Assembly: GCA_937893125.1 (NCBI GenBank)
Contig: CALBHW010000037.1
Coordinates: 1,533 to 65,532, forward strand
DNA length: 64,000 nucleotides
DNA from: an uncultured Clostridia bacterium
GTDB taxonomy: Bacteria > Bacillota > Clostridia > Christensenellales > UBA1242
Direction of reading: 5' to 3'
Part shown: one piece after another, positions 1-64,000 of the stretch
Layout: each line of letters begins with the position of its first letter
How positions within the stretch are numbered: the stretch's first letter is position 1
The notes under the pieces: generated by a model
Told to the model about the DNA's origin: nothing
The model's input: the letters and a program-made list of their open reading frames with translations, nothing else
Database searches by the model: none
Program-made: the position numbers and the translations under genes

Positions 1-2
1 GG

Positions 3-1538
3 ACATTTGTATATGATGGCAAGGAACATAAGGTTACGGAGTATGATGAACAGTTAAAGTTTGCTGCGATTTTTGGCTACGATGAAGGAAAAATGGAATT
101 TGATGGCGTCTACACTGATTTTGGAAGAAAGGAAGTTGGGAGTTACGCAGTTAAAATAAAGCCAAAAGAAAATTACGAGTGGAAGACGGGTGAGGATAAA
201 AATGAAGTTTTGACCTTTACCTTTGAAATTGTTAAAGCGGACTACAAATATGTCGAATATGTAACGCTTAATAGCCTTAGCCTTACTTATAATGGTCAGG
301 GTTGCAGCCTTGATTTAATTTTAAACGATACGGAAGAAACAAAGAAAGCGCTCTCGCAAAACGGGCTTAATTATGACGATGTGAAAGACGATGTCGCGGG
401 GTTACTAGAAGCTCAAGGGCTTAATGTTAAGTTTAAGTATAATGGAATTGAGAAAAACAGTGTTGTTGATGTCGGAATATACAATGTCGTCGCGGAATTC
501 TATGATGAAGAAGGATTTAAAAACTACAATGAAATAGAACCGCTTTCTTCAAAATTAGTTATCAATGCAACATCAGTTTCTTATGTGGACAGCAATCTAA
601 TTGAGAAAGCCGAACTAACGGTCGACGAAACGGGATTTATTTCACCAAATGCAGTATTACAAGTAAAAGAAATATCGACCGACGAGTTTCCTCTCGATCA
701 AAACTCAGCAAAATTTAGAAAATATGTTGCGGAAAACGAGAAAATCGCATTTTCCTATGATATAAAAATTGTGGGCGATGACGGAGCTCTTCTTGTTGGC
801 AAATCAAGACTTAAGGTCTTAATACCAGAAGTCGTCAAGGGAAAACCTTTTAAGATTTTACATGTGCATGGAAATGAGACATACTATGAATTAGAGATAG
901 TTGACTATGCCGTTGAAGGAAACTATGCGATTTTTGATCTTGTTGACTTTTCGACTTTTTCGTTTGTTTGTGAAAAGGATGCAACTCTTGCATGGTGGGC
1001 GATTTTACTTATTTGCTTCGCGGGATTAGTTGTAGTTTTATCGGCTATATATTTAATGTTGTTCTTTGCTTGGAAAAAGAAGGGTGGTACGAGAGTTAAG
1101 GCTCTTGTTCCATACTTTAAAAGAACACACAAAACGATTTATAAAATTGAATATCAAGAAAAACAAGAATTGACAAGTGGTGGCGTAAAATTGCTTGAAA
1201 TGTCACATAATAATAGCGAGACTCAAAATTCGCCAATTATTTTAGGAAATGATGACGCAGAGAACGCTCAAAAAGACATTTTAGAAGAAAAAACAGCCGA
1301 AATTGTGGAAGAAAAAGTCATGAAAAAAGCTCGAAAAAGGAGTAATAAAAAATTATCAAATGTTGCTCCAAGAAAAGTGGGGAGACCTAGAAAGAAAAAA
1401 ATTGCAAAAGAGCCTAAAAAACGCGGTCGTCCTAAAAAAGAGACTGTTCCAACTGCTCCTAAAAAACGCGGTCGTCCAAGAAAGGAAATCGTTGTAAAGG
1501 TTGCAAAAAAGCGTGGTAGGCCAAAGAAAAATGCGTAG
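3..1538 (+). CDS. Surface protein, 5'-truncated by the window edge: extracellular MBG/YGX-like repeats, one C-terminal TM helix, basic cytoplasmic tail with four AT-hook-like motifs
   Basis: Frame 3 is open from the first bases of the window (TFVYDGKEHKVTEYDEQ...), so the ATG at 93 in the ORF track is internal. YDGK...GxY...nY...F.I.KA units resemble MBG (YGX-type) adhesin repeats. The hydrophobic helix WWAILLICFAGLVVVLSAIYLMLFFAW is followed by KKKGG (positive-inside). The tail carries VGRPRKK, KKRGRPKK, KKRGRPRK and KKRGRPKK. Confidence 0.7.
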   Translation, partial: TFVYDGKEHKVTEYDEQLKFAAIFGYDEGKMEFDGVYTDFGRKEVGSYAVKIKPKENYEWKTGEDKNEVLTFTFEIVKADYKYVEYVTLNSLSLTYNGQGCSLDLILNDTEETKKALSQNGLNYDDVKDDVAGLLEAQGLNVKFKYNGIEKNSVVDVGIYNVVAEFYDEEGFKNYNEIEPLSSKLVINATSVSYVDSNLIEKAELTVDETGFISPNAVLQVKEISTDEFPLDQNSAKFRKYVAENEKIAFSYDIKIVGDDGALLVGKSRLKVLIPEVVKGKPFKILHVHGNETYYELEIVDYAVEGNYAIFDLVDFSTFSFVCEKDATLAWWAILLICFAGLVVVLSAIYLMLFFAWKKKGGTRVKALVPYFKRTHKTIYKIEYQEKQELTSGGVKLLEMSHNNSETQNSPIILGNDDAENAQKDILEEKTAEIVEEKVMKKARKRSNKKLSNVAPRKVGRPRKKKIAKEPKKRGRPKKETVPTAPKKRGRPRKEIVVKVAKKRGRPKKNA

Positions 1539-1763
1539 CCTTTGAGGCTTTGATTACAGGGCTTTTGAGCACGGATTGTTTAAAACGCGTTTTAAAAGGT
1601 TCTAGATTAAGTAAATAGTTGTTTTAGAATAAAAGAAGTATAAATTTGTCACAATCAATAAACAGAACAAGTTTAGACGGACAACAAACTTAGTATACAA
1701 CAAACGATTTTGGGAAAAAAGTATTTTAACTGCTTATTAAAAACAGAAAAAAGGAAGGGAAAA

Positions 1764-3440
1764 ATGAAAAAAACAAGCAAATTTTTGTATTTTTTAACGC
1801 TTTGTTTGGCGATTGTTTCCCTTTTTCTTTTTGCGGGCGGAACAAAAATCTCGTTTGCGGATGTGCCAGTTAGTGAGGAATTTTACGGACTTGATTATGA
1901 TACTTATGACGCGCTTTTAACGATAAAAAAGGTTGTTACAGACGACAAACTCTCAACAACTTTCGCACTGGATTTTTTTGAAAATGGATACAAAAATTAT
2001 TTACCAAGTACTGCGGAAGGGCAAGAAATGGTGGATGATTTGAATAATGGAAAATTATATTTGGTTGCAGGCGCGGGCGCAAAATATGATAGCTTGATTG
2101 TTAAATCGCCTTTAAGTTCAATTGATTGTTTGAATAATCTTAATTTTTCAAACATCTCTGAATTGTATCTTGATAATAACGATCTTTTGGAAATTACAAG
2201 CGGACAGTTAGCGAGTTTTACGAATTTAAAAGTTTTGTCGGCAAATTTTAATAAACTTAATAAAGTTGTGTTGCAAACTTCGACCTTGCAAAATTTGGAC
2301 TCAATTAGTTTAATGGGAAACAAGTTGTCGACAATTGATTTAAGTAGTTTGAAAAATGGCGCGAATGTCAATTTGTTTGATAATTATTTCGGGGAAAAAG
2401 AGGATATAAAATTACCACAAAATCTTAGTTCGCTCGACCTTAGTTTTAACAATCTTGTCGATGAAACAGAGGAAAGTTTTGATGTTGGATGCGAGCCAAT
2501 TTTGCTTGTTCAAGGACTTAAACAAAACTTAGAAGCGTTATCAAAAATTACGACTTTTAATAACAATTTGTCCTTGGTTAGTGGACTAACTACTATTGTA
2601 ACATATAGGGAAACATCAGGCGATGCTAGCAGTTTTAGTGGTGAAATTATAAGAAGTAACGCAACAAAAGCTGTTGATACAATTTTAATGCCAATAGGAA
2701 AATTGTCTATACGCTTTGCTTATTCTAACGGCGTAGGGTTACAAGATTATCATATAAGTAAACTCATATCTTACACAATAAATATTGCTCCAACTAACCC
2801 GAGCGTTTTGTGCCTTATTGAAGGCGTCACATCGACGAGTTTTGTGTCGGATAAGGATATTGAATTTAGTCAAACTATTGAATTTGATACTTCAATTCCA
2901 AACTATCAAGATGTCACTCAAAATACGACTTTGGGTATTTCAGCGATTGGAAATGGAAATTTTGCGGATAAAATTGTAATCACAAATGTCGGGAAATTTA
3001 ACCTACAATTTTACAGCGAATTTGACGGGCTGAAAAGTAGCGGAGTCACAATTTATGGCGAAAAAACGGGAAGAAATATGACCGCAATTGGCATCGTGAT
3101 TGTGGTGATTGTCGTTAGTTTAATTATTTGCTCAGTTTTTCTTGCTAGGTGGTTTTCAAATGGGGCAGTTGTCGCACCGCTTTCTGATAAGGAAATTTAT
3201 CAGGCTAACAAGCGCGCTTCGAGAAGTGGGAGAGCGAAATTTCAATATTCATACGAAAAAGAGGACAAAACAGATAGTGGCGTTTATAGGAAAAATAAGA
3301 GTCACTATTTAGAACAAGAAGATTTTGTTGATTTGGAAGAAACGGAAGAAAGTCAAGACGCCTCAACGGGTGAGACGGTTGATGACGCGGGCTTTGATAA
3401 TGACGATATAAATGGAGACGGAGAAGATTTTTATGAATAG
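1764..3440 (+). CDS. Leucine-rich-repeat surface protein with signal peptide, C-terminal TM anchor and acidic cytoplasmic tail
   Basis: The ATG at 1764 is preceded by AAGGAAGGGA (1751-1760); the TTG at 1710 has no SD. The N-terminus KKTSKFLYFLTLCLAIVSLFLFAGG is signal-peptide-like. LRR units include LYLDNNDLLEI, LKVLSANFNKLNKV, LDSISLMGNKLSTIDL and LSSLDLSFNNL. TM helix AIGIVIVVIVVSLIICSVFLA. The last 42 aa are D/E-rich. Confidence 0.8.
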   Translation: MKKTSKFLYFLTLCLAIVSLFLFAGGTKISFADVPVSEEFYGLDYDTYDALLTIKKVVTDDKLSTTFALDFFENGYKNYLPSTAEGQEMVDDLNNGKLYLVAGAGAKYDSLIVKSPLSSIDCLNNLNFSNISELYLDNNDLLEITSGQLASFTNLKVLSANFNKLNKVVLQTSTLQNLDSISLMGNKLSTIDLSSLKNGANVNLFDNYFGEKEDIKLPQNLSSLDLSFNNLVDETEESFDVGCEPILLVQGLKQNLEALSKITTFNNNLSLVSGLTTIVTYRETSGDASSFSGEIIRSNATKAVDTILMPIGKLSIRFAYSNGVGLQDYHISKLISYTINIAPTNPSVLCLIEGVTSTSFVSDKDIEFSQTIEFDTSIPNYQDVTQNTTLGISAIGNGNFADKIVITNVGKFNLQFYSEFDGLKSSGVTIYGEKTGRNMTAIGIVIVVIVVSLIICSVFLARWFSNGAVVAPLSDKEIYQANKRASRSGRAKFQYSYEKEDKTDSGVYRKNKSHYLEQEDFVDLEETEESQDASTGETVDDAGFDNDDINGDGEDFYE

Positions 3441-4224
3441 AGTTGTTGTAATAACTGGGCATTCAAGCGGGATTGGGGCGGTTGTTGCCGATTACTTTCA
3501 AAAAAAAGGCGATAAAGTTTATGGTGTTTCTCGTCACGATGGTGAAAATAAAAAAATCAATTTTGTCAAATGTGACATTACAAATTTAGAGCAAGTAAGA
3601 AGCGCTATCGCGCAAATTGTAAACGCGGAAGGACGAATTGATGTTCTTATTAACAATGCTGGAATGGGAATTTCGGGAAGTGTTGAAAATACAAATAGTG
3701 AGGATATAAAAAAGATTTTTGACGTCAATTTCTATGGCGCGGTTAATATTACGCAACAAGTTTTGCCTATTATGAGAAAACAAGGGGGCGGAAAAATCTT
3801 GTGCACGAGTTCGCTTGCAAGTTTTTTCCCTATTCCTTTTCAAAGCTTTTATAGCGCAACAAAGGCAAGTTTGGATATTTGGGCAAAGGCATTAAGACTT
3901 GAAGTTAAGCCTTTTAACATTCAAATTTGTAACTGCTTGCTTGGGGATACAAAATCGGGATTTACTTCGGCAAGACAAAAATCAATGCTTGATAAGGGCA
4001 CTGTTTATGAAAAAACTGTCACCAAATCAGTTGAAAAAATGGAACACGACGAACAAAATGGCAAAGACCCTGTGACTGTCGCAAAAAAAATGTACAAATT
4101 GTCGCAAAAACGCAAAATGCCCGCCAGTGTCATTGTTGGTGGACTTAATCGTTTGCTCGGCGGGCTAAACAAAATTTTACCTGAGCGAGTTATGCTTTAT
4201 GTGGTCGGTAAAATGTATACATAG
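3433..4224 (+). CDS. Short-chain dehydrogenase/reductase (classical SDR)
   Basis: Contains TGHSSGIGA (TGxxxGxG), NNAG and YSATKAS (YxxxK). The ATG at 3433 lies 6 nt after GGAGAAG and overlaps the upstream stop (ATGAATAG). The alternative ATG at 3412 would add 7 residues. Confidence 0.85.
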   Translation: MNRVVVITGHSSGIGAVVADYFQKKGDKVYGVSRHDGENKKINFVKCDITNLEQVRSAIAQIVNAEGRIDVLINNAGMGISGSVENTNSEDIKKIFDVNFYGAVNITQQVLPIMRKQGGGKILCTSSLASFFPIPFQSFYSATKASLDIWAKALRLEVKPFNIQICNCLLGDTKSGFTSARQKSMLDKGTVYEKTVTKSVEKMEHDEQNGKDPVTVAKKMYKLSQKRKMPASVIVGGLNRLLGGLNKILPERVMLYVVGKMYT

Positions 4225-4376
4225 TTTTTATGCACATTGTTTTTTTTAAAAAAAATAGTTTATTTGGCTTGCTTGTTAGGTGAAAAACTTTAAATGTTTT
4301 TTTATAAAGGTTAGGGCAAGACTTTAAATGTTTCTGCCTTTATAAAAATAAACGCCTAGACTTTTCTATTGACAAT

Positions 4377-4418
4377 AAAAAAGGGAACGATACTTAAAAA
4401 AGTACAGTCCCTTTTTTT
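4377..4418. terminator. Bidirectional intrinsic terminator between the SDR gene and the convergent ABC-F gene
   Basis: AAGGGAAC..GTACTT/AAGTAC..GTCCCTT imperfect hairpin, flanked by an A-run upstream and TTTTTTT downstream, so it reads as stem plus U-run on both strands. Confidence 0.5.
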
Positions 4419-4457
4419 ACCTAAAAGCGTTTAGATATAACTTTTTATCGTCTTAAC

Positions 4458-6026
4458 TTAAAGTTGCTTTAGATATTCACTATAAGTCAAATATTTGTCA
4501 AAATCTTTTGTTTTGCCGATCTTGATAATTCTATTTGCGACCGTGTCTGTAAGTTCTTGGTCGCTACTCGCAAAGAGTAAACAACCTTTGAAATTTATCA
4601 TTCCTTTGTTAAGAGCTGTGATTGATTCTAGGTCCAAGTGATTTGTTGGTTCATCAAGCAAAATGACGTTTCCGCTTTCAAGCATAATTTTTGAAAGCAT
4701 ACACCTAACTTTTTCGCCCCCGCTAAGAACGCGTGCTGGTTTAAGTGCTTCTTCGCCTGAAAAAAGCATTCTTCCGAGCCAACTGCGAAGGAATGTCGAA
4801 TCTTTTTCCTTACTAAATTGTCCGAGCCAGTCGGTTAGGCTTAGGTCTGTTTCAAACATCTTATTGTATTCTTTTGGAAGGTAAGAATATGTGATTGTTT
4901 TGCCCCAAGTGACCGTCCCTGTATAGTCTTTGTCGACACCTGCAATACAATTAAAAAGGGCGGAAATGCTGTTGACATTATCGGACAAAAAGGCGATTTT
5001 GTCGTCTTTATTTACAACAAAACTGACATTTTCAAAGAACCCTGGTTTGGATAAATTTTTTACGATTAAGACATCATTTCCGATTTGTCTTTCAAATCTA
5101 AAATCAATAAATGGATATTTTCTCGAACTTGGCTTAATATCTTCAATTGTAAGTTTTTCAAGTTCTTTTTTACGGCTTGTTGCTTGTTTGCTTTTGCTGG
5201 CGTTGGCGGAAAATCTCGCAATAAAATCTTGCAACTCTTTTGCGCGCGCTTCCGCTTTTTTGTTGGCTTCTTTTTGTTGTCTTAAAATAAGTTGGCTTGT
5301 TTCATACCAAAAGTCGTAGTTTCCGACATAAATCGAAATTTTGCCGTAGTCGACATCGCATATGTGTGTGCAAACTTTGTTTAAAAAGTGCCTATTGTGT
5401 GAAACAGTGATGACAGTGTTTTCGTAATTAAGTAAAAAGTTCTCAAGCCACGCGATTGTTTTGATATCAAGGTTGTTTGTAGGCTCGTCAAGAAGAAGAA
5501 TGTCTGGGTTGTCAAAGAGTGCTTGCGCAAGAAGGACCTTAACTTTAAGTTTGCTGTCCAAATCTTTCATTTTTGTTTGATAAAATTCGCTAGGAATACC
5601 AATATCCGCGAGTAAACTTTCGGCGTTTCCTTCCGCTTCCCAACCGCCAAGGTCGGCAAATTCGGTTTCAAGTTCGCCCGCTCTTATGCCATCTTCTTCG
5701 GTGAAATCTGTTTTTTCATAAAGCCTATCTTTTTCGTCCCAAACTTCCATAAGGCGTTTGTGCCCTAAAAGAACAGTCCTTAAAACAGTCTCTTCGTCGT
5801 AAGCGTTTTGATTTTGTTGCAAAACGGACATTCTTTCGTTTTTATCAAGGACAATTTCGCCTTTTGTTGTTTCTATTTCGCCCGAGAGCAATTTTAGAAA
5901 TGTCGATTTGCCAGCGCCGTTTGCGCCAATGACGCCGTAGCAGTTGCCTTTTGTAAATTTGAGATTTACATCGCTAAACAATTTTCTGCTCCCAAAATTG
6001 AGAGAAACATTTATAACTTGAAGCAT
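4458..6026 (-). CDS. ABC-F family ATPase (two tandem ABC domains, no TM domain), YbiT-like length
   Basis: NBD1 has Walker A GANGAGKST, Walker B LLLDEPTNNLD and H-loop VSHNRHF. A K/E/A-rich inter-domain linker follows (RQQKEANKKAEARAKELQDF). NBD2 has signature LSGGEKVR and Walker B ILLDEPTNHLD. The NBD2 Walker A, NBD2 H-loop and NBD1 signature are non-canonical (see findings). Confidence 0.85.
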   Translation of the reverse strand: MLQVINVSLNFGSRKLFSDVNLKFTKGNCYGVIGANGAGKSTFLKLLSGEIETTKGEIVLDKNERMSVLQQNQNAYDEETVLRTVLLGHKRLMEVWDEKDRLYEKTDFTEEDGIRAGELETEFADLGGWEAEGNAESLLADIGIPSEFYQTKMKDLDSKLKVKVLLAQALFDNPDILLLDEPTNNLDIKTIAWLENFLLNYENTVITVSHNRHFLNKVCTHICDVDYGKISIYVGNYDFWYETSQLILRQQKEANKKAEARAKELQDFIARFSANASKSKQATSRKKELEKLTIEDIKPSSRKYPFIDFRFERQIGNDVLIVKNLSKPGFFENVSFVVNKDDKIAFLSDNVNSISALFNCIAGVDKDYTGTVTWGKTITYSYLPKEYNKMFETDLSLTDWLGQFSKEKDSTFLRSWLGRMLFSGEEALKPARVLSGGEKVRCMLSKIMLESGNVILLDEPTNHLDLESITALNKGMINFKGCLLFASSDQELTDTVANRIIKIGKTKDFDKYLTYSEYLKQL

Positions 6027-6271
6027 AATAATATTCCTTTTTAATAGTTATTTGATTTTTGTTTTTGTAAAATAAAATTTTAGTGGTTAAGTGCTAAAAA
6101 AGTATATAAGAAATAAGTTTTTGTATATATTTGCCTAAACATATAAATATTTTTTTTAAAGTTTTTCTATTTTACTAGCACAAAAATCTTTATTTGCCTT
6201 TACATAATACATAATTAAATTCAATTAGTCAAGTAAAGGGAGACGCGGGCTAGATTTTTGCATAAAAAATT

Positions 6272-6311
6272 AAAAAAAACCTAAAATGAGTTTTTTCTCA
6301 AATTAGGTTTT
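6272..6311 (-). terminator. Intrinsic terminator downstream of the 6316-6729 ORF
   Basis: AACCTAAAATGAG / CTCAAATTAGGTT hairpin with two central mismatches. On the minus strand it is followed by a T-run (complement of the A8 at 6272-6279). Confidence 0.5.
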
Positions 6312-6315
6312 TGTT

Positions 6316-6729
6316 TTATTTTGAAAAGTCATCTCCATATTCAAAATAGGAGTAATTATCGTCTAGTTCTTCTTTTCTATCTTTATAGTGGTTTAATATA
6401 TTTGTATTTGTTGTGTCGCCTATATAATCTTTGTAATCTTCATTCCAACATTCATCCGTCAATGATTTCTCTCCTTCTTCTGGAAGGTCGAGCAACAAAT
6501 AAATATCTTCATAAGACAAATGGATGCCGTATATCTCATTTAGCCTTTTTGCGAAATTTTTAAAACGACTGTGCAAAGCAGTTTCTTCCTTATATATGTG
6601 CGAAAACTCGTCTCCTTTGTCAATAAATACATTTATTTCGTTTTTTAATTTATTTAGTTGCCTATCCATATATTCAACATTCTTTTTAACATATCGTTCT
6701 GCAACGTAAGGAACACCTTTTTTACCCAT
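6316..6729 (-). CDS. Hypothetical acidic protein (137 aa), no recognisable family
   Basis: The ORF has AAAGGA about 9 nt upstream of the ATG at 6729; the TTG at 6756 in the ORF track has no SD. It has its own terminator and I recognise no motifs. Confidence 0.45.
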   Translation of the reverse strand: MGKKGVPYVAERYVKKNVEYMDRQLNKLKNEINVFIDKGDEFSHIYKEETALHSRFKNFAKRLNEIYGIHLSYEDIYLLLDLPEEGEKSLTDECWNEDYKDYIGDTTNTNILNHYKDRKEELDDNYSYFEYGDDFSK

Positions 6730-6871
6730 AATTATAATCCTTTTTGTGATTGTCAAATCAATTTTAAAAATTTGTACTAAAAATTACGCAAATAAATTCT
6801 AGTTAAACATCATTTTTTATTACATAATGTATTTTACTCATTTTTATTTTTTTTCAAGGGCGAAATGCAAA

Positions 6872-6915
6872 AAAAAGAAAAAATTAGGCATTTTGCACTA
6901 AAAAAACCTAATTTT
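6872..6915 (-). terminator. Candidate intrinsic terminator of the ABC-exporter operon
   Basis: AAAAATTAGG (6879-6888) pairs with CCTAATTTTT (6906-6915). The loop is long (about 17 nt). A T-run follows on the minus strand. Confidence 0.35.
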
Positions 6916-6973
6916 TCTTAAAATTTTTATTTAAAAGGCTACTTTTATTGATTTTTAATTGTTTTAAAGCAAT

Positions 6974-8875
6974 TTATTCAAGTTCAAATTTTCCCGTGTA
7001 GAGTTCATAATATTTGCCTTTTTGCTCAATGAGTTGCTCGTGCGTGCCTTTTTCGATGATGCGTCCGTGATCTAGCACCATAATAACATTTGCGTTTTGG
7101 ACGGTCGAAAGTCTATGTGCGATAACAAATGTCGTTCGTTTGTGCATAAGAGCGTCCATTCCTTGTTGAACGAGTTTTTCGGTGTAAGTGTCAATACTAG
7201 AAGTCGCCTCGTCAAGAATCATAACAGGTGGATTTGCAACCGCCGCTCGTGCAATGGATAAAAGTTGTCTTTGCCCTTGTGAAAGATTTGCGCCATCGCT
7301 TTCAAGCATTGTGTCATATCCGTTTGGAAGTCGCCTTATAAAATCGTCCGCGCCCGCAAGTTTTGACGCTTCGTAAATCTCTTCGTCGGTCGCGTCAAGG
7401 TTCCCATAGCGGATGTTTTCCTTAATTGTTCCCGTAAAAAGGTTTGTGTCTTGCAAAACCATTCCGATTGAGCGTCGCAAATCGTCTTTCTTTATTTTGT
7501 TAATATTTATTCCGTCGTATCTAATTTTGCCGTCAGCAATGTCGTAAAACCTATTTAAAAGGTTAGTGATGGTCGTTTTTCCAGCGCCAGTTGCGCCAAC
7601 AAATGCAACTTTTTGTCCTGGTTTTGCGTACAAAGAGATGTCGTGAAGAACGGTTTTGTCGGTTGTGTATCCAAAGTCGACATCAAAAAGTCTAACATCA
7701 CCCTTGAGTTCTATTAGTTGCTCGCCTTCTTCTTTGCTCGCGTCTTTCCACGCCCAAAGTCCTGTTTTTTCAGCACTTTCAACAAGTGTTCCGTCTTTTT
7801 CTTTTGTTACATTTACAAGAGTAATTGTGCCTTCGTCGACTTCTGGTTTTTCGTCCATAAGGTTAAAAATTCTTTCAGCGCCCGCAACCGCTCGAATAAT
7901 TGAGTTGACTTGTTGCGAAACTTGGCTAAGTGGCATTGAGAACGACCTTCCAAGTTGCAAGAAACTTGCAATCGTACCAACGCCAATGGTCGTTAGCCCT
8001 AAAATTGTTAAGTTTGGTATTTGATAAACCATCAAAATTCCGCCAATAATTGCTAGAACAACATACTGCAAATTACTAAGGTTGCCCATAACAGGCATAA
8101 AAATGTTTGCATATTTATTTGCTTTCATCGTGTTCTCATAGAGTTCTTCGTTTATCTTATTAAAGTCACTCATAACTTGACCTTCGTGGTTGAAAACTTT
8201 AATAACTTTTTGTCCAGCGGTCATTTCTTGAATGTAACCAGTTGATTTTCCGAGCGAAGTTTGAAGTCCTGTAAAATATTTTCTACTTTTTTTGCCGAGA
8301 TTTTTTGTAATAATAAGAATGAGAAGTAAAAATGCGATAACTACAAGCGTTAGATATACGCTAAGATAAAGCATTGCACAAAAAACGGCTACGATTGTGA
8401 TGCCAGAAGAAATTAGGGTAGGGATACTGTTTGAAATCATATTTTCAAGAGAATCAATGTCGTTTGTGTAATGGCTCATTATGTCGCCGTGGGTGTTTGT
8501 ATCAAAATATTTGATTGGCAACTTTTGCATTTTTGAAAACATATCGTGTCTAACATTTCTAAGGACGCTTTCAGAAATGATGACCATTATGAAGTTATAA
8601 GTAAATGACGCTACAATTCCTATCGAAAACACGCCCGCCATAATACAAATGCTTCTTGTTAGCCCCGTAAAATCTCGTGAACCGCTTGTAAGCATTGGGG
8701 TTATAAAGTCGTCAATGATTGTCTTAATGTAAGTTGACGCGAAAACGGATGTTACAGCCGAAACTAAAATACAAAAAACAACCATGCAAAATTGGAATTT
8801 ATGACCTTTTGTGATAATTTTAAGTAAGCGTGACATGGTGGATTTTTTTGATGGGGATTTTGTTTCTTTATTCAT
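6974..8875 (-). CDS. ABC exporter subunit (fused TMD-NBD, type I exporter), catalytically canonical half of a heterodimer
   Basis: N-terminal multi-TM domain. Walker A GATGAGKTT, Walker B MILDEATSSID, H-loop VIAHRLST, but signature LSQGQRQ instead of LSGGQ. The ATG lies 2 nt after the stop of the upstream subunit, with GGGGGA upstream as SD. Confidence 0.9.
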   Translation of the reverse strand: MNKETKSPSKKSTMSRLLKIITKGHKFQFCMVVFCILVSAVTSVFASTYIKTIIDDFITPMLTSGSRDFTGLTRSICIMAGVFSIGIVASFTYNFIMVIISESVLRNVRHDMFSKMQKLPIKYFDTNTHGDIMSHYTNDIDSLENMISNSIPTLISSGITIVAVFCAMLYLSVYLTLVVIAFLLLILIITKNLGKKSRKYFTGLQTSLGKSTGYIQEMTAGQKVIKVFNHEGQVMSDFNKINEELYENTMKANKYANIFMPVMGNLSNLQYVVLAIIGGILMVYQIPNLTILGLTTIGVGTIASFLQLGRSFSMPLSQVSQQVNSIIRAVAGAERIFNLMDEKPEVDEGTITLVNVTKEKDGTLVESAEKTGLWAWKDASKEEGEQLIELKGDVRLFDVDFGYTTDKTVLHDISLYAKPGQKVAFVGATGAGKTTITNLLNRFYDIADGKIRYDGININKIKKDDLRRSIGMVLQDTNLFTGTIKENIRYGNLDATDEEIYEASKLAGADDFIRRLPNGYDTMLESDGANLSQGQRQLLSIARAAVANPPVMILDEATSSIDTYTEKLVQQGMDALMHKRTTFVIAHRLSTVQNANVIMVLDHGRIIEKGTHEQLIEQKGKYYELYTGKFELE

Positions 8876-8877
8876 TT

Positions 8878-10614
8878 TTATTTTCCCCCTTTTTTGTTTT
8901 GACTTTCGTAAATATCTTTATATAGGTCGCTAGTTTTAAGAAGTTCCTTGTGAGTCCCCATACTTGCGATTTTGCCTGACTCCATAATAATTATTAAGTC
9001 AGCGTCTTGTACGCTTGCAACCCTTTGGGAAATAATTATTTTTGTTGTTTTTGGCAACTCTTCACGAAAAGCCATTCTAATCTTTTTGTCCGTTTTTGTG
9101 TCAACAGCACTTGTTGAGTCGTCTAAAATAAGAATCTTTGGCTTTTTAAGTACAGCACGCGCAATGCAAAGCCTTTGCTTTTGTCCGCCACTAAGGTTTG
9201 TGCCACCTTCTTCTAGATATGTGTCGTATTTTTTTTCAAAACCTTCTATAAATTCGTCCGCACAAGCAAGTTTACACGCGGTTTGCAATTGCTTGTCGGT
9301 TGCATTTTCGTTACCCCATAACAAATTTTCTTTGATTGTGCCAGAAAATAAGGTGTTCTTTTGAAGGACAACCGCGACGCTGTCTCGCAATGTCTTTAAG
9401 TCGTAGTCTTTTACATTTTTCCCGCCGACCTTAACTTCGCCAACAGTCGCGTCGTACAATCTAGGAATAAGAGAGATGAGTGTGCTTTTTGAACTCCCCG
9501 TGTTGCCGAGTATCCCAACAGTTTGCCCAGACTTGATATGCAAATCAATGTTTTCAAGGCACAATTTTGATATGTCGTCTTTATATGAAAATGAAACATT
9601 ATCAAAATCAATATCGCCTGATTTAACCTTCATAATTGGGTCGTCTGGGTTTTTAATTGATTGGTTTTCGTTTAATAGTTCAACAATTCTTTCTGCGGAA
9701 GGTCGAGCGATTGCGCTTACAACCAAAATATATGCTAGCATCATAAGTGATGACAAAATTTGCATTGTGTATGAAAACATAACGGTGAGTTGCCCAGTTG
9801 TGAGTTCTGTTGAGTTTGTGCTAACTATAATTTTTGCGCCAAGAAGTGAAATAAGAAGCATACAAGAATAGATGACAACTTGCATAAGTGGGGAAGTGAG
9901 TGCCAAAATTTTATTTGCTTTTGTCATATCTTCGTAAATTTGGTCTCCGACGACATCAAATTTTTCGATTTCGTGTTCTTCTCGTACATATGACTTTACA
10001 ACGCGCATTGCACGGACATTTTCTTGAACTGTTCTATTCAAATCGTCATATTCTTTCATTGTGCGCTTGAAAATTGGGTGAACTTTTTTCAATATTAAAA
10101 ATAACCCTAAAACAAGGAAAGGTGCGATGCAAAGAAGGATAAGAGCCATTTTTGCATTTATTGTAAATGTCATAATAAGAGATAAAATAAGCATAAATGG
10201 TGCTCGAACCGCTCCGCGAATGAACATTTGATAGCTATTTTGAAGAAAGTTTACGTCTGTTGTAAGCCTTGTAACAAGCCCTGCTGGAGAAAATTTGTCG
10301 ATATTTGAAAAGGAAAAAGTTTGGATTTTTTCAAACATATCTTTCCTTAAATTTTTAGCGAATCCCGAACTTGCTTTTGCGCAAAAACTTCCCGATAGAT
10401 AACCAAAAACAAGCGAACAAATTGCCATAAGAGAGAGAAGTAGTCCGAGTTTTAAAATTGTAGGCATACTATTTTGGTAAATTCCTTGGTCAATCAATGC
10501 GGACATTACATATGGAATAAGCACTTCAAGAACGACTTCGACGAAAACGCACAAAGATGTGAGAATGGAAGGCTTTTTGTATTCTCTAATTGACTTCATC
10601 AGTTTTTTTATCAT
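8878..10614 (-). CDS. ABC exporter subunit (fused TMD-NBD), degenerate-site half of a heterodimer
   Basis: Multi-TM domain. Walker A GNTGSSKST, signature LSGGQKQR, Walker B ILILDDSTS (the catalytic Glu position is Asp), and the switch His is replaced (IISQRVAS). AAGGAG lies about 12 nt upstream of the ATG. Confidence 0.9.
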   Translation of the reverse strand: MIKKLMKSIREYKKPSILTSLCVFVEVVLEVLIPYVMSALIDQGIYQNSMPTILKLGLLLSLMAICSLVFGYLSGSFCAKASSGFAKNLRKDMFEKIQTFSFSNIDKFSPAGLVTRLTTDVNFLQNSYQMFIRGAVRAPFMLILSLIMTFTINAKMALILLCIAPFLVLGLFLILKKVHPIFKRTMKEYDDLNRTVQENVRAMRVVKSYVREEHEIEKFDVVGDQIYEDMTKANKILALTSPLMQVVIYSCMLLISLLGAKIIVSTNSTELTTGQLTVMFSYTMQILSSLMMLAYILVVSAIARPSAERIVELLNENQSIKNPDDPIMKVKSGDIDFDNVSFSYKDDISKLCLENIDLHIKSGQTVGILGNTGSSKSTLISLIPRLYDATVGEVKVGGKNVKDYDLKTLRDSVAVVLQKNTLFSGTIKENLLWGNENATDKQLQTACKLACADEFIEGFEKKYDTYLEEGGTNLSGGQKQRLCIARAVLKKPKILILDDSTSAVDTKTDKKIRMAFREELPKTTKIIISQRVASVQDADLIIIMESGKIASMGTHKELLKTSDLYKDIYESQNKKGGK

Positions 10615-10787
10615 AGTAATTGACGCTCCTTGTAAATTTTAAAATCTTTTTTTCTTAAAACAAGTGTTCTTTTAAGAAAAAAGCGTTGCTTTATATATAT
10701 AATTCTACGTATATAGTAACTTAACATATATATGTATGTGCGGATAGAATTATGCACCAGAAAAAAATAAAAGTCAAGCAGATTTAG

Positions 10788-10816
10788 TTGTAAAAAAGAG
10801 AAATAAATGTTAAAAT
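10788..10816 (+). promoter_or_regulatory. SigA-type promoter for galE
   Basis: TTGTAA (10788-10793), 17-nt spacer, TAAAAT (10811-10816), with a TGn extended -10 (TGT at 10808-10810). It ends 36 nt before the galE ATG, which has an AAGGAG SD. Confidence 0.5.
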
Positions 10817-10851
10817 TGTAATAGAAAAAGTGCAAAAAAAAGGAGAAGTAT

Positions 10852-11856
10852 ATGAAAGTTTTATTAACAGGTGGTTTGGGGTACATTGGTAGCCATACAG
10901 CAGTTGAACTTTTGGACGATGGCTACGAAGTTGAAATTGTGGACAACTTGTCCAACTCAAAAGAAGAGACGAAGGGAAAGATTGAACAAATTACGGGCAA
11001 AAAAGTTGTTTTTTATAAAGAAGACCTTTGTAATATTGAAAAACTTGATGAGATTTTTAAAAAAGGGAAATACGACGCTATTATACATTTTGCGGGGTTA
11101 AAAGCAGTGGGCGAATCGGTTGAACAACCGCTAAGATATTATGAAACAAACCTATTAAGCACGATAAACCTACTTAAATGTATGAGAAAATATGATGTCA
11201 AAAAACTTATTTTCTCATCGTCCGCTTGTGTTTATTCGATGGATAATGAGTTGCCATTTAAAGAGACGGGCAAGCTTAGCCCACTTAATCCATATGGAAG
11301 AACAAAACTTTTTATTGAAGAAATTATTAAAGATGAATGCTTTGCTCGTGGTGATTTGAGTGCAATTATTTTAAGATATTTCAATCCAATTGGCGCACAC
11401 AAGAGTGGGCTTATTGGTGAAGACCCAAATGGAATTCCAAACAATTTAATGCCATACATCACAAGAGTTGCTCTTGGAAAATTGGACCATTTAAACATCT
11501 TTGGACACGACTATCATACAAAAGACGGGACTTGTATAAGAGATTATATTCACGTTGTTGACCTGGCGCGTGGACATAAACTAGCGCTTGACAAAATAAA
11601 AGATTTGAAAGGTTGCGAAGTGTATAATTTGGGAACGGGAACTGGATACAGTGTGCTTGATGTTGTTAATACCTTTAACTCAATTTGTGGGGATAAAGTT
11701 CGTTATGAATTTGCTCCTAGAAGAGAAGGAGATAGCGAGTGTAACTATGCTGACGCAAGTAAGGCAAAAAATGGACTTAACTTTAAAACGAAATATTCCT
11801 TAAAAGATATGTGCGAATCAGCGTATAATTACGAAAAAAATAATACTAAAAAGTAA
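10852..11856 (+). CDS. galE: UDP-glucose 4-epimerase
   Basis: MKVLLTGGLGYIGSH (Rossmann GxxGxxG), SSSACVYS, NPYGRTK (YxxxK). The 334-aa length and overall sequence are typical of GalE. Confidence 0.9.
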   Translation: MKVLLTGGLGYIGSHTAVELLDDGYEVEIVDNLSNSKEETKGKIEQITGKKVVFYKEDLCNIEKLDEIFKKGKYDAIIHFAGLKAVGESVEQPLRYYETNLLSTINLLKCMRKYDVKKLIFSSSACVYSMDNELPFKETGKLSPLNPYGRTKLFIEEIIKDECFARGDLSAIILRYFNPIGAHKSGLIGEDPNGIPNNLMPYITRVALGKLDHLNIFGHDYHTKDGTCIRDYIHVVDLARGHKLALDKIKDLKGCEVYNLGTGTGYSVLDVVNTFNSICGDKVRYEFAPRREGDSECNYADASKAKNGLNFKTKYSLKDMCESAYNYEKNNTKK

Positions 11857-11879
11857 CAATTTTTGCTAAACATTTTAAA

Positions 11880-11913
11880 AGACATCTACTTAAATGTGGA
11901 CGTCTTTTTTTTG
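11880..11913 (+). terminator. Intrinsic terminator of galE
   Basis: AGACATCTAC / GTGGACGTCT stem of 10 bp with one mismatch and one G-U pair, 6-nt loop, followed by T8. Confidence 0.7.
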
Positions 11914-11989
11914 TTGCGCTTTATTCAAATTTATAAGAATGGATGCTGTTTTTTTAAGCAAAATTGGTATTCTTTGGCACTAAAACAAG

Positions 11990-12162
11990 CGGTCGCGACC
12001 GTTTGGTCGGTTTTATATAAATTGTATTATAAGCGAAAAGTAGCATTTCGACCGAAAAATCGGTCGTTTTGATATGGTTTTATAAACTTTTATGTGTTTT
12101 TTGCATTAAAACGACTTTTGTGCTACTTTTATTTTTTTATTTCCGAACAATTAGTCGGAAAT
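11990..12162 (+). other. Cluster of GC-rich palindromes and hairpins in otherwise AT-rich spacer (possible small structured RNA or protein-binding sites)
   Basis: CGGTCGCGACCG is a perfect 12-bp palindrome (11990-12001). CGACCGA-AAAA-TCGGTCG hairpin plus TTTT (12049-12070). AAAAGTAGCA (12036-12045) is complementary to TGCTACTTTT (12121-12130). ATTTCCGA-8 nt-TCGGAAAT hairpin (12139-12162). Confidence 0.3.
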
Positions 12163-12385
12163 ACAATCTCTTTAATTTTGTTTTTGTCGCAACAAAAAAA
12201 CTTTTTCTAGTTTAGAAGAAAAATAATTGGCTTGTTTTGAATAAAGAAGAGCATTTTTTTTTGGAGCAAGGTTTGATTTCGCGGTTGAAAATAATATGTA
12301 TAATGTAACTGTTTTTTGTTTTAAAGTTTAAGTCAAATTGAGTAAGGAAAATTATAAAAAAAATTGTGCATAATTTAGATGAAAG

Positions 12386-12394
12386 TTATCCACA
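12386..12394 (+). promoter_or_regulatory. Perfect consensus DnaA box TTATCCACA in the leader of the giant gene
   Basis: Exact 9-mer match read directly in the sequence (gaaagTTATCCACAaat). Confidence 0.4.
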
Positions 12395-12477
12395 AATATT
12401 AGGTTTTTGTGAATAAAATTTATGGAAAAAACAGTAAAAATAATTTGTGATTTTTTTACAAGAATTACAGTGTTTTT

Positions 12478-12501
12478 TTGCAAAAAAAATTGCAAAAAAA
12501 A
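12478..12501 (+). repeat. Tandem exact 12-mer TTGCAAAAAAAA x2, overlapping a T7-GC-A7 palindrome; a third exact copy lies at 12786-12797
   Basis: Copies at 12478-12489 and 12490-12501 are identical and adjacent. TTTTTTTGCAAAAAAA (12473-12488) is a perfect palindrome. The third copy ends 70 nt before the giant-gene ATG. Confidence 0.7.
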
Positions 12502-12685
12502 GTTATAAAAATCTTTGGAAATTGTTATAAAATGTTTTGAATATACTGCGTTATATGTTATAATTTTATCGTAGTAATTTACGATTTTGTGCGAATATTT
12601 TTTTAGTATTTTTTGGGCTAATTTATTTTGAATTTTTTGTGCTATTTTTGACAAGATTTTTTCTTTATTTTTTTAAAAAATTTTT

Positions 12686-12719
12686 TTGATTAAAAAATAA
12701 ACGAATTTTGATTAAAAAA
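12686..12719 (+). repeat. Direct repeat TTGATTAAAAAA x2 spaced 22 bp, with a related TTGGATAAAAAAA at 12726-12738
   Basis: Exact 12-mers at 12686-12697 and 12708-12719; the spacing is about two helical turns. Confidence 0.6.
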
Positions 12720-12867
12720 GAATTCTTGGATAAAAAAAGAAAATTGTTTTGTCACAAAAAACAAAATTAAATTTAGCAAAAAGTTTTGCAAAAAAAATGC
12801 GGAAGTTTATTTTTATTTAATTAAATATTTTTACAAAAGAGAGCAAAACTACAAAGGAGGAATCGTT

Positions 12868-13413
12868 ATGGATTTCAATGATGAAAATAGGAGAGTAAAT
12901 AACGCAGGGTTAAATGCGAATAATAAACCTGCCCAGTCGGGCAGTGGTTTTTCGGCTGTAAAAAATCAAGCGACTTCGCCTATTGGAAGGGAAAATGTTA
13001 GGGCGACTAATTTTTCTCAACCTAATTCAGTGGGAATAAATAATGGTTCTCAAATTGGGCACGCTCAAAATATGAATGCATCTAGGATGGGGCAACCTCA
13101 AAATGTGCCGAATCCTCAAAGTGCTAGACCTAATAATCAGCCTTTGAGTCCTAAAAGCATTCGACCAAATGGAGCCCAACAGTTAAATGATTCTGGGCGA
13201 CCTAACTCTTCGGGACAAAATGGTGGAGGCTTTGCGGGACAAGGTGGGAATTATACAAATCAAAATGCTAGACCTAATATGCAAAACTTTCAAAATGTCA
13301 ATAGACAAGGTAGCCAAAATTTTGGTGTGCAAAATCAAGAAAGTAGAAAGGATTTTGACAATAACAAAAAGGATAGTGACGGGGTGGAAAAGAAGCCTAG
13401 GTCGAAAAGGAAG
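12868..13413 (+). other. Giant protein aa 1-182: low-complexity N/Q/G/S/P-rich predicted cytoplasmic region ending in KKPRSKRK
   Basis: The sequence NAGLNANNKPAQSGSG...QPQNVPNPQSARPNNQP...GQNGGGFAGQGGNYTNQNARPNMQNFQNVNRQGSQNFGVQNQ has no hydrophobic core. A basic cluster lies immediately before the TM helix. Confidence 0.7.
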
Positions 13414-16400
13414 ATTGCCTTAGTTTCAATTTTGTTGTCACTTCTTGCTGTTGCTGGGATTATAATTGGGATTGTCGTTGCGCCAAAAGGCGAATGTACA
13501 ATTAACTTTGTTGGCTGGGCGGTTGAAGTGTCGTCTGAAACTTGTAAAAAAGGTGAAAGATTTGTTGCTCCAACGCCAGAAGATATTAGGGATGAAAATG
13601 GAAAGGTTTTGCTTAAATTTGACGGTTGGACTTATGATGACGGCTCAATGTATACGCCTTCCGTTTTAAGTAACGACCTTACTTTACACGCAAAGTTCAC
13701 CGCAAGCGATGTTAAAACTACTTTTGTAAGTAGAAACCTTTTTGATGAAAATGACGAATATGTTTATTTGTATGAAACGACAACAAAGTATTTTGTTGAA
13801 AAAATAAATTTGGCTGATGTTGCGTCGGGGGTTAGACTTCTTGATACGGGGAATGCCAATATGTATCGTTATAGTTTTGCGTCGGGTGCAAAAACTGAGA
13901 TTTCGACTTTGCAGACTGATACATATAGAAATTTTATTTCCAATTACTATAATATTGCTGATTTTAAACTCTTTGGCAGTGACACAACTTATACTTCTTT
14001 TGACACAATTGACACTCCAAAGGGTAATAAGGCGTTTGTCATAAGTTTTGGCGCAAAAAATGTCAAAATCAATTATGATGCGAACCTTTCATGCTTAAAA
14101 GATTTTTATTCGGGAGAAGATTTGAATAGGCTTCTATCGTCTATTTCAAAAGGCGCTTCGGAGTCTATTGTTGAATACAATACTGATGGTTACATAATGA
14201 AACCATATAAGGAACAAATGGTTGACTATTTTAGACCAAGTAAACATGAGTTTTTGGGTTGGTCGCTTGTGCCATATGATACGACGACTACAATTTCGTC
14301 GTCATCTTATATTCCATATGGTGTGACGGAAAAAATCGACAAAAATTTTCTTAGAAACAAATCAGAAATAACTCTTTACGCTGTGTGGACGGAATATAGG
14401 ACGCCACTTAGAATTTACACGGACGCAAAACTTCTTGCCGACACAAAAATCGCAGTTGGCGCGAGTATGAGAATTGACGATTGGTCGTCGCAAGTTGATA
14501 AACTTAAAAATTACAAAGCGGGTTACGCTCTTATAGGCTTTAACACTCAACCTGATTTTACGGGTGAAATTGTTAATTTTGATACAGTTATTGAGGGTGG
14601 AATTGACTCTAAATATTACAATAACGACGAAGAAGCAATCGTTTTGTATGCCGTTTATGCAATGGTTGTTGAAGATACATATTTTAATTTAAACACCGAT
14701 TTACTTGACCCTTGCGTTGTTCCAAATGTGGACGAGTTGATTTCAAAATTTGATATTGTCCTTAATCACGACAATTTTGTGTTTAAGACAAGCGAAAGTG
14801 ATGTTGGATATGTTTATGATAATGAAATATCCGCCACCTTTGACAGCGAAAATAATCGAGTTGTTTTGAAAAATTTGATTGAAGGCGCAACGATTAAACT
14901 CCCTAATTTTGAAAGAAGAAATAGGGATTATGTGGATTTGTCAAATTATAATTTAAAAGGCTATATTTTGACGACCGATTTAACTTCAAAGATAAAATCG
15001 GTAGATTCAACTTTTATTGTTACACAGGACGATACTTATAAGGATGAGAATAAAAACAAACTTGCTTTTGATCTTGTTTGGACGGGAATTGATAGCGTAT
15101 TTTCAATTGAATTTTACAACTACCACTCTATTTCGCAAGACAAGGATTTTAAACTTGTAATGGAGTTTGTTTTGCCATATGGTGTGTCTCTTGACGCAAA
15201 TTGGGCGGACGAGTTTTTAAATAATGCAACATTCTTTGATTTTAGACTTCGCAACCTTGACAACAATGAGATTTTAACTGAAAGAACATTTGAAAGAGAA
15301 GGCTTTAAATTTGAAGGCTTTAGTAACGGCGAAGGCGGAGTGTTACTTGAAGAAACTTTACGCAATTTTACTTTAAACACCGACTTTTTCTATACAGGTG
15401 AAAGGCATCATAGACTTGTTGCAAAGTGGACAAAAGAGACATATGATGTAACATTCTCACTTGGTGGTGGAGAATATCTTTCGCGTGATGACGGCGAAAG
15501 TAGCGCTAGTGACTATGTATTGACCGTTGCATATGACGACGAAATAAATTTACTTAATGACGAGTTGTCTTTTACGGGCTACTATTTTGACGGCTACCTT
15601 GACGAACAAGGAAACAAGTATGCGGAAAATGTTGAAAAAGTAAGGATTTCCGATGCTGTGACATTCACAGCGCAATGGGTAAAGGCTTATGTTATAACTC
15701 TTTTCCTTGACTTCTCGCGCGAAGAAAGTAGGGAAATTTTGGTTGAAAAGAACGGTGATTTTGTCTTGACTGGCAAGGAATTTTCCGACTTAAATGACGC
15801 TTATATCTTTGAGAGATACAGTGTAAGTTTGGTTGACAATACAAAAGATACGGTAGGTTTTAACGTAAGTGATAAAAAACAATCGTTTATCGGCGTTGAA
15901 CGCGACATTGAAATGTACGCGATGTGGTTTAAGGTGTCGTATAGTAACGGCGACGACGGAAGTTTAGGTGTGACTGACTCTAAAACTGAAGAATATTATG
16001 TGACAAATAAGGCAAGTTTCAGACTTTTGAACAATCCTTATTCACTTCCAGACGAAAAAGATTATTATCAATTTGATGGTTGGTCAGTTGACGGGTCAAT
16101 TGATACTTACAGCGAAAATTATTACTATTTGATTTCGCAATCGTCACCAAAAAATATCTCTGTTACGGCTAAGTGGAGACTAAGAAATGTTAAAGTCGTA
16201 ATGTATTATGACGCGCAAGAATCGTCAAATTATGTCGATGGGCTTGCCATTAACAATCAATTTATTGTGTCGAGTGATAACGGCAGGCTTGTAAATGGGA
16301 ACGGGCGTGAAATTGACTACATTTTTGACTCACAAAATGCAAAATTTATCGAAAAGAACGCAACAAGTTTTGTTATTTCAGTTCCAACAATTGTAAATGA

Positions 16401-19400
16401 TAGAGGCGAAAAAGATTCGCGTATTGTAAAAATTGACGGCGAATATGTATATAAGATATTTACAATGTGGAAATATGTTATCACATATATTTCTAGCGAT
16501 GTGGGCGTGGTGCAAGTTATTGCAAACGAATTTTTAGGGGCAAGTTTGAAGTCGGGCGCGACGCTTGATAGTAATAATATGACAAGCCTAAACAATATTG
16601 ACGACTCATATGTTCTCACCCTTCCAAATAGGGAAAAGGTGGAAGGAGAAAAATCAAACGGCGGGTTTGGCTTCAAAATTTCAAGAAAATTCTTTGAAAA
16701 ATGGTCAAGTGATAGTGTCCAAATCGTTGAAAATAGTGGCGTCCAAACGGCAAAAATCGTAAAAGACACAACTTTTACTGCTAGCTGGCGCGGACTTGAT
16801 TATACTCTTCATCTTGTAGACTCTCTTGGAGGACTAACTTCAAGGGATATTTCGGTCAAATATGGTGAAGAAATTTTGCTTAGCGACCATTTTACAGCAG
16901 ATGAAAAAACAAGGCTTTTTGGCGGAAGTAACGGGTGCTATAAAGTTTTGACTAAGATGTCTTATGAATATAGCGGAGCGTCTAAAACATTTAGTATTGA
17001 CGAACCGATCGTTTTTGGCACGCAAGATGTGGGCGGTTTTATTCTTGAAAGTGACTTAACGGATAATGAAGCGGAATTCCGCGTCGTTTGGGAAGAAAAA
17101 CAATACACGATGACCGTCCTTTTGTCAGGTGGCGAATGGGATAGCGGGGTAAGTTCGACCGACGAGTTTATTGATTTAAACGGAACGCTCAAAAAGGATA
17201 GCGACAACAATTACTATTTTGAGTATCCAGTTTTCTATTCGTCGTTAAGTGCTGACGGCGTTCAAGTCGGGTTTAAGGGGCTTAAAAAGAACGGATATAG
17301 ACTAAATGGCTTTACTGGCTCTGACTTTTTGTCCGAAATAACAAATGATAGTTGTGTAATAAAGTATTCTGGCACGGCGGAAAGTTTTGACGCGGGAGAA
17401 AGAAAAATTACGGCTGATTGGCAAAAAGTTTTGCATATCAACTTTAACTTAAACGGTGGAAGCGTCTCTTATAACGGAACAACAACGGATACGATTTCAA
17501 CTTATGATGTCGACCTTGACGACCAAAATAATACTACTATTGATTTGTCGCAAATTATGCTTGATGCGACAACTACTTTAAATGGTGGAATATTTAAAGG
17601 AAAAGACGGCTTTGAATTTGTCGGGTTTAGTTTTGACAAAGAAGGCTTTAATGCGACTTATCAAAGAAATGAAGATAGTTATTTACTCGCGGGAGCGTTT
17701 AGTCTTGCGACATCTTTTGAAGAAAACGCGACTTATTATATTTTGGTTGACGGTAAGTATCAAAAGGCTACTGATGTAACAAGCGAAAATTTTGCAAGTG
17801 GGCAATATTATGTTTACAATGGGGCGTTCTATTCTACGCTTGTTCCTATTTCATTTACGACCGAAATGTACGAAAAATATGCAAATCTTGCGTCAAGTTC
17901 AGTGACCTTGTACGCGGTTTGGAAAACTAGTGTATCATTTAATAACGGAAAACAAGAAGTCGGCGAGACTGTGTCATATTTCACGCCTATTGAAGAAAAT
18001 GAAGTGGCAAGTTCGTCGGAAGCGTTCAATGTGGAATTTTTCTATAATCAACAAATTTCAGTTGAAGACCTTGCGCGTTTTGGCTTTAAGGCAAAAAATA
18101 GCGAAGTCTACAATATGAGCGGTTGGGTTTGTGATGGAAAGGCACTTACAAGTGTTACAATAGACAAAAAACTAACTTTGACGGCAAGGTGGAATGTCAA
18201 TAAGATAACCGTTTATTTCAAAAACTACGACGGCTCTGATTTTGACGGGGTGGAAAAGAGTTTTGAATGTTTCAGCGGTGACACAATAACTGGACTTGGC
18301 GAAAAATTTAATTTTGAGCCAACACTTTTTGGCTACACATTTATAGGTTTTTCAAATGAGCCAACAGATAACTTAATCGGCGAAGGTGACGCAAAAGACT
18401 ATTACGCGCTAGACGCGGAATATGTCGTTCCAAGCAACTCAACAATCCTTTATGCGGTTTTCCAAAAATGTAGAGTTATTGTAAAATACGAGCCTAACTA
18501 CGCCGATGTTGTGTCAACTGGAATCACAAGTGACGACGGATATGCGTTAGACGAAGAAAATTACTATTATTATCAATTTGGTGATAGTTATCTTCTAAAT
18601 GATAGTGCTACTTTCTCAAGAAGATTCTTTACATTTGCGGGCTTTAATTTGTTTAAAGATTCGCTCATTCCACTTGCGAGTAAAAATGTCGCCTTAACAA
18701 GAGAAAATGGCGTCACTTTAAACGATGCGGGCGAATATGTGCTGACTTTGTATCCAGTTTGGAATAGACAAACGAAAGAAATTACACTCATCCTTGACGG
18801 TGGAACATTTGACAATAGTGAGGCGTTTTACGATGAAACAAATGTTGACCTTTATAGGTCAGTTGTTGTTGGCACAACAAAAGTTGTTTTGACTGTTTAC
18901 ATTGGCGAAAATGTAACTGTGAAACTCCCAACATCGGATGTTTTAACAAAAGTAGGATATGAATTTGATTGTTTCTTAAACACTTCGGGCGGAAAAATGG
19001 GAGCATATGTTACTTGCGAAAATGCGGACGCAGTGACGTTTACTGCAACATATAAAAAGATTATTTCGATAAACATTCACTTTACGGAAGATGACGTGCA
19101 ACAAATAGCAACTGTTTACTACGACGATATGATTAGTTTTGACATTGTGGACAGTAGCGGAATTAGATTTACAAATATGGGCGTTATTCCAAACGTAGAA
19201 AACACACTTTCGCACGAAATCAAAAATTATCACATAAAATCACTTTCAAGTAGCATTATTGCGGGTACAAAATACACAATGGGAATGTTTTATAATGCGC
19301 GTGAAGAGTTTTTTGAAATTTCAAGTGCGTCAACTATCGACCTTTATGTTTCATATGAAGGTGACTTGTCGACAGTCAAATTTGACCCATATAACGACGA

Positions 19401-22400
19401 AAACGAAATGTATATAAAGTCGTCCGACTTTAATTTTGGGCAATCGGTCACTTTGAGCGATGTTTTTGGGCAACCACTAGATAGAAATGATTATGTCGGC
19501 TACAACTTTGTGGGATATAAGTTACTAAATGTTGCTGGCGAACCTTACGAAGACGGAAAATATGAATTTGCGGATAATTTTGCAACATTTAATCCAGAAA
19601 TACTTGGACTTGACTATCAAAAAGTTTATGTATTTGTTGCGATGTTTGAAGAAAGAATGTTTGATGTTGAGTTTGACTTTGATGGTGGCGCATACGTATC
19701 GGGCGGTGTAAAAAATAGCAGTGCTACATTTAAAGTTCAATATAGTTCGCAGGCAAACTTGCTTGACATTCTTCGTGCGGGAAATGAAGATTTAACAATT
19801 TTACATTCGGAAGATAGTGCGGACGGACGAATTCATCCACTTTATCATTTCACTGAGTTTACTAGCGAAGATATAGAAATAAATGGCAACGTTTTTACAA
19901 TGCCAGCAAAAAATATAAAGGTTAAGCCAGTCTTTGAAAGCAACGAAATTATTTTGTCAATTGACGCAACGGGCACTCTTATTGGTCAAAGCATAGGACA
20001 AGGCTATTATGAAGCACTTAAAGAAAACAAATATGACTTGTCTCTTGGTGGAGTAAACAACAATTCGACATTATTCGTGAAAGGGCTAAAAATTGGCGAC
20101 AGAATTGATTTTAGTGACCTTCCACTTCCAGTAAACATTGGTTTTGCTGGAACTTACGCTTACCTTCCAGATTTCAATGGTGCAAGTGGTGAAGTCTTTG
20201 ACAATTCGGAAAAAGATTATACAAAAGTGGGAAGCACTGATGTCTTTGACTTGTTGTCATCTAAGATAAATCCAAACACTTTGACAAATCTTGACAGTTT
20301 ATATAGCGAAACTCTTGGCGGATTTGTGCTTTATTTCTCGACCGTTTGGGAAACAAACGAATATACAATAAATTATGTTCCATTTATTCCAATTGTTAGC
20401 AATGGCTATCCAGTTGGCGCGACGGAAAAAGTCGTGACGGGTGAAACGACTTCACAAAGCGTGAAATACGGAGAAGATATTACTCTTCTTGCTCCATACT
20501 CGCTCACGGGCTGGACGCAAATAGGGTGGAGCACAACTCGTTCATTAAATGACGAAAAATGCGTAATTTATTACTTTGGTGAAAATGGAGAATTGCCACA
20601 TGGCGTTTATAATTTTACGACGGAACAAAGTGGCGTATTCTATTTATATCCAGTTTGGAGACAAAATACTTACACAATTGAACTTGTTGATACTGAAAGT
20701 AATAACAATCTGATGCGTGATGGTGTTAAAAGTAGTAGCCTTAGCATCAAATTTAAGTATGACGAAATAAGAACACTTGATGATTTGCTTACTGGCATTA
20801 CAATAAACGAATTTACTTATAACGAAGAAAAAACAATCTATCTCGTCCCAAGCAAATTTGTCTATATGGCAAGCTCAACGGGCATTGAAACGGAATTTAA
20901 GAGAGAAGATGTCCTTGTATTTAGCCAAGCGCCATACGGATTTATTGACGGAAAGGATTTTACCGAAAACACTATTCACATTAGCGTTGTTTTTGAAGAA
21001 GTTTATTACACAATCCGTTTCCATTTGCTTGAAGGCGGAATTTATCAAAACAACAATACTGAGTTAGCACAAAATTATAATGAAGAAAACGAGACTTATA
21101 CCTTGGAAGGACTCGTGAGATATTCTGCGCTTAATTCAGCTAACATTGAAGACCTTTTCACAATGGAACAACTTTATTTGCTTAATGAAAACGACATTGT
21201 CAAAATCCTTGATATGACTTACACATTGGCTGGTTGGTCGAGAAGTGCGGGCGCTGATAGAATGGATGTCTTAAAGGGGACACCGCTTAGTTATATTTTG
21301 GACAATCCAAAGGAGACTCTTAAAAAGACGGAAAATGGATTTGATTATGTCTTTAACTTCTATGCAATGTATAACGACATTTTGCTTACATTAAACGGCA
21401 ACGGCGGAACAACTTTAACTAGCGCGCCATCTACAATTGAAACAGACGACTCGACTTGGATTAAGGAAGCAAAATCTGTTTACACATACGCATATTTTGG
21501 CAAAAATATTGATATTGACGAAGATTTATTTAAATATTTTGCACTTAACAACTACCACTACGACAAAAATAACCGTATTGAGGCGGACATTAGTTGTCCA
21601 ACAAGTGAAAAATTTGTTGTAAATAGAGAAATGACTCAAATTGACATTTCGTGGATTGGAAATCTTCGACTTGTGTCAATGGTGTCGACGATTGGCGGAA
21701 ACATCTCTGTCGCGAGTGACTTTAAGTATGAATTATTTAAGGTCGATGGTCTAGACATAGGTCTAACTGAAATCGCTTATTCTGACCTTCCTGCTGACTT
21801 AACGGATGTTTACGCATACATTTATACGGCGCAAACATTGTCCTCTCTTGAAACGGGGACTCTTGTTCTAGCGAGCACGCTTGGAGAACTTTCAAGCAAA
21901 TATACTTATTACAAAAAGGCACCAATTGGAATAACTTTTAAAGCGCGTTTTGGTGACGAAATAACAGACTTAAATAAGGTCGAAATTGTGGGCAACTCAG
22001 TTACATTTACGGGCTGGGGTGACGAATACGGCATTTATTCGGGGGACGATTGCAAACTAAACGTTGAGCAAGCTGACGGAGATATAATTTGCCTATTCTC
22101 GCAATCGGAAAATGTCTATGTTACATTCAATCTAAATGGCGGAATTTATTATGACACGACAAAGAGTGAGTGGGTAGAAAAAATTGCACCTTACAAACTT
22201 TTGACTGTTAGCGGAAGTTCATTATTTTATATTGACCTTCCACTTGACATCCTAAACGGTGCGGGGCTTGGTCCAACAAAAACGGGCTATCAATTTATCG
22301 GGTGGTCGACATATGAAAATTATGATTTGTACCTTGCGGGCGACAGAAGTTTGCTTTATTCAAGAACGGGATTTGAAGATATCGTTGCAACAACTCAATT

Positions 22401-25400
22401 CACGACTACTGAATTTAAAAATACAACATTGTATGCAATGTTTATGCCTATTTCAATAAGATTTGATTTTAGTTTCCGATTGAGTTCGACGGATACAACT
22501 TCAAAAGGTGAAGAGTTTTCTATAACTGGCAAATACGGCGAAAGTATTGTATTCCCAAGTTTAAATGACGGAAGTAGTTACAGCGAAATTATGAAAAATT
22601 GGTCGCACGGTCAAGATGTTTTTGTTGATTACAATCTTCCAACCGAAAACGCAGGAACAAAGATATATAAGCAAGGCTACAAGTTTATTCTATTAAAAGA
22701 CGAAGACCTTAGTTTCTATAATTTCACAACCGTTGAAGAAATAAACGATAAAGGACAAAAAGTTCAAGTTTATGTCATAAAGGTTTACTCTAACTGGGCA
22801 ACACCAACAGTTACAGTCAAAATTTATTTGGGTGGCGGAAAGGCCTCCGAATACGCCTATTTTGGTGACACGACGACTGTATCAAATGATTTAAGAAAGG
22901 ACGGCCTTGGTGTTTATTTAACTGCGAAGGCGGTTTTTGAAAAATATTATACCTTGCCAAACCTTGACGATTTTTACAAGAGAAATTACTACGCAAGTGC
23001 CTATTATGCGAAGTCAAGCTATACCGATTTAATTGAAGATAATCAAATTTATATTTCTTCAAAAGACGAGGTTTCTGTCTTTGTTAAAATGGATGATGCG
23101 GATAGTTACATTAAAGGTTTTTATACATCTTGTGGGTTCAATAAGTATTTTGGTAAATTAGAGACGGCGCTACAAAGCGGAGCAAGCCTTGAAAGAAACA
23201 ATGTTGAAGTCGTATTGCTTGATTTGAGAAGCGAATTTGTCATTACAAAACAATATAACATTGGCGATAATAAAAATTTTGTCATTAGCCTTGACGACGG
23301 CGTAAAGGGTGACAAGACGATTAGAAGAAGTTATGTCGCAGATAGCGTTGACAAAACTTTAATTACGGCGGGAGAAAATTCATCCCTAACTTTATCCGCG
23401 CACAAATCATACAGTTTGATTTTTGACGGCGGGGAAAGAATTGCAAAAATAACTTGTGGCAACCTTACAATAAATAGCAAGGTGGTTGTTAAAAATCTCG
23501 AAATAACGGGCGACGACCAAGTCGTTAATGGTGGCGCGTTCTGGGTTGAAAATGGAACGGTTACGATTTCGGGTGCTGAATTTACCGATAATAAATTTGT
23601 GGGAGTATCAGCGTCTACAACATATTATGGAACGGTGCTATATGCAACAAATGCCGATGTCACGATTTCTTCAAGTGCGTTTAATAACAACTCACTTTCG
23701 GGTGCTGGTTTGCTTTATGGCGGAGCAATAGCGGTTGTTACAAAGTCACTTAATATTGTCGACACATCGTTCAATAAAAATAGCGCGCAAAGCGAGTCAA
23801 CGCTTATTGGTGATTCACCGTTTATTGATGGCAACCCATACGGTGCTGTAGGTGGGGCGGTTTATGCGTACGATGTACAATTTAACTTTGATTTTGAAAG
23901 CGGAAAAGGGTTTACATCAAACATTGCTGATGTTGGTGGCGCTCTAGCGATTGACGGCTCAGTCGAAAGAGAAATCAGTTTTGAAACTCCTGTATTTTCA
24001 AAAAATTACGCAGTCTATGGTGGCGGTGTATATTTGAGAAATATTATTCTTAAACTTACCAACGCAAAACTTTCAAGTAACGGCTTTATCGACAAAGTCG
24101 TCGCGCGTAAGGGTGGACTTTTCTACCTTGACGAAGGTGCAACACTTTCTCTCTTGGTTGATATGAGTTCTATTTTGGACGACGGCAGTATCGGGGTTAC
24201 AACAGGTGATGGATTCTTTGCGCAAAATCTTGCAACCTTTGGGGGTGCGATATATTCTGCGGGTAAAAAAGTTGAAATTGAGTACAATAAATTCCAACTT
24301 AACTCTTTTAGTGCTGATTTTGCTAAGGACTTTTTGGAATCTGGAACAAGCGAAGGTGCTGGCGGTGCAATTTATGCTGAGAGCGGGGAAGTTATTTTAA
24401 GAAAAGTAACCTTCCAATATAACTACTCGGTTTATGGCGGAGCGGTGTATATTGGTGGCGACGCAAAACTTACAATGGACACTGCTGACCTTTTAAGAGA
24501 ATATATTGAGTCTCTTGACCCAAGTAAGGTTACGGACACAATAATTGAGCAATATAGCAACTCGCTTAGCGACAATTTTGCAAAATATGGTTCGCAAATT
24601 TACTATGCGTCGACAAACGAAGAATCGACGATAACCTATACGATAATTCAAAAAGGTATGCAAGAGTTTAACACTCCAAACGAACGTGGCGGAAACCTTT
24701 ATGTTGCGGGCGGAAAGTTGACCCTTCTTGAAAAAACCTATATCTTTGGTGGCTACTCAAAAATGGGTGGCGGTGCTTATGTTGGGAAAGACATTATGTT
24801 AAATGATGATTCCACAAAGCCAGCAGAACTTGTTGTAAATGGCGCGAATTTTGTTTGGATGAACGAACAAGTTGACGGAATGAATGTAGGTCTTCTTAAC
24901 TCTGCGCGTGAAAAAATAAAGGAACTTGAAACGCAAATTGAAGAAGCGAAGTCACGCGGTGAAGATACGACTCAACTTGAAGAGCAACTTGCGGAATTTA
25001 AGAAAAAAGAAGAAGAGATTTTAAAACAACTTGAAATCAAGATAATAGACCCAGACGGCAACTATGCGTATATGGGCGGAATGTTCTATATTGACGAAAA
25101 CGCAACTGTTACACTTTTGTCAGGCTATGGTGCGGGAACGGAGATTGAATATGCGGAGGACACACCAAGCGGACAAGGCGAACTTGCCTACAATAAAGGG
25201 ACGCTTATTTATGACGACTTCCTTTTTGGGCAACATATGATTGACGGCATAATTTCACAAATCTACAACGAGGGACTTGTGGAGTTTAGAACGTCAGGTT
25301 CAAGCGACTTCTTAACCAGCCCAATTATTTACATTGACAAGACAGAAGATGCGTACAAATACATTCTTATTACAAACGATAAGTATGTTCCAGCAAGAAC

Positions 25401-28400
25401 AATTGAACTTATGTTTGACGATTCGTCTTACCTTATTGGCGTACCAGTTGTAAAATTTATTGATAAAGATGTGTATGACGCGTTTAAATTAAATTATGAA
25501 GCAAGCAAAATGCCTTTCTACATTTTGTCTGAGCCACTTCTTGATTTGAAGTTTGATGACGAGCAAATGGCACTTGTTTTAAGATATAGACACTACAATC
25601 TTTACTTTAATGATTTAAGTGTTGATAGAGCGGATATAAGGACGCCAAACTCACTCATATTTACTTGTGACGACCCAATTTCAGGCGATTTCTTCAGCAC
25701 AATTTCTAGCCAAAAACTTTCTAGAACGGGTTATAACTTCAAAGGTTTTGCATATTATGTTGTGACAGAAGATTCGGGACTTCCTTCTACATATGATAAT
25801 AATATTGCGTGCAAATTTGACGGCAAACTTGCAGACAATGACGGAATAGAAGTCCTTGATTTCTTAGACAAAAACATTGCTGGTAAGACTTTCTATAGGA
25901 TAGAAGATGTTACGGAACTTGAAAGTGGATTTAAGAAATTTCCACCTCACGACATATATTTGTATGCTATTTGGGAGCCAAAAACTTACAATATGACCTA
26001 TCATTACGACACGAATTATGGCGGAATGGAAGGTGTGTCAAGTTATACAATTAAGGGGGTCAATTTGACCGACTTTAATTTAGGTAAACTAAATAGCGTC
26101 GGGAAATATGGCGATAATTACAAATTTATAACCCTTGAAGAGTTGACTGCTTTTGATTATGTTGCATACTTTACAATAAGTACAATTTCTTCGTCTATAA
26201 GCGGTGAACCACTACAAATTATGGACGGTGGCATTACTTACGATGTTACATTTGACGCTGACCTATATAAATATGTATATATTAAAGGTGAAACAAAGTT
26301 TATAGTTGAAAGTGAAAGTAGAAGTTACTGTATTTTAGACCTTTCGACTTATTCGGGTGAAGATAAAGCGGAACTTGAAAAGGGTGAAAAGAGAAGTGTA
26401 TTCATTGACGGTGTAACATACAATTTTAGATATAGATACATCCCTGATGGATACGAATTTGACCATATTGAAATTAACGGCAATAGTTGCTTTAATCTTG
26501 GTGACCTATTTAAACTTGATAATAGTAATAGATTTGCAATTTGCACATCCGAACCTTACACAATTGACATAGTTTTGTATATGAAAAGGTCAAATGTTGA
26601 AATTGCATTCACAAACCTAGGTGAAAAGTCAAGCGATATTGTTCTTAGCCGTTATGTTGGGGCGACAATCACTCTTCCAACGGGAACAGTCTCTATTATG
26701 GACGATATTGAGCGCGTTATATATAAAGCGGGCTATGTCTTAAAAGGCTTTAATGATAGTAACGGCAATTTCTGGGCTCTTGGCACGACATATTCAATTC
26801 CAAGCACGGCTTTAATTGGCGAAACATTTACTGCTGTTTGGGAAAAGGCGTCGTTCTATGTGAAAAATGTTGTTAAAACTGAAAGAGAAACACTAAATAA
26901 GTATTATCAATCGATTTTTGACGCGGTGGCAGACATAAATAGTGATAATTTTGACATTAAAACAAGTGGCGGATATGACCTTGTTTTAATGGAACTTGCA
27001 GACGAAGTCTTAAAAGAAGACTCGCTTATGAAGTCAAGCAACGGCAAAGGAACTGACTACATAATTTATCTAGATAAGACCCTTTCACTTAAAAATGGAA
27101 CAAACATCTTAGGCGAAGCAAGGGCAAATTGTAACTTTATTTTGACCTATTCTTTGGGATTTGACAATGAAAAAGCACTTATAAATATTTCAAGCGAAGT
27201 GACAATTGGACAAAGCGGAAATAATGTTATAATTAAAGATGTTAGAAACAGTGTAACATTGTCAAATAGCGCGATTGAAGTCGAATCAACAGGCAAATTG
27301 ACGCTTGGCGTGAACGCTGAAATTTCAAACATCACAGCAACAACTTCTAGCACAAAGCGTTTTGGCGGAGCGATTACAAATAAGGGTGAACTTATTTTAA
27401 ACGGTGCATACATTCACCATAATATGGCAATCTATGGTGGTGCGATTTACAATTACAAGGGCGCAAAAGTAACGATAAATAACCCTACTAAATCATCAAA
27501 TTCAGGACGCATTTTAGAAAATGTCGCGACGGAGAATGGTGGTGCAATTTACATTGAAGAAGAAAGCGAAGTAGTAATAAATGGCGACGAAAATGTAATT
27601 AGTTTTAATAGTAACAGCGCAAAATCGGGCGGTGCTATCTATTCGCTCGGCATTTTGAAGATTATGTCGCAAGTTATATTTACAAATAACGGCGCGACAG
27701 AAAACGGCGGTGCGTTATACATAAATGGAATGATTACAATTGGCGATAACGCGGAATTTACTTCAAATTACGCAACACGTGGCGGTGCTATTTATGTAAC
27801 AACAACTTTAATACTTGGAAGTGTAAAATTTAGTGATAATAAAATTTCATCGACGGGACAAGGTGGCGCAATTTATAGTGAAAGCTCCTTAACTATAAAT
27901 GGAAGTGCGCAATTTGTCCAAAATAATAAAAACGGCGCGGGAAGTGGTGGCGCAATTTACGCAAAAGGCAGTCTTAGCATTAAATCAGGTATGTATTCCG
28001 AAAACGAAGCGGGAAGTGGTGGCGTTTTGTGCGTTTTAAATGCGCAAGCTACTATAATTGGTGGAACATTTACAAAAAACATTAGCAAGTTAGGTGGCGT
28101 AATCTTCGCTGAAAATTCTACTGTTTCCATTCTAGGTGGCGACATAAAAGAAAATGAAGCGGTCGTCTCTGTCGGAAGTGACACGGGCGTTCAATCAACG
28201 GGTGGCGGTGCGGTTTATCTTGTAGATAGTACATTAGATTTGGCTGTTAAACTTCAAAATAACACGGCGTCGTCGGGCGGTGCGATTTTCGCTCGTGGCG
28301 CGTCAGTTGTAACTTTAAACAGTGGAGCACAAATTGTCGGAAATACGGCACATTCATTTGGCGGTGGAATTTATCTTATTGAAGAAGCGACTATTGAAAT

Positions 28401-31400
28401 AACTGATGATACGGTAGAAATTTCGTCAAATACGGCGGACTCATTTGGTGGCGGAATTTATGTCGCGTCAACAAGCGTTGTTACTCTTGATAAAGGCGTA
28501 ATTTTAAATAACTACATTACAAATACAAGAAAGAACAAAGAAGGGCTCCTAGTTTATGAAGGCACTGACCTATATCTAAATAGTGGCGCGCACGTAGTTA
28601 TTAGTGGCGCTAAAGTCGGTGCGGATAACTTAAACGACACAACTTATGAAGTTTATGTCGGTGAAAAGGCTGTTCTTGAAGTGATTTCATGCGATATTCT
28701 AGCCAGTGTGTATGTTAAGCAAATCAAAACAGCACAAGAAACGGGCTTTAATTCGATAATTTTGTCGGACTCGGCGTATATTAGAAGAATTTATCTCAAC
28801 CAATACAATTTCATCGCAATTGAAAACAAGTTGACATCAACAAGATTTGATGCGGGCGAAACAATAGATATTCACTTTGGGTTCTACGACCCAGACGACG
28901 CAACAAGTATTATTGACAACACATATATTGCTCGTTTCAATAATATGACAACTTTAAAGGACAACTTTATTTGCTTTAACCTTGTAAAGCACTTTAAAGA
29001 ACTTGAAGAGTATTGCATAAATAGGGAAAATAGAGACGGCTATGCGTGGCTTGTCATTAAGGAATTTGCAAAAATTATAAACATCAACGCAAATGGCGGA
29101 ACGATTACTCTTGACGGAAAATCAGCGTCGGGGAATGCTTCACTTGTAGTTGAAAATTTGCAAAAGAGGGGCTCCCTTAAATTCTTAGACGACATCACGG
29201 GAGTTAGACTCGGCTACGAACTTAGCGGTCGATTTATTGAAGAAGAAACAAATGAAATCTATTCGTCGTATTCTCCACTCCCAATTTATGTCATCACAAT
29301 TAAAGCAGAATGGGCGCCAAAGGCATACAATGTTGTTATTGAAAGAGAGTCGGACAGCGGGCTTATAAAGGACAACCTTGAACTTAAATATAGCGACTTT
29401 ACGACTCTAAGTAGTTGCAACAAAGACTACAAAAAATTTGTTGGTTATGAAGTGGGCTATTTTAAAGACGATAATGTTGTAAAAACGGGCATAATTTTAA
29501 ATGGCACAACATTTAGTTTTAAAGATTTTAATAGTGACAGCGTCGTGTCAAGTGACGGCTTAACAACTGGCAGTCAAATTTTTGAAATTATTGACAAGTC
29601 ATTAGACAAAACAATTTATCTAACAAGTGTTTTTGAAGATGTGAAAGTCGTTCTTACTTTCCTCGCAAATTCTGCTCTTGCGCAAGCAGTTGACATTGCG
29701 GATTTGCCAGACTATGACAAAGAAAAATATGAAGTAGAAAGAGTTAATGATTTGACTTATAGAGTAAGTGTCAGCCAAAGCAATATGTATGTAAGTATTT
29801 ACGACTTCTTGGAATTCTTCAAAATGCCAAGTCACGCTGTGACAGGTTTCTTCACGGGCGAGGACGGAACATATAATGAAGGGCGCGATGTTATGTATAA
29901 TGCGGATAGGACATCTATTCCAATTCATAGTATTTTAACTCTTCACCTTCAATGCGTATGGCAAGAGACTGTTGCTTATATTAGAAAACCAGATTCATCA
30001 GGCGAAGGACGCATAGTTTACTATGATAGTTTGGAAAAAGCGGTTAACGCACTTATTCCACGCGACGAACTTGTTATTCTTGCAAACAAAATTGAACTAG
30101 ACAAAACGATTTATTTCACAACAGATGTAAAAGTCGTCATTCCTGGCGAAGTTACATTGACGCGTGTAAAAGGATTCAATGATTACTTGCTTGACATCTC
30201 TTCAATTGTAACCTTTGAAGTCCAAGAAGGCGGAAAACTTGTTTTCTCGGGCGCAGGGCTTGGAGTGTCCACATTTGGGGCAGTTATGGTCGAAAAAGCG
30301 GGAACATTAACTGTCGGCAAAAATGTTTTCTTTACAGACAATTATTCTATCAATGCGGGCGCGGGTATAAATTCTCTTGGAAAGCTTTTCGTCGAAGGCG
30401 CGACATTTGAAAGGAATACTTCGCAATCAAATGGTGGTGCATTGTCGTCAAGTGGTGTGCTTGAAATTTCAAAAGATAGCACATTTAGTAAAAACATTTC
30501 GTGGAAAATGGGCGGTGCTATTTATGTGTCAGACGGTACTTCTCAAATAGTAAACTCGACATTCCTTGAAAACAACGCCTACACAAGCGGTGGTGCAATT
30601 GGATTTGATAGTAAATTAACGATGAATGTTACGACCTCAACATTTGTAGGCAATTTCACTGATATTAAAGACGGAAGTTCGGGCGGTGCAGTGTTTGTGG
30701 GGCTCGACACAGGGCTTGTAACACTTAAAGATTCTACATTTACATCTAACTCGTCATACATGGGTGGTGCTATCTATGTTCTTGGCGTAACTATCGGCAA
30801 CGCAGATTACAATGTTTTAATTGATGGCGGAAGTTTGTCAAACAACACTGCAACCTTTGGTGGTGCGGTGTGCATTGGGTCAACGGCATATTATGCAAGG
30901 CAATCACTGAGATTATCGGGTGGCGAAATTTTGGAAAATTCCGCAACATACGGCGGTGGTGTCTATGTGTTTAGGGGCGCTTACACATTGGCAAAAGGAA
31001 AGGTCGCAAATAACACGGCATCTTTTGGCGATAATATTTATGTAAATTATAACGGCACATTAAACATTTTAGGTGGTGAAGTGGGGTCGCCTGAAAATAA
31101 CGGCACAATCTTTGTCGCTGGTCTAACTTACTCGACTTTTGGAAGAGTGTATTTTAGTGGTAGATATGATGTAAAATCAAAAGTTTTACTTGCAAACGGT
31201 GCATATGTCACAGTCGAAGGCACGATTGACAAAAATAGTAGCGTTGTTATCTTAGAGCCAATAAAAGTATCCAAAAATGTGGTTACTGGTACAAATTATC
31301 CAAGCGGAAAAGGCTCGTTAAAGGTTGTTCAATTTGAAAACACAATTGACGAAAGAATGTTTGATTTGACTGATGATGTGAAAAATATCGGTGTAGACAG

Positions 31401-34400
31401 TTTTAGACTTAAACTCATCGACAATAATTTATACATTACAAAAGCGGTCTTTACTTTAAAAGTTTATAAGGAAAGTGGCGATTTTGAGATTGATAGCGCT
31501 CTTGGTGCAACAATTGACATTGATTTTGTGAGCGTCGAAGTGCCATACACGACTAATTTGCTTGAATTCCTAAGCGGTATTACCGCAACAAGAGAAAACA
31601 AGGATTTTGCTGGCTGGCTCTCGATTGAAAATGGCGCGAAAACGCCTTTGACTGCAGAAAGTACAATGCCATATAGCGACTATGAAGTTTATGCAAATTG
31701 GAGTGCAGACTATTATTTCTTAAAAGTCTATGTCAACGATTCTTATTCGCCAAGCGACACATATGCTCTTGTCAATGTCGCGGGGTTAAACTTGAATAGC
31801 GAAAGTAAGGAAAGTTATGCGGATGGAGTCATCACACTTAAAGTCTTTGTAGATAAAGACGACTCAACATTTGGTACGCAAGCACTGCAAAGAGTTATAA
31901 ACAACCTTAGTAGAAACAACTATACAATCTTAGGCTTTGGCCTTTCTCAACTTATTGAAAACAATTTGGTTGTTTATACTGCGTCAAACTTCAATATGCC
32001 TGAAAAAGATTTGTCTCTCTATGTTTTGTGGGAAGGGAATTCTTACAACTTAACCATTGCGTCCGAGGACGGAACGATTGAAAGAAAGACTTATACTTTG
32101 ATTTTTGACCAATATTTCACACTTCCAGGCGAAGATGATTTTGTGAAAGATGGTTACACTCTTACTGGGTTTAGAGGTAGGTCTACAACATATGGCGTAA
32201 AAGAAAATGTGCTTAATTTAACAGACGCTACACTCTACGCAGTCTTTGAAGCAAACGAATATGTCATTAACTTTGCGTCTAATAACCAATCGGCGTACGG
32301 TCAAATTGAAAGCATTGTGGCAACCTACGATAAAGATGTCGCGCTTCTAGGCAATTCCTTTACTCTTCGCGGGTACACACAAATTGGCTGGAGTTTGGAT
32401 AAATTAGCATTACCGACTGACACTGACAAAATAATTGCAATAAATGCGACTATTCGTAATTTAGCAATGGGTGGTGAAGTGACTTTGTATGCTATTTGGG
32501 CACCAAATACCTACAACATTTCCTATCATTTGTCGGGTGCTGAAACATCCGATGTGGTCTTTACTGAGACGGCAACTTATGATGACGAATTTACGCTTAC
32601 TAAATTAAAAGATATGGGTGTGGTGTATAGTGCATCATACTATTTGGTTGGCTGGTCAATTAGACCTTACATATATACGGATAGAGTTGAAGCAACTTTC
32701 ACTGACGGTCAAAAGGTTTTCAACTTGATTGAAAGCGGAACAATTCATTTGTACGCAATTTTGGACGAAAAAGCGGTCAAAGTTTATGCAAATAATGGGT
32801 CATCCGACTTTGTTCTTGTAAAAACTAATGCACAAGGGAAAGCGGTCGTCCAAAAGAGCAACTTGTCGTCACTCAAACTTGACGGCTTTGAAGTGGGGCT
32901 TCTTTCTTCGTCGCCAAACATTTCAAGTGGCGAAACATACGAATTTACGGAAAACGGAATTTCGTTTGACCTTATGGACGCAGAATCGGTTGTTGAATTG
33001 TATATCGGCTGGAAAGCGATGAGTTATACATTTGAATTCGTTGTCGCGGGCGAAAAATTTAGCGAATTTGGCTCACAAACGAAATCGGTCAAAGTTTTTG
33101 GCAACAACACATATTCGACATATTCCGATAATAATCAACTATTTATCTACACAAGTAATCTAGACAACATTTTAATCCATGGCTGGTCAGTTGACGAAAA
33201 CACTTCGACACTTGATTTTAACCTTGGAACGAATGTCCAAGTTACAAACTCTCTTCTTGCTATCTTTGGAAAATTCCAAGACACAACAAAGAAAACTCTT
33301 AAAATTTATGCGGTTTTGGAAGATAGTTATGAACTAAGTTATGACTTAAATACAACATATAATGTTGCATTTGCTAGTGCAACTGACATCGTGGCAAAGG
33401 GGAGTGTGACGACCCCAGTAACAAAGGTCGGGACGAAAGAAAAAATTAGGTTTAGTGATATTTCAAACAATATTTGGGAAATTGCGGACTTAGAAAATAA
33501 TGTTTACGCGTATTTTGCTGGTTGGGCACTTGAAAATACTGCAAGCGAACCTGAATACGCCGTAGGGCAAAACTATGAAGTCACATTTGTTGGAAAAGTG
33601 ACCTTGTATGCAGTGTGGAAAGAGTATACAAATCCATTTATGTTTACCTATGAAGAATATAATGACGGCGTCTCAATTGTTGGCATAAGTAGTGCTTTTA
33701 ATGGGACAGAGATTGTTCTTCCACGCCACGAAATACTAAATAATAATGGAACGCTTGTAAAAGGAAAAGATGTTTTAAAAATAGCACCTTTAACTTTCAG
33801 CGCGCATACAATTTCGGCAATTGATTTTGAATTTGCTACAAGTTTAGAGACAGTTAGCTCATTTGCATTTAGAGATGTCTCGGGGCTTACAGTTTTAAGG
33901 AATTTGCCACAAAAAGCAAACTACGATGACGGTGCATTTGTGTCAAGCACCCTTCAAAAAGTTGTTTTTGAGGACTCAATAAATAGATATGATGTCGATA
34001 AATTAGGCAATGTTTACAAAGTCGACGAAAAAGCAACTCTTCTTGCACTTTTAGCGGGTAATTGTTTTGACGAAATGGCAATTGGCGGAATGGTAACTTT
34101 GCAAAATAGCGGAGCGGTAAAAGTTGAAGTTTTGAAACGCTATGCACTTTACTTGGCTAGAATTAACGCCCTAGATTTGTCGCAACTATCTAAAATTGAA
34201 AGCGGGGCTTTAGAAAATATTTCGGGACTTGAAACATTGACGGTTTCCTTTGTTGGCGAAAGTGCGGAAAACAAAAAGCCACTTAAAGAATGGTTCTCAG
34301 GTAGCGAAATTGTTTTGAAGAATGTTTATATCACAAAAGAGCAAGAAATTTCTTCAAACGCATTTAGCGGGCTAGCAACACTAGAATATGTAGAGTATTT

Positions 34401-37400
34401 AAGCGGAATTACTTTCATTGGGAATGAAGCCTTTAAAGACTGCATTAAATTATCATTCTTGCGTGGAACGGGAAGTGCAAAAATTGATTTGTCGCAAGTT
34501 ACAACTATCGGCGACAGTGCCTTTGAAAACTGCGCAAGTTTGACTGGAAGTGTAGATTTTACTCAAGTATCGTCAATTGGAAAATATGCCTTCCTTGGAA
34601 CAAACATTGAAGAAGTTGTTTTAACAAGGAAAACTTCTCAATTTGGCTACAACTTTAATTCTAGCCTAAGTATAGGCGAGTTTACGGCGTTTTATGGCGC
34701 GACAAGTTTAAAAAATGCTTATGTTTATTCGACAAATGCTCTTGACGCGGTCATAAATAACACAGGAATTAAAGGTGGCGAAAACAAAATCGGCACAATC
34801 TATGTTGATGTCAATTTCTACACTGTCTTGACTCACCTTAGTGACATCACTAGACGCGACAACTATTTTAGTTACAACATCGTTGTCTATGATAGGATAG
34901 AACTTCTTGACGCTGACAATATCGTTGGATATTATGATGACCTTCAAGGCGCGATTGATAGCGCGAAAAATGGTCAAAAGATTGTTATAAAAACGGACAT
35001 CGTCATTGAAGAAACAATAGAAATTAACAAAAATATTACAATTGTCGGCGGATTTAGAAAAGTTGACCCAAGCGACGAAAGTTACAAATATACACTTTCA
35101 AGGTCGTCTGTTACACTTACAATTGATGACGCGCTTACGGATAAAGTGGTCTTTGCAGTGACAGCAAACGACGCTGAAATCGGGACAAAACTTGACATCG
35201 ACGGCATTATCGACGCACAAATTGTTGTTTATTCGCTATTTACTAGGTCGGCAAGCGTAATTTCTCTAAATAATGGCGGACTTATACTTGGCGAAAACTT
35301 TGTGGCAAGTGGAATAACGGCAAACGAAAGCACTTATGGCGCGATTTTGAGCGTTAGAGAACATTCAACTCTATTTATAAACGGCGCAACATTGACAAAA
35401 AATAGAGCGGGCTACGGCGGTGCAATTTATGTGCAAGATTCAAATGTTTCTATTACATCTTCAAACATTTCAAACAACACGGCTGACGAAAATGGTGGGG
35501 CTATCTATGTTAAGGGCGCGGGTAGACTCGTAATTGAAAAATCTTCTAACCCAACTATTATGTCGCACAACATAGCGGGTGCAAAAGGTGGCGCGATATT
35601 TATTTCGTCGACGATTGTGGACGCAAATTATGCGTCGACTCTTGATAACGGCAAAATTTTTGATAACGAAGCAACTCTTGGCGGTGCGATTTACATTGAA
35701 AGTGGACTTCTTGCAATTGCGGACGACAGTGTCACGATTTCAAACAACACGGCAATTTCGGGTGGTGCGTTATATGCTGAAAGTGGAACGATTTTACTTT
35801 CTTGTGGCGTTATAGGTGGCGTCGAAGCGTCTCCACTGGGGCTTGAAAACAAAGGTAATAGTGCAACTGAACAAGGTGGCGCAATTTATATCGGAAAAGA
35901 AGCAACTCTTAATATGGAAGGTGGCGAAGTGTCGTTAGGCAAGAGTAAACTTGGCTCTAACATATATATTTCGTCAAATAAAACAAGCGAAATTTCATCA
36001 GGCACAATTGAAAGTGGATATATGGATGATTTGACAAACACGCGCGGTGGTGGAATTTATCTTGACACTGGAACGCTTGTTTTGTTGGATAATGCAACGA
36101 TTTCTAAAAATAAAGCGTATTTCGGTGGCGGAATTTTTGTTGGGCGCGGAACACTTCAAGTTAATTTCATTTTAGAAGGCGCTGGAATAACTAACAACTT
36201 TGCAACATTTGGTGGTGGGCTTTATGTTGATAGCGGGATTGTTAGGTTGGTTGGTGCAAGACTTTCACAAAACAAAGCTCAAAACGGTGGCGGAATTTAT
36301 GCAAAAGGTGGCGAAATTTCGACAAGTTCAGTAAGTGAAAGCGTTATAGATGACAACTGGGCAATTTTGGGTGGTGGACTTTATATTTTAGGTCAAGCAA
36401 ATGTTGACTTAAAGGCAACCACTATTTCAAATAATAAGGCAAAAGTAATTGACGGTGTTGAGTTAACAGATGAAAGCGAATTTAACGGCGCGGGTATCTA
36501 TTTTGAAGACGGAAAACTTAGTTTGTACAATGTAAGTGTTTTAAGTAATAGCGCACAAACTTCTGGTGGTGGACTTTATGTTGGCACTCAAAAGTCGACT
36601 AAGTCATCAACCATTTCAATTAGCGGAAAGACAATTTTCACCCAAAATACGGCAAATGTAAGCGGTGGTGGACTTTATGTCGATAGGACGCTTAACATTC
36701 TTCAAGCGGAGTTCCTTGCTAACGGTCAAGTAGAAGGAATGCTTGGTGGCGCTATGTATGTTGGCAAAAATTCTGTCTTGACTCTTGATAATGTAAGAGT
36801 TTCGACGAAAAATAGTAGTGTAAATAACCAAACAATGGGCATTTACCTTGAAGAAGGCGGAAAATCTAACGCGTTTATAGTTTCAAGCAAGACAGTAATT
36901 GACAAACAAAACACATTTGTTTATCTTAGCCACGGCTCAATTGTGAGAATCAACGAAAAAGGTTCAAAAGATAATCAAATCAAGTTGTATAGCGAAGACT
37001 TTAACAACATAAAAACAATGGACGACCGTGTTCGTGTGGCGGAGTTTACAAAGAGTGCGTACGCAATATCGGGCAAGTTCTACGCAAGGTCAACAGCGTT
37101 CTTGCAAGAAAAAACGACAATTTACGCAGTTATTGCGACGGTTGTTGAAACAAAGAGAACAGGTAGCACGGGTGACGCTGACCAAACGAATTACTCGACT
37201 TTGCGTGAAGCAATTTTGCAATGCGAAGATGACGCCCTTTTAAGCGTGTTTAGGACACAAACTGTTACAAGTGCAATTTACATTCCAAGGAACAAAACAG
37301 CGACGGTTGTTGTAAACGACAATGAGTTTGAAAGCGTCTTAATTGAAAGGGCTGAAAGTTATCTAGGATATATGTTTGTTGTTTATGGCACATTAAACCT

Positions 37401-40400
37401 TAATGACGGAAGGTCAACTACTCTTACAATTAACGGCAAAAATGTCACTGGTGGCGCGTCGGCGATGTTTGTTGGCGAAACAGGCACGCTAAATATCAAC
37501 AAAAATGTTGAAATTGTTAATAACTATGCGTCAGCGGACAGGGGAACACTTGTTGAAAACTTGTCAAAAGGTGAAACTATTAGAATTGAAGATTCCAATT
37601 GTGGTGGCGCTATTTATATCCGTGGTGGTGTCGTCAATATGGCGTCTGGAAACCTCGTTAACAACTCGGCAAAAAATAGCGGTGGCGCAGTTTATGTCGC
37701 AAGCGGAACATTTACTATGACGGGTGGAAACATTGGCGAAGAAGGAAATGGAAATACTGCAACATATGGTGGCGGTATATCAGCAATTAGTGGTGAAGTC
37801 GTTTTGGACGGCGAAACTGTGATTGTTAAGTGCAACACTTCAGAATTTGGTGGTGGACTCTACATTGGAACGCAAGGTAAACTTCGTATTTTGAAAGCCA
37901 CTATTCAAAATAACAGCGCAACAAATGGTGGCGGACTATACCTATCGTCGTCACTTAGTGGCGTAAGTTATGATGCGATGTTAGCAAAGGTAACTTATAA
38001 CACAGCGACGGGTTATGGCGGTGGATTGTACATTAAAAGTGGCATTCTTGGTTCGACAAACTTAGAATGGTTAAATGCTTCTATTGAAATTTCAAACAAC
38101 TCCGCAACAAGTGGTGGCGGACTGTATGTGGTAAATAACGGTAGTGTCAACCTATACAAGGCTACAATCTCAAATAACTATGCAACTTTGTCGGGCGCGG
38201 GCGGATATTTTGATAGTAAACTTACAAGCACATTCACAAACTCGACAATCTCTGATAATGGCAAAGAAAATGGGCTCGGCGGTGAAGTGACTGAGTTTGG
38301 TGGCGGATTGTACATTCTTGGCGGAACGGTCAACTTTAATAAGGACGGCGATTTCGTATCTGAAATTAAATCTAACTACGCGTTAAATGGCGCTGGTATT
38401 TATGTCACGAATGATGGTATTTTTGTAAGCACAGGCGAAGCAAGGATTTCAAGCAACATTGCAAGCGAAAACGGTGGCGGAATTTTTGTTAACTTAACAA
38501 CAGGCAAAGTTGAACTTGTAGGAACAATTCTTTCACAAAATAAAGCGACTTTGAGTGGTGGCGGAATTTATGTGGAAAAAGGTAATTTAATATTTAGTTC
38601 CACTGCTGGTGAACACACGGAAGGCAACCTAGAAGAAAACTCTGCGGGCGAAAATGGCGGTGGACTGTACATCGGTGGCGGACGCGTGACCTTAAATGAC
38701 CTTATCATTCAAAAGAATAGAGTAAGTGACGGCTACGGTGGCGGAATGTATGTCGCTGGCGGAGAATATGTTGATATGACTTCTTGTGTCATAGTTGACA
38801 ACAAGGTTACAAAAGCGGGCGTTACTGACGGCTACGGCATTGCACTTAGTGGTGGGCTTTTAAGGCTCCTTGGGCGTAATGTTATTCATAACAACGCGAC
38901 AATTTACAAGGAAAATGCAACTACAAATTCGCGCGAAGGCTCGATTTTGATTATGGGCGAAACAACCGATACAAATGGCGTTATGCTTTCAGGTTACATT
39001 GATTCGCTTTATGACCAATTCTATTTGTTTAGCAAAAACAGTTATCTTTTGACCAATCTCGGAACAGGCAAAGAAGGCGTCGACGAGATTCTGAACAAAG
39101 AAAGCGCAAGCGGACTTAGCGTCAAAATTAAAGTTGGTCAAGGCTTAACTACGAAAAAAGCGTATGGTGACAAGGCTGTCAAATTTAGTAGTGCTGACGG
39201 CGCGAAAAAGTATCTTGACCAAAAATGGTTTGAAATTCCTATTGAAAGTGGAATGATTTTGGCGTCAATTATTGAGGACGGAAGAAGTTACATTGTTGTT
39301 GAAAGACAATATTTCCAAGTCTTTGCATACAAAGAAGGCGACAAAATAAATGTACTTGGCGCATATATGGAACTTCAAGAAGCGCTTAATAACTTAGCGC
39401 AACTCAAAGACAAAACGGATAGAGGCTATCTCATCATTGCAAATTATGGTGCGGACACCTACTACATTAAAAATATAATAAATATTTCATCTACAACTGT
39501 TGGCGATGTGGGAAATATGCCTATTACAATCACTTCAAATCAAAGAAACTTAAACATTGCAAGAAATGGCGAGTTTAAGGACTATATGTTTGTAATTGAA
39601 AGTGGATATGAAGTAATACTTGGTGCGAACATAGAAAATTTCAGTGATGTATATGATATCTATTCTCTTGATTTTGTGGAAGACAGTTTAAGACCTTATT
39701 TGACCTTGAAAGGTTCAAGTGATAGCGAAAGTGGACTTATTAAAAATTCAGGAAAATTAACCCTTAGTTACGCTTCAAAACTTACAAATGAAACAACGAC
39801 TCGTGACGGCGCGGGCGTACTAAGCGAAGGTGAACTTATTTTAAGCGGTGGCGTAATAAGTGAAAATAGAGCAACAAACGGTGGCGCAATTTATGTTAAA
39901 TCTGGCACATTTACAATGGTCGACGGCTCAGTTTATTTGAATACTGCAACGAATGGTGGCGCGATATACGTTGGAAAGAACGGCGTTGCGACAATTGAAA
40001 AGGGTGAAATCGGAAGTTCAATTGTAAGCAGGGCTAATACAGCTGTAAACGGTGGCGGAATTTATGTCGGTGGCGGAAAACTTGAAATAAAGGGCGTTCA
40101 ATTACTAAACAACAAAGCGACGAATGGTGGCGCGATGTTTATTGCTCCTGAAATTGTCGAAAGTGTGTCCTATCACCCAGAAGTTAAGATAAGTAGCAAA
40201 AAAGTTTTGGGAACGGACTCTGTTTTGATTGCAAATAACAGTGCTGATAATTACGGCGGAGCGATTTATGTTGAAGATAATTACAACACGGAAACAGATG
40301 ATAAGACCCTCACAATTGACGGCGGAATTATTCAATACAACAAAGCAAAAGCGGGCGGGGCAATATTTATTGCGACCGTTCACGGCACGGCGGATGAAAA

Positions 40401-43400
40401 GTCGTACACTGGGGCACTTAAATTCTCCGAGTCAGGCACGAAAAGGAAAGTTTATGGCGTAAATGTCTCTATTTTAAGTGGAACAATTTTTGGAAATAGT
40501 GCTAATCGTGACCAAGGTCACGAAGAAGATACTCTAAAGGTAAAATCTGGTGACGGCGGACAAATTTACGCATTTGGTGGCAACCTAGTAGTACAAGGTG
40601 GCGACATAACTGGAACTGGCGCGTATCTTGCTATCGACGGTGGTGCAATTTACCTAAACGACTCCAAAGCGACCATTTATGGCGGTGAGATTAAGAGTAA
40701 CAAGGTTTCGAACAACGCGGGCGCAATTTATGTTGATAAAAATTCGTCGTTAACACTTGACGGCGACGAGACGGGAGTGTATATAACTTCAAACAGTGCA
40801 TACGCAAATGGTGGCGCGATTTATCAAGAAAAAGGCGAAGTTGAAACAAAAGTTATTAGCGGTGGCGAAACGGTGACCGAAAAAGTCATTACAAGTGGTG
40901 TTATAAGGATAATCGCGGTGACACTTCGCGCAAACGAAGTCGAAACGGGAAATGGAAAAGGTGTTTATGTTAACACAATTGGCAAAGATTTCATTATCGG
41001 GCGCGGAAAAACGGACGACGGGATTGAAATGTTGTCTAATAATTTGACGATTTCCGACGAGTTGTATCTTGCAAATAAGAGCATTGTCTATGTTGACGGA
41101 CTATACAATCCAAGTTACATTAGAACAAACAAAACAATTCCACTTAGAATTGGATTTAGGTCAAACGACTACGTAAATAGTGACGGCAGTCGAAATATCG
41201 TTGCGGAATACACAAACGAAATTACGGGTTCAGCAATTTTTGAGTCTGTTGACGCGGGACTTTTCTCTGGTATAGGATTTGACGGGCAAGATTGTATGTT
41301 CTGCATTGTAGACAAATACAAGGTTGCGGTCGGAAAGGCAAACTTTGCAGTAAAATATGGCACTGGCGCTATAAAATATTTCGAAAGTTTTAGAAATGCT
41401 TTGTACAGCGTGCGTGTGGATGCTGAAAATCCAAATATTTCGACGGCAACAGTTTACTACTTGGTTGACGACATCGAAAAATATGTCATTAACGAAGAAA
41501 TAACTTTGACGGACGGCGTTGAAACTACGGTGACATCTGGTGTTCTTATCAAAAATGATGACGGTTCAAAGACTGTTAGCAAAATTGAAAAACGACTTGA
41601 AATGAAGGTCAAAACTATTGGCGGAAGTTTAATTACGATTAAGGCAAACGACGATGACGATTCGAAGGCTCCAAATATAACATTTGAAAATATTACGATT
41701 TCGGGTGCGGAAAGACCTACAAATCCAAAGGCGTTTAACTTGTTTGCGCTTCACAGTGGAACATTGACGCTACAAGATACAATTCTTTCTAGCATTTATA
41801 GTAGCGCGCAAGGTGGCGTAGTGAAGGTTCTTGGCGGAAATCTTGTAATGAGTTCGACAAAAGAAGTCGGAACACAAATTACGGGTAGCAAGTCAAGTGA
41901 CGGCGTTTTGTTTGTCTCAAACGGAACAGTTAAAATAATGGGTGCTAACGAAACTTCACAAGTTCAATTTATTGGAAATACGACTTCTTATGGCGCGTTG
42001 TATGTTGAGTCGGGCGAAGTCGAAGCGGAATATGTCACATTTAGTGGAAATATTGCAGACTTTGGTGGAGCGGTGTATCTAGCAAAACGCGAAACGAAAG
42101 ACGGTGAGGAAGTTGCATTTAAAGTCTCGTTTAAGAATGCGACATTCGAAGAAAACAGCGCAAAACAAAATGGTGGCGCAGTTTATGTGTCGAGTGTTTC
42201 TAGTGCAACATTTGAAAATGCAGAATTTATAAAGAACTCTGCATCTGGCAACGGCGGTGCGTTGTATCTAGAAAACGATGTCAAATTTAGTGACACGAAC
42301 ATTTCAAACGGCAACGCAAATTACGGTGGCGGAATCTATATGACGAGCGACGCGGACAGTTTAAGTGGTGTCACAATGTTAGGGAATAGAGCGGTTTATG
42401 GCGGTGGTTTGGCGGTTGTTAGCGTAAATGAAGGTTTAACCGTGTCAATTTACAATGCTACATTAAACGGCAATAAACTTAAAGCAAACGCTGAAAATGC
42501 TTCATATGGTGCAAATGTGTATATTGCAAATTCAACTTGCAACTTTGGCGCGAACGTCGTAATCCAAAACGGCACAAGAATGGACGGAAATAGAAATGAC
42601 GCTCTTGGCGGTGGCGTGTATATGACGGCGAGTACGCTTGTAGTTGACGGCGCTGGAACCATTATCGAAGGAAACAAAGCGACAAATGGTGGCGGTATTT
42701 ATGCGGACACGGGAAGTGTTTTGACTATCTATAACGCTTCAATTTCTGGTAACGATGTCGAAAGTGGTCTTGGTGGTGGAATTTACTTTAATGGTGAAAA
42801 ACTTAATGTGGATAAGGGCGCGGAAATTGGGAAATCAGACAACGGAAACAAAGCGCGTCTAGGTGCTGGCGTTTACATCGCAAGCGGAAATGTTGTTGTT
42901 GGGAACATAGATGCATCTGGCTCTGGAGAAGCAACGATTGGTTATAACATAGCAAGCGAAAATGGTGGTGGCGTTTACTTTGAAACGGGCAACCTTACAA
43001 TTGCAGGTTATGCTTACATTGTTGGAAATAAAGCATCAAAGAGCGGTGGCGGTGTGTACGCGACTCAATCTTTCAAGATGACTGGTGGAGAAATCGGAAC
43101 AACTGAATCTACAGATAATGCAAACACGGCTTCGTTTGGTGGCGGTGTTTATGTGGAAAGTGGCTTTACATTTATGGCGGGTTCAATTGCTGGAAACAAA
43201 GCAAACGCGACAAGAAGCGTCGGCGAATCAATAAATGGTATGGGTGGCGGTGTTTATGTTTTAAGTGGCACATTTAGTATGGGCGAAGCTACTGATAGGC
43301 CTAGTGGAAACCCAACAATCGACTCTAACACGGCAAGGCTCGGTGGCGGAATTTATGTCAATAGTGATGGAAAGAGTGTCAATACAAGTGACACGCCAAA

Positions 43401-46400
43401 TGTTAATTTGTATAAAGGTTCTCTAATTAACAACACTGCGGACTACAAGTACACAGAAGCTATCGGCGAAAAAGAAGTTGAATTCCACGAAGGTAGTGGT
43501 GGCGGACTTTACATCTCTTATAGGTCAGAAAGTGACGAAGGGAATTCCGTTTGTATAGGGTACAACGAAGGGAAAACTGAAAATATTGTAATCTCTGGCA
43601 ACATTGCATATGACGACGGCGGTGCGATTTACTCGGGTGCTTCACTTAAAATTATGAACACAAAAGTAGGTGCTGGTGATTCTGCGGTCGGTGCGCGTAG
43701 CAAGAGTTCAAACTATGCGGGTAGTCGCGGTGGTGGAATTTATGTCGCGGGTGGCAAGTTGCAAATGAGTGATTCTACAATTTACAACAGCGTTGCACCT
43801 TATGGTGGCGGACTCTATATAAGTAATCTTGACAACCCAAATAGTGAAGGCAACAAAAACTTCATTGAAGGTGTTACATTTGATAAGAACACTGCTGGAA
43901 AGACGAAAGATTTTGAACGCAAAGAAGGTACCTCTTCAATTATTGCAGGTGATTACCACGGCGGTGCAATGTATCTTGCAAATGGACCTTTGACATTTAA
44001 TGGCGTCACATTTACAAGTAATCAAGCGACCTATGGTGGCGGAATGTACATCAATAGAAGCGGGACGTCGGAATTTAAGATTACAAATTCAAAATTCGAA
44101 GGAAATAAAGCGGTTGCTTCAAGTAAAGACGAAGAGCCTAGCGGTTTTGGTGGCGCTATCCACATTCAAAACGGAAATGTTAGAATTACATCTTCTTTGT
44201 TTGGTCAAGATATCAATAACAAAGGTCAAAAAATCGGCAATCCAAATACCGCTAACTATGGTGGCGCGATTTCGTTAAAACAAGGCACTTTGCTTATTGG
44301 TGAAATTGTAAGCGGAACAGAAGGTAGCGTTGACACTAAGAATGTTACATTTAGGTCAAATACTGCATCAATAGACGGTGGAGCGTTGTACCTTGACGGC
44401 ACATCTGGTAGACAAAGTTCAAAGACTATTCTCAATAATGTTTTGTTTGACGGCAATACAGCAACAAGTGGCAAGGGCGGTGCAATTGCTTCATATTCGT
44501 ACTTTGAAGTAAATAGCACAACATTTGCGTCAAATAGAGCAAGCAATGGTGGTGCTGTTTATGTTGGAGCACAAGGCACATATGATGAGGCAGGGAAAAG
44601 TTACACAGACCTTAGAAAAGGCGAAGGACATTTTAAAACGGGCATAATGACTGGAAACTCTGCAACAAATGGTGGCGCTATATATGTTGATGATTTATAT
44701 AAAGACGAAGCAGGTTTGATTTTAAAACACAAAAAGTCGCCAGATTACATTCAAGAATTGGCAAGCAGAACAAGCAATTCGGGTAATGATGGATTTGTTA
44801 CTTATGTTGTAATTTCAGAAGGCTTTGGTAGTACGCAAGAGAAAGACCCACGCATAGCAATTTATGGAAACCGTGCAGACAAAAATGGTGGCGCGATATA
44901 TGCAAATAATGGGGTTGTTAACAATTCGACTAATATTGTAAATAACTCGGCGAAACAAAATGGTGGCGGACTTGCAATTATGAGTGCATATTTCATTCAA
45001 GAAAAGGGTGCAATAAGCAACAATACTGCAAGTAATGGCGGTGGCGTCTATATGGATAAAGTGGAAGAAAAGGACTCCTCAAACGCCACAAAGACATATT
45101 ATGGCGTTTTAAGCCTTAATACATCGTCGTGCGAAGTTTCAAACAATAATGCAGAGAAAATTGAAAAAGATACGGAGAACAAAACTGGATACGGTGGCGG
45201 AATTTTCGGCGCTGGAAAGCTTGCTGGTAGTGGATTTATTCAAAATAACACGGCAACAAACGGTGGCGGACTTGCAACAAATGGCAACTTCGACGCAAGT
45301 GAGTTTATTGGCACAATTGGTATTAACTCGTATGAAAATGAATATTCAAGCTGGCTCGCGATTGAAACTGCAAGTAACAAAAGTACGACTTATACTTACG
45401 AGTACTCAAATGGTGAAAAAGTCACACTTCCACTATTTAGCAACAATGCAACAAATGGTGGTGCTATCTATGTTTCAGTTGGAGATGTAACATTTGGTGG
45501 AAGTATTTTAGGTAACTATGCTACAAACGGTGGCGGTGTATATATCGCGTCAGGAACATTTGCTTTTGGACTTGAAAGTCGAGCAATGTACATTGCAAGA
45601 AACTATGCTACAAATGGTGGTGGCGTGTATATGGCTGGCGGAAAGTTTACACTAAACAAAGGCTCAGTCATCGGTTCGACAAAAGTAAACAGTAGCAATT
45701 CTGATGAAATGATGAATGCACCAGCGCCTAATATCGCACGAGACAGCGGTGGTGGAATTTATGCAATAGGTGGCGAAATACAACTTAAAGGCTATGTTTC
45801 GTACAATAGAGCATTAAATGAAGAAGGAAATGCAGGTGGCGTTTATTGCAAAGACACAAATCTTACACTTGATGGAAGTGAAGCGCAAATTTCCCACAAC
45901 GAAAGCGCAGGAAAGGTCGGAGGCTTGTATTTCTCGGCTGGTAGTGGATTGCGTACATTAACATTAAACAATCGTGCTGTTATAAGTAAAAATACGGCTA
46001 AAAAGGAACACAAGGACTTACTTGAATACATTTCAATTAAAGCAAACGATGAAGGAGAAAAGAAATCTCCATATGTTAATGAAGTGTATATGGACGGAAA
46101 TAGTGAATTAAAGGTATTAAATCACAGCGTTTTGGGTGCGAACCAAAATAACTTCACGGACGGAACGGCATATTATTCATTGTCATTATATTGGTATTAT
46201 ACGGGGACAAAGGAGACAATTAACTTTGACAGCTGTATAGATAGTTATGGTTCCGTTAAGGGTGATATTTATCTTAGAACGGACGGGGATAAGGTAATAG
46301 AGTTTGATACAAAGATGTTCGAAGTCGACTATAACCCTGGTCAGGAAGACAAAGAAACTGGAAACGAAAGGTCAAGCGGTTTTGTTAAAGGTAATTATGT

Positions 46401-47310
46401 CAACGGACTTCCTAACAATTTCTTCGTTTATTATCGTAGACATCACGCTTTCCAAAAGGTTGAGAAATTTACAGACCTAACTGGGCTTATTGAAATTCCT
46501 TATCCAACAGTTGTAAAAAACACGGTCATTAGATTAAATGGTAGCAGTGATAGGTTTGAGTGCCGTGGGGAAGATGGTTGGCTTATTGATCCATTCCACG
46601 ATAGGGACGTTTATCTTGGCTCTTCGCTCGTGTGGGTGCCAAAAGACTCGACTTCGGACTTTTTAATTTTCTATTTGCAACTTATTAGTGGTGCAAATGA
46701 CATTACATCAAGCATTCAAGACGATATTGAAGAGCAACTTGGAATAGACAAGGTTAAAAACTTTGCAAATGATGTCGGTGGAATTGTTATGATTCTTAAT
46801 AAAATCTTAGAGAATGTTGAAGAAGGAAGCGCAATTGATAAGGCGTTAACATGGATTGGTTCTAGTACACAAGATTTGCAAAAAATGCTTGACGGCATAA
46901 CGGATAAGATTAAGGGACTTGAAGGTTATGGTGATGTGGAAAAAGCTGCAAAAACTTTAGCTATTATTAGCGAAGTTAAGTCCGTTGTTGATATGCTCTT
47001 ATATATCGCGACAGGAGACCTTCATTTGTTCTTAGCGTTCAAGTATGATATGAATTTTGTTGTTGCTCAAATCCCTGTTATCGTTGCGAATCCAGCGAAT
47101 TTGGAACAATGGAAAGATTATAGAGATGCATTCCAAAACAAGTCTTCGCGTGAAATCTTCAAGATTCTTGTAAAATCAATAAAGAACGGCGGTAAGTTGA
47201 TTATCAGACTTATTCCAGGTCTTGGAAAGGCAATTGCGGATACAGGACTTGGCTACGATTGGATTATGAATATGATTGAAGAGTGCTTTACTTGGGAAGG
47301 TTTAGACTAA
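12868..47310 (+). CDS. Giant (11,480 aa) membrane-anchored surface fibre protein: N/Q-rich cytoplasmic head, signal-anchor TM, Flg_new-type repeats, seven Pmp-type parallel beta-helix modules, BspA-type LRR module, unassigned C-terminal domain
   Basis: Uninterrupted ORF of 34,443 nt. AGGAGG lies 7 nt upstream of the ATG and an intrinsic terminator starts 45 nt after the stop. The longest shadow ORF on any other frame inside it is 150 aa. Domain calls come from motifs read in the translation (see sub-features). Confidence 0.9.
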   Translation: MDFNDENRRVNNAGLNANNKPAQSGSGFSAVKNQATSPIGRENVRATNFSQPNSVGINNGSQIGHAQNMNASRMGQPQNVPNPQSARPNNQPLSPKSIRPNGAQQLNDSGRPNSSGQNGGGFAGQGGNYTNQNARPNMQNFQNVNRQGSQNFGVQNQESRKDFDNNKKDSDGVEKKPRSKRKIALVSILLSLLAVAGIIIGIVVAPKGECTINFVGWAVEVSSETCKKGERFVAPTPEDIRDENGKVLLKFDGWTYDDGSMYTPSVLSNDLTLHAKFTASDVKTTFVSRNLFDENDEYVYLYETTTKYFVEKINLADVASGVRLLDTGNANMYRYSFASGAKTEISTLQTDTYRNFISNYYNIADFKLFGSDTTYTSFDTIDTPKGNKAFVISFGAKNVKINYDANLSCLKDFYSGEDLNRLLSSISKGASESIVEYNTDGYIMKPYKEQMVDYFRPSKHEFLGWSLVPYDTTTTISSSSYIPYGVTEKIDKNFLRNKSEITLYAVWTEYRTPLRIYTDAKLLADTKIAVGASMRIDDWSSQVDKLKNYKAGYALIGFNTQPDFTGEIVNFDTVIEGGIDSKYYNNDEEAIVLYAVYAMVVEDTYFNLNTDLLDPCVVPNVDELISKFDIVLNHDNFVFKTSESDVGYVYDNEISATFDSENNRVVLKNLIEGATIKLPNFERRNRDYVDLSNYNLKGYILTTDLTSKIKSVDSTFIVTQDDTYKDENKNKLAFDLVWTGIDSVFSIEFYNYHSISQDKDFKLVMEFVLPYGVSLDANWADEFLNNATFFDFRLRNLDNNEILTERTFEREGFKFEGFSNGEGGVLLEETLRNFTLNTDFFYTGERHHRLVAKWTKETYDVTFSLGGGEYLSRDDGESSASDYVLTVAYDDEINLLNDELSFTGYYFDGYLDEQGNKYAENVEKVRISDAVTFTAQWVKAYVITLFLDFSREESREILVEKNGDFVLTGKEFSDLNDAYIFERYSVSLVDNTKDTVGFNVSDKKQSFIGVERDIEMYAMWFKVSYSNGDDGSLGVTDSKTEEYYVTNKASFRLLNNPYSLPDEKDYYQFDGWSVDGSIDTYSENYYYLISQSSPKNISVTAKWRLRNVKVVMYYDAQESSNYVDGLAINNQFIVSSDNGRLVNGNGREIDYIFDSQNAKFIEKNATSFVISVPTIVNDRGEKDSRIVKIDGEYVYKIFTMWKYVITYISSDVGVVQVIANEFLGASLKSGATLDSNNMTSLNNIDDSYVLTLPNREKVEGEKSNGGFGFKISRKFFEKWSSDSVQIVENSGVQTAKIVKDTTFTASWRGLDYTLHLVDSLGGLTSRDISVKYGEEILLSDHFTADEKTRLFGGSNGCYKVLTKMSYEYSGASKTFSIDEPIVFGTQDVGGFILESDLTDNEAEFRVVWEEKQYTMTVLLSGGEWDSGVSSTDEFIDLNGTLKKDSDNNYYFEYPVFYSSLSADGVQVGFKGLKKNGYRLNGFTGSDFLSEITNDSCVIKYSGTAESFDAGERKITADWQKVLHINFNLNGGSVSYNGTTTDTISTYDVDLDDQNNTTIDLSQIMLDATTTLNGGIFKGKDGFEFVGFSFDKEGFNATYQRNEDSYLLAGAFSLATSFEENATYYILVDGKYQKATDVTSENFASGQYYVYNGAFYSTLVPISFTTEMYEKYANLASSSVTLYAVWKTSVSFNNGKQEVGETVSYFTPIEENEVASSSEAFNVEFFYNQQISVEDLARFGFKAKNSEVYNMSGWVCDGKALTSVTIDKKLTLTARWNVNKITVYFKNYDGSDFDGVEKSFECFSGDTITGLGEKFNFEPTLFGYTFIGFSNEPTDNLIGEGDAKDYYALDAEYVVPSNSTILYAVFQKCRVIVKYEPNYADVVSTGITSDDGYALDEENYYYYQFGDSYLLNDSATFSRRFFTFAGFNLFKDSLIPLASKNVALTRENGVTLNDAGEYVLTLYPVWNRQTKEITLILDGGTFDNSEAFYDETNVDLYRSVVVGTTKVVLTVYIGENVTVKLPTSDVLTKVGYEFDCFLNTSGGKMGAYVTCENADAVTFTATYKKIISINIHFTEDDVQQIATVYYDDMISFDIVDSSGIRFTNMGVIPNVENTLSHEIKNYHIKSLSSSIIAGTKYTMGMFYNAREEFFEISSASTIDLYVSYEGDLSTVKFDPYNDENEMYIKSSDFNFGQSVTLSDVFGQPLDRNDYVGYNFVGYKLLNVAGEPYEDGKYEFADNFATFNPEILGLDYQKVYVFVAMFEERMFDVEFDFDGGAYVSGGVKNSSATFKVQYSSQANLLDILRAGNEDLTILHSEDSADGRIHPLYHFTEFTSEDIEINGNVFTMPAKNIKVKPVFESNEIILSIDATGTLIGQSIGQGYYEALKENKYDLSLGGVNNNSTLFVKGLKIGDRIDFSDLPLPVNIGFAGTYAYLPDFNGASGEVFDNSEKDYTKVGSTDVFDLLSSKINPNTLTNLDSLYSETLGGFVLYFSTVWETNEYTINYVPFIPIVSNGYPVGATEKVVTGETTSQSVKYGEDITLLAPYSLTGWTQIGWSTTRSLNDEKCVIYYFGENGELPHGVYNFTTEQSGVFYLYPVWRQNTYTIELVDTESNNNLMRDGVKSSSLSIKFKYDEIRTLDDLLTGITINEFTYNEEKTIYLVPSKFVYMASSTGIETEFKREDVLVFSQAPYGFIDGKDFTENTIHISVVFEEVYYTIRFHLLEGGIYQNNNTELAQNYNEENETYTLEGLVRYSALNSANIEDLFTMEQLYLLNENDIVKILDMTYTLAGWSRSAGADRMDVLKGTPLSYILDNPKETLKKTENGFDYVFNFYAMYNDILLTLNGNGGTTLTSAPSTIETDDSTWIKEAKSVYTYAYFGKNIDIDEDLFKYFALNNYHYDKNNRIEADISCPTSEKFVVNREMTQIDISWIGNLRLVSMVSTIGGNISVASDFKYELFKVDGLDIGLTEIAYSDLPADLTDVYAYIYTAQTLSSLETGTLVLASTLGELSSKYTYYKKAPIGITFKARFGDEITDLNKVEIVGNSVTFTGWGDEYGIYSGDDCKLNVEQADGDIICLFSQSENVYVTFNLNGGIYYDTTKSEWVEKIAPYKLLTVSGSSLFYIDLPLDILNGAGLGPTKTGYQFIGWSTYENYDLYLAGDRSLLYSRTGFEDIVATTQFTTTEFKNTTLYAMFMPISIRFDFSFRLSSTDTTSKGEEFSITGKYGESIVFPSLNDGSSYSEIMKNWSHGQDVFVDYNLPTENAGTKIYKQGYKFILLKDEDLSFYNFTTVEEINDKGQKVQVYVIKVYSNWATPTVTVKIYLGGGKASEYAYFGDTTTVSNDLRKDGLGVYLTAKAVFEKYYTLPNLDDFYKRNYYASAYYAKSSYTDLIEDNQIYISSKDEVSVFVKMDDADSYIKGFYTSCGFNKYFGKLETALQSGASLERNNVEVVLLDLRSEFVITKQYNIGDNKNFVISLDDGVKGDKTIRRSYVADSVDKTLITAGENSSLTLSAHKSYSLIFDGGERIAKITCGNLTINSKVVVKNLEITGDDQVVNGGAFWVENGTVTISGAEFTDNKFVGVSASTTYYGTVLYATNADVTISSSAFNNNSLSGAGLLYGGAIAVVTKSLNIVDTSFNKNSAQSESTLIGDSPFIDGNPYGAVGGAVYAYDVQFNFDFESGKGFTSNIADVGGALAIDGSVEREISFETPVFSKNYAVYGGGVYLRNIILKLTNAKLSSNGFIDKVVARKGGLFYLDEGATLSLLVDMSSILDDGSIGVTTGDGFFAQNLATFGGAIYSAGKKVEIEYNKFQLNSFSADFAKDFLESGTSEGAGGAIYAESGEVILRKVTFQYNYSVYGGAVYIGGDAKLTMDTADLLREYIESLDPSKVTDTIIEQYSNSLSDNFAKYGSQIYYASTNEESTITYTIIQKGMQEFNTPNERGGNLYVAGGKLTLLEKTYIFGGYSKMGGGAYVGKDIMLNDDSTKPAELVVNGANFVWMNEQVDGMNVGLLNSAREKIKELETQIEEAKSRGEDTTQLEEQLAEFKKKEEEILKQLEIKIIDPDGNYAYMGGMFYIDENATVTLLSGYGAGTEIEYAEDTPSGQGELAYNKGTLIYDDFLFGQHMIDGIISQIYNEGLVEFRTSGSSDFLTSPIIYIDKTEDAYKYILITNDKYVPARTIELMFDDSSYLIGVPVVKFIDKDVYDAFKLNYEASKMPFYILSEPLLDLKFDDEQMALVLRYRHYNLYFNDLSVDRADIRTPNSLIFTCDDPISGDFFSTISSQKLSRTGYNFKGFAYYVVTEDSGLPSTYDNNIACKFDGKLADNDGIEVLDFLDKNIAGKTFYRIEDVTELESGFKKFPPHDIYLYAIWEPKTYNMTYHYDTNYGGMEGVSSYTIKGVNLTDFNLGKLNSVGKYGDNYKFITLEELTAFDYVAYFTISTISSSISGEPLQIMDGGITYDVTFDADLYKYVYIKGETKFIVESESRSYCILDLSTYSGEDKAELEKGEKRSVFIDGVTYNFRYRYIPDGYEFDHIEINGNSCFNLGDLFKLDNSNRFAICTSEPYTIDIVLYMKRSNVEIAFTNLGEKSSDIVLSRYVGATITLPTGTVSIMDDIERVIYKAGYVLKGFNDSNGNFWALGTTYSIPSTALIGETFTAVWEKASFYVKNVVKTERETLNKYYQSIFDAVADINSDNFDIKTSGGYDLVLMELADEVLKEDSLMKSSNGKGTDYIIYLDKTLSLKNGTNILGEARANCNFILTYSLGFDNEKALINISSEVTIGQSGNNVIIKDVRNSVTLSNSAIEVESTGKLTLGVNAEISNITATTSSTKRFGGAITNKGELILNGAYIHHNMAIYGGAIYNYKGAKVTINNPTKSSNSGRILENVATENGGAIYIEEESEVVINGDENVISFNSNSAKSGGAIYSLGILKIMSQVIFTNNGATENGGALYINGMITIGDNAEFTSNYATRGGAIYVTTTLILGSVKFSDNKISSTGQGGAIYSESSLTINGSAQFVQNNKNGAGSGGAIYAKGSLSIKSGMYSENEAGSGGVLCVLNAQATIIGGTFTKNISKLGGVIFAENSTVSILGGDIKENEAVVSVGSDTGVQSTGGGAVYLVDSTLDLAVKLQNNTASSGGAIFARGASVVTLNSGAQIVGNTAHSFGGGIYLIEEATIEITDDTVEISSNTADSFGGGIYVASTSVVTLDKGVILNNYITNTRKNKEGLLVYEGTDLYLNSGAHVVISGAKVGADNLNDTTYEVYVGEKAVLEVISCDILASVYVKQIKTAQETGFNSIILSDSAYIRRIYLNQYNFIAIENKLTSTRFDAGETIDIHFGFYDPDDATSIIDNTYIARFNNMTTLKDNFICFNLVKHFKELEEYCINRENRDGYAWLVIKEFAKIININANGGTITLDGKSASGNASLVVENLQKRGSLKFLDDITGVRLGYELSGRFIEEETNEIYSSYSPLPIYVITIKAEWAPKAYNVVIERESDSGLIKDNLELKYSDFTTLSSCNKDYKKFVGYEVGYFKDDNVVKTGIILNGTTFSFKDFNSDSVVSSDGLTTGSQIFEIIDKSLDKTIYLTSVFEDVKVVLTFLANSALAQAVDIADLPDYDKEKYEVERVNDLTYRVSVSQSNMYVSIYDFLEFFKMPSHAVTGFFTGEDGTYNEGRDVMYNADRTSIPIHSILTLHLQCVWQETVAYIRKPDSSGEGRIVYYDSLEKAVNALIPRDELVILANKIELDKTIYFTTDVKVVIPGEVTLTRVKGFNDYLLDISSIVTFEVQEGGKLVFSGAGLGVSTFGAVMVEKAGTLTVGKNVFFTDNYSINAGAGINSLGKLFVEGATFERNTSQSNGGALSSSGVLEISKDSTFSKNISWKMGGAIYVSDGTSQIVNSTFLENNAYTSGGAIGFDSKLTMNVTTSTFVGNFTDIKDGSSGGAVFVGLDTGLVTLKDSTFTSNSSYMGGAIYVLGVTIGNADYNVLIDGGSLSNNTATFGGAVCIGSTAYYARQSLRLSGGEILENSATYGGGVYVFRGAYTLAKGKVANNTASFGDNIYVNYNGTLNILGGEVGSPENNGTIFVAGLTYSTFGRVYFSGRYDVKSKVLLANGAYVTVEGTIDKNSSVVILEPIKVSKNVVTGTNYPSGKGSLKVVQFENTIDERMFDLTDDVKNIGVDSFRLKLIDNNLYITKAVFTLKVYKESGDFEIDSALGATIDIDFVSVEVPYTTNLLEFLSGITATRENKDFAGWLSIENGAKTPLTAESTMPYSDYEVYANWSADYYFLKVYVNDSYSPSDTYALVNVAGLNLNSESKESYADGVITLKVFVDKDDSTFGTQALQRVINNLSRNNYTILGFGLSQLIENNLVVYTASNFNMPEKDLSLYVLWEGNSYNLTIASEDGTIERKTYTLIFDQYFTLPGEDDFVKDGYTLTGFRGRSTTYGVKENVLNLTDATLYAVFEANEYVINFASNNQSAYGQIESIVATYDKDVALLGNSFTLRGYTQIGWSLDKLALPTDTDKIIAINATIRNLAMGGEVTLYAIWAPNTYNISYHLSGAETSDVVFTETATYDDEFTLTKLKDMGVVYSASYYLVGWSIRPYIYTDRVEATFTDGQKVFNLIESGTIHLYAILDEKAVKVYANNGSSDFVLVKTNAQGKAVVQKSNLSSLKLDGFEVGLLSSSPNISSGETYEFTENGISFDLMDAESVVELYIGWKAMSYTFEFVVAGEKFSEFGSQTKSVKVFGNNTYSTYSDNNQLFIYTSNLDNILIHGWSVDENTSTLDFNLGTNVQVTNSLLAIFGKFQDTTKKTLKIYAVLEDSYELSYDLNTTYNVAFASATDIVAKGSVTTPVTKVGTKEKIRFSDISNNIWEIADLENNVYAYFAGWALENTASEPEYAVGQNYEVTFVGKVTLYAVWKEYTNPFMFTYEEYNDGVSIVGISSAFNGTEIVLPRHEILNNNGTLVKGKDVLKIAPLTFSAHTISAIDFEFATSLETVSSFAFRDVSGLTVLRNLPQKANYDDGAFVSSTLQKVVFEDSINRYDVDKLGNVYKVDEKATLLALLAGNCFDEMAIGGMVTLQNSGAVKVEVLKRYALYLARINALDLSQLSKIESGALENISGLETLTVSFVGESAENKKPLKEWFSGSEIVLKNVYITKEQEISSNAFSGLATLEYVEYLSGITFIGNEAFKDCIKLSFLRGTGSAKIDLSQVTTIGDSAFENCASLTGSVDFTQVSSIGKYAFLGTNIEEVVLTRKTSQFGYNFNSSLSIGEFTAFYGATSLKNAYVYSTNALDAVINNTGIKGGENKIGTIYVDVNFYTVLTHLSDITRRDNYFSYNIVVYDRIELLDADNIVGYYDDLQGAIDSAKNGQKIVIKTDIVIEETIEINKNITIVGGFRKVDPSDESYKYTLSRSSVTLTIDDALTDKVVFAVTANDAEIGTKLDIDGIIDAQIVVYSLFTRSASVISLNNGGLILGENFVASGITANESTYGAILSVREHSTLFINGATLTKNRAGYGGAIYVQDSNVSITSSNISNNTADENGGAIYVKGAGRLVIEKSSNPTIMSHNIAGAKGGAIFISSTIVDANYASTLDNGKIFDNEATLGGAIYIESGLLAIADDSVTISNNTAISGGALYAESGTILLSCGVIGGVEASPLGLENKGNSATEQGGAIYIGKEATLNMEGGEVSLGKSKLGSNIYISSNKTSEISSGTIESGYMDDLTNTRGGGIYLDTGTLVLLDNATISKNKAYFGGGIFVGRGTLQVNFILEGAGITNNFATFGGGLYVDSGIVRLVGARLSQNKAQNGGGIYAKGGEISTSSVSESVIDDNWAILGGGLYILGQANVDLKATTISNNKAKVIDGVELTDESEFNGAGIYFEDGKLSLYNVSVLSNSAQTSGGGLYVGTQKSTKSSTISISGKTIFTQNTANVSGGGLYVDRTLNILQAEFLANGQVEGMLGGAMYVGKNSVLTLDNVRVSTKNSSVNNQTMGIYLEEGGKSNAFIVSSKTVIDKQNTFVYLSHGSIVRINEKGSKDNQIKLYSEDFNNIKTMDDRVRVAEFTKSAYAISGKFYARSTAFLQEKTTIYAVIATVVETKRTGSTGDADQTNYSTLREAILQCEDDALLSVFRTQTVTSAIYIPRNKTATVVVNDNEFESVLIERAESYLGYMFVVYGTLNLNDGRSTTLTINGKNVTGGASAMFVGETGTLNINKNVEIVNNYASADRGTLVENLSKGETIRIEDSNCGGAIYIRGGVVNMASGNLVNNSAKNSGGAVYVASGTFTMTGGNIGEEGNGNTATYGGGISAISGEVVLDGETVIVKCNTSEFGGGLYIGTQGKLRILKATIQNNSATNGGGLYLSSSLSGVSYDAMLAKVTYNTATGYGGGLYIKSGILGSTNLEWLNASIEISNNSATSGGGLYVVNNGSVNLYKATISNNYATLSGAGGYFDSKLTSTFTNSTISDNGKENGLGGEVTEFGGGLYILGGTVNFNKDGDFVSEIKSNYALNGAGIYVTNDGIFVSTGEARISSNIASENGGGIFVNLTTGKVELVGTILSQNKATLSGGGIYVEKGNLIFSSTAGEHTEGNLEENSAGENGGGLYIGGGRVTLNDLIIQKNRVSDGYGGGMYVAGGEYVDMTSCVIVDNKVTKAGVTDGYGIALSGGLLRLLGRNVIHNNATIYKENATTNSREGSILIMGETTDTNGVMLSGYIDSLYDQFYLFSKNSYLLTNLGTGKEGVDEILNKESASGLSVKIKVGQGLTTKKAYGDKAVKFSSADGAKKYLDQKWFEIPIESGMILASIIEDGRSYIVVERQYFQVFAYKEGDKINVLGAYMELQEALNNLAQLKDKTDRGYLIIANYGADTYYIKNIINISSTTVGDVGNMPITITSNQRNLNIARNGEFKDYMFVIESGYEVILGANIENFSDVYDIYSLDFVEDSLRPYLTLKGSSDSESGLIKNSGKLTLSYASKLTNETTTRDGAGVLSEGELILSGGVISENRATNGGAIYVKSGTFTMVDGSVYLNTATNGGAIYVGKNGVATIEKGEIGSSIVSRANTAVNGGGIYVGGGKLEIKGVQLLNNKATNGGAMFIAPEIVESVSYHPEVKISSKKVLGTDSVLIANNSADNYGGAIYVEDNYNTETDDKTLTIDGGIIQYNKAKAGGAIFIATVHGTADEKSYTGALKFSESGTKRKVYGVNVSILSGTIFGNSANRDQGHEEDTLKVKSGDGGQIYAFGGNLVVQGGDITGTGAYLAIDGGAIYLNDSKATIYGGEIKSNKVSNNAGAIYVDKNSSLTLDGDETGVYITSNSAYANGGAIYQEKGEVETKVISGGETVTEKVITSGVIRIIAVTLRANEVETGNGKGVYVNTIGKDFIIGRGKTDDGIEMLSNNLTISDELYLANKSIVYVDGLYNPSYIRTNKTIPLRIGFRSNDYVNSDGSRNIVAEYTNEITGSAIFESVDAGLFSGIGFDGQDCMFCIVDKYKVAVGKANFAVKYGTGAIKYFESFRNALYSVRVDAENPNISTATVYYLVDDIEKYVINEEITLTDGVETTVTSGVLIKNDDGSKTVSKIEKRLEMKVKTIGGSLITIKANDDDDSKAPNITFENITISGAERPTNPKAFNLFALHSGTLTLQDTILSSIYSSAQGGVVKVLGGNLVMSSTKEVGTQITGSKSSDGVLFVSNGTVKIMGANETSQVQFIGNTTSYGALYVESGEVEAEYVTFSGNIADFGGAVYLAKRETKDGEEVAFKVSFKNATFEENSAKQNGGAVYVSSVSSATFENAEFIKNSASGNGGALYLENDVKFSDTNISNGNANYGGGIYMTSDADSLSGVTMLGNRAVYGGGLAVVSVNEGLTVSIYNATLNGNKLKANAENASYGANVYIANSTCNFGANVVIQNGTRMDGNRNDALGGGVYMTASTLVVDGAGTIIEGNKATNGGGIYADTGSVLTIYNASISGNDVESGLGGGIYFNGEKLNVDKGAEIGKSDNGNKARLGAGVYIASGNVVVGNIDASGSGEATIGYNIASENGGGVYFETGNLTIAGYAYIVGNKASKSGGGVYATQSFKMTGGEIGTTESTDNANTASFGGGVYVESGFTFMAGSIAGNKANATRSVGESINGMGGGVYVLSGTFSMGEATDRPSGNPTIDSNTARLGGGIYVNSDGKSVNTSDTPNVNLYKGSLINNTADYKYTEAIGEKEVEFHEGSGGGLYISYRSESDEGNSVCIGYNEGKTENIVISGNIAYDDGGAIYSGASLKIMNTKVGAGDSAVGARSKSSNYAGSRGGGIYVAGGKLQMSDSTIYNSVAPYGGGLYISNLDNPNSEGNKNFIEGVTFDKNTAGKTKDFERKEGTSSIIAGDYHGGAMYLANGPLTFNGVTFTSNQATYGGGMYINRSGTSEFKITNSKFEGNKAVASSKDEEPSGFGGAIHIQNGNVRITSSLFGQDINNKGQKIGNPNTANYGGAISLKQGTLLIGEIVSGTEGSVDTKNVTFRSNTASIDGGALYLDGTSGRQSSKTILNNVLFDGNTATSGKGGAIASYSYFEVNSTTFASNRASNGGAVYVGAQGTYDEAGKSYTDLRKGEGHFKTGIMTGNSATNGGAIYVDDLYKDEAGLILKHKKSPDYIQELASRTSNSGNDGFVTYVVISEGFGSTQEKDPRIAIYGNRADKNGGAIYANNGVVNNSTNIVNNSAKQNGGGLAIMSAYFIQEKGAISNNTASNGGGVYMDKVEEKDSSNATKTYYGVLSLNTSSCEVSNNNAEKIEKDTENKTGYGGGIFGAGKLAGSGFIQNNTATNGGGLATNGNFDASEFIGTIGINSYENEYSSWLAIETASNKSTTYTYEYSNGEKVTLPLFSNNATNGGAIYVSVGDVTFGGSILGNYATNGGGVYIASGTFAFGLESRAMYIARNYATNGGGVYMAGGKFTLNKGSVIGSTKVNSSNSDEMMNAPAPNIARDSGGGIYAIGGEIQLKGYVSYNRALNEEGNAGGVYCKDTNLTLDGSEAQISHNESAGKVGGLYFSAGSGLRTLTLNNRAVISKNTAKKEHKDLLEYISIKANDEGEKKSPYVNEVYMDGNSELKVLNHSVLGANQNNFTDGTAYYSLSLYWYYTGTKETINFDSCIDSYGSVKGDIYLRTDGDKVIEFDTKMFEVDYNPGQEDKETGNERSSGFVKGNYVNGLPNNFFVYYRRHHAFQKVEKFTDLTGLIEIPYPTVVKNTVIRLNGSSDRFECRGEDGWLIDPFHDRDVYLGSSLVWVPKDSTSDFLIFYLQLISGANDITSSIQDDIEEQLGIDKVKNFANDVGGIVMILNKILENVEEGSAIDKALTWIGSSTQDLQKMLDGITDKIKGLEGYGDVEKAAKTLAIISEVKSVVDMLLYIATGDLHLFLAFKYDMNFVVAQIPVIVANPANLEQWKDYRDAFQNKSSREIFKILVKSIKNGGKLIIRLIPGLGKAIADTGLGYDWIMNMIEECFTWEGLD
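13414..13485 (+). other. Giant protein aa 183-206: single TM helix (signal anchor, N-in/C-out)
   Basis: IALVSILLSLLAVAGIIIGIVVAP is 24 uncharged residues, preceded by KKPRSKRK (positive-inside rule). It is the only clear TM segment in the protein. Confidence 0.75.
13486..23145 (+). repeat. Giant protein aa 207-3426: array of about 28 diverged Listeria-Bacteroides (Flg_new / InlB B-repeat-like) domains
   Basis: Recurrent units of about 70-120 aa end in hydrophobic-Y-A-x-W/F and contain G[YF]xFxGW. Examples: HEFLGWS...LYAVWTEY, FTGYYFDGY...FTAQWVKAY, YQFDGWS...VTAKWRL, TGWTQIGWS...LYPVWRQNTY, KTGYQFIGWS...LYAMFMP. Further units lie between beta-helix modules 1-3 and before the LRR module; I counted about 42 in total by hand. 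Confidence 0.65.
23146..25590 (+). repeat. Giant protein beta-helix module 1 (aa 3427-4241), Pmp/GGAIY-type repeats, with coiled-coil insertion
   Basis: Cap KYFGKLETALQSG..VEVVLLDL is followed by rungs such as NGGAFWV, YGGAIAV, VGGAVYA, FGGAIYS, AGGAIYA and YGGAVYI, with F/Y-x-x-N motifs (FTDNKF, FNNNSL, FNKNSA, FSKNYA). Confidence 0.7.
26902..29070 (+). repeat. Giant protein beta-helix module 2 (aa 4679-5401)
   Basis: Cap KYYQSIFDAVADIN; rungs YGGAIYN, NGGAIYI, SGGAIYS, NGGALYI, RGGAIYV, QGGAIYS, SGGAIYA, FGGGIYL, FGGGIYV. Confidence 0.7.
30019..31445 (+). repeat. Giant protein beta-helix module 3 (aa 5718-6193)
   Basis: Cap YYDSLEKAVNALIPRDELVILANKIELDKTIYF; rungs NGGALSS, MGGAIYV, SGGAIGF, SGGAVFV, FGGAVCI, YGGGVYV. 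Confidence 0.7.
33631..34893 (+). repeat. Giant protein aa 6922-7342: BspA-type leucine-rich repeat (LRR_5-like) module
   Basis: Contains I.x.AF..c..L-type units: VSSFAFRDVSGLTVL, IESGALENISGLETL, ISSNAFSGLATLEYV, IGNEAFKDCIKLSFL, IGDSAFENCASLTGSV, IGKYAFLGTNIEEVVL. Confidence 0.6.
34930..37188 (+). repeat. Giant protein beta-helix module 4 (aa 7355-8107)
   Basis: Cap YYDDLQGAIDSAKNGQKIVIKTDIVIEETIEINKNITIVGG; rungs YGGAIYV, NGGAIYV, KGGAIFI, LGGAIYI, SGGALYA, FGGGIFV, FGGGLYV, NGGGIYA, SGGGLYV. Confidence 0.7.
37189..39360 (+). repeat. Giant protein beta-helix module 5 (aa 8108-8831)
   Basis: Cap NYSTLREAILQCEDDALLSVF; rungs CGGAIYI, SGGAVYV, FGGGLYI, NGGGLYL, YGGGLYI, SGGGLYV, NGGGIFV, SGGGIYV, YGGGMYV. 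Confidence 0.7.
39361..41373 (+). repeat. Giant protein beta-helix module 6 (aa 8832-9502)
   Basis: Cap AYMELQEALNNLAQLKDKTDRGYLIIAN; rungs NGGAIYV (x2), NGGGIYV, NGGAMFI, YGGAIYV, AGGAIFI, DGGAIYL, NAGAIYV, NGGAIYQ. Confidence 0.7.
41374..46440 (+). repeat. Giant protein beta-helix module 7 (aa 9503-11191), the longest continuous run of Pmp-type rungs
   Basis: Cap KYFESFRNALYSVRVD is followed by about 39 G-G-[AG]-[IVLM]-[YF]-type rungs by my count, e.g. FGGAVYL, NGGAVYV, NGGALYL, YGGGIYM, NGGGIYA, SGGGVYA, MGGGVYV, RGGGIYV, NGGAIYV. Confidence 0.7.
46441..47307 (+). other. Giant protein aa 11192-11480: unassigned C-terminal domain ending in a predicted alpha-helical tail of about 209 aa
   Basis: The GGAIY periodicity stops. 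The sequence changes to HHAFQKVEKFTDLTGLIEIPYP...ECRGEDGWLIDPFHDRD, and from 46681 to amphipathic helix-like text (SSIQDDIEEQLGIDKVKNFANDVGGIVMILNKILENVEEGSAIDKALTWIG...). There is no LPXTG, no clear TM helix and no repeat. Confidence 0.5.
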
Positions 47311-47354
47311 AATTTAGTTTAAAATCAAAATTAAAATTCATATTCTTAAAAAAA

Positions 47355-47388
47355 ACAAGGCGAAAAAATAATTTCGTCTTGTTTTTTA
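47355..47388 (+). terminator. Intrinsic terminator of the giant gene
   Basis: ACAAGGCGAAA / TTTCGTCTTGT 11-bp stem with one G-U pair, 6-nt loop, then TTTTTT. Confidence 0.75.
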
Positions 47389-47417
47389 TCCATTTTTTTT
47401 GTTTTTGGTATGTTTGG

Positions 47418-47447
47418 TTTACAAAATGCACAAAAAAATTGTAGAAT
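47418..47447 (+). promoter_or_regulatory. Candidate SigA promoter for the Fe-ADH gene
   Basis: TTTACA (47418-47423), 18-nt spacer, TAGAAT (47442-47447). The GGGGGAAG SD and the ATG at 47470 follow. Confidence 0.35.
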
Positions 47448-47469
47448 GTATTAACGGGGGAAGCGCAAA

Positions 47470-48678
47470 ATGAACATTTTTAGAAGAATTTATTGTAGAA
47501 GTTATCAAGGGGTGTTTAGGGCTCTTCTTCCTTTTTTACCTTATCGCGAGCCAAAATTACTTAAAAATTATACTGAACTTGCGCGACTATTAAAGGAAAA
47601 TAAAATTAAGAATGTTCTTCTTGTAACCGACAAAACAATTTATTCTTTGGGTCTTACAAAGGAAATGGAAAGTAGGTTACAAAAATACGACATAAATTGC
47701 TTTGTTTTTAGTGACACAGTTGCGAACCCAACAACGGATAATGTAGACGACGCACTAAAAATGTACAAGGAAAATAATTGCATGGCCCTTATTGGACTTG
47801 GTGGCGGGTCGAGTATGGATTGCGCAAAGGCGGTTGGAGCGCTTGTTGTAAATAAAAATAAAACTTTAAACCAAATGAAGGGATTATTAAAGGTTAGAAA
47901 GAAGTTGCCACTCCTTATTGCAATTCCAACAACTGCGGGGACGGGAAGTGAAACAACTGTTGCAAGCGTCATTGTGGATAGTAAAACGCGCCACAAGTAC
48001 GCAATAAACGATTTTGTTTTAATTCCTGATTATGCTTTACTTGACGCTAAACTTACGATAAATCTTCCGCCTTTTGTGACCGCAACGACGGGAATGGACG
48101 CACTTACGCACGCTGTTGAAGCGTATATCGGCAAAAGCACGACAAAGGACACGCGTTTTGAGTCGCTTTTTGCTATTAAACTCATTTTTGAGAACCTATT
48201 TGAAGCCTATTCTAACGGCAAAAATAATCTTGAAGCCCGTCAAAATATGCTTCTTGCGTCCTACAACGCGGGGCTTGCTTTTACTAAATCATATGTTGGA
48301 TATGTCCACGCAATAGCACATTCCTTGGGCGGAAAATACAATGTCGCACACGGGCTAGCAAATGCCGTGATTTTGCCTATTATGCTTAAAATTTACGGGA
48401 AAAGTGTTCATAAAAAGTTATGGAAAATTAGCGTGTTTTTAGGGCTTTGCGATAAATCTACAAGTTATGAAAATGGAGCAAAAGAATTTATTTCGGCAAT
48501 TGAAGAATTAAACCGATGTATGAATATCCCGACCTTTATAGAAGAATTAAGGGAAGAGGATATCGACGAACTTGCTTTCCACGCTGACAAAGAAGGTAAT
48601 CCGCTTTATCCAGTACCAAAACTTATGAATAAAAAAGAATTAAAGGAAATTTATTATAAACTTTTAAAAAAGGACTAA
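47470..48678 (+). CDS. Iron-containing (group III) alcohol dehydrogenase
   Basis: GLGGGSSMDCAKA (GGGSxxD motif), PTTAGTGSE, and the metal-binding His cluster ALTHAVEAY / HAIAHSLGGKYNVAHGLANA. Confidence 0.85.
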   Translation: MNIFRRIYCRSYQGVFRALLPFLPYREPKLLKNYTELARLLKENKIKNVLLVTDKTIYSLGLTKEMESRLQKYDINCFVFSDTVANPTTDNVDDALKMYKENNCMALIGLGGGSSMDCAKAVGALVVNKNKTLNQMKGLLKVRKKLPLLIAIPTTAGTGSETTVASVIVDSKTRHKYAINDFVLIPDYALLDAKLTINLPPFVTATTGMDALTHAVEAYIGKSTTKDTRFESLFAIKLIFENLFEAYSNGKNNLEARQNMLLASYNAGLAFTKSYVGYVHAIAHSLGGKYNVAHGLANAVILPIMLKIYGKSVHKKLWKISVFLGLCDKSTSYENGAKEFISAIEELNRCMNIPTFIEELREEDIDELAFHADKEGNPLYPVPKLMNKKELKEIYYKLLKKD

Positions 48679-48734
48679 AAATCCGCTATAAAAGTTTTCA
48701 ATTTTTGTTTTATAAACCAAAATCTTCTTATTAT

Positions 48735-48763
48735 TTGACTTTTTTTTCTCTGATGTATATACT
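48735..48763 (+). promoter_or_regulatory. SigA-type promoter for leuS
   Basis: TTGACT (48735-48740), 17-nt spacer, TATACT (48758-48763). It ends 26 nt before the leuS ATG, leaving room only for a short leader with an AAAGGA SD. Confidence 0.45.
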
Positions 48764-48789
48764 TTTTACGTATAAAAGGATTTTACATT

Positions 48790-51192
48790 ATGGATTACGC
48801 AAAAATTGAGAAAAAATGGCAAAAAATTTGGGAAAAAGAAGGCGTTTTTAAGGCTGTCGACTTTTCGGACAAACCAAAGTTTTATGGACTTATTGAATTT
48901 CCATATCCATCGGGGGTGGGGCTTCACATTGGACATATAAAGGCTTTTTCGTCTATGGAAGTCATCTCTCGTATGAAAAGGCTACAAGGATATAATGTGC
49001 TATTCCCAATCGGCTGGGACGCGTTCGGACTGCCAACCGAAAATTATGCAATTAAGCACAATATCGCGCCTAGAATTGCCACTGACACAAATATTGAACA
49101 TATAAAGCAACAACTCGAAAAAGTCGGGTTTTCTTTTGATTGGGATAGGGAAATTGACACAACCGACGAAGGATATTACAAGTGGACGCAATGGATTTTT
49201 AGCAAATTGTACGAAAAAGGACTTGCGTATAAATCAAAAGCATATGTCAATTATTGCGAAAGTTGTGACTGCATTTTGTCAAACGAAGAGTCGCAAGGCG
49301 GAGTGTGCGATAGGTGTGGAACGCAAGTTGTTCAGAGAGAAAAAGAAGTATGGTTTTTAAAGATTAGAGACTACGCGGAAAGACTCCTTTCTGGACTTGA
49401 TAAACTTGACTTTCCAGAAAGAGTCAAAGAAGAAACAAGGCACTGGATAGGGAAATCGACGGGCGCGGAAATTGATTTTAAAGTTAAAGTGGGCGGGAAA
49501 GCCACGGATAAACTTACCGTTTACACAACAAGGTGCGATACGCTTTTTGGTGTTACATTTATGGTTGTTGCGCCAGAACATCCACTCATTGAAAAATATA
49601 AAAAGAATATTAAAAATTACGAAACAATCAAAAATTATCAACTTGAAGCGCAAAAGAAGAGCGAATTTGATAGAGTTCAACTCAGTAAAGACAAAACAGG
49701 TGTCAAAATTGAAGGCGTTTGCGGAATTAACCCCGTAACGAACGAAGAAGTACCTATTTTTGTCGCTGACTATGTTATGATGGGATACGGAACAGGCGCA
49801 ATTATGGCTGTCCCAGCTCACGATACAAGAGATTATGAATTTGCAAAAAAGTTTGGCGCAAATATTAAGCAAGTTATCGCGGGTGGCGACATTTCAAAAG
49901 AAGCGTACACTGACATTCAAAAGGGTGAACTTATAAATAGCGGTTTCTTAAATGGACTTTCTGTCGCGGACGCTAAGAAAAAAATGATTGAATATTTGAC
50001 AAAAGAAGGCATCGGACACGCAAAAACCAATTATCAAATGAAAGATTGGGCGTTTAACCGTCAAAGATATTGGGGAGAACCTTTTCCAATAGTTTATTGC
50101 GACCACTGCGGAATGGTGCTTGTCCCAGAAAAGGATTTGCCAGTTAAACTTCCAGAACTTAAAGAGTTTAAACCTAGCAAAAACGGCGAATCTCCACTTG
50201 CGCAAGTTGAAAGTTGGGTCAACTGCACTTGCCCAAAATGCGGTGGGAAAGCAAGACGCGAAACGGACACAATGCCACAATGGGCGGGGTCGAGTTGGTA
50301 TTATCTTAGATATATGGACCCTAAAAATGATAAATGTTTTGCTGACTACGATAAGCAAAAATACTGGGGCCCAGTTGACTGGTACAACGGCGGAATGGAA
50401 CACGTTACTCGCCACCTTATCTACTCGCGTTTTTGGAATATGGCGCTTTATGATTTGGGGCTTGTGCCTTATGAAGAGCCATATCTTAAACGCTCGACGC
50501 AAGGGCTTGTTCTTGCTGAAGACGGGAGCAAAATGAGTAAGAGCGCGGGAAATACGGTCGATTTTATTAAGATAATTGATGAGTATTCGGCTGATATTTT
50601 GCGCCTTTACACACTTTTTATGGCGGACTACGAAAGTTCGGCTCCTTGGTCAAGTGTAAACATAAATGGTTGCAAGAGATTCTTAGAAAGAGTCGAGAGA
50701 ATGAGCCAGATGATTGACAATTTTGACGGCGTTCACGAAGAACATATTTCTATTTTAAACGACATTATTTCAAAAGTTACCAGTGATATAAATAGTTTGA
50801 AATTTAATACTGCGATTTCGTCACTTATGACTTTTGTTAATAACATTTACAACGATAAATATATTTCAAAACAAGAGTTTGTCGAATTTTTGCAACTTTT
50901 GTACCCATTTGCGCCACATTTCAGTGAAGAAATGAACGAGATTATAGGCAACAAAACAATGATTTGCAAGTCAACTTGGCCACAAACTAGGGTTGATAAC
51001 AGTAAAAAAATTATCAATCTTCCAGTCCAAGTTAACGGCAAAATGAAAGATTTGGTGCAAGTTGAATTTGGTGCAAGTCAAGAAGAAGTGCTTGAAAAAT
51101 TAAAATCGTCGGAAAAAGTAAAAGACCTTATTTTAGCGGGCGTCAAAAAGGTTATTTTTGTCCCAAATAAGATTATAAACTTGATTGTTTAA
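48790..51192 (+). CDS. leuS: Leucyl-tRNA synthetase
   Basis: Literal class I motifs HIGH (PYPSGVGLHIGH) and KMSKS (GSKMSKSAGN). An editing-domain-sized insertion is present. The 800-aa length is typical of bacterial LeuS. Confidence 0.95.
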   Translation: MDYAKIEKKWQKIWEKEGVFKAVDFSDKPKFYGLIEFPYPSGVGLHIGHIKAFSSMEVISRMKRLQGYNVLFPIGWDAFGLPTENYAIKHNIAPRIATDTNIEHIKQQLEKVGFSFDWDREIDTTDEGYYKWTQWIFSKLYEKGLAYKSKAYVNYCESCDCILSNEESQGGVCDRCGTQVVQREKEVWFLKIRDYAERLLSGLDKLDFPERVKEETRHWIGKSTGAEIDFKVKVGGKATDKLTVYTTRCDTLFGVTFMVVAPEHPLIEKYKKNIKNYETIKNYQLEAQKKSEFDRVQLSKDKTGVKIEGVCGINPVTNEEVPIFVADYVMMGYGTGAIMAVPAHDTRDYEFAKKFGANIKQVIAGGDISKEAYTDIQKGELINSGFLNGLSVADAKKKMIEYLTKEGIGHAKTNYQMKDWAFNRQRYWGEPFPIVYCDHCGMVLVPEKDLPVKLPELKEFKPSKNGESPLAQVESWVNCTCPKCGGKARRETDTMPQWAGSSWYYLRYMDPKNDKCFADYDKQKYWGPVDWYNGGMEHVTRHLIYSRFWNMALYDLGLVPYEEPYLKRSTQGLVLAEDGSKMSKSAGNTVDFIKIIDEYSADILRLYTLFMADYESSAPWSSVNINGCKRFLERVERMSQMIDNFDGVHEEHISILNDIISKVTSDINSLKFNTAISSLMTFVNNIYNDKYISKQEFVEFLQLLYPFAPHFSEEMNEIIGNKTMICKSTWPQTRVDNSKKIINLPVQVNGKMKDLVQVEFGASQEEVLEKLKSSEKVKDLILAGVKKVIFVPNKIINLIV

Positions 51193-51407
51193 AGTTTGAT
51201 TTTAAAAAAAATAAATAAATAAAATATAGATTAAAATAATCTTAATTGCAACATTTTAAGTAAAATTTGGTTTTTATTTAAAAGCAAGATAAATAAAAAA
51301 ATGACATCTATTGAATAGAGATTAAAATTTGAATTTTTACAAAAATCTCTAAAAATAACGTTTTGATGATTACATATTAAAAAAAAATGAAGGGAAAAGG
51401 GAGCAAT

Positions 51408-52619
51408 ATGGAGTTAGAATTATTAAGTCCTGCGGGCAATATGGAAAAACTCAAAACAGCAGTGCATTTTGGTGCAAATGCAGTTTATTTTAGTGGAAAA
51501 ACTTTTGGACTTCGTGCATTTGCGGGGAATTTTGGTGATGAAGAAATTGCGCAAGCGGTTGATTATTGTCATAAACATAATGTAAAAACCTATGTTACTG
51601 TTAATATTGTCGCGCACGAAAAAGATTTTGTGGGCTTAAAAGAATATCTTGAACTCCTTGATGCTTCAAAAGTTGACGCGATTATTGTAAGCGACCTTGG
51701 AATTATTGGCTTTGCTAAAAAATACGCACCTAGACTAGATATTCATGTAAGCACGCAAGCAAATGTTACAAATAAATATACAGCAAAAATGTACGCCGAT
51801 TTGGGTGCAAAAAGAATTGTTTTAGCAAGAGAACTTAGTCTAAATGAAATTAAAGCGATTAGGGACTATCTTGGAAACAGTGTTGAACTTGAAGCCTTTG
51901 TGCATGGCGCTATGTGTATAAGTTATTCGGGAAGATGTTTACTTAGCAATTTCCTTGCGGGGCGTAGTAGCAACCACGGTGAATGTGTCCAAGCGTGTAG
52001 ATGGGGATATGAGATTTCAGCCAAGGGCGGAAAGGGTGAGATGTATCCAATCGAGCAAGATGAGCGCGGGACATACATATTAAATAGTAAAGACCTTAAT
52101 ATGGTTGAGTATATAAAGGACTTAGCGGAAGCGGGTGTTACAAGTTTTAAAATTGAAGGGCGTATGAAAACCGCATACTATGTAGCAACTGTTGTCAATG
52201 CTTATAGGCGTGCAATTGACTTGTATTTAAAAGGCGAACCAATAACCGACGAAATTAAAAATGAACTAAACAAGGCGAGTAACCGTGGGTATTCGACAGG
52301 ACTATATTTTGCAAACGACGAAAAGAGTGTGTGCCTAGAAACTAGTACGCAAAAACAAACCTTTGACTTTGTGGCAGTTGTATTGTCTAGTGACGGCGAG
52401 TATGTGACAATTGAACAACGAAATAGATTTAAAGTTGGCGACGAACTTGAAGTATTGTCGCCAGATGATAACTTTAATAAAATTATAAAAATTTCTTCAA
52501 TGAAAAACGAAAAGGGAGAAGAGATTTTGGACGCTAAAAATGTCCAAGAAATTATAAAAATAAAATGTCCATTGAAACTAAATTATGGCGACATTTTAAG
52601 AAAAATAAGAGTAGAATAA
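51408..52619 (+). CDS. Peptidase U32 family protein (TrhP/YrrO-like)
   Basis: The U32 signature E-x-F-x2-G-[SA]-[LIVM]-C-x4-G-x-C-x-[LIVM]-S matches EAFVHGAMCISYSGRCLLS. The start is taken at MELELLSPAG (ATG 51408), 5 nt after AAGGGAG; the ATG at 51387 has no SD. Confidence 0.85.
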   Translation: MELELLSPAGNMEKLKTAVHFGANAVYFSGKTFGLRAFAGNFGDEEIAQAVDYCHKHNVKTYVTVNIVAHEKDFVGLKEYLELLDASKVDAIIVSDLGIIGFAKKYAPRLDIHVSTQANVTNKYTAKMYADLGAKRIVLARELSLNEIKAIRDYLGNSVELEAFVHGAMCISYSGRCLLSNFLAGRSSNHGECVQACRWGYEISAKGGKGEMYPIEQDERGTYILNSKDLNMVEYIKDLAEAGVTSFKIEGRMKTAYYVATVVNAYRRAIDLYLKGEPITDEIKNELNKASNRGYSTGLYFANDEKSVCLETSTQKQTFDFVAVVLSSDGEYVTIEQRNRFKVGDELEVLSPDDNFNKIIKISSMKNEKGEEILDAKNVQEIIKIKCPLKLNYGDILRKIRVE

Positions 52620-52852
52620 TTTTTGTAAACTCTATTAAACACATAACGAAAGTATAGGCAATAATAGATAAAATAAATGTCACTACAAATAAAAAAAATG
52701 GTTATTGCATGCTAAAGTGAATAATCATCAGTTTTGTTTTTGCGGGTTACTTTTAGATGTGTTAAAAAACTAATTTTTAGATAGTAAAAGTTAGTTATAA
52801 GAGTCAATTTTTAGTTTCATTTTAAAAAAATAAATTATATATTTTATAATAA

Positions 52853-52889
52853 AAAAAACATTATCAGGACGAACTGATAATGTTTTTTA
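52853..52889. terminator. Bidirectional intrinsic terminator between the U32 gene and the convergent membrane-protein gene
   Basis: AACATTATCAG / CTGATAATGTT perfect 11-bp stem, extended by the flanking A/T pairs. The loop is 6 nt, with an A-run upstream and a T-run downstream. Confidence 0.75.
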
Positions 52890-52956
52890 TCGTTTGGCAA
52901 AATAAAACCAAAGGGTTAATTTCTAACCATAAAGATTTATTTTTTTTAATCTTAAA

Positions 52957-53280
52957 TTAAATGTGCAAGAAACTTTCAATAGAACCTTTGATGCCAAAGT
53001 CAAATGAGAAGATAACAATTGCCGCACAAACGATTAAGAAAACAAGCTTGACAATCGCTGATTTTGACCAAACTGCGCTGAGTCCAACTGTTACCATAAG
53101 AGCCATAGGCGCATAAACTCCGATATAGTTTAGAATCGTAGCGACTGTGCTGTCAGTTGGAATAAAAGTGCCTCCAGTGTAATAGTTGACGATAATAAGT
53201 GCATATCTAACAATCATAATAACTGCAATAATTTGTCCTAGTGTTTTTAAAAGTTTTGCGGTTGCATTTTCTTCGTCCAT
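52957..53280 (-). CDS. Small integral membrane protein (107 aa, about 3 TM), unknown function
   Basis: AAGGAG SD upstream of the ATG at 53280. Hydrophobic segments: IIAVIMIVRYALIIVNYY, YAPMALMVTVGLSAVW, LVFLIVCAAIVIFSF. Confidence 0.6.
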   Translation of the reverse strand: MDEENATAKLLKTLGQIIAVIMIVRYALIIVNYYTGGTFIPTDSTVATILNYIGVYAPMALMVTVGLSAVWSKSAIVKLVFLIVCAAIVIFSFDFGIKGSIESFLHI

Positions 53281-53375
53281 AATTTTCTCCTTTTGTTTAC
53301 TATATTTTTTATACCATTTTTTTGCTAATTTTGCAATAAATTTTAACCATTTTTATTTCAAAATAATCTAATTTT

Positions 53376-53402
53376 AGAAAAAACCGACCATTTTAAGGTC
53401 GA
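53376..53402 (-). terminator. Candidate intrinsic terminator of the XRE regulator gene
   Basis: On the minus strand, a CGACC-7 nt-GGTCG hairpin is followed by GTTTTTTC. The stem is short (5-6 bp). Confidence 0.35.
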
Positions 53403-53481
53403 TTTTATAAAAATTGCGAGTTTTTGCAACAAAAAGATATTCATTTTTATGAAGCTATTTTGCAAAAATTTAAACAATATT

Positions 53482-54102
53482 TTACTTTTTTATGTTGAAA
53501 ATCCCGAAAAATTTGTTATTTGGTTTTATAGGCTTTATAAAGTGGTTTAAAACAATAATGACCTGAACAAGTGCACCTAAAAGAAACATTATCCAAATAT
53601 TATAGTTTAAAAATTGGCAATAAATGGCGGTCACAAATGCCCATAAGGTGAGACTGCGAATGAATATGGATAGTTTTGCAATGCCCCAAACCTTATTGTA
53701 ATAGAAAAGAATAATTGTTGTCGCTGGAACAGCCCAAACAAACGCTTGCCAAAATTTTGTTCCTGTGTAAGAGCTAATATATACGTACAAAATTGTTGCA
53801 ATAATCCAAACAACAAAGCAAGACAAAATTGTCACAATAATTTTATTTGGTAAGTTACTGTTTTGCTTTATTTCTTCTTGCTCTACAAAAGCGTTTTCTT
53901 CAAAAAAGAGAGAAACGGGAACATCTAATATTTCGCTTAATTTATGTAAGGTCTCAATGTCGGGGAGAGACTCGCCCTTTTCCCAGCGGGAAATTGCTTT
54001 ATCAGAATAATTTAGTTTTTCTGATAACTCTACTTGCGTGAGTTTTCTTTTTTTTCTAATGGTTGCAATGTTTTTTGAAATTACTTCTTTTATATCTTCC
54101 AT
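53482..54102 (-). CDS. XRE-family helix-turn-helix regulator fused to a C-terminal four-TM domain
   Basis: The N-terminus IRKKRKLTQVELSEKLNYSDKAISRWEKGESLPDIETLHKLSEILDV is a typical Cro/C1 HTH. Four hydrophobic helices follow (IIVTILSCFVVWIIATILYVYI, FWQAFVWAVPATTIILFYY, LSIFIRSLTLWAFVTAIYCQFL, IWIMFLLGALVQVIIVLNHFI). Confidence 0.8.
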   Translation of the reverse strand: MEDIKEVISKNIATIRKKRKLTQVELSEKLNYSDKAISRWEKGESLPDIETLHKLSEILDVPVSLFFEENAFVEQEEIKQNSNLPNKIIVTILSCFVVWIIATILYVYISSYTGTKFWQAFVWAVPATTIILFYYNKVWGIAKLSIFIRSLTLWAFVTAIYCQFLNYNIWIMFLLGALVQVIIVLNHFIKPIKPNNKFFGIFNIKK

Positions 54103-54108
54103 AACTAC

Positions 54109-54137
54109 ATTTTACACTATTTTTTCTACAATTTCAA
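54109..54137 (-). promoter_or_regulatory. Candidate SigA promoter giving a leaderless XRE transcript
   Basis: On the minus strand: TTGAAA (54137-54132), 17-nt spacer, TAAAAT (54114-54109), then only 6 nt (GTAGTT) before the ATG. No SD is present. Confidence 0.4.
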
Positions 54138-54160
54138 CAAAAATGCAACATTTTTCGACC

Positions 54161-54191
54161 AAATTCTCGCTCAGCGAGAGTGCGAGAAATT
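54161..54191. promoter_or_regulatory. Candidate operator in the divergent XRE / C-A-T intergenic region
   Basis: AAATTCTCGCTCAGCGAGAGTGCGAGAAATT. The half-site TCTCGC faces two tandem GCGAGA half-sites (54174-54179 and 54182-54187). The outer arms TTCTCGC / GCGAGAA are perfectly complementary. Confidence 0.4.
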
Positions 54192-54311
54192 GCTCTATTT
54201 TAGTGTCTTTAACTTGGGAATGTGTTTTTCTTAATTCTCTTTTATATATGTATTTTATATGTTATCCTTTTGTCGTAAAGAAAGAAATGTTTAAAAAGGA
54301 GAGAAAAACAA

Positions 54312-55655
54312 ATGACAAATAAACGCAACTATTACGAACTTACCCCATCGCAAGAAGTCGTAAAAATGCAACTTCTTTTTTCAATCGACAAAAGGGTTAT
54401 AAACATCTTGTCGTCCGCGACAAGCGATGAAATGCTTGATATTGACCTTTTTAGACAAGCGATAACGCTTGCATTTATGCGAAATGATAGTATGCATATA
54501 AAATTTGTAAAAAGAAGAAAACTTATGCAATATTTTGACGACGACGCAAAATGCCCTGAAATTCCTTACTTAGAATTTAGGACAAAAGAAGAACAAGAAA
54601 GGTTTATAAAGGAAAGAAAGAAAAAGGCTATCTCATATAAGCATGGGAAGGTCGTCGAGTTTTATATTTGTAAAACATATGACAACAAATTTATGATTTT
54701 TGTAAAAATATGCCATCTAATTGCAGACCTTTATGGGCTTAACATATTTTATAAAGACCTTTTTGAAGTGTATGACGCGTTGAAAAATAACAAACCCCTT
54801 CCAAAGCCCCTTCCGAAATTTGAAGATGTTGTAAAGAAAGATTTGGAGTATAAGCACAACGAAAAGTTTAAACAAAGAAATTTTGACTTTTTCAATGAGT
54901 ATATGAGGGCAAGAGAAGAACCATATTATGCGGGTGTCCACGGATTAAATAGTAAAATTGCAAAAAAGAATTTTAATAAGCGTTCGATGAAAATGTTTCT
55001 TGTTAATAACAAAACAGAAAGTTATTTAAAGAAAATGGATTTAAAAACATCTTCAAAAATTGTTGATTATTGTGTCGCGCATAAAATTACGCCAGCCAAT
55101 TTCCTTTTTTATGCAGTGTCACTCACACAATCAAAACTCAATAGCAATGTAAAAAATCAACTTCAACTTGAACTTTCAAATTGTCGTGGCACGGCTCTTG
55201 AAAGAAGTGTATCGGGGACAAAAACTCAAAGTTTGGGGTGTTATGTGACGATGGACCCCGAAGCAAAACTTTCGGAGAGTTTAGACACCTTTTGTAAAAA
55301 TCAAACATTATTTTATAGACATCTTGGCTTTTCGGACTTTGCCTTTCAAATGCTGACGCACAAAATATGGAAAAGTTCCAATTTGCGAACATATTATGCC
55401 CTTACTTTTTCGTTTGTGCCAGTTATGAAGCCAAATGGCGTGAATTTTCAAATTTATAGCAACAATAAATGCGCATTGCCTTGCTATTATGCAGTGCTTT
55501 TTGATGTCAACACTCACGAGATGCAATTTATTTATGACGCGCAAAAGAAACTTGTAAATGGAAATGATATTGATAGATTTCACAATGCTTTTGAAAAAAT
55601 TGTTGATATTATGTTAAGCGACGACGACCCATATTTAAGAGATATAAAAATATAA
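54312..55655 (+). CDS. Free-standing condensation (C) domain-like acyltransferase
   Basis: The N-terminal YELTPSQEVVKMQLLF resembles NRPS C1 (LTxxQ...). ICHLIADLYGL carries the HxxxD catalytic core of the C-domain/CAT superfamily (canonical form HHxxxDG). The 447-aa size fits a single C domain. AAGGAG SD. Confidence 0.65.
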   Translation: MTNKRNYYELTPSQEVVKMQLLFSIDKRVINILSSATSDEMLDIDLFRQAITLAFMRNDSMHIKFVKRRKLMQYFDDDAKCPEIPYLEFRTKEEQERFIKERKKKAISYKHGKVVEFYICKTYDNKFMIFVKICHLIADLYGLNIFYKDLFEVYDALKNNKPLPKPLPKFEDVVKKDLEYKHNEKFKQRNFDFFNEYMRAREEPYYAGVHGLNSKIAKKNFNKRSMKMFLVNNKTESYLKKMDLKTSSKIVDYCVAHKITPANFLFYAVSLTQSKLNSNVKNQLQLELSNCRGTALERSVSGTKTQSLGCYVTMDPEAKLSESLDTFCKNQTLFYRHLGFSDFAFQMLTHKIWKSSNLRTYYALTFSFVPVMKPNGVNFQIYSNNKCALPCYYAVLFDVNTHEMQFIYDAQKKLVNGNDIDRFHNAFEKIVDIMLSDDDPYLRDIKI

Positions 55656-55666
55656 GGAGAAAACAA

Positions 55667-57394
55667 ATGAAATATTATAAGGAAACTGAAATGTTAAAAA
55701 ACACCTTTTTAAAAGAAGGTGACTACAAGAGTACAAAAGAAGTTTTTGAAAGGATAGCAAGGTTGGCGCCAGACGCACAAATTCTTGCCGAACTTGATAG
55801 TCATAGAAAAATTGTCTATCACACGGCAAAAGACCTTTTAGAAGATGTGGAAAGTTTTGGCGATGGGCTTATAGCGTTGGGGCTGAAAGGAAAACATATC
55901 GCTCTTCTTGCTGAAAACTCCTACAAATATTTTGTAACCGATGTCACAATCGTTGGAGGAGCGGGGGTTATTAGTCCAATCGACAAAGATGCAAAAGAAG
56001 ATTTACTCGAAACACTCCTTAAAAAGTGTGATGCGGAAGTTGTTATATGTTCTGCCTATCTTGTTCCAAAAATAAGAGATGTCGCTAAAAAGGTTGAAAA
56101 AATAAAAACTATTATCACAATCGACAAAAAAGTTGATGAGCTTGCAACATTTGACGAAATTCAAAAATTGGGAAAAGAAGAATGTAATGCGGGAAAGTAT
56201 AGGGCTCTTGAGCCAAATCTTGAAGATGTTGCGGAAATAATTTTCACATCTGGCACGACGGGGGCAAATAAAGCAGTTATGCTTACTGGTAGAAACCTTG
56301 CGACAAATATGTCTAATTGTCTTGATGTTATTCGCGGGTCGAAGAAAAACAATACATCTATGTCTATTCTTCCAATGCACCACGCGACCGAAATTTATAC
56401 GCACATTATGCCACGTGTTTCGGCAGGTAGGCTAACATACATAAACGGCAGTATGAAAGATATGATGATAAATATGAAGATTTTTAAGCCTTATATCATA
56501 ACCGTCGTTCCAATGGTTGCAAACGCTTTTTACAAAACGATTTGGCAAGAAGCAAGAAAACAAGGCAAGGAAGAAAAGCTCAAAAAAGGCATAAAACTTT
56601 GCAAAATGTTAAATAAATTTGGCATTGACGCGACGCATAAATTGTTTAAAGACCTTTTTGCCCCATTTGGTGGGAATTTGCAACAAATAGTTTGTGGCGG
56701 AGCGCCACTTGACCCAGAAGTTGTGTCGGGAATGCGAGACCTTGGTGTTTATATAATAAACGGTTTTGGAATAACGGAGTGCGGACCGCTTGTTTCTATG
56801 AATGCGGACACTTTGGGCGATTGTGCGTCGATAGGAAAGGCTTGCCCAAGACTGGAAGTTAAAATTTTTGAACCAGACGAAAACGGAATCGGCGAACTTT
56901 GCGTAAAAGGACCAAGTGTTTCAAAAGGCTACTACAAAGACGAAGAAGCAACAAAACAAGTTTTTGATAAAGATGGCTTTTTTCATACGGGCGACCTTGC
57001 GCGCCAAAATAAAAAAGGCGAATTGTTTTTGGCGGGACGAAAGAAGAATCTTATTGTACTAGATAGCGGAAAAAATGTCTATCCAGAAGAACTTGAACAA
57101 GCAATTGTTACAAATCTAAGATATGTAAAAGATACAATGGTTTTTGAAGAAGATTGCGAAATTAAGAACGAAAAAAAGAGACTTATTTGCGCGGAAATCT
57201 TTTTGAGCGATGAAAAAATAGACGATGACGAAGTTATAAATGATTTTAGAAAACTTAATCAAACTCTTGCTCCATATAAAAGAATTTCTTATGTGGAAAT
57301 TTTGGACAGCGACTTTGAGCGCAACGCGTCAAGGAAAATTATGCGCAAACCCGCGCTTGCTAGACACAAAAAGACGGGCGGACTTGTAATTTAA
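55667..57394 (+). CDS. AMP-dependent synthetase/ligase, long-chain fatty-acyl type
   Basis: Adenylate-forming core motifs are present: IIFTSGTTGANKAVMLT (A3), GFGITECGP (A5), GELCVKGPSVSKGYY (A6), FHTGDLA (A7), GRKKNLIVLDSGKNVYPEELE (A8) and a C-terminal SRKIMRK (A10 Lys). It starts 11 nt after the C-domain gene, with an AAGGAG SD. Confidence 0.85.
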   Translation: MKYYKETEMLKNTFLKEGDYKSTKEVFERIARLAPDAQILAELDSHRKIVYHTAKDLLEDVESFGDGLIALGLKGKHIALLAENSYKYFVTDVTIVGGAGVISPIDKDAKEDLLETLLKKCDAEVVICSAYLVPKIRDVAKKVEKIKTIITIDKKVDELATFDEIQKLGKEECNAGKYRALEPNLEDVAEIIFTSGTTGANKAVMLTGRNLATNMSNCLDVIRGSKKNNTSMSILPMHHATEIYTHIMPRVSAGRLTYINGSMKDMMINMKIFKPYIITVVPMVANAFYKTIWQEARKQGKEEKLKKGIKLCKMLNKFGIDATHKLFKDLFAPFGGNLQQIVCGGAPLDPEVVSGMRDLGVYIINGFGITECGPLVSMNADTLGDCASIGKACPRLEVKIFEPDENGIGELCVKGPSVSKGYYKDEEATKQVFDKDGFFHTGDLARQNKKGELFLAGRKKNLIVLDSGKNVYPEELEQAIVTNLRYVKDTMVFEEDCEIKNEKKRLICAEIFLSDEKIDDDEVINDFRKLNQTLAPYKRISYVEILDSDFERNASRKIMRKPALARHKKTGGLVI

Positions 57395-57421
57395 TTTTTG
57401 ATTTAATAAAGGAGAAGAAAA

Positions 57422-57661
57422 ATGAAAGAATTAAAGCAAATTATTAGTGATTATGTCGGTGTGCCTGCTGACGACTTAAATGAAAATACGAGCCTTGTAG
57501 GCGACATCGGGATTGATTCCTTTGGGCTGGTGTCTCTTATTTGTACACTTGAAGACACATTTGAATGTAATATCCCAGACTACGAACTATCGTCGTTTCA
57601 AACTCTAAACGACTTATCGTCATATCTTGCGAAAAATAGTACTGTTTTTGTGGCAGCGTAA
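57422..57661 (+). CDS. Acyl/peptidyl carrier protein (79 aa)
   Basis: LVGDIGIDSFGLVSLI contains the GxDS phosphopantetheine-attachment motif. The size and acidic helical character are typical. AAAGGAG SD; it starts 27 nt after the ligase gene. Confidence 0.8.
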   Translation: MKELKQIISDYVGVPADDLNENTSLVGDIGIDSFGLVSLICTLEDTFECNIPDYELSSFQTLNDLSSYLAKNSTVFVAA

Positions 57662-57953
57662 AATTTTATTTGATTGCAAATTGTTTTGTGAGAAACAGTG
57701 TTAAAACACTTTAATTTTAGGTTTTACGACCTAAAAAAGATTTTTTATGACAAAAAGTTTTGATTTTATGTAAAAAGTCTTTATAATTAAAAGGTAAAGT
57801 TTAAAGAATTTTTATTTGCCTTAAACTTTTCTATTTTATTGTGTATAACATATAAAATGTAATTTTAAAACTCAAACAAATTGCAACTTTTTAATGCTAA
57901 TTTTGTAAAAATCGAATTTGATAATAAAGAAATATAAAAATTAGGGAGAGAAA

Positions 57954-58331
57954 ATGGATATTTTTTGCAAAATAATTAAGGGGGAAAGCCCTTGCTATAA
58001 AATTTACGAGGACGACGATGTATTGGCATTTCTTGATATTTCACAAAAGTATTTTGGGCATACTTTGGTTGTGCCTAAAAAGCATTTCGCTAATACTCTT
58101 GATTGTGATGATGAAATTTTAAAAAAGGTTATTTTAGCAACCAAAAAAATAGCGAAACATTATGTCGATGATTGTGGCGTGTCAGGTGTGAATATTTTAA
58201 ACAACAACGGGAAAGAAGCGGGGCAAATGGTCGAACATCTTCACTATCACATCATTCCACAAGGGAAAGAGTGTAAGGGTAAAGAAAAAATGGATTTTGT
58301 TGAGCAACAAAAGATTTTGAAACTTAATTAA
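57954..58331 (+). CDS. HIT-family (histidine triad) nucleotide hydrolase/transferase
   Basis: Has a literal histidine triad, HLHYHIIP (HxHxHxx). The N-terminus CKIIKGESPCYKIYEDDDVLAFLDI is typical of Hint-like proteins. Confidence 0.85.
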   Translation: MDIFCKIIKGESPCYKIYEDDDVLAFLDISQKYFGHTLVVPKKHFANTLDCDDEILKKVILATKKIAKHYVDDCGVSGVNILNNNGKEAGQMVEHLHYHIIPQGKECKGKEKMDFVEQQKILKLN

Positions 58332-58371
58332 ATTTTTTCTATTATTTTGACTGCTAGTAAATGTAATAAAT

Positions 58372-58458
58372 TGATTTTAGCACGACTAAAATTTTGACAA
58401 AGGTGAGATTTTAACTGAAAGAGAAAATGTAAAAAACTGATTTTAGCGTGACTAAAAT
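58372..58458 (+). repeat. Two copies of a 21-nt palindromic element, TGATTTTAGC(A/G)(C/T)GACTAAAAT
   Basis: Copies lie at 58372-58392 and 58438-58458 (19/21 identical). Each contains ATTTTAG-5 nt-CTAAAAT, a perfect 7-bp inverted repeat. Confidence 0.6.
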
Positions 58459-58560
58459 GTCTAATTAAATATTACAAAAAGTTTTTTAGATAAGCCTATT
58501 TTGTTTTAGTAGAAGAAAAAACTATCTAGTAAACTTTCAGTAAGGTTATATATGTATTTT

Positions 58561-58594
58561 AAAAGGTTGTCTTTTTTGAAGGACAACTTTTTTA
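58561..58594 (+). terminator. Intrinsic terminator between the HIT gene and spoIIE
   Basis: AAAAGGTTGTC / GACAACTTTT stem of about 10 bp with one G-U pair, 10-nt loop, followed by a T-run. Confidence 0.5.
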
Positions 58595-58697
58595 ATAACA
58601 CTAAAATTTTAAAAAACTCACAAATTTAGATAAAAATGACGGGAAAACTAAAGAAATTCTATCTTTTAAGACAAAAATAAACAAAATTTAGCACTTT

Positions 58698-58730
58698 TTG
58701 ACGGAATAAATTTGTTAAGATGTTTATAAC
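58698..58730 (+). promoter_or_regulatory. Candidate spoIIE promoter with over-long spacer
   Basis: TTGACG (58698-58703), 21-nt spacer, TATAAC (58725-58730). It ends 23 nt before the spoIIE ATG, which has an AAAGGAGAG SD. Confidence 0.3.
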
Positions 58731-58753
58731 AGTCTGGTTTAAAGGAGAGAGAA

Positions 58754-61066
58754 ATGAAAGAAGTCGCTTCTGAGCAATTGCCTAAGATAAATTGGCGGAT
58801 ATTTGTCAAATATTTTATTTATGCTGTCGTATTTTTTGTGGCTTTTCAAGCAAAGATTGTGGGGAAATACAGCCCGTGCTTTTATGGGCTTTTGTTATCA
58901 CTTGCTTTTTTAAGGGAAAATATTTTTACACTTTCGCTCTCATATATGACTGCACTTGCAATCAGTGATAGTAGTACATATTCAATAATATTTGGTTTAA
59001 TTTGTGTCGTGATGAGTGCGATTATAAGTATTTCGTACGAAAAAACTGGAAAGGTTCTTAAAGGGTGGCAGGCGTTAATTTATTCATTGCTTGTCGGCGC
59101 TCCTTATATTTTTTTCGGTGCAAACGGAGTGACAAATGTCTATCGGTCAATTATAAATGTGGCACTTAACACAATATTTTGTCTTTGCTCATTAAACTTT
59201 TTAAGGACAATTCGTTCGCGAAAATTCAATCTCAATCTAAATGTTGACGAATCAATTTGCGGAATACTCATCATTATGATGCTTTTTTGCGGGTTGCAAA
59301 ATATAAACATTTTGCCATTTGATATTGTAAAATTTGTTGGACTTGCGGTGGTTGTTTCGTCGGGAATAATCTTGCCACGCGGATATGGGGTTGTTGTTGG
59401 CGTAACTATTGGGCTTGGCGCGTATATGTGTGGCGGGAGTTTGGAATACATAACACTTTTCAGTGTGCTGTCCGTTGTAAGCCTACTTTTCCGCGACATA
59501 AACAAAATTTTTGGTGCTATTGCAATGCTTTTAAGCGATGTTGTGTTAAATCTCTTTTTGAACCTTTTTGGCGGAATAAATGTATTTACCTTTATTCCGA
59601 CCGCTCTTGTATGTTTGGCTCTTATTCTTATTCCAAAAACTTTTATAGATAAAGCAAAAACAAATTTGTTTATTGATAAAACTGACAGTTCATTAAAAAC
59701 CATTTTAAACCAAAACAAGCTTCAAACAAGTAAAAAATTGCTTTACACGGCGGAAGTCTTTTATGAGATGGACAAAAGTTTTAGAAAATTAGTCAAGGGC
59801 GGAATTGGCGAAAAAGACGCAAAAACTATGCTTTGTAGCGAACTTATCCGTTCGAATTGCGAAACTTGTCCAAATAAAACAAGGTGCCTTAAAGGTTACA
59901 ACAATGATTTGAAAAAGATTTTTGACAATTTGATAAACGCGGGCTTTGAAAAAGGAAAAATAACTCTTGTTGACCTTCCGCAATATCTTACAATGCGTTG
60001 CGTTAAACTAAACCAACTTGTAAGTTCGATAAACTCACTTTTAAACGATTACAAATCTTATGCAAAATTAAATTTGGATATTGATAGTAGCAAACTTCTT
60101 GTCGCAGAACAACTAAAGGGCGTTTCACACATTTTAAATGAACTTTCAAAAGAGACAAGCCAAGTTGTGTCACAAGACGAAAAACAACAAGCACTTATTA
60201 AAGAAAATTTGACCTATCAAGATATAATTCCAAGTGAAGTTGTATGTTTTGAAAAGGACGAAAAAACAAATGTTGTTTCTCTCCTTATTCGAACTATTGA
60301 TTATGATAACGAAAAAATTTTAAAAGTAATAAATTCTGTCACAAATTCAAAAATGGTTTTAGATGAAATTTTGCCAAGTAGTGACCAAACAATGACTTAT
60401 GTTTCATATAAAACCGCCCCAACCTACGATATGGCGGTAGGGCTTGCGCACACCATAAAGGGCGGAAGCGAGAAAAGTGGGGACACGCACTCTTTTTCAA
60501 AATTATCCAGTGGAAAATTTATGCTTGCTCTATGCGATGGAATGGGATCGGGCAAAAAAGCGGGCGAAAAAAGTGAAACATCAATCAATTTGATTGAAAA
60601 TTTTTATAAGGCGGGCTATGATGATGAAACAATTTTATCCAGTGTCAATAAACTTTTAAATCTTACGAGTGAAAACGTTTTTACTGCACTTGATGTGAGC
60701 GTGATTGACTTAAAAAACGGCGAAGCGGATTTTATAAAGCAAGGGGCGACGGTTGGCTTTATCAAAACGGGCGATAAGGTCTCAAAAATTGAAAGTAGCG
60801 GGTTGCCGATGGGAATTTTAGAAAATGTAACACCGAAAGTAACAAAAACCGTTCTTTCTCCCGACGACCAACTCATAATGATGAGTGACGGTGTTGTTGA
60901 CGCGCTTGGTGAAGATAATTTGCAAGAGTTTTTAAAATATGTCAGAACTAAAAGTCCACAAGAACTTGCCGACACTATTTTAAATAGGGCAAAAGAAGTC
61001 CAAAAAAATTATCCAAACGACGATATGACTGTTATGGTTGGAAAATTGTATTACAATTGCGCCTAA
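58754..61066 (+). CDS. spoIIE: Stage II sporulation protein E (membrane PP2C phosphatase)
   Basis: The N-terminal domain of about 300 aa has many TM helices. A central domain follows. The C-terminal PP2C domain has GDTHSF, LALCDGMGSGKKAGEKSE and NDDMTVMV. The size and architecture are diagnostic. Confidence 0.9.
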   Translation: MKEVASEQLPKINWRIFVKYFIYAVVFFVAFQAKIVGKYSPCFYGLLLSLAFLRENIFTLSLSYMTALAISDSSTYSIIFGLICVVMSAIISISYEKTGKVLKGWQALIYSLLVGAPYIFFGANGVTNVYRSIINVALNTIFCLCSLNFLRTIRSRKFNLNLNVDESICGILIIMMLFCGLQNINILPFDIVKFVGLAVVVSSGIILPRGYGVVVGVTIGLGAYMCGGSLEYITLFSVLSVVSLLFRDINKIFGAIAMLLSDVVLNLFLNLFGGINVFTFIPTALVCLALILIPKTFIDKAKTNLFIDKTDSSLKTILNQNKLQTSKKLLYTAEVFYEMDKSFRKLVKGGIGEKDAKTMLCSELIRSNCETCPNKTRCLKGYNNDLKKIFDNLINAGFEKGKITLVDLPQYLTMRCVKLNQLVSSINSLLNDYKSYAKLNLDIDSSKLLVAEQLKGVSHILNELSKETSQVVSQDEKQQALIKENLTYQDIIPSEVVCFEKDEKTNVVSLLIRTIDYDNEKILKVINSVTNSKMVLDEILPSSDQTMTYVSYKTAPTYDMAVGLAHTIKGGSEKSGDTHSFSKLSSGKFMLALCDGMGSGKKAGEKSETSINLIENFYKAGYDDETILSSVNKLLNLTSENVFTALDVSVIDLKNGEADFIKQGATVGFIKTGDKVSKIESSGLPMGILENVTPKVTKTVLSPDDQLIMMSDGVVDALGEDNLQEFLKYVRTKSPQELADTILNRAKEVQKNYPNDDMTVMVGKLYYNCA

Positions 61067-61290
61067 AATGGAAATGTATCTTTATTCAAATCTTTTAATA
61101 AATATTCATTTTTATTTTATTGAAATTTAGAGTAATAAGAGCTGATACAAAACAAACATTTTTCAATTTCGTTTAAAAATGTATTTTTTGATGCTTTTTT
61201 AACAAAAAATAATAATTTTAAAAAGAAAAGTGTTTTTGTTTTATTAAATTTTTAAATAAAAATTACGATTTAGTTGTAAAAAATATGTAT

Positions 61291-61327
61291 AAAAATTCAT
61301 TCTGTGTAATTACGGAATGAATTTTTT
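61291..61327 (+). terminator. Intrinsic terminator downstream of spoIIE
   Basis: AAAAATTCATTC / GAATGAATTTTT 12-bp stem, 12-nt loop, with the T-run continuing beyond the stem. Confidence 0.55.
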
Positions 61328-61442
61328 GGTTTAAAATAGAATTGTTTTAGTTAAAAATATATTAAATTTTTAGAAAAATATATAAAAAAGTTATATATTA
61401 CTATTGAAATTGTTTTTTAGTTAGTATATAATTTGTATCGTT

Positions 61443-62786
61443 ATGGAAAATGAAGTTTTAGATTTTATTAGAGAAAATAACTTAATTAAAGCGGGCGAGG
61501 TGATTGGTGTTGCTTGCAGTGGCGGGGCGGATAGCATGGCGCTTCTTAACATTTTGAACAATCAAAAGGAAGAACTTGATTGTGAAATTGTTTGTATCAC
61601 AATTGACCATATGTTGCGTGGCGATAATTCTATCGGCGACGCTCTTTTTGTCAAAAACTTTTGTTCGGAGCACCATATTCCTTGTTGGAAGTTTTCGGTG
61701 GACGCAAGTAGACTTGCTGAAAGTAAGAAAATAGGTGTCGAAGAGGCCGCGAGAATTTCAAGATATGGCGTTTTTGAAAAACTTTTAAAAGAAAACAAAG
61801 TCGACAAAATTGCACTTGCTCATCACATTTCCGACCAAGCGGAAACAATTTTAATGCACATTTTGCGTGGGGCTGGACTAAACGGTGCTTGTGGAATGGA
61901 AGAAATTAGACAAGGCAATTATATAAGACCTCTTCTTGATACAAGCAAAGAAGCCATTATAAAATATTGTCACACGGAAGATGTCCCTTATGTTATTGAC
62001 GAAACTAACGCCGACCCAAGTTATAATAGAAATTTCATTAGGAACCTTATTATGCCAGAACTTAAAAAAAGGTGGGAAGGTGTCGAACAAAATTTGGTTA
62101 ATTTTAGCAAGGCGTGTAGGGAAGATAATCAGTTTATTATGTCACACGCAAGAGTTGACGGCGTGATAATTTCCGACAATGTCGCAAAAATTCCGCTTGC
62201 ATATTTTCACTACGCACCAAGCGTAATAAATAGAATTATTTTCAGCACGCTTGAAAAAATTGGCGTCACAAAAGATATCGAAAGAAAGCATATTGAAATC
62301 ATAAAAAATCTTGCTGAAAATGACAATGGAAAAAAAGTCTCGCTTCCAAACGGACTTTTTGCACAAAAAGAGTATGATTATTTGACTTTATTTAAGGTCG
62401 AAAAGAAAGAAATCTTGGACGAATATCCTTTGGTTGTTGGAAAACTTGATTTTGCTGGGTTATATAATATAGTCGTTAAAAGAACAAAAAAAATGGATAT
62501 GGTTGACGGTACTCTTTTAATTGATGAAAAAAAGGTCCCAGAAAATGCAGTTTGGAGAACTAGAAGGGCGGGGGATGTTTTTACAAAATTTGGTGGTGGA
62601 AGTAAGAGCCTTAAAAACTATTTAATTGATAAAAAAATTCCAAATAGGCTTAGAGATTCTTTGGCTGTTCTAGCTGACGGAAAAGAAATTTTGTGCATTT
62701 TAGGCGTTGAAATTAGTGACAAAGTAAAAATTGACGAAAATACAAAATTTGCTTTGAGAATAGAAAAGAAAGAAATAAAAAAATAA
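61443..62786 (+). CDS. tilS: tRNA(Ile)-lysidine synthetase
   Basis: PP-loop ATPase motif VACSGGADSMALL (SGGxDS), DHMLRG, AHHISDQAETILM, and a C-terminal TilS substrate domain (RTRRAGDVF...LKNYLIDKKIP). Confidence 0.9.
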   Translation: MENEVLDFIRENNLIKAGEVIGVACSGGADSMALLNILNNQKEELDCEIVCITIDHMLRGDNSIGDALFVKNFCSEHHIPCWKFSVDASRLAESKKIGVEEAARISRYGVFEKLLKENKVDKIALAHHISDQAETILMHILRGAGLNGACGMEEIRQGNYIRPLLDTSKEAIIKYCHTEDVPYVIDETNADPSYNRNFIRNLIMPELKKRWEGVEQNLVNFSKACREDNQFIMSHARVDGVIISDNVAKIPLAYFHYAPSVINRIIFSTLEKIGVTKDIERKHIEIIKNLAENDNGKKVSLPNGLFAQKEYDYLTLFKVEKKEILDEYPLVVGKLDFAGLYNIVVKRTKKMDMVDGTLLIDEKKVPENAVWRTRRAGDVFTKFGGGSKSLKNYLIDKKIPNRLRDSLAVLADGKEILCILGVEISDKVKIDENTKFALRIEKKEIKK

Positions 62787-62910
62787 CTTTTTGGAAGATT
62801 TTTCCCCCCAAAAAAGTTGTCAACTTGTCAACATTTTTTGGCTAACTCCAAAAAGTAAATATTTATAAGTTTTTATGAAAATTTATGCAAAAATAAGGGA
62901 AAATGATGAG

Positions 62911-63009
62911 TTATCCACAAAAGTTATCCACTTATCCACATTTTTTGCTCAAAAACGGAAACAAAAGTGCTTAAATAAAGCACTTTTTTTATACCAAAAA
63001 TGTGGATAA
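62911..63009. promoter_or_regulatory. Cluster of four DnaA boxes
   Basis: TTATCCACA (62911-62919), TTATCCACT (62924-62932, one mismatch), TTATCCACA (62932-62940) and the inverted TGTGGATAA (63001-63009). Confidence 0.6.
62963..62990 (+). terminator. Intrinsic terminator downstream of tilS, embedded in the DnaA-box cluster
   Basis: AAAAGTGCTT / AAGCACTTTT perfect 10-bp stem, 5-nt loop, then a T-run. Confidence 0.65.
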
Positions 63010-63342
63010 CTTTTTTAAAATCTTTAAAAATGACTTGATAAATATATCAAGTAGGTTTTTATTTGTCAAACGATTTTTAATAAAAATTTTTAATAATTAT
63101 GGGGGAGTGGGGGACAAAAAGTTAGGTAAATAAAGGCGATAATTTTTTGTATGATTTTTGAATTATTTTTTAAAATTTATTTTTGGACAAAGTGTTTAAA
63201 ATTTATAAAAATACATAATTATTCATTTTTTTAGTTTGGTGTTATTTTTTGCATTGTTTTTATGAAAGGCAAGTTTAATTTTTTAGTAAAAAATAAAAGG
63301 CTTATGTCGAATAATTTTTGAAAGTTAAAACAAACTATTTGT

Positions 63343-64000
63343 ATGAAAAGTGCAAAAAAGAAAATCGAAGATATTAAAAAAGAATTTTTAAATAGTCCCG
63401 ATATTGTAACAAAGGAACTTGTAGTTGCGGACAAAAATTTGGGGCTTATATATATTGACGAACTTGCAAATCAAGAAGAAATCAACCTTTCTATTATGCG
63501 ACCACTCGCAAATTTCAAGGGCGGGGAGTTTAATTTGGTTGCACTCCAAAACGAAGTTGTAAATTTTTGTAATGCGGAACTTTTAGATGTCGAGCAAGCG
63601 AAGGAAAAAATTTTGCGGGGGTTTGCTGGGCTTTTTTGTGACGGGGAAGAGAAGGTTTTGTGCTTTAATACAGTTCTTTATCCCGCGCGAGGAGTTGAAG
63701 AACCGCCTACTTCGACTGTTCTAAGTGGTCCTCGTGAAGGTTTCACAGAAACGCTAAAAGTCAATCTTTCACTTATAAGAAAAAGGCTTCCAAGCAAAAA
63801 TCTTAAAATTGAAGAAGTTATTGTTGGGACTGAAACAAAAACACGGATTGATATTGTTTATTTAAAGGACATTGCCGACCCCCGTGTCGTAAACAAAATA
63901 AAAGAAAAACTAGCGAGTTACGAAATTGATGGCGTGATTGATAGTTATTACATAATAAAGTTTTTGGAGAATAGACCAAATTCGATTTTTAGACAGGTCG
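63343..64000 (+). CDS. GerA-family spore germination protein (GerAA/SpoVAF-like), 3'-truncated by the window edge
   Basis: Translation from the ATG at 63343 stays open to the window end. PARGVEEPPTSTVLSGPREGFTETLKVNLSLIRKRLPS...VGTETKTRIDIVYLKDIADPRVVNKIKEKLASYEIDGVIDSYYI matches the conserved GerA core (GPreGF.E....N.sLiRrR, Y..diad). No SD is present. Confidence 0.8.
   Translation, partial: MKSAKKKIEDIKKEFLNSPDIVTKELVVADKNLGLIYIDELANQEEINLSIMRPLANFKGGEFNLVALQNEVVNFCNAELLDVEQAKEKILRGFAGLFCDGEEKVLCFNTVLYPARGVEEPPTSTVLSGPREGFTETLKVNLSLIRKRLPSKNLKIEEVIVGTETKTRIDIVYLKDIADPRVVNKIKEKLASYEIDGVIDSYYIIKFLENRPNSIFRQV

Follow-up and report, generated by a model that had tools for sequence, protein, structure and literature searches.

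A 34-kb gene of a gut Clostridia bacterium probably encodes an N-terminally membrane-anchored, adhesin-like surface fibre

In the whole 64,000-nucleotide stretch of DNA analysed here (the window), a single gene probably encodes a native and functional cell-surface fibre of 1.25 MDa, which would be adhesin-like and anchored by its N terminus in the membrane of a gut Clostridia bacterium. The surface exposure, the fibre shape and the adhesive function of this protein are predicted from its amino acid sequence, its hydropathy and the repeat families of which it is composed. SpoIIE, which is encoded in the window (Pfam), and the MAGs in which orthologues of the gene were found point to a host that is a spore-forming member of the gut Clostridia and related to Oscillospiraceae.

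The arrangement of domains allows us to propose how such a protein might work. We suggest that the helix at aa 183–205 acts as an uncleaved signal anchor, so that the low-complexity head in front of it would remain cytoplasmic, and that the Sec machinery would thread the other ~11,275 residues outward, with the N terminus inside and the C terminus outside. The stalk beside the membrane, consisting of InlB B-repeat units and unassigned beta-rich segments, could then serve as a spacer, and the distal two thirds of the protein may offer adhesive surfaces, namely seven Pmp-type beta-helix segments, a BspA-type leucine-rich-repeat (LRR) domain, additional B-repeats and an orphan domain at the C terminus, which would bind ligands on the host, on particles or on other cells.

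A giant gene among housekeeping genes

The preliminary description of this DNA had reported an intact giant open reading frame (ORF), and we found it as described, with an ATG start, 11,480 codons and a single terminal stop. At about 38% GC, roughly 6–7% of random codons are expected from composition to be stops, so that this many open codons would lie beyond chance; in all other frames across the gene, the longest shadow ORF is indeed the 150-aa one noted before (minus strand, 16317..16769). The gene and its associated signals are as follows.

12868..47310, plus strand: giant ORF, 11,480 codons plus stop, ATG start; predicted product of 1,249 kDa, pI 4.65
12855..12860, plus strand: Shine–Dalgarno sequence AGGAGG, read from the sequence, 7 nt ahead of the ATG
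12537..12564, plus strand: candidate sigma-70-type promoter TTGAAT-16-TATAAT with an extended TG, from a consensus scan alone
47350..47387, plus strand: intrinsic terminator-like hairpin of 16 pairs followed by a T-run, 1 site against 0.1 expected in shuffles

The Shine–Dalgarno sequence could be read directly at the spacing given earlier. The candidate promoter, located ~300 nt upstream of the start within a 1-kb AT-rich leader, is weak evidence, because promoter-like sites are no more numerous here than in shuffled sequence. An Rfam scan of the entire window gave no matches, and the 1-kb upstream region therefore holds no known riboswitch or leader. The gene has its own terminator hairpin past the stop, as had been claimed, but the stem starts 39 nt after the stop codon and not 45.

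The neighbouring genes are likewise those named before, a galE-type epimerase gene upstream and genes for an iron-dependent-type alcohol dehydrogenase (Fe-ADH) and leuS downstream, where a U32 peptidase gene is also found. A Pfam scan of the neighbouring ORFs from 150 aa upwards bore out that integrase, transposase and secretion genes are absent from them. Two further predicted surface proteins, both TM-anchored, are encoded in the window.

Anchoring in the membrane

The N terminus consists of a low-complexity head and a hydrophobic helix.

12868..13413, plus strand: low-complexity head, aa 1–182, predicted cytoplasmic; composition N 19%, G 11%, Q 11%, S 10%
13414..13482, plus strand: single TM helix, aa 183–205 (IALVSILLSLLAVAGIIIGIVVA), predicted from hydropathy as an uncleaved signal anchor

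An N/Q-rich head with a signal anchor, in place of a cleaved signal peptide and an LPXTG motif, had been proposed before and agrees with our analysis: aa 183–205 form the one strongly hydrophobic segment, with a Kyte–Doolittle peak of 2.93, and no other 19-aa window of the protein exceeds 1.6. An LPXTG-type C terminus is absent, as a loose sortase-motif search gave no match beyond aa 10,458, a position over 1,000 residues short of the C terminus, and the protein ends in ...CFTWEGLD without a terminal TM helix. The motif KKPRSKRK immediately precedes the helix, which by the positive-inside rule would place the head in the cytoplasm, and both the helix and the PKG(E/D) motif that follows it are conserved in two orthologues, L002 and L003. 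The head itself varies in length among the orthologues, with 182 aa here and 79 aa in L003. From the positive-inside rule and the hydropathy plot, we infer a type-II membrane topology (N-in, C-out).

The same segment could alternatively be a cleaved signal peptide with an unusually long head, from which an 11,275-aa product would be released, either to be secreted or to associate non-covalently with the wall or matrix, for example as a biofilm matrix or aggregation factor. The residues VVA at −3 to −1 ahead of PKGE resemble an AXA-type cleavage site, a second anchor (LPXTG or a C-terminal TM helix) is absent, and West-Roberts et al. predicted other Oscillospiraceae giants without TM anchors to be extracellular (bioRxiv 10.1101/2023.11.21.568195). 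However, established signal-peptidase rules argue against cleavage, because the +1 residue is a proline and the hydrophobic core of 23 residues has the length of a TM helix and not of a signal-peptide h-region. This proline is conserved here, in L002 and in L003, the last of which has LLV-P and not an AXA motif, and a signal peptide would not normally be preceded by a conserved cytoplasmic head of 79–182 aa. We therefore consider a released product unlikely and retain the uncleaved anchor.

A wall-less (Mollicutes-like) host was also considered as the cause of the TM anchor and was rejected, given the presence of SpoIIE and the Clostridia and Oscillospiraceae assignment of the orthologue MAGs.

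A repeat-built ectodomain

Behind the helix, units resembling the InlB B-repeat (Flg_new-like) were located with an in-house HMM in three regions.

13483..23664, plus strand: membrane-proximal stalk, aa 206–3599, with 15 recognisable InlB B-repeat (Flg_new-like) units (in-house HMM)
24838..27264, plus strand: spacer with two B-repeat units, aa 4259–4371 and 4575–4660 (in-house HMM)
31471..33624, plus strand: second B-repeat array, six units between aa 6202 and 6919 (in-house HMM, TIGR02543)

The whole protein thus holds only 23 recognisable units by this HMM, and not the approximately 40 Flg_new domains counted earlier. A profile built from the 23 units matches the InlB B-repeat structure PDB 2Y5P end to end (E=3.7e-6), and the NCBIfam model TIGR02543 exceeds its cut-off of 20.95 in two 1,000-aa segments, with 21.9 bits at aa 1067–1105 in the stalk and 37.4 bits in the second B-repeat array. 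The Pfam assignment to Flg_new failed in the Pfam scan, where PF09479 reached 23.9 bits against a cut-off of 27, in the second B-repeat array, and PF18998 (Flg_new_2) reached 19.6 against 23.6. The units are 12–28% identical to the reference unit, and the gaps between those of the stalk, which amount to about half of it (~2,000 aa), gave no significant hhalign match to the B-repeat profile. An AF2 model of aa 206–1200 from a 2-sequence alignment had a pLDDT of 29.3, and sequence searches of the PDB with beta-helix, spacer and stalk segments returned no matches.

The stalk is followed by clusters of Pmp-type rungs, interspersed with the spacer, the second B-repeat array and an LRR domain.

23665..24837, plus strand: beta-helix cluster 1, aa ~3600–3990, 5 Pmp-type rungs (Chlam_PMP, POMP_repeat, rung HMM, self-BLAST)
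27265..28527, plus strand: beta-helix cluster 2, aa ~4800–5220, 11 rungs (Pfam/NCBIfam, rung HMM, self-BLAST)
30265..31092, plus strand: beta-helix cluster 3, aa ~5800–6075, 4–5 rungs (Pfam/NCBIfam, rung HMM, self-BLAST)
34285..34767, plus strand: BspA-type leucine-rich-repeat domain, aa ~7140–7300 (Pfam LRR_5, PDB matches)
35245..36867, plus strand: beta-helix cluster 4, aa ~7460–8000, 14 rungs (Pfam/NCBIfam, rung HMM, self-BLAST)
37405..38787, plus strand: beta-helix cluster 5, aa ~8180–8640, 12 rungs (Pfam/NCBIfam, rung HMM, self-BLAST)
39715..40977, plus strand: beta-helix cluster 6, aa ~8950–9370, 8 rungs (Pfam/NCBIfam, rung HMM, self-BLAST)
41815..46047, plus strand: beta-helix cluster 7, the longest, aa ~9650–11060, 32 rungs (Pfam/NCBIfam, rung HMM, self-BLAST)

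The seven beta-helix modules that had been noted before were recovered by the rung HMM, with which 86 Pmp-type rungs in total group into seven clusters, the first of them present in the L003 orthologue as well. Chlam_PMP (up to 79.5 bits) or POMP_repeat (up to 74.6 bits) scored above cut-off in 8 of the 12 scanned segments. Composite rungs of the form [F/I/V/L/M]xxN...GGA(I/L/V) number 64, with a modal spacing of 25–28 aa and a literal FxxN in 19, and nearly all GGA-type motifs (94 of 96) fall within aa 3600–11060. LRR_5 (PF13306), also proposed earlier, was found by the Pfam scan in three stretches with 84.6 bits against a cut-off of 27.7, and the LRR domain matches the PDB entries 4fs7, 4gt6 and TpLRR 6mlx. 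Around 45% of the protein (roughly 5,000 residues), including the head and the C terminus, has no assignable domain.

The C-terminal end

The last cluster of rungs gives way to a region of a different kind.

46048..47307, plus strand: orphan C-terminal region, aa ~11061–11480, no homologue found

That the C-terminal region is distinct, as previously suggested, is supported by the last 420–440 aa, which are without rungs or detectable homologues. No Pfam or NCBIfam model matched the last 680 aa even at E values up to 5, coiled-coil noise aside, and for the C-terminal region a word-indexed search of 5.8 billion proteins was empty, as were the searches for a PDB match and for a JGI metagenome locus. 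In a full HMMER search against 1.84 billion representatives, a single spurious match came up, P0002, an unrelated repetitive protein that we rejected as a homologue. In the AF2 single-sequence model of the C-terminal 440 aa, which has a pLDDT of 33.6 and can be taken as indicative only, the first half of the region is predicted to be beta-rich and the following ~200 aa to be helical. One moderately hydrophobic stretch, with a hydropathy of 1.6, lies at aa 11373.

Two further readings bear on this region. In the first, the protein would represent a distinct 'inverse-polarity' class of fibre, in which the signal anchor and the cytoplasmic N/Q-rich head couple an extracellular filament longer than 11,000 aa to the cell interior and the homologue-free C-terminal domain provides a new distal activity. 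If this were true, the coupling through the head might serve clustering, positioning or signalling, and the C-terminal activity might be, for example, to bind a receptor or to insert into the membrane of a partner cell; we hold this to be distinctly unlikely. In the second, the protein would be a contact-dependent effector-delivery fibre like CdiA or WapA, a beta-helix filament that shows neighbouring cells a variable C-terminal toxin or membrane-active domain. An orphan C-terminal stretch of 420–440 aa would fit the fast-evolving polymorphic C-terminal domains of such systems, it comes after a long beta-helical region, and its predicted helical last ~200 aa with the moderately hydrophobic stretch would suit this role. 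However, Pfam and NCBIfam scans detected neither a TPS, FHA, RHS, LXG or pre-toxin motif nor any known toxin domain, and the gene is followed by no small immunity-type gene, the strong terminator being succeeded by Fe-ADH and leuS; effector delivery is thus very unlikely, and an adhesin-like fibre is the reading that we carry forward.

Conservation and integrity

The gene is under purifying selection, as measured by dN/dS over its first 2,310 codons. In this comparison with L002, which comes from a Hadza-gut "uncultured Clostridia" MAG and shares 81% amino acid identity over 2,322 aa with an open frame, dN/dS was 0.098 at a dS of 1.14; the head, with a dN/dS of 0.31, is under weaker constraint than the remainder. 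L003, from an Oscillospiraceae MAG, is more distant (~40% identity); it is collinear with our gene, and its frame stays open over at least 4,660 aa, a stretch that takes in the borders from stalk to beta-helix to B-repeats. At the other end, an independent ENA contig, L001, is 100% identical to the window from 42420 to 58678 and so covers the last 1,629 codons of the gene.

The sequence composition and the repeats were examined along the gene. GC3 is flat (0.31–0.37) and equals that of the flanking housekeeping genes. Repeats at the DNA level are short (30–63 nt, 60–92% identical, none above 63 nt), Tandem Repeats Finder detected no tandem repeats in the gene, and internal repeats of the protein are mostly 25–40% identical, the best short segment reaching 52%. 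The claim that the repeats are diverged at the nucleotide level holds on these grounds, as does the view that assembly collapse is unlikely, given the lack of long DNA repeats, the uniform GC3 and the open, collinear orthologues. Separately, horizontal transfer or a chimeric join was considered as the source of the GC that rises along the gene and was rejected, as GC rises only at codon position 2 (in the Gly/Ala-rich beta-helix) and GC3 stays flat.

Although the short-read contigs L001 and L002 both end within the gene and aa ~4,400–9,850 are without independent assembly or orthologue confirmation, we dismiss as highly improbable that the 34-kb ORF is an assembly artefact of chimerically joined repeat-protein genes or a non-expressed relic, since a chimeric or chance join would not hold 11,480 codons in frame, GC3 is the same as in the flanks, the repeats are too short to mislead an assembler, both gene ends are independently confirmed (L001, L002), order and frame are kept over 2,322 aa in one orthologue and at least 4,660 aa in the other, and a dN/dS of 0.10 excludes a relic at least across the first 2,310 codons.

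Relatives are scarce. A stalk query and a four-sequence stalk profile, run against 5.8 billion proteins, yielded one true collinear relative, P0001, the closest in the databases, which NCBI names 'InlB B-repeat-containing protein'. A JGI metagenome scan with the stalk profile found no relatives, and exact look-ups of Fe-ADH, leuS, the U32 peptidase and galE retrieved just the ENA contig L001 and one short Logan contig. By these searches, the orthologous family appears to be essentially absent from protein databases.

Relation to known surface proteins

Few bacterial genes exceed 10,000 codons, and those that do are usually fragmented in assemblies. An example from human-gut Clostridia that is complete and has been tested for selection is for this reason a useful reference, which helps to annotate fragments found elsewhere, among them the partial 'InlB B-repeat-containing protein' entries of other MAGs. 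It is also a concrete candidate for a protein by which uncultured Oscillospiraceae-related bacteria may adhere to mucus, to food particles or to other cells. The understanding of surface proteins in general is unchanged by it.

West-Roberts et al. (2023) described Clostridia proteins of 10,000–30,000 aa from mammalian gut metagenomes, in which Listeria-Bacteroides and leucine-rich repeats occur along with further adhesin domains and which were read as adhesins (bioRxiv 10.1101/2023.11.21.568195, section 12). Our protein falls within the class as outlined there, with 11,480 aa, orthologues in gut Clostridia and both TIGR02543 and LRR_5, and it shares with those giants the relation to Clostridia and Oscillospiraceae, the origin in human gut MAGs, the size class, both repeat types and the proposed role in adhesion. 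The YG repeats, dockerins and ShdA-type domains listed for them were not detected here by the Pfam scan, and the RCC1-type Oscillospiraceae giants of the same survey have another architecture. Only types of domain are named in that survey, and the present orthologous family, with its N-terminal signal anchor and low-complexity head, its seven Pmp-type clusters and its orphan C terminus, is not described there. A similar layout is found in P0004, an unrelated Clostridial protein in which a cytoplasmic N-domain and a TM helix are likewise combined with Flg_new repeats and a tail resembling a beta-helix.

The repeat families of Ebh are FIVAR, GA and DUF1542, none of which was found in the giant protein by the Pfam scan; in contrast to Ebh, it is beta-rich, with B-repeats and beta-helix. 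Ebh is a giant Firmicute protein of ~1.1 MDa that is anchored by a TM helix and not by LPXTG (PMC4856396). At 1.25 MDa, the present protein is larger, as had been stated, than the about 1.1 MDa of Ebh, with which it shares one TM helix in the cytoplasmic membrane, the lack of LPXTG and a long repeat-built ectodomain (PMC4856396). The polarity is reversed: in Ebh a signal peptide stands at the N terminus and the TM anchor at the C terminus (PMC4856396), whereas here the only TM helix is N-terminal. The idea of an undescribed type of surface appendage, advanced in the preliminary description, has to be given up, because giant repeat proteins of gut Clostridia have already been reported and Ebh is a membrane-anchored 1.1-MDa precedent; P0004 and the two further TM-anchored surface proteins predicted in the window speak against it as well. 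Judged by its domains, the giant gene appears to be a further example among these reported gut Clostridia proteins.

Chlamydial Pmps are roughly ten times smaller than the giant protein. The two have in common the FxxN and GGA(I/L/V) signature with a period of about 25–28 aa; here, unlike in the Pmps, the repeats lie in seven separate clusters, and the autotransporter beta-barrel is absent from what is probably a Gram-positive spore-former without an outer membrane. Pmp repeats have been reported to form the coils of a beta-helix with adhesin function (PMC11166332, PMC10715098), and BspA and Pmp family proteins of Trichomonas to mediate adherence to host cells (bioRxiv 10.1101/454884; PMC6701047).

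With InlB B-repeat surface proteins, which often contain BspA-type LRR as well, the giant protein shares the profile match to 2Y5P, TIGR02543 above cut-off and LRR_5, but its units are very diverged, such that Pfam Flg_new and Flg_new_2 stay below threshold. The extracellular proteins Giant1–5 of Apilactobacillus kunkeei, of 3,000–8,000 aa, also belong among the elongated Firmicute surface proteins of very large size, and in them too beta-solenoid binding domains are joined to long stalks of repeats (PMC12863079). The likeness to them is one of architecture, the beta-solenoid being N-terminal in Giant1–4 whereas the beta-helix segments here lie distal to an N-terminal anchor (PMC12863079).

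Domain architecture of the giant protein

One ORF of 11,480 codons, which starts at an ATG and is uninterrupted by stops in the ORF scan, occupies positions 12868–47310 (+) of the window and encodes a protein with a computed mass of 1,249 kDa and pI of 4.65. Repeat units of two kinds, an LRR domain and a single hydrophobic helix define its layout, and about 45% of the protein has no assignable domain.

Features of the giant protein (residue numbers; gene on the + strand)
1–182: low-complexity head
183–205: transmembrane (TM) helix
206–3599: stalk, 15 B-repeat units (internal HMM)
3713–3952: beta-helix cluster 1 (rung HMM)
4259–4660: 2 B-repeat units (internal HMM)
4852–5205: beta-helix cluster 2 (rung HMM)
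5877–6040: beta-helix cluster 3 (rung HMM)
6202–6919: 6 B-repeat units (internal HMM)
~7140–7300: BspA-type LRR_5 domain (Pfam, 84.6 bits)
7512–7971: beta-helix cluster 4 (rung HMM)
8243–8635: beta-helix cluster 5 (rung HMM)
9000–9326: beta-helix cluster 6 (rung HMM)
9709–10972: beta-helix cluster 7 (rung HMM)
last ~420 residues: C-terminal region

B-repeats (InlB B-repeat/Flg_new type) were detected with an HMM built and iterated within the protein itself, which recovered 23 units of 72–113 aa with the signature G(Y/W)xFxGW...LYAxW. Their profile matched the InlB B-repeat structure PDB 2Y5P along its full length (E=3.7e-6), and NCBIfam TIGR02543 scored above cut-off in two segments; Pfam Flg_new and Flg_new_2 scored just under it. 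Because alignment of the inter-unit segments to the unit profile with hhalign gave no significant match, the approximately 40 Flg_new domains counted in the preliminary description reduce to 23 recognisable units and ~2,000 aa of unassigned stalk.

The seven beta-helix modules of that description were recovered as seven clusters comprising 86 rungs, that is, Pmp-type FxxN...GGA coils, and self-BLAST showed that the cluster regions cross-match one another. Chlam_PMP (Pfam) or POMP_repeat (NCBIfam) exceeded cut-off in 8 of 12 scanned segments, all within aa 3,001–10,800, and 94 of 96 GGA-type motifs fell within aa 3600–11060. Composite rungs of the form [F/I/V/L/M]xxN-x-[A/S]-x(2-5)-GG[A/G][I/V/L/M/F] numbered 64, with a modal spacing of 25–28 aa. 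The LRR_5 domain matched the BspA-like LRR structures 4fs7, 4gt6 and TpLRR.

A conserved, predicted N-terminal anchor

The head is rich in N (19%), G (11%), Q (11%) and S (10%) and terminates in KKPRSKRK, directly before the sole strongly hydrophobic segment of the protein (Kyte–Doolittle peak 2.93). The TM helix, the PKG(E/D) motif that follows it and the first domain are kept in three of three orthologues. Head length varies, from 182 aa in the window to 79 aa in the distant orthologue L003 (CAVHMC010000003.1; 128–364), and the head evolves faster than the ectodomain (dN/dS 0.31 versus about 0.04–0.15); an MDF start and the basic stretch preceding the helix are nevertheless retained among orthologues.

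The basic residues ahead of the helix (positive-inside rule), a hydrophobic core of 23 residues and a proline conserved at +1 point to an uncleaved signal anchor. Cleavage after VVA, releasing the product as an exoprotein, is an unlikely alternative given that same proline, the LLV-P found in L003 and a hydrophobic core of TM length. With an uncleaved anchor, the protein would adopt an N-in, C-out type-II topology, with a cytoplasmic head and ~11,275 residues exported via Sec. An N-terminally anchored giant surface fibre, as proposed earlier, is a reasonable reading of the sequence: the single TM helix, the absence of LPXTG and the conservation of the anchor all hold, and topology and surface display would follow from this anatomy.

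In such a fibre, the order would run from anchor through spacer and binding modules to tip, the membrane-adjoining B-repeat stalk serving as the spacer. If each beta-helix rung contributes ~0.48 nm and each B-repeat a few nm, its reach could be a few hundred nm, a rough estimate from assumed per-unit lengths. The putative binding modules, a BspA-type LRR and the beta-helices of Pmp type, would sit in the distal part; proteins related to them serve as adhesins, and one study reports that BspA and Pmp family members mediate adherence in Trichomonas (bioRxiv 10.1101/454884; PMC6701047).

The C-terminal region, expected from the preliminary description to be distinct, is indeed free of rungs and of recognisable homologues, and has no LPXTG-like ending. 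Searches against Pfam and NCBIfam with E up to 5 returned only coiled-coil noise, a word-indexed search of 5.8 billion proteins gave zero matches, and full HMMER against 1.84 billion cluster representatives matched only P0002, an unrelated repetitive protein; there was likewise no PDB sequence match and no JGI metagenome locus. The single-sequence AlphaFold2 model (pLDDT 33.6) is unusable as a structure and offers only a hint of beta structure dominating the first half and of four long helices at aa ~11265–11380. An orphan, partly helical (predicted) C-terminus would suit a CdiA/WapA-like fibre that delivers a toxin, but no delivery or toxin motifs were detected and no immunity-type gene precedes the terminator and housekeeping genes, which makes this reading improbable; the protein is not recognisable as a polymorphic toxin.

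Integrity of the gene

At a GC content of ~38%, about 1 in 15 random codons would be a stop, so an open frame of 11,480 codons is not due to chance. The longest ORF in the remaining frames is 150 aa (16317–16769, minus strand). As the preliminary description stated, AGGAGG (12855–12860) lies 7 nt before the ATG; the predicted terminator is also present, as a 16-pair hairpin followed by a T-run (47350–47387), 39 nt rather than 45 nt past the stop codon. The neighbours are a GalE-type epimerase upstream and Fe-alcohol dehydrogenase, LeuS and U32 peptidase downstream; two ABC exporters, an SDR, an HTH regulator, SpoIIE, TilS and condensation, adenylation and carrier-protein domains, each in its own gene, lie farther out. 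Among the neighbouring ORFs scanned, all of 150 aa or more, we found no integrase, transposase or secretion genes, in line with the earlier description.

Tandem Repeats Finder found no repeats in the gene. The longest dispersed DNA repeats were 30–63 nt (60–92% identity), all centred on N-x-A-x-x-GGAIY codons, and internal protein repeats were mostly 25–40% identical; the repeats are therefore diverged, as had been claimed, and none could mislead an assembler. GC3 is flat along the gene (0.31–0.37) and matches that of the housekeeping genes on either side (0.29–0.37), a composition native to the genome. Total GC climbs from ~0.31–0.36 at the 5′ end to 0.43 at 42–44 kb, solely because of codon position 2 in the Gly/Ala-rich rungs.

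An independent assembly, L001 (ENA contig ERZ27300227:k119_14979), starts inside the gene and is 100% identical to 42420–58678. L002 (CAKVCH010000003.1), from a Hadza-gut MAG labelled 'uncultured Clostridia bacterium', carries a syntenic ABC-ABC-galE-giant locus at ~83% DNA identity, with an orthologue whose frame stays open for 2,322 aa, from its start codon until the contig ends (81% identity). Across 2,310 aligned codons, dN/dS was 0.098 with dS of 1.14 (Nei–Gojobori), ranging from 0.04 to 0.15 in every 200-codon ectodomain block and reaching 0.31 in the head. L003 (Oscillospiraceae MAG, 40 kb) carries a collinear orthologue of ~39–44% identity, open over at least 4,660 codons, a span that takes in the stalk, beta-helix cluster 1 and the B-repeat spacer beyond it. 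No orthologue was split at any module border examined, the outcome that the preliminary description had named as refuting; independent orthologue or assembly support covers the gene up to aa ~4,400 and from aa ~9,850 onwards. There is very little doubt that the gene is real and functional; an assembly artefact or relic is very improbable, contradicted by the short repeats, flat GC3, the identical L001, open orthologues and the dN/dS of 0.098.

Between galE and the gene lies a 1-kb AT-rich non-coding leader (11857–12867) rich in A/T tracts, partly conserved at the L002 locus (76–84% identity) and without an Rfam match. Seven terminator-like hairpins occur in 11800–13000 (0.3 expected in shuffles), four within the leader and three just inside the ORF (12929–12982).

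Relation to known giant proteins

West-Roberts et al. (2023) describe proteins of 10,000–30,000 aa encoded by genomes of class Clostridia recovered from the gut metagenomes of mammals, with Listeria-Bacteroides repeats, leucine-rich repeats and further adhesin-type domains, and read them as adhesion proteins; a separate RCC1-type giant class is described in Oscillospiraceae (West-Roberts et al. 2023). The gene studied here fits the former class by its size, taxonomy, habitat and domain content. Ebh, of ~1.1 MDa, is membrane-anchored through a C-terminal TM helix (PMC4856396), so a giant Firmicute surface protein held by a TM helix is not new and polarity alone differs; the present protein has no Ebh-like repeats. 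It differs from Pmp autotransporters in having no beta-barrel and a host without an outer membrane, and it lacks LPXTG, its proposed layout being the mirror image of that of LPXTG proteins. In P0004, an unrelated Clostridial ENA protein of 1,511 aa, a Cys-rich cytoplasmic N-domain of ~290 aa is followed by a single TM helix, a run of Flg_new repeats and a beta-helix-like C-terminus, which indicates that the layout of N-terminal anchor, B-repeat stalk and beta-helix recurs beyond this family. With these precedents, the earlier proposal of an undescribed appendage type is not supported: the gene is a new, well-preserved member of a class of giant, adhesin-like repeat proteins noted before in gut Clostridia.

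Searching 5.8 billion proteins with the stalk, both as a query sequence and as a profile of four sequences, yielded a sole true collinear relative, the partial P0001 (1,526 aa; 'InlB B-repeat-containing protein, partial [Clostridia bacterium]' at NCBI), and the stalk profile found no relatives in JGI metagenomes. This rarity is partly a database effect, because assemblies fragment genes this large. Public short-read contigs break inside the gene at the L001 start (42420) and the L002 end (aa 2327); as they do so although no DNA repeat exceeds 63 nt, fragmentation of the family in databases is probably common and hides full-length members.

Other loci in the window

1–1538 (+): ORF open at the window start, weak MBG_3 match, C-terminal TM helix
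1710–3440 (+): 576 aa, signal peptide, internalin-like LRR-looking region, C-terminal TM helix, acidic tail; no Pfam match
54312–57700 (+) (L001 11893–15242): condensation, adenylation (AMP-binding) and 79-aa carrier protein, three separate genes

The first two ORFs suggest that the organism anchors several predicted surface proteins by TM helices, not LPXTG. The K/R-rich cytoplasmic tail of the first product contains four KKRGRP(R/K)K repeats resembling AT-hooks, unusual in surface-protein tails. The condensation, adenylation and carrier genes form a dissociated NRPS-like trio adjoining an HTH regulator.

What the first reader, a model, noticed from the sequence alone, without database searches (positions are those of the whole stretch)
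23146..46440. Seven independent Pmp-type beta-helix modules, each opening with the same Y-x-x-[LF]-x-x-A-[LIV] cap
Each block of G-G-[AG]-[IVLM]-[YF] plus F/Y-x-x-N rungs starts with a similar cap. I counted about 110 rungs by hand in total. The caps are YFGKLETAL (23146), YYQSIFDAV (26902), YYDSLEKAV (30019), YYDDLQGAI (34930), NYSTLREAI (37189), YMELQEAL (39364) and YFESFRNAL (41377). In several modules a 'this part is kept short' strand follows, such as KIVIKTDIVIEETIEI. This is the N-terminal cap pattern of pectate-lyase-like right-handed beta-helices, so the protein appears to be a concatenation of seven complete beta-helix domains, not one endless repeat. Modules 1-3 are separated by Flg_new units, whereas modules 4-7 abut directly. 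Module 7 alone is about 1,690 aa. The modules total about 5,850 aa. If I assume about 23 residues and 0.48 nm per rung, they would span on the order of 100 nm; this is a rough inference only.
Basis: partly seen in the sequence, partly recalled or inferred. Interest (0 to 1): 0.7.

Follow-up and report, generated by a model that had tools for sequence, protein, structure and literature searches.

The report
Seven-module giant beta-helix surface protein
One 11,480-residue, membrane-anchored surface protein of an uncultured gut Clostridia bacterium contains seven separate Pmp-type beta-helix rods that each begin with the same short conserved motif; it is a clearly resolved example of the giant adhesin-like proteins already noted in gut Clostridia, not a new kind of system.

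Summary
The region lies inside one ORF (window 12868-47310, 11,480 aa). All seven cap strings sit at the stated coordinates. Canonical Pmp rungs (84-89 counted here, against about 110 by hand) occur only in seven clusters, and each cluster passes the Pfam Chlam_PMP and TIGR01376 cut-offs.

The pattern [YF]xx[LFI]xxA[LIV] matches exactly seven sites in the protein. These are the seven caps, each 129-226 aa upstream of a rung cluster. Colinear orthologues from two other assemblies (about 30% identity) keep the module order and keep the caps. Profiles built without a given module still rank that module's cap first to third for six of seven modules.

AlphaFold models give high-confidence beta-helix for module 5. 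For module 7 they give a continuous helix of more than 1,000 residues. The cap helices are predicted only at low to moderate confidence, and the module 4-7 junctions were not resolved.

Best reading: an N-terminally anchored, roughly 11,300-aa extracellular adhesin fibre with discrete capped beta-helix modules. Capped multi-module Pmp proteins also occur among the other database hits, so this is a new member of a known kind, of moderate interest.

The parts
12868..47310 (+). Single giant ORF, 11,480 aa, ATG start preceded by AGGAGG
   Evidence: The C-terminal 1,629 aa are identical on ENA contig ERZ27300227 k119_14979. Colinear orthologues exist in two other assemblies.
12868..13485 (+). N/G/Q-rich 183-aa N-terminal tail, followed by the only TM-grade hydrophobic segment of the protein (aa 184-206); read as a signal-anchor
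   Evidence: Hydropathy scan and composition. There is no LPXTG motif or C-terminal TM segment.
13486..23007 (+). Stalk of about 21 divergent Flg_new / List_Bact_rpt-like units (aa 207-3380)
   Evidence: TIGR02543 scores 26.5 bits (cut-off 20.95) in aa 206-1200. There is a weak Flg_new_2 hit. An iterated profile of the protein's own units finds the units. The GYxFxGW / LYAxW motifs are present.
23146..25602 (+). Module 1 (aa 3427-4245): cap YFGKLETAL, 5 canonical rungs at aa 3653-3870, and a charged helical insertion at aa 4003-4062
   Evidence: The cap was found by profiles that contained no M1 sequence.
25603..26901 (+). M1-M2 linker with two Flg_new-like units
   Evidence: Own-unit profile and motifs. 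The Pfam and TIGR models do not reach threshold here.
26902..29082 (+). Module 2 (aa 4679-5405): cap YYQSIFDAV, 13 canonical rungs at aa 4848-5206
   Evidence: Chlam_PMP 83.9 bits and TIGR01376 94.6 bits. Rungs. The orthologue cap is YYASIEEAV.
29083..30018 (+). M2-M3 linker with at least one Flg_new-like unit
   Evidence: Own-unit profile only. No family model reaches threshold.
30019..31452 (+). Module 3 (aa 5718-6195): cap YYDSLEKAV, 6 canonical rungs at aa 5847-6042
   Evidence: The cap ranks 1st in the leave-one-module-out test. The orthologue cap is YFLTFTEAL.
31453..34767 (+). M3-M4 spacer: about 7 Flg_new-like units, then a BspA-type LRR_5 block (approximately aa 6935-7300)
   Evidence: TIGR02543 39.4 bits. 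Flg_new 25.9 bits and LRR_5 88.4 bits against a cut-off of 27.7. Own-unit profile.
34930..37188 (+). Module 4 (aa 7355-8107): cap YYDDLQGAI followed by KIVIKTDIVIEETIEINKNITIVGG, 13 canonical rungs at aa 7508-7944
   Evidence: Chlam_PMP 81.5 bits. Best cap score in all profile tests. Orthologue caps are YYNNIYDAV, NFATLKEAV and SFSTLEEGI.
37189..39363 (+). Module 5 (aa 8108-8832): cap NYSTLREAI, 12 canonical rungs at aa 8240-8637
   Evidence: In the AlphaFold model, aa 8244-8679 are all-beta with pLDDT mostly above 85, and a helix is predicted at aa 8112-8118 on the cap at pLDDT about 60-70. Orthologue caps are NYATLKEAV and NYATLKDAL.
39364..41376 (+). Module 6 (aa 8833-9503): cap (A)YMELQEAL, 8 canonical rungs at aa 8996-9327
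   Evidence: The cap ranks 1st in the leave-one-module-out test. Orthologue caps are VYVTLADAI and CATLKEAV.
41377..46440 (+). Module 7 (aa 9504-11191): cap YFESFRNAL, 27 canonical rungs at aa 9723-10974; one long helix
   Evidence: In the AlphaFold model (pLDDT 77, pTM 0.77), aa 9589-10619 are continuous beta structure. No gap between rungs exceeds about 100 aa. Orthologue caps are FFETLESAL and YFMDIKTAL. Cross-module cap similarity is weak, rank 9.
46441..47307 (+). C-terminal 289-aa domain at the distal end: no family assignment, and amphipathic/helical-looking by my reading of the sequence
   Evidence: No Pfam or NCBIfam hit. One hit (E 3e-7) among 1.84 billion representative proteins. 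A C-terminal tail that looks similar by eye is present in P0241 and P0242; the BLAST alignment to P0241 reaches giant aa 11420, that to P0242 stops at aa 10982.

Best explanation
The finding lies inside a single 11,480-aa cell-surface protein of an uncultured, low-GC, spore-forming gut Clostridia bacterium. The nearest LeuRS sequences come from MAGs labelled 'uncultured Christensenella sp.'.

Shown directly or by tools:
- One N-terminal transmembrane segment is the only hydrophobic anchor, so about 11,270 aa are read as extracellular.
- The outside part is a string of modules. A stalk of about 21 Flg_new-like units comes first.
- Then come seven Pmp-type right-handed beta-helix modules. M1, M2 and M3 are spaced by Flg_new-like units. 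M3 and M4 are spaced by Flg_new-like units plus a BspA-type LRR block. M4 to M7 follow one another directly.
- A 289-aa C-terminal domain with no family assignment is the last element.
- Each helix module starts with a conserved element: a beta-strand, then [YF]-x-x-[LIF]-x-x-A-[LIV], then two or three short alternating hydrophobic strands. About 130-225 aa of non-canonical turns follow, and then the canonical GGA[ILV]/xxN rungs.

Inferred:
- The conserved element forms the N-terminal helix-plus-first-turn that closes the hydrophobic core of each helix. Every module would then be an autonomously folding rod, and the junctions would act as hinges.
- The protein works as a long-reach adhesin or spacer fibre. 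The rigid rods display variable loops, and the LRR block and the C-terminal domain (the point furthest from the anchor along the chain) are presented to partner cells, host glycoproteins or particles. This would parallel chlamydial Pmps, Fusobacterium Fap2 and BspA proteins.
For: Gene reality:
- The ORF runs 34.4 kb and has a strong Shine-Dalgarno sequence.
- Colinear orthologues of 29-36% identity occur in ENA ERZ16268262 scaffold_494 (7,829 + 3,689 aa, followed by the same Fe-ADH gene) and in GCA_964367785.1 (more than 7,228 aa). Partial Clostridia MAG proteins P0248 and P0254 are also colinear.

Modules:
- Chlam_PMP and TIGR01376 exceed their cut-offs in all seven modules.
- Rungs occur only in seven clusters.
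- The same clusters, in the same order, occur in the orthologues.

Caps:
- All seven pattern matches in the protein are caps.
- Caps are conserved at orthologous positions.
- They are recovered by profiles that exclude the tested module.
- The cap profile also precedes rung clusters in unrelated multi-module Pmp proteins such as P0246, P0313 and P0335. This argues that cap plus helix is a reusable domain unit.

Fold:
- AlphaFold gives high-confidence beta-helix for M5 and for more than 1,000 aa of M7, with a helix predicted on each cap motif.
- Foldseek hits are almost all right-handed beta-helix proteins: pertactin, Ag43, Hbp, PL6 lyases and phage tailspikes.

Topology: there is a single TM-grade segment at aa 184-206, and no LPXTG motif.

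Adhesin context:
- LRR_5 scores 88 bits and List_Bact_rpt passes its cut-off.
- Pmps are adhesins whose motifs build rungs that display loops (PMC10715098, PMC2997323).
- Fap2 is a 47-nm beta-helix adhesin rod (PMC12397386).
- Giant gut Clostridia proteins with Listeria-Bacteroides repeats and LRRs have been read as adhesins (bioRxiv 10.1101/2023.11.21.568195).
Against: - No binding or expression data exist. The adhesin function rests on analogy only.
- The cap helices are predicted at only low to moderate confidence: pLDDT about 60-70 for M5 and about 35 for M7.
- The M4/M5 and M5/M6 junctions were unmodelled, with pLDDT below 40. Independence of M4-M7 is therefore not shown.
- The post-motif strands of the M7 cap are divergent, rank 9.
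- The C-terminal ends of the modules show no detectable mutual similarity or family.
- Family models do not detect Flg_new in the M1-M2 and M2-M3 linkers. Only the self-trained profile does.
- The orthologue in L082 is split by a frameshift within M4. This could be an assembly error or real decay.
- The giant gene is absent from the flanks of LeuRS in 80 related genomes. Its distribution is therefore narrow or patchy.
Confidence: 0.65

Rival explanations
1. Modules 4-7 are not independent rods. The roughly 3,800 aa from M4 to M7 stack into one continuous super-helix. The conserved 'cap' elements and rung-free stretches would be interior irregular turns or side domains, not termini.
For: There are no recognisable spacer domains between M4 and M7. 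The AlphaFold junction regions were unresolved, so separation was not shown. Other metagenomic Pmp proteins have rung clusters spanning up to about 3,100 aa with no gap above 250 aa. The Fap2 helix is a 2,905-aa rod with a kink (PMC12397386).
Against: Rung-free intervals of 313-418 aa recur at each junction, against no more than about 100 aa inside modules. The same cap element starts M1-M3, which are flanked by unrelated Flg_new-like units and so must be true N-termini of helices there. In the other Pmp proteins collected here the element also lies upstream of rung clusters, in some cases near the protein N-terminus (P0187, P0246). A helix is predicted on the motif.
Confidence: 0.15
2. The beta-helix modules are carbohydrate-active enzymes or carbohydrate-binding modules of the pectate-lyase superfamily (lyase, esterase or epimerase type). 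The protein would be a giant cell-bound polysaccharide-processing scaffold.
For: The best Foldseek matches include PL6 alginate or chondroitin lyases, pectin methylesterase, the AlgE4/AlgG epimerases and phage depolymerase tailspikes. The cap profile's only full-length PDB match is the N-terminus of pectin methylesterase 1xg2. Many homologues carry PF13229 or PF05048 annotations.
Against: No catalytic family is detected in any module at E <= 0.01. This includes Pectate_lyase, Pectinesterase, Beta_helix and NosD. Foldseek scores are weak (one match at E <= 1e-3, TM-scores 0.1-0.5), as expected for generic beta-helix similarity. The rungs are of the Pmp type, whose conserved residues are buried and structural (PMC10715098).
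Confidence: 0.1
3. The fibre is a delivery device. The C-terminal 289-aa domain, which has no family assignment, would be a toxin or membrane-active effector presented at the tip, as in CdiA or other polymorphic toxin systems.
For: The C-terminal domain matches no Pfam or NCBIfam family and has almost no relatives. It sits at the end of the chain furthest from the anchor. Its sequence looks helical and amphipathic to me on reading.
Against: A similar-looking tail is present in two orthologues at about 30% overall identity, not swapped out. The downstream gene is an Fe-alcohol dehydrogenase, both in the window and in L082, and not a small immunity-like gene. No pre-toxin or cleavage motifs were found. 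No padloc or toxin family search was run.
Confidence: 0.07
4. The giant ORF is an assembly artefact: repeat-driven mis-joining of several Pmp genes.
For: It comes from a short-read metagenome assembly, the protein is repetitive, and one orthologue is split in two ORFs.
Against: Modules are only 22-29% identical at protein level. The longest DNA repeats are 40-63 nt at 60-85% identity, too weak to mis-join. The frame is unbroken for 34.4 kb in DNA of about 31-43% GC. Two independent assemblies give colinear orthologues with the same module order.
Confidence: 0.02

Closest known systems
Chlamydial polymorphic membrane proteins (Pmps; PF02415 / TIGR01376 repeats)
   Same: The same repeat family, above the curated cut-offs, in all seven modules. 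Paired xxN and GGA[ILV] motifs have a period of about 25-32 aa and are predicted to form right-handed beta-helix rungs. Pmps have an adhesin role and display loops (PMC10715098).
   Different: Pmps are Gram-negative type V autotransporters with one helix of 9-25 repeat rungs, a 'Pmp middle region' and a C-terminal beta-barrel. Here there is no barrel and no middle-region family hit. The host is a Firmicute, the anchor is an N-terminal TM segment, and there are seven helices in one chain, one with at least 27 canonical rungs.
Non-chlamydial PF02415 proteins (Methanobrevibacter adhesin-like proteins, Phycisphaerae, Trichomonas; metagenomic 'right-handed parallel beta-helix repeat-containing' proteins)
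   Same: 25-33% identity over the helix cores. Some also have several rung clusters, each preceded by the same cap element (P0246, P0313, P0335). Their rungs have been predicted to be beta-helical (PMC10715098).
   Different: The hits retrieved here were 436-3,967 aa long, but the search tool appears to cap hit length at about 1.75 times the query, so longer relatives would not have been returned. None apart from the orthologues shares the full stalk-M1-M7-tail layout.
Fusobacterium nucleatum Fap2 (and RadD) beta-helix rod adhesins
   Same: A very long right-handed beta-helix used as a rigid spacer with binding sites at the distal tip. The scale is comparable: 47 nm for 2,905 residues (PMC12397386).
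   Different: Fap2 is an autotransporter with a single kinked helix and is not of the Pmp-repeat type. No sequence similarity was tested or found here.
N-terminal region of pectin methylesterases / pectate-lyase-superfamily helices (e.g. tomato PME, PDB 1xg2)
   Same: The cap profile aligns over 49 positions to residues 15-67 of 1xg2 (YQTLAEAV...RYVIYVKRGTYKENVEV...MNLMIVG). This is the same order of helix motif followed by short hydrophobic strands.
   Different: E = 0.07, which is not significant. No Pectinesterase or Pectate_lyase Pfam hit was found and no catalytic residues were identified. This is a resemblance, not family membership.
Giant (10,000-30,000 aa) gut Clostridia proteins with Listeria-Bacteroides repeats and LRRs noted by West-Roberts et al. 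(bioRxiv 10.1101/2023.11.21.568195)
   Same: The same size class, host class, habitat type and accessory domains (Flg_new, LRR). The proposed role, adhesion to other cells, is also the same.
   Different: That survey does not describe Pmp beta-helix modules or their caps. Whether this protein was in their set is unknown.

Membership tests
Pmp-repeat proteins (Pfam PF02415 Chlam_PMP / NCBIfam TIGR01376 POMP_repeat) | Repeats scoring above the curated family cut-off | tested here: met
   PF02415 scores 24.2, 83.9, 35.7, 81.5, 36.3 and 43.8 bits for M1-M6 and 41.3/64.0 bits for the two halves of M7, against a cut-off of 20.6. TIGR01376 scores 19.1-94.6 bits against a cut-off of 15.
Pmp-repeat proteins (Pfam PF02415 Chlam_PMP / NCBIfam TIGR01376 POMP_repeat) | Repeats form stacked rungs of a right-handed beta-helix | tested here: met
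   This is a prediction only. The AlphaFold cores of M5 (aa 8244-8679) and M7 (aa 9589-10619) are all-beta at high pLDDT. Foldseek returns almost only right-handed beta-helix structures.
Chlamydial Pmp autotransporters (type V secretion) | C-terminal autotransporter beta-barrel and Pmp middle domain | tested here: not met
   No Autotransporter or ChlamPMP_M hit was found in any segment at E <= 0.01. The C-terminal 289 aa have no family. The genome encodes SpoIIE, so the host is a sporulating Firmicute.
Chlamydial Pmp autotransporters (type V secretion) | Cleavable N-terminal Sec signal peptide | tested here: not met
   The only hydrophobic segment starts at aa 184, after an N/G/Q-rich tail. 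It therefore looks like a signal-anchor. No signal-peptide predictor was available.
Pectate-lyase-superfamily beta-helix with N-terminal capping helix | An amphipathic alpha-helix packed over the N-terminal end of the helix core | tested here: inconclusive
   A helix is predicted on the motif in both models (aa 8112-8118 and aa 9502-9509), but at pLDDT of about 60-70 and about 35. Packing could not be inspected. The profile match to the N-terminus of PME 1xg2 has E = 0.07.
Pectate-lyase-superfamily beta-helix with N-terminal capping helix | Membership of a catalytic family (Pectate_lyase, Pectinesterase, Beta_helix/NosD, PL6) | tested here: not met
   No such Pfam or NCBIfam hit was found for whole modules at E <= 0.01, for the cap regions at E <= 10, or for the module ends at E <= 1.
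Flg_new / List_Bact_rpt (PF09479, TIGR02543) units as inter-module spacers | Family model above cut-off in the linkers | tested here: inconclusive
   TIGR02543 passes in aa 206-1200 (26.5 bits) and in the M3-M4 spacer (39.4 bits), against a cut-off of 20.95. It does not pass in the M1-M2 or M2-M3 linkers. Those linkers are joined to the family only by an iterated profile of the protein's own units and by motifs.
BspA-type leucine-rich repeat (PF13306 LRR_5) | Family model above cut-off | tested here: met
   88.4 bits against 27.7, in 3 stretches. The best stretch is aa ~7150-7263, between M3 and M4.
LPXTG sortase-anchored Gram-positive adhesins | C-terminal LPXTG motif, hydrophobic segment and basic tail | tested here: not met
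   There is no LPXTG-like motif in the last 1,000 aa, and no C-terminal hydrophobic segment.
Polymorphic toxin systems (CdiA/Rhs-like) | Variable C-terminal toxin domain with an adjacent immunity gene | tested here: not met
   A similar-looking C-terminal tail is present in the orthologues. The downstream gene is Fe-ADH, both here and in L082.

The most novel reading that the evidence does not exclude
The protein represents an undescribed type of Gram-positive surface appendage. It would be a single-chain, N-terminally anchored, segmented fibre more than 100 nm long, comprising a stalk of about 21 units plus seven hinged beta-helix rods. Its conserved C-terminal domain, which has no family assignment, would act as a specific receptor-binding or membrane-active tip. 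The fibre would mediate long-range cell-cell tethering in Christensenellales-like gut bacteria. One candidate partner is methanogens, which carry Pmp-type adhesin-like proteins themselves.
Probability: 0.1. Interest if true: 0.6.

Novelty: new member of a known kind. Interest (0 to 1): 0.35.

Why it matters
The finding gives a clean, orthologue-supported domain map of a giant protein from an uncultured gut Clostridia lineage. It also shows that Pmp-type beta-helices come as a discrete unit, consisting of a conserved N-terminal start element plus a helix. That unit is reused several times in one chain and recurs in unrelated metagenomic proteins.

This has two practical uses. First, it gives module boundaries for expressing single rods in binding assays or structural work. 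Second, it provides a cap profile that could be used to segment the many unannotated multi-kilobase Pmp proteins in metagenomes.

It does not open a long-standing question. Beta-helix adhesin rods, non-chlamydial Pmp repeats and giant Clostridia adhesin-like proteins are all already described.

Tried and rejected
1. A profile of the seven window caps alone, used to search 120 homologues, gave almost nothing significant. A simple cap regex was only mildly enriched before the first rung in those homologues, 15 observed against 7 expected. The test became decisive only after the orthologues were found.
2. Alignment and BLAST of the seven C-terminal module ends showed no significant similarity, and no Pfam family matched.
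3. Tandem duplication of M4-M7 was rejected. The modules are 22-29% identical throughout, and DNA repeats are only 40-63 nt rung motifs.
4. phmmer of M4 against PDB sequences gave no hit at E <= 1.
5. The first attempt at an 81-sequence alignment failed in the tool. It was repeated with 40 sequences.
6. Structure job A was designed to show the M4/M5 and M5/M6 junctions. These regions came out at pLDDT below 40 because no homologue covers them.
7. A scan of genome contigs with the C-terminal 481 aa found no relative. The LeuRS scan gave the taxonomy, but none of the 80 loci carries the giant gene.
A 2,270-aa query worked and found the orthologues.
9. The C-terminal domain was searched against 1.84 billion representative proteins and gave one weak hit.
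10. Pfam at E <= 10 on the seven cap regions gave nothing relevant.
11. Rfam on the whole window gave no hits.
12. A literature search for giant protein + Flg_new + Chlam_PMP found nothing.


Full report
**What is at the coordinates.** The stated region (23146-46440) lies wholly inside one open reading frame, window 12868-47310 on the + strand, encoding 11,480 aa. The ATG is preceded by AGGAGG at the usual distance and by about 1 kb of AT-rich spacer.

These correspond to aa 3427, 4679, 5718, 7355, 8108, 8833 and 9504.

**Is the repeat/module pattern real?** A strict rung regex finds 89 GG[AGV][IVLMF][YFSCH] sites. A rung HMM trained on them finds 84-89 rungs at >=3 bits, about 100 at any score. 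Every one lies in seven clusters: aa 3653-3870, 4848-5206, 5847-6042, 7508-7944, 8240-8637, 8996-9327 and 9723-10974.

Within clusters, successive rungs are typically 24-40 aa apart and never more than about 100 aa. Between clusters the distance is 313-1,488 aa.

Pfam Chlam_PMP and NCBIfam TIGR01376 exceed their curated cut-offs in each of the seven modules, with module 1 the weakest. The hand count of about 110 rungs is somewhat high for canonical rungs. The module sizes (5,861 aa in all, 1,688 for module 7) are as stated.

**Is the cap more than chance?** The pattern [YF]xx[LFI]xxA[LIV] matches exactly seven sites in the whole protein, and they are the seven caps. Shuffled sequences give 3.2 +/- 1.8 sites. 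Each cap lies 129-226 aa before the first canonical rung of a cluster.

With only the seven window sequences, a leave-one-out profile of the cap region recovered the left-out cap as the best site in the protein for M1, M3, M4 and M7. It ranked third for M2 and failed for M5 and M6.

The test became much stronger once orthologues were found. A 2,270-aa query retrieved P0241 and P0242, and also the partial Clostridia MAG proteins P0248 and P0254. All four align colinearly with the giant protein over 2,300-3,800 aa at 29-30% identity. At every orthologous position the cap is kept:
- M5: NYSTLREAI / NYATLKEAV / NYATLKDAL
- M7: YFESFRNAL / FFETLESAL / YFMDIKTAL
- M2: YYQSIFDAV / YYASIEEAV
- M4: YYDDLQGAI / YYNNIYDAV / NFATLKEAV

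A profile built from orthologue caps alone returns caps M4, M5, M3, M1, M2 and M6 as the six best sites in 11,480 aa. M1 had no orthologue in the training set.

When each module and its orthologues are left out, the cap ranks first for M3-M6, second for M1, third for M2 and ninth for M7. The cap similarity is therefore formally supported for six modules. For M7 it is supported only by the 9-residue motif and its conservation in orthologues.

The aligned caps share three features:
- a preceding beta-like strand;
- the motif itself;
- two to three short alternating hydrophobic stretches of the KIVIKTDIVIEETIEINKNITIVGG kind.

**Fold.** Two AlphaFold jobs were run, with alignments made of the window's own paralogous modules plus database homologues.

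- **Model A** (aa 7990-9010; mean pLDDT 60.8) gives all-beta structure with pLDDT mostly above 85 for aa 8244-8679 of M5. It places a helix at aa 8112-8118, on the M5 cap, at pLDDT about 60-70. The end of M4, the last ~100 aa of M5 and the start of M6 are below pLDDT 40. The reason is that homologues cover only the helix core.
- **Model B** (aa 9440-10639; mean pLDDT 77.1, pTM 0.77) gives continuous beta structure over aa 9589-10619. It places a helix at aa 9502-9509, on the M7 cap, but at pLDDT about 35.

Foldseek against the PDB returns almost only right-handed beta-helix proteins. These include pertactin, Ag43, Hbp, EspC, PL6 lyases, pectin methylesterase, phage tailspikes and Rhombotarget A. 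Scores are weak, which agrees with the published statement that Pmp rungs have no close solved relative (PMC10715098).

So a beta-helix fold is well supported, and module 7 is one helix of more than 1,000 residues. A capping helix is predicted but not securely. The independence of M4-M7 remains open.

No Pfam family covers the cap regions. A profile of 18 caps against PDB sequences gives, as its only full-length match, residues 15-67 of tomato pectin methylesterase 1xg2 at E = 0.07. This is a suggestive resemblance to the N-terminus of a known beta-helix enzyme, but it is not significant.

**Surroundings within the protein.** Only one TM-grade hydrophobic segment exists, at aa 184-206. It follows a 183-aa N/G/Q-rich tail, and there is no LPXTG motif. 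I read this as a signal-anchor with about 11,270 aa outside the cell.

TIGR02543 (List_Bact_rpt) passes its cut-off in aa 206-1200 and in the M3-M4 spacer. Pfam Flg_new and Flg_new_2 are just below their cut-offs.

An iterated profile of the protein's own units converges on about 31 units:
- 21 in the stalk, aa 186-3379
- two between M1 and M2
- one between M2 and M3
- seven between M3 and M4
- none within M4-M7 (one 4-bit stray; shuffled sequences gave 2 hits in 5 runs)

Scores of included units are inflated by self-training, but each unit entered at E < 0.01-0.05 before it was included. A BspA-type LRR_5 block (88 bits) precedes M4.

One addition is the LRR block. One caveat is that the M1-M2 and M2-M3 units are too divergent for the public family models.

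The last 289 aa match no Pfam or NCBIfam family. They have one weak hit among 1.84 billion representative proteins. A tail that looks similar by eye ends P0241 and P0242.

**Evolution.** The modules are 22-29% identical to one another, no more than to unrelated Pmp proteins (25-33%). DNA repeats are limited to 40-63-nt rung motifs. There is thus no recent tandem duplication.

The orthologue on ENA ERZ16268262 scaffold_494 is split into overlapping ORFs of 7,829 and 3,689 aa within M4. It is followed by the same Fe-ADH gene as in the window. The orthologue in GCA_964367785.1 is an ORF of more than 7,228 aa that runs off the fetched locus. Rung clusters in both have the same number and order from M2 to M7. 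The layout is therefore old and maintained.

**Organism.** The nearest LeuRS sequences (88, 77 and 75% identity) are from MAGs labelled 'uncultured Christensenella sp.'. The genome encodes SpoIIE. None of 80 related LeuRS loci carries the giant gene.

**How common the design is.** Among the 354 other Pmp proteins collected, 75 have two or more rung clusters. The cap profile hits upstream of every cluster in several unrelated proteins. For example, P0246 has cap hits at residues 16, 743, 1389 and 1963, and P0313 and P0335 have three each. Rung clusters with no gap above 250 aa span up to about 3,100 aa in other proteins. Cap-plus-helix is therefore a general, reusable unit, and module 7 is long but not exceptional.

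**Function (inferred).** The domain set is Flg_new, BspA LRR and Pmp helices. The topology is N-anchored with everything else outside. The size class matches giant gut Clostridia proteins already interpreted as adhesins (bioRxiv 10.1101/2023.11.21.568195).

Pmps are adhesins in which the conserved motifs are buried and build rungs that display loops (PMC10715098). Fap2 is a 47-nm, 2,905-residue beta-helix adhesin rod with binding sites at its tip (PMC12397386).

By that calibration, the seven modules would add up to about 70-95 nm if extended in series.

The rivals are a continuous M4-M7 super-helix, enzymatic helices, a C-terminal effector and an assembly artefact. They are listed with their evidence, and none is favoured.

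**Verdict.** Three points remain unproven: the structural role of the cap, its pectate-lyase affinity and the independence of M4-M7. The object is a new member of a known kind, a giant Clostridia adhesin-like protein built from Pmp-type beta-helix modules. Interest is moderate to low.

Noticed in passing
window 12868-13485: The giant protein starts with a 183-aa N/G/Q-rich low-complexity tail, followed by the only TM-grade hydrophobic segment in 11,480 aa (aa 184-206). This suggests a signal-anchor with a disordered cytoplasmic tail, not a cleaved signal peptide.
   Followed up: partly
window 24874-25053: A highly charged stretch of about 60 aa that looks like a coiled-coil hairpin (REKIKELETQIEEAKSRGEDTTQLEEQLAEFKKKEEEILKQLE) interrupts module 1 between its rungs. 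No other module has such an insertion.
   Followed up: no
window 46441-47307: The C-terminal 289 aa have no Pfam or NCBIfam family and only one weak hit (E 3e-7) among 1.84 billion representative proteins. A tail that looks similar by eye ends two orthologue fragments. As the point furthest from the membrane anchor along the chain, it is a candidate binding or effector tip.
   Followed up: partly
L082 4-10032 and 9947-21070: The orthologue on ENA ERZ16268262 scaffold_494 is split into two overlapping ORFs (called as 7,829 and 3,689 aa) inside module 4. The cause could be a frameshift, an assembly error or real decay. The same Fe-alcohol dehydrogenase gene follows it as in the window.
   Followed up: partly
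window 33670-34767: A BspA-type leucine-rich repeat block (Pfam LRR_5, 88 bits) sits between the last Flg_new-like unit and module 4.
   Followed up: yes
window 54312-57394 and 58754-61066: Downstream lie stand-alone Condensation, AMP-binding and PP-binding genes (a small NRPS-like trio), and then a SpoIIE-family gene, which marks the host as a sporulating Firmicute.
   Followed up: no
window 11857-12867: About 1 kb of very AT-rich non-coding DNA precedes the giant gene. No Rfam family matches anywhere in the window.
   Followed up: partly
window 93-3440: Two upstream ORFs (481 aa with a sub-threshold MBG_3 hit, and 576 aa with no family) may be further surface proteins.
   Followed up: no
proteins P0246, P0313, P0335 (database hits, not in the window): Unrelated metagenomic Pmp proteins show the same cap element before each of 3-4 rung clusters, spaced about 650-700 aa apart. 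The capped Pmp module is therefore a widespread unit that current domain libraries do not model.
   Followed up: partly

Follow-up and report, generated by a model that had tools for sequence, protein, structure and literature searches.

The window analysed here, that is, the whole 64,000-nucleotide stretch of DNA, probably carries a self-contained four-gene cassette of the fatty-acid-amide (FAA) NRPS-like type, composed of an XRE-4TM regulator, a condensation (C) protein, a ligase and an acyl carrier protein (ACP), which by analogy with characterised systems would make an N-acyl amide. The system used for comparison is OaaA/OaaACP/OaaC from Coprococcus eutactus, which synthesises oleoyl aminovaleric acid and for which the OaaC structure is available (12KH; PMC13310621). 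For this system and for related clusters of gut Clostridia, adenylation of the fatty acid, its loading onto the ACP and its transfer by the C protein to a free amine have been shown biochemically (PMC13310621, PMC10871352). The C protein of FAA systems requires acyl-ACP, not acyl-CoA, together with a free amine, the product being a fatty-acid amide (PMC13310621); OaaC itself rejects acyl-CoA as a donor. Some gut-bacterial systems of this kind are known for hormone-like fatty-acid amides.

FAA-NRPS clusters of gut Clostridia (Chang et al. 2021, as described in PMC13310621 and PMC10871352) include those for lauroyl tryptamine (E. rectale) and oleoyl dopamine (Blautia), and the Enterocloster ecf and ebf clusters leading to N-acyl lysines and putrescines. 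They follow the logic that the window would share, namely stand-alone C, T and A proteins that link a fatty acid from the diet or the host with a free amine or a free amino acid. The ecf and ebf clusters additionally encode a PPTase of their own, a hydrolase and a lipid-transfer protein of the SCP2-like kind, whereas the window cassette has none of the three.

Organisation of the cassette

The C, ligase and ACP genes occupy positions 54312–55655, 55667–57394 and 57422–57661 of the forward strand and encode proteins of 447, 575 and 79 aa, the coordinates matching those of the preliminary description. The gaps between them measure 11 nt (C/ligase) and 27 nt (ligase/ACP), and AAGGAG is found upstream of all three starts, the second copy overlapping the C-gene stop codon; the ORFs and upstream sequences thus confirm the tight packing and the Shine-Dalgarno sequences reported previously. 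The regulator gene (53482–54102; 206 aa) lies on the reverse strand and points away from the C gene, the two being separated by an intergenic region of 209 nt.

Among 70 related loci, the ligase gene follows the C gene in 30, the C, ligase and ACP genes adjoin each other in 30, and the C gene is flanked by a divergent XRE-4TM homologue in 26. Many homologous loci contain a C gene without its own ligase or ACP. The gene neighbours beyond the cassette vary even among relatives that are 75–89% identical. Like the window, the OAA locus holds a free-standing C protein, a fatty-acid-activating A protein and an ACP side by side, without a thioesterase. The two differ in gene order (C-A-ACP in the window, C-ACP-A in the OAA locus), in regulator type (XRE-4TM versus TetR) and in their hosts, a Christensenellales-like bacterium with a genome of 1.2 Mb versus Lachnospiraceae.

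A terminator scan found no intrinsic terminator 3' of the ACP gene; a gap of 292 nt and a promoter-like site before the following HIT gene suggest that the operon ends after the ACP gene. The HIT gene, considered as a further member, is not counted as part of the cassette because it is not syntenic in any relative. Profile searches (Pfam, NCBIfam) detected no NRPS, PKS, thioesterase, PPTase or second carrier within the 64-kb window; the absence of the first four had been read from the sequence before. An 11,480-aa ORF (12868–47310), considered as the missing NRPS/PKS, is instead a repeat-rich surface protein; Gly, Ser, Thr and Asn abound in it, and its adhesin-like repeats include beta-helix repeats of the GGAIY type. 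Neither the window nor the related loci show a decarboxylase gene, or any other gene for amine formation, in linkage with the cassette. A few sequencing runs contain the DNA; none of those listed as RNA does.

The condensation protein

The C protein matches the Condensation family (PF00668) with E = 3.8e-23 and 82.3 bits, the gathering cut-off being 30.6. Its AF2 model (pLDDT 92) predicts a full two-lobe C fold, and Foldseek comparison of the model gave TM values of 0.77–0.81 with the C domains of SrfA-C, CDA C1, RzmA, LgrA and EntF; the Foldseek library is older than the release of 12KH, and the comparison therefore confirms the C fold but cannot rank OaaC. The closest solved structure is OaaC (12KH), co-linear over residues 5–432 (E = 1e-21), with EntF as runner-up (E = 4e-4), and a profile built from the window family matches OaaC over its full length (E = 2.7e-45). 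Identity with OaaC, the only characterised relative compared, is low (21%). The two proteins have in common the full-length, co-linear C fold, the predicted catalytic His and Asp, and membership of the same clade.

The sequence ICHLIADLYGL (residues 133–143) holds the predicted catalytic residues His135 (54714–54716) and Asp139 (54726–54728), placed within C-H-L-I-A-D-L-Y-G. Both are invariant across 30 homologues, so that the HxxxD core of the C-domain-like protein, as described beforehand, is upheld. The active-site signature of the subfamily is C-H-x-x-x-D-[LIV]-Y-G, and in the window C family Cys occupies the first motif position in 87–95%, with L, I, V or T following the Asp. The corresponding motif of OaaC is DHRLMDSCG, as against CHLIADLYG in the window. 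For FAA enzymes the motif (D/H)HxxxD(S/A/G) has been reported, the second His and the Asp being conserved in over 99% of members, whereas the first and the post-Asp positions are described as variable (PMC13310621). The His and Asp of the window motif fit this set; Cys in the first and L, I, V or T in the post-Asp position lie outside it. Because these positions are called variable in that report, the deviations would mark a sub-family and not an exclusion. Since the window signature departs from the FAA signature, there could nevertheless be differences in the acceptor pocket and even in the type of nucleophile used. From canonical NRPS C domains the protein differs in motif (CHLIADL) and in architecture, being a single domain of 447 aa in a genome without an NRPS module.

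Phylogeny and distribution

In a careful IQ-TREE analysis, the window C family and the OaaC family each received support of 100/100, and both, together with intermediates, fall into one clade that is likewise supported at 100/100. The 30 ligase- or ACP-linked stand-alone C proteins split from 16 modular NRPS C domains at 92/98, the reference sequences in this tree being without curated MIBiG subtypes. A quick tree agrees with this placement. The phylogeny, which the preliminary description had proposed as a check, thus groups the protein with the OaaC family and apart from modular NRPS C domains, and the parallel drawn there with C/A/T sets of gut Clostridia making fatty-acid amides is supported by the homology to OaaC, OaaA and OaaACP, the C protein falling into the OaaC clade. 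Judged by sequence, the window C family is a distinct, deeply divergent sister subfamily of the OaaC-type FAA enzymes.

Members of the window family were found, with a patchy distribution, in Christensenellales-like, Oscillospiraceae/Acutalibacteraceae and rumen Bacteroidales MAGs, whereas 95.4% of the catalogued FAA clusters belong to Clostridium cluster XIVa (PMC10871352). About 20 clusters (at 50% identity) exceed roughly 380 bits with the window-family profile. Of 201 genomes searched in the order, only 10 give cassette matches; the seven other genomes of the family, each just as small, give none. A literature search found no paper linking Christensenellales with FAA NRPS.

Ligase and carrier protein

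The ligase matches AMP-binding (PF00501; E = 2e-58) and AMP-binding_C_3 (PF23562), an architecture shared with OaaA, to which it is 30% identical over residues 25–560 (E = 3e-67). It is 56 aa longer than OaaA, with an insertion near residues 292–330. The top NCBIfam models are long-chain fatty-acid-CoA ligases, all below their cut-offs, and among solved structures luciferases and acyl-CoA synthetases come closest; none of the best 60 of the 76 chains at E ≤ 1e-10 is a FAAL by name. The earlier assignment to the long-chain fatty-acid type therefore holds, but the designation as a fatty-acyl-AMP ligase does not, if taken in the classical FAAL sense (FadD32/FadD28): judged by sequence, the enzyme belongs, as OaaA does, to the long-chain acyl-CoA-synthetase/luciferase type. 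By analogy with OaaA, it may serve as the ACP-loading enzyme.

The carrier matches PP-binding (PF00550; E = 4e-14) and is 30% identical to OaaACP. Ser33 (57518–57520), in DIGIDSF, is the putative phosphopantetheine site, and D-[IV]-G-[LI]-D-S-F is present in at least 28 of 34 homologous carriers; the GIDS sequence that had been pointed out in the 79-aa protein is thus kept in homologues. The carrier is distinct from the housekeeping AcpP, which is encoded on another contig (C59). With an adenylating enzyme and a small carrier protein the cassette resembles DltA/DltC, as had been remarked. This partial likeness to the Dlt D-alanylation system was dropped: the carrier reaches only E = 0.007 and 16 bits with the DltC model (cut-off 68), DltB (MBOAT) and DltD are absent from the window, the ligase is a fatty-acid-type enzyme, and the cassette includes a C-domain protein.

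Regulator and candidate operator

The regulator has an XRE-family helix-turn-helix at residues ~10–65 (Pfam HTH_3, E = 2e-15), followed by four membrane helices predicted from hydropathy (~87–190). Synteny indicates that this divergent gene belongs to the cassette. The intergenic region contains the candidate operator TTCTCGC-TCA-GCGAGAG-T-GCGAGAA (54164–54188). Beyond the window, its palindrome CTCGC-N3-GCGAG recurs in the corresponding intergenic region of eight related loci (L001, L002, L004, L006, L007, L009, L016 and L056) with C proteins that are 48–89% identical; degenerate versions are present in L027 and L059.

Elsewhere in the genome, XRE-4TM paralogues adjoin a DegV/FakB gene and precede acpS.

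The host genome

The genome comprises 1.23 Mb and is 98.75% complete. No KAS, FabD or FabZ of type II fatty-acid synthesis was detected in it, and the acyl donor must therefore be scavenged or exogenous. The C protein of the window is the only Condensation match and the cassette ligase the only detectable ANL ligase; two PP-binding proteins are present, the cassette carrier and AcpP. The sole PPTase is one AcpS, encoded on another contig (C55:6451–6819). A separate fatty-acid scavenging route is complete, with three DegV/FakB proteins, PlsX, PlsY, two PlsC and AcpP.

Discussion

If the cassette works like OaaA/OaaACP/OaaC, the single AcpS of the genome would modify Ser33 of the 79-aa carrier to give the holo protein, and the ligase would adenylate a gut-derived long-chain fatty acid and pass the acyl group to the carrier thiol. 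The acyl-ACP would then dock on the C protein, where His135 and Asp139 would catalyse the attack of a small, freely diffusing amine on the thioester, the N-acyl amide leaving without the aid of a thioesterase. Expression of the operon is probably controlled by the membrane-embedded XRE regulator through the palindrome, possibly in response to a lipid ligand. The sequence of activation, loading and transfer to an amine had been put forward in the preliminary description, and the homology to the OAA proteins speaks for it by analogy.

The same machinery might instead acylate an oxygen nucleophile, such as an alcohol, a hydroxy acid, a glycolipid or a glycan, to give an ester. Ester formation is established for some enzymes of the C superfamily. 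The Cys in the first motif position and the bulky aliphatic residue after the Asp suggest a remodelled acceptor side, and the Oscillospiraceae homologues adjoin genes for patatin-like proteins and alpha/beta-hydrolases, which act on esters. However, no sequence feature specifically marks ester formation, and the window family lies inside a clade in which the characterised enzymes form amides from free amines (PMC13310621); we regard an ester product as unlikely. A role in primary lipid metabolism, with ligase and ACP forming an acyl-ACP synthetase route to membrane lipids and the C protein acting as a lipid acyltransferase, for instance for an aminolipid of the organism's own membrane, appears decidedly improbable. 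It would suit a fatty-acid auxotroph whose only ANL enzyme is the cassette ligase and in which XRE-4TM paralogues neighbour a DegV/FakB gene and lie 5' of acpS. Yet this bacterium already has the full FakB/PlsX/PlsY/PlsC/AcpP scavenging route, and the scattered occurrence in the order (10/201) and in the family (0/7 other genomes), along with flanks that differ among relatives 75–89% identical, argues for an accessory cassette and not for a core lipid pathway.

Starter C domains such as those of RzmA and CDA C1 share the fold of the window C protein (TM about 0.8), and their donor is a fatty-acyl group. They reside inside assembly lines, usually take an acyl-CoA donor and a carrier-bound aminoacyl acceptor, and have the motif HHxxxDG. 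That the cassette supplies, in trans, the lipoinitiation parts (a starter C and an acyl-ACP donor) of a larger NRPS/PKS encoded elsewhere is highly improbable, even though the top fold matches include RzmA starter C and FAA-type C domains are reported to be nearest to starter C domains (PMC13310621). With one Condensation protein, two PP-binding proteins, no second ANL ligase and no KAS in a 98.75%-complete genome, there is no assembly line for these parts to serve.

The N-acyl amide cassette thus remains the preferred reading. A bolder version of it, which we consider doubtful, is that the CHxxxD[LIV]YG subfamily represents a functionally distinct FAA branch that joins scavenged fatty acids to an acceptor class new to FAA systems and is switched by a membrane XRE sensor, this sensor being drawn from a paralogous set that also lies beside FakB and acpS genes in a gut bacterium auxotrophic for fatty acids and with an ultra-small genome. 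If this were true, the cassette would be part of a lipid-sensing regulon and not an isolated secondary-metabolite cluster.

Human GPCRs are targets of the N-acyl amides made by FAA-type systems, and for some a link to inflammatory bowel disease has been described (PMC10871352). Because the bacterium cannot make fatty acids, the product of the cassette would be built from host- or diet-derived lipids, and the three genes form a compact unit that can be expressed as it stands, which should make the search for a new microbiome lipid easy here. By sequence, the cassette represents a deeply divergent sister subfamily of the FAA systems, with its own signature and its own regulator, in Christensenellales-like bacteria with tiny genomes, in Oscillospiraceae and in rumen Bacteroidales.

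Gene content and surroundings of the cassette

The preliminary description had placed three tightly packed open reading frames at 54312–55655, 55667–57394 and 57422–57661, separated by spacers of 11 and 27 nt and each preceded by AAGGAG; all of this was reproduced exactly. According to Pfam they encode a condensation (C) protein of 447 aa (Condensation, PF00668, E 3.8e-23) with the motif ICHLIADLYGL at residues 133–143, a ligase of 575 aa (AMP-binding and AMP-binding_C_3) and a carrier protein of 79 aa (PP-binding), whose attachment serine is Ser33 within DIGIDSF. Beyond these genes no NRPS, PKS, thioesterase or PPTase was found in the window, as had been stated, and the surroundings are housekeeping genes (LeuRS, U32 peptidase, HIT protein, SpoIIE, TilS). 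The ACP gene is separated from the HIT gene by an AT-rich gap of 292 nt (57662–57953) containing a promoter-like TTGATT-16-TATAAT (57760–57787). A scan of this spacer found no intrinsic terminator, and the HIT gene shows no synteny with the cassette in relatives.

Upstream lies an ORF of 11,480 aa (12868–47310, + strand), rich in Gly, Ser, Thr and Asn, with GGAIY-type beta-helix, Flg_new-like and LRR-like repeats; its sequence suggests a giant surface adhesin. A second giant ORF (7,979 aa; contig C59:10087–34026) adjoins acpP, and the two make up about 5% of the 1.23-Mb genome.

Divergent from the C gene, 53482–54102 encodes a regulator in which an XRE HTH (Pfam) precedes four hydrophobic helices (hydropathy). 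Its homologue precedes the C gene in 26 of 70 related loci. The intergenic region carries the palindrome CTCGC-N3-GCGAG, the position of which is kept in relatives with C-protein identity down to 48%. This conservation makes control of the operon by a repressor or activator, acting through the candidate operator, likely. Two paralogues in the genome are 32–36% identical to the regulator. One (C22:14803–15390, − strand) is divergent from a DegV/FakB gene (C22:15638–16492), with TCTAC...GTAGA palindromes of its own in the spacer; the other (C55:4549–5274, + strand) is followed by an unannotated ORF of 203 aa, another ORF of 208 aa and acpS. By these neighbours, all three regulators stand at lipid-handling loci.

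Relationship to fatty-acid amide enzymes

The closest solved structure to the C protein is chain 12KH_A (E 1e-21, co-linear over residues 5–432), followed by EntF (E 4e-4). According to the data-availability statement of PMC13310621, structure 12KH represents OaaC, the free-standing enzyme that carries out condensation in the pathway to oleoyl-aminovaleric acid in Coprococcus eutactus. Pairwise identity is only 21%; a profile of the window family, i.e. the relatives of the C protein, retrieved OaaC over its whole length (E 2.7e-45) in a search of 1.8 billion representatives. An AlphaFold model made with 30 homologues as input was confident (pLDDT 92, pTM 0.90) and superimposed on the complete C domains of SrfA-C, CDA C1, RzmA starter C, LgrA and EntF with TM 0.77–0.81. 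Despite a Pfam alignment covering residues 5–330 only, the C protein is therefore predicted to have both lobes.

The ligase matches OaaA (30% identity, residues 25–560, E 3e-67) better than any solved structure, the best of which is a luciferase (E 1.5e-38); for the carrier and OaaACP, identity is also 30%. Its sequence places the ligase among the luciferases and long-chain acyl-CoA synthetases rather than the classical FAALs, so that the earlier label "fatty-acyl-AMP ligase" fits its presumed function but not its family.

For phylogeny, 38 window-family, 12 OaaC-family, 10 intermediate (stand-alone, from genomes of the same order or class) and 17 other stand-alone C proteins were combined with 29 C domains out of modular NRPSs of Clostridia. 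A quick tree of 106 rows gave monophyletic window (100) and OaaC (99) families, which together with the intermediates formed a starred clade separate from the modular domains. In a careful tree of 56 rows, support was 100/100 for each family, 100/100 for the clade joining both with five of eight intermediates, and 92/98 for all 30 stand-alone C proteins linked to a ligase or ACP. On this phylogeny the C protein is a member of the fatty-acid amide (FAA)-type C clade, on a separate deep branch. The active-site signature is C-H-[LY]-[IV]-x-D-[LIVT]-Y-G in the window family, D-H-x-x-x-D-S-[CS]-[GA] in the OaaC family and H-H-[IL]-[IV]-x-D-[GA]-W-S in modular domains. As S, A or G follows the Asp in 95% of the 127 sequences of the published FAA logo (PMC13310621), the window branch can be at most marginal there.

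Five intermediate C proteins (loci L119, L135, L136, L137, L141) are placed between the two families. Their genes adjoin that of a membrane protein of 1,081–1,273 aa with a long coiled-coil, which by eye resembles an FtsX/MacB-type ABC permease and could be a product exporter.

Distribution

The ligase gene follows the C gene in 30 of the 70 related loci. None of the window neighbours is common to the flanks of relatives 75–89% identical, from which it follows that the four cassette genes move together. Occurrence is patchy: of 201 genomes from the order only 10 gave a match, and of seven from the same family none did. The carriers are MAGs labelled Christensenella/Christensenellales, Clostridia, Oscillospiraceae/Acutalibacteraceae and rumen Bacteroidales. 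C–ligase–ACP sets of Bacteroidales (L058, L060, L061, L064, L065; rumen and faecal MAGs) nest in the tree inside a family that otherwise belongs to Bacillota, which suggests transfer between phyla.

Five loci (L005, L011, L013, L021, L031) have C and ACP genes without a ligase gene between or beside them; some other enzyme must load the carrier there. In about 30 loci of the Oscillospiraceae type the C gene stands alone, frequently beside patatin-like and alpha/beta-hydrolase genes. In L033, L040, L043, L044, L047, L050, L055 and others (Oscillospiraceae/Acutalibacteraceae MAGs; C protein ~41% identical, no adjacent ligase or ACP gene) the C gene and a patatin-like phospholipase gene (~283 aa) are often convergently oriented, with an alpha/beta-hydrolase gene (~370 aa) nearby.

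Proposed reaction and its alternatives

The host genome (1.23 Mb, 98.75% complete) yielded no ketoacyl synthase, FabD or FabZ/FabA, and possesses AcpP, AcpS, PlsX, PlsY, two PlsC and three DegV/FakB. The host is thus auxotrophic for fatty acids; it has a complete route for scavenging them and building them into the phospholipids of its membrane, and the acyl donor of the cassette must be exogenous. We consider it probable that the cassette makes an N-acyl amide from such a fatty acid and a free amine. AcpS would produce holo-ACP; the ligase would adenylate a long-chain fatty acid and load it on the carrier; the amine would attack the thioester with the help of His135/Asp139 of the C protein; and the amide would leave without a thioesterase. 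All four steps are deduced from homology to the reference system, in which they were demonstrated in vitro (PMC13310621).

An oxygen nucleophile as acceptor, giving an ester, is rather unlikely; what favours it is that the active-site motif is remodelled and that some homologues have neighbours of the esterase type. It is still less probable that the cassette serves the cell's own lipid synthesis, given its patchy distribution and a Fak/Pls route already complete, which renders it dispensable for phospholipids and fits its absence from sister genomes. Lipoinitiation in trans for an NRPS is hardly credible: the genome contains one Condensation domain and two carrier proteins, no second ANL ligase was found in it, and this content excludes an assembly line for the cassette proteins to serve.

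Synthesis of an N-acyl amide agrees with the parallel drawn in the preliminary description, stand-alone C/A/T sets for fatty-acid amides in gut Clostridia, which proved correct given the OaaC/OaaA/OaaACP homology and the shared C clade. FAA-type systems were already known (Chang et al. 2021, as given in PMC13310621 and PMC10871352), and 95.4% of catalogued FAA clusters are in Clostridium cluster XIVa (PMC10871352). The window branch differs from them in gene order and regulator type, the OAA locus encoding C, ACP and A with a TetR regulator; it lacks the accessories (PPTase, SCP2-like, hydrolase) of the Enterocloster ecf/ebf clusters for N-acyl lysines and putrescines, and it has an active-site signature of its own. 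What is new is a deeply divergent sister branch of FAA systems outside Clostridium cluster XIVa, whose host, unlike those of the known systems, must use foreign fatty acids.
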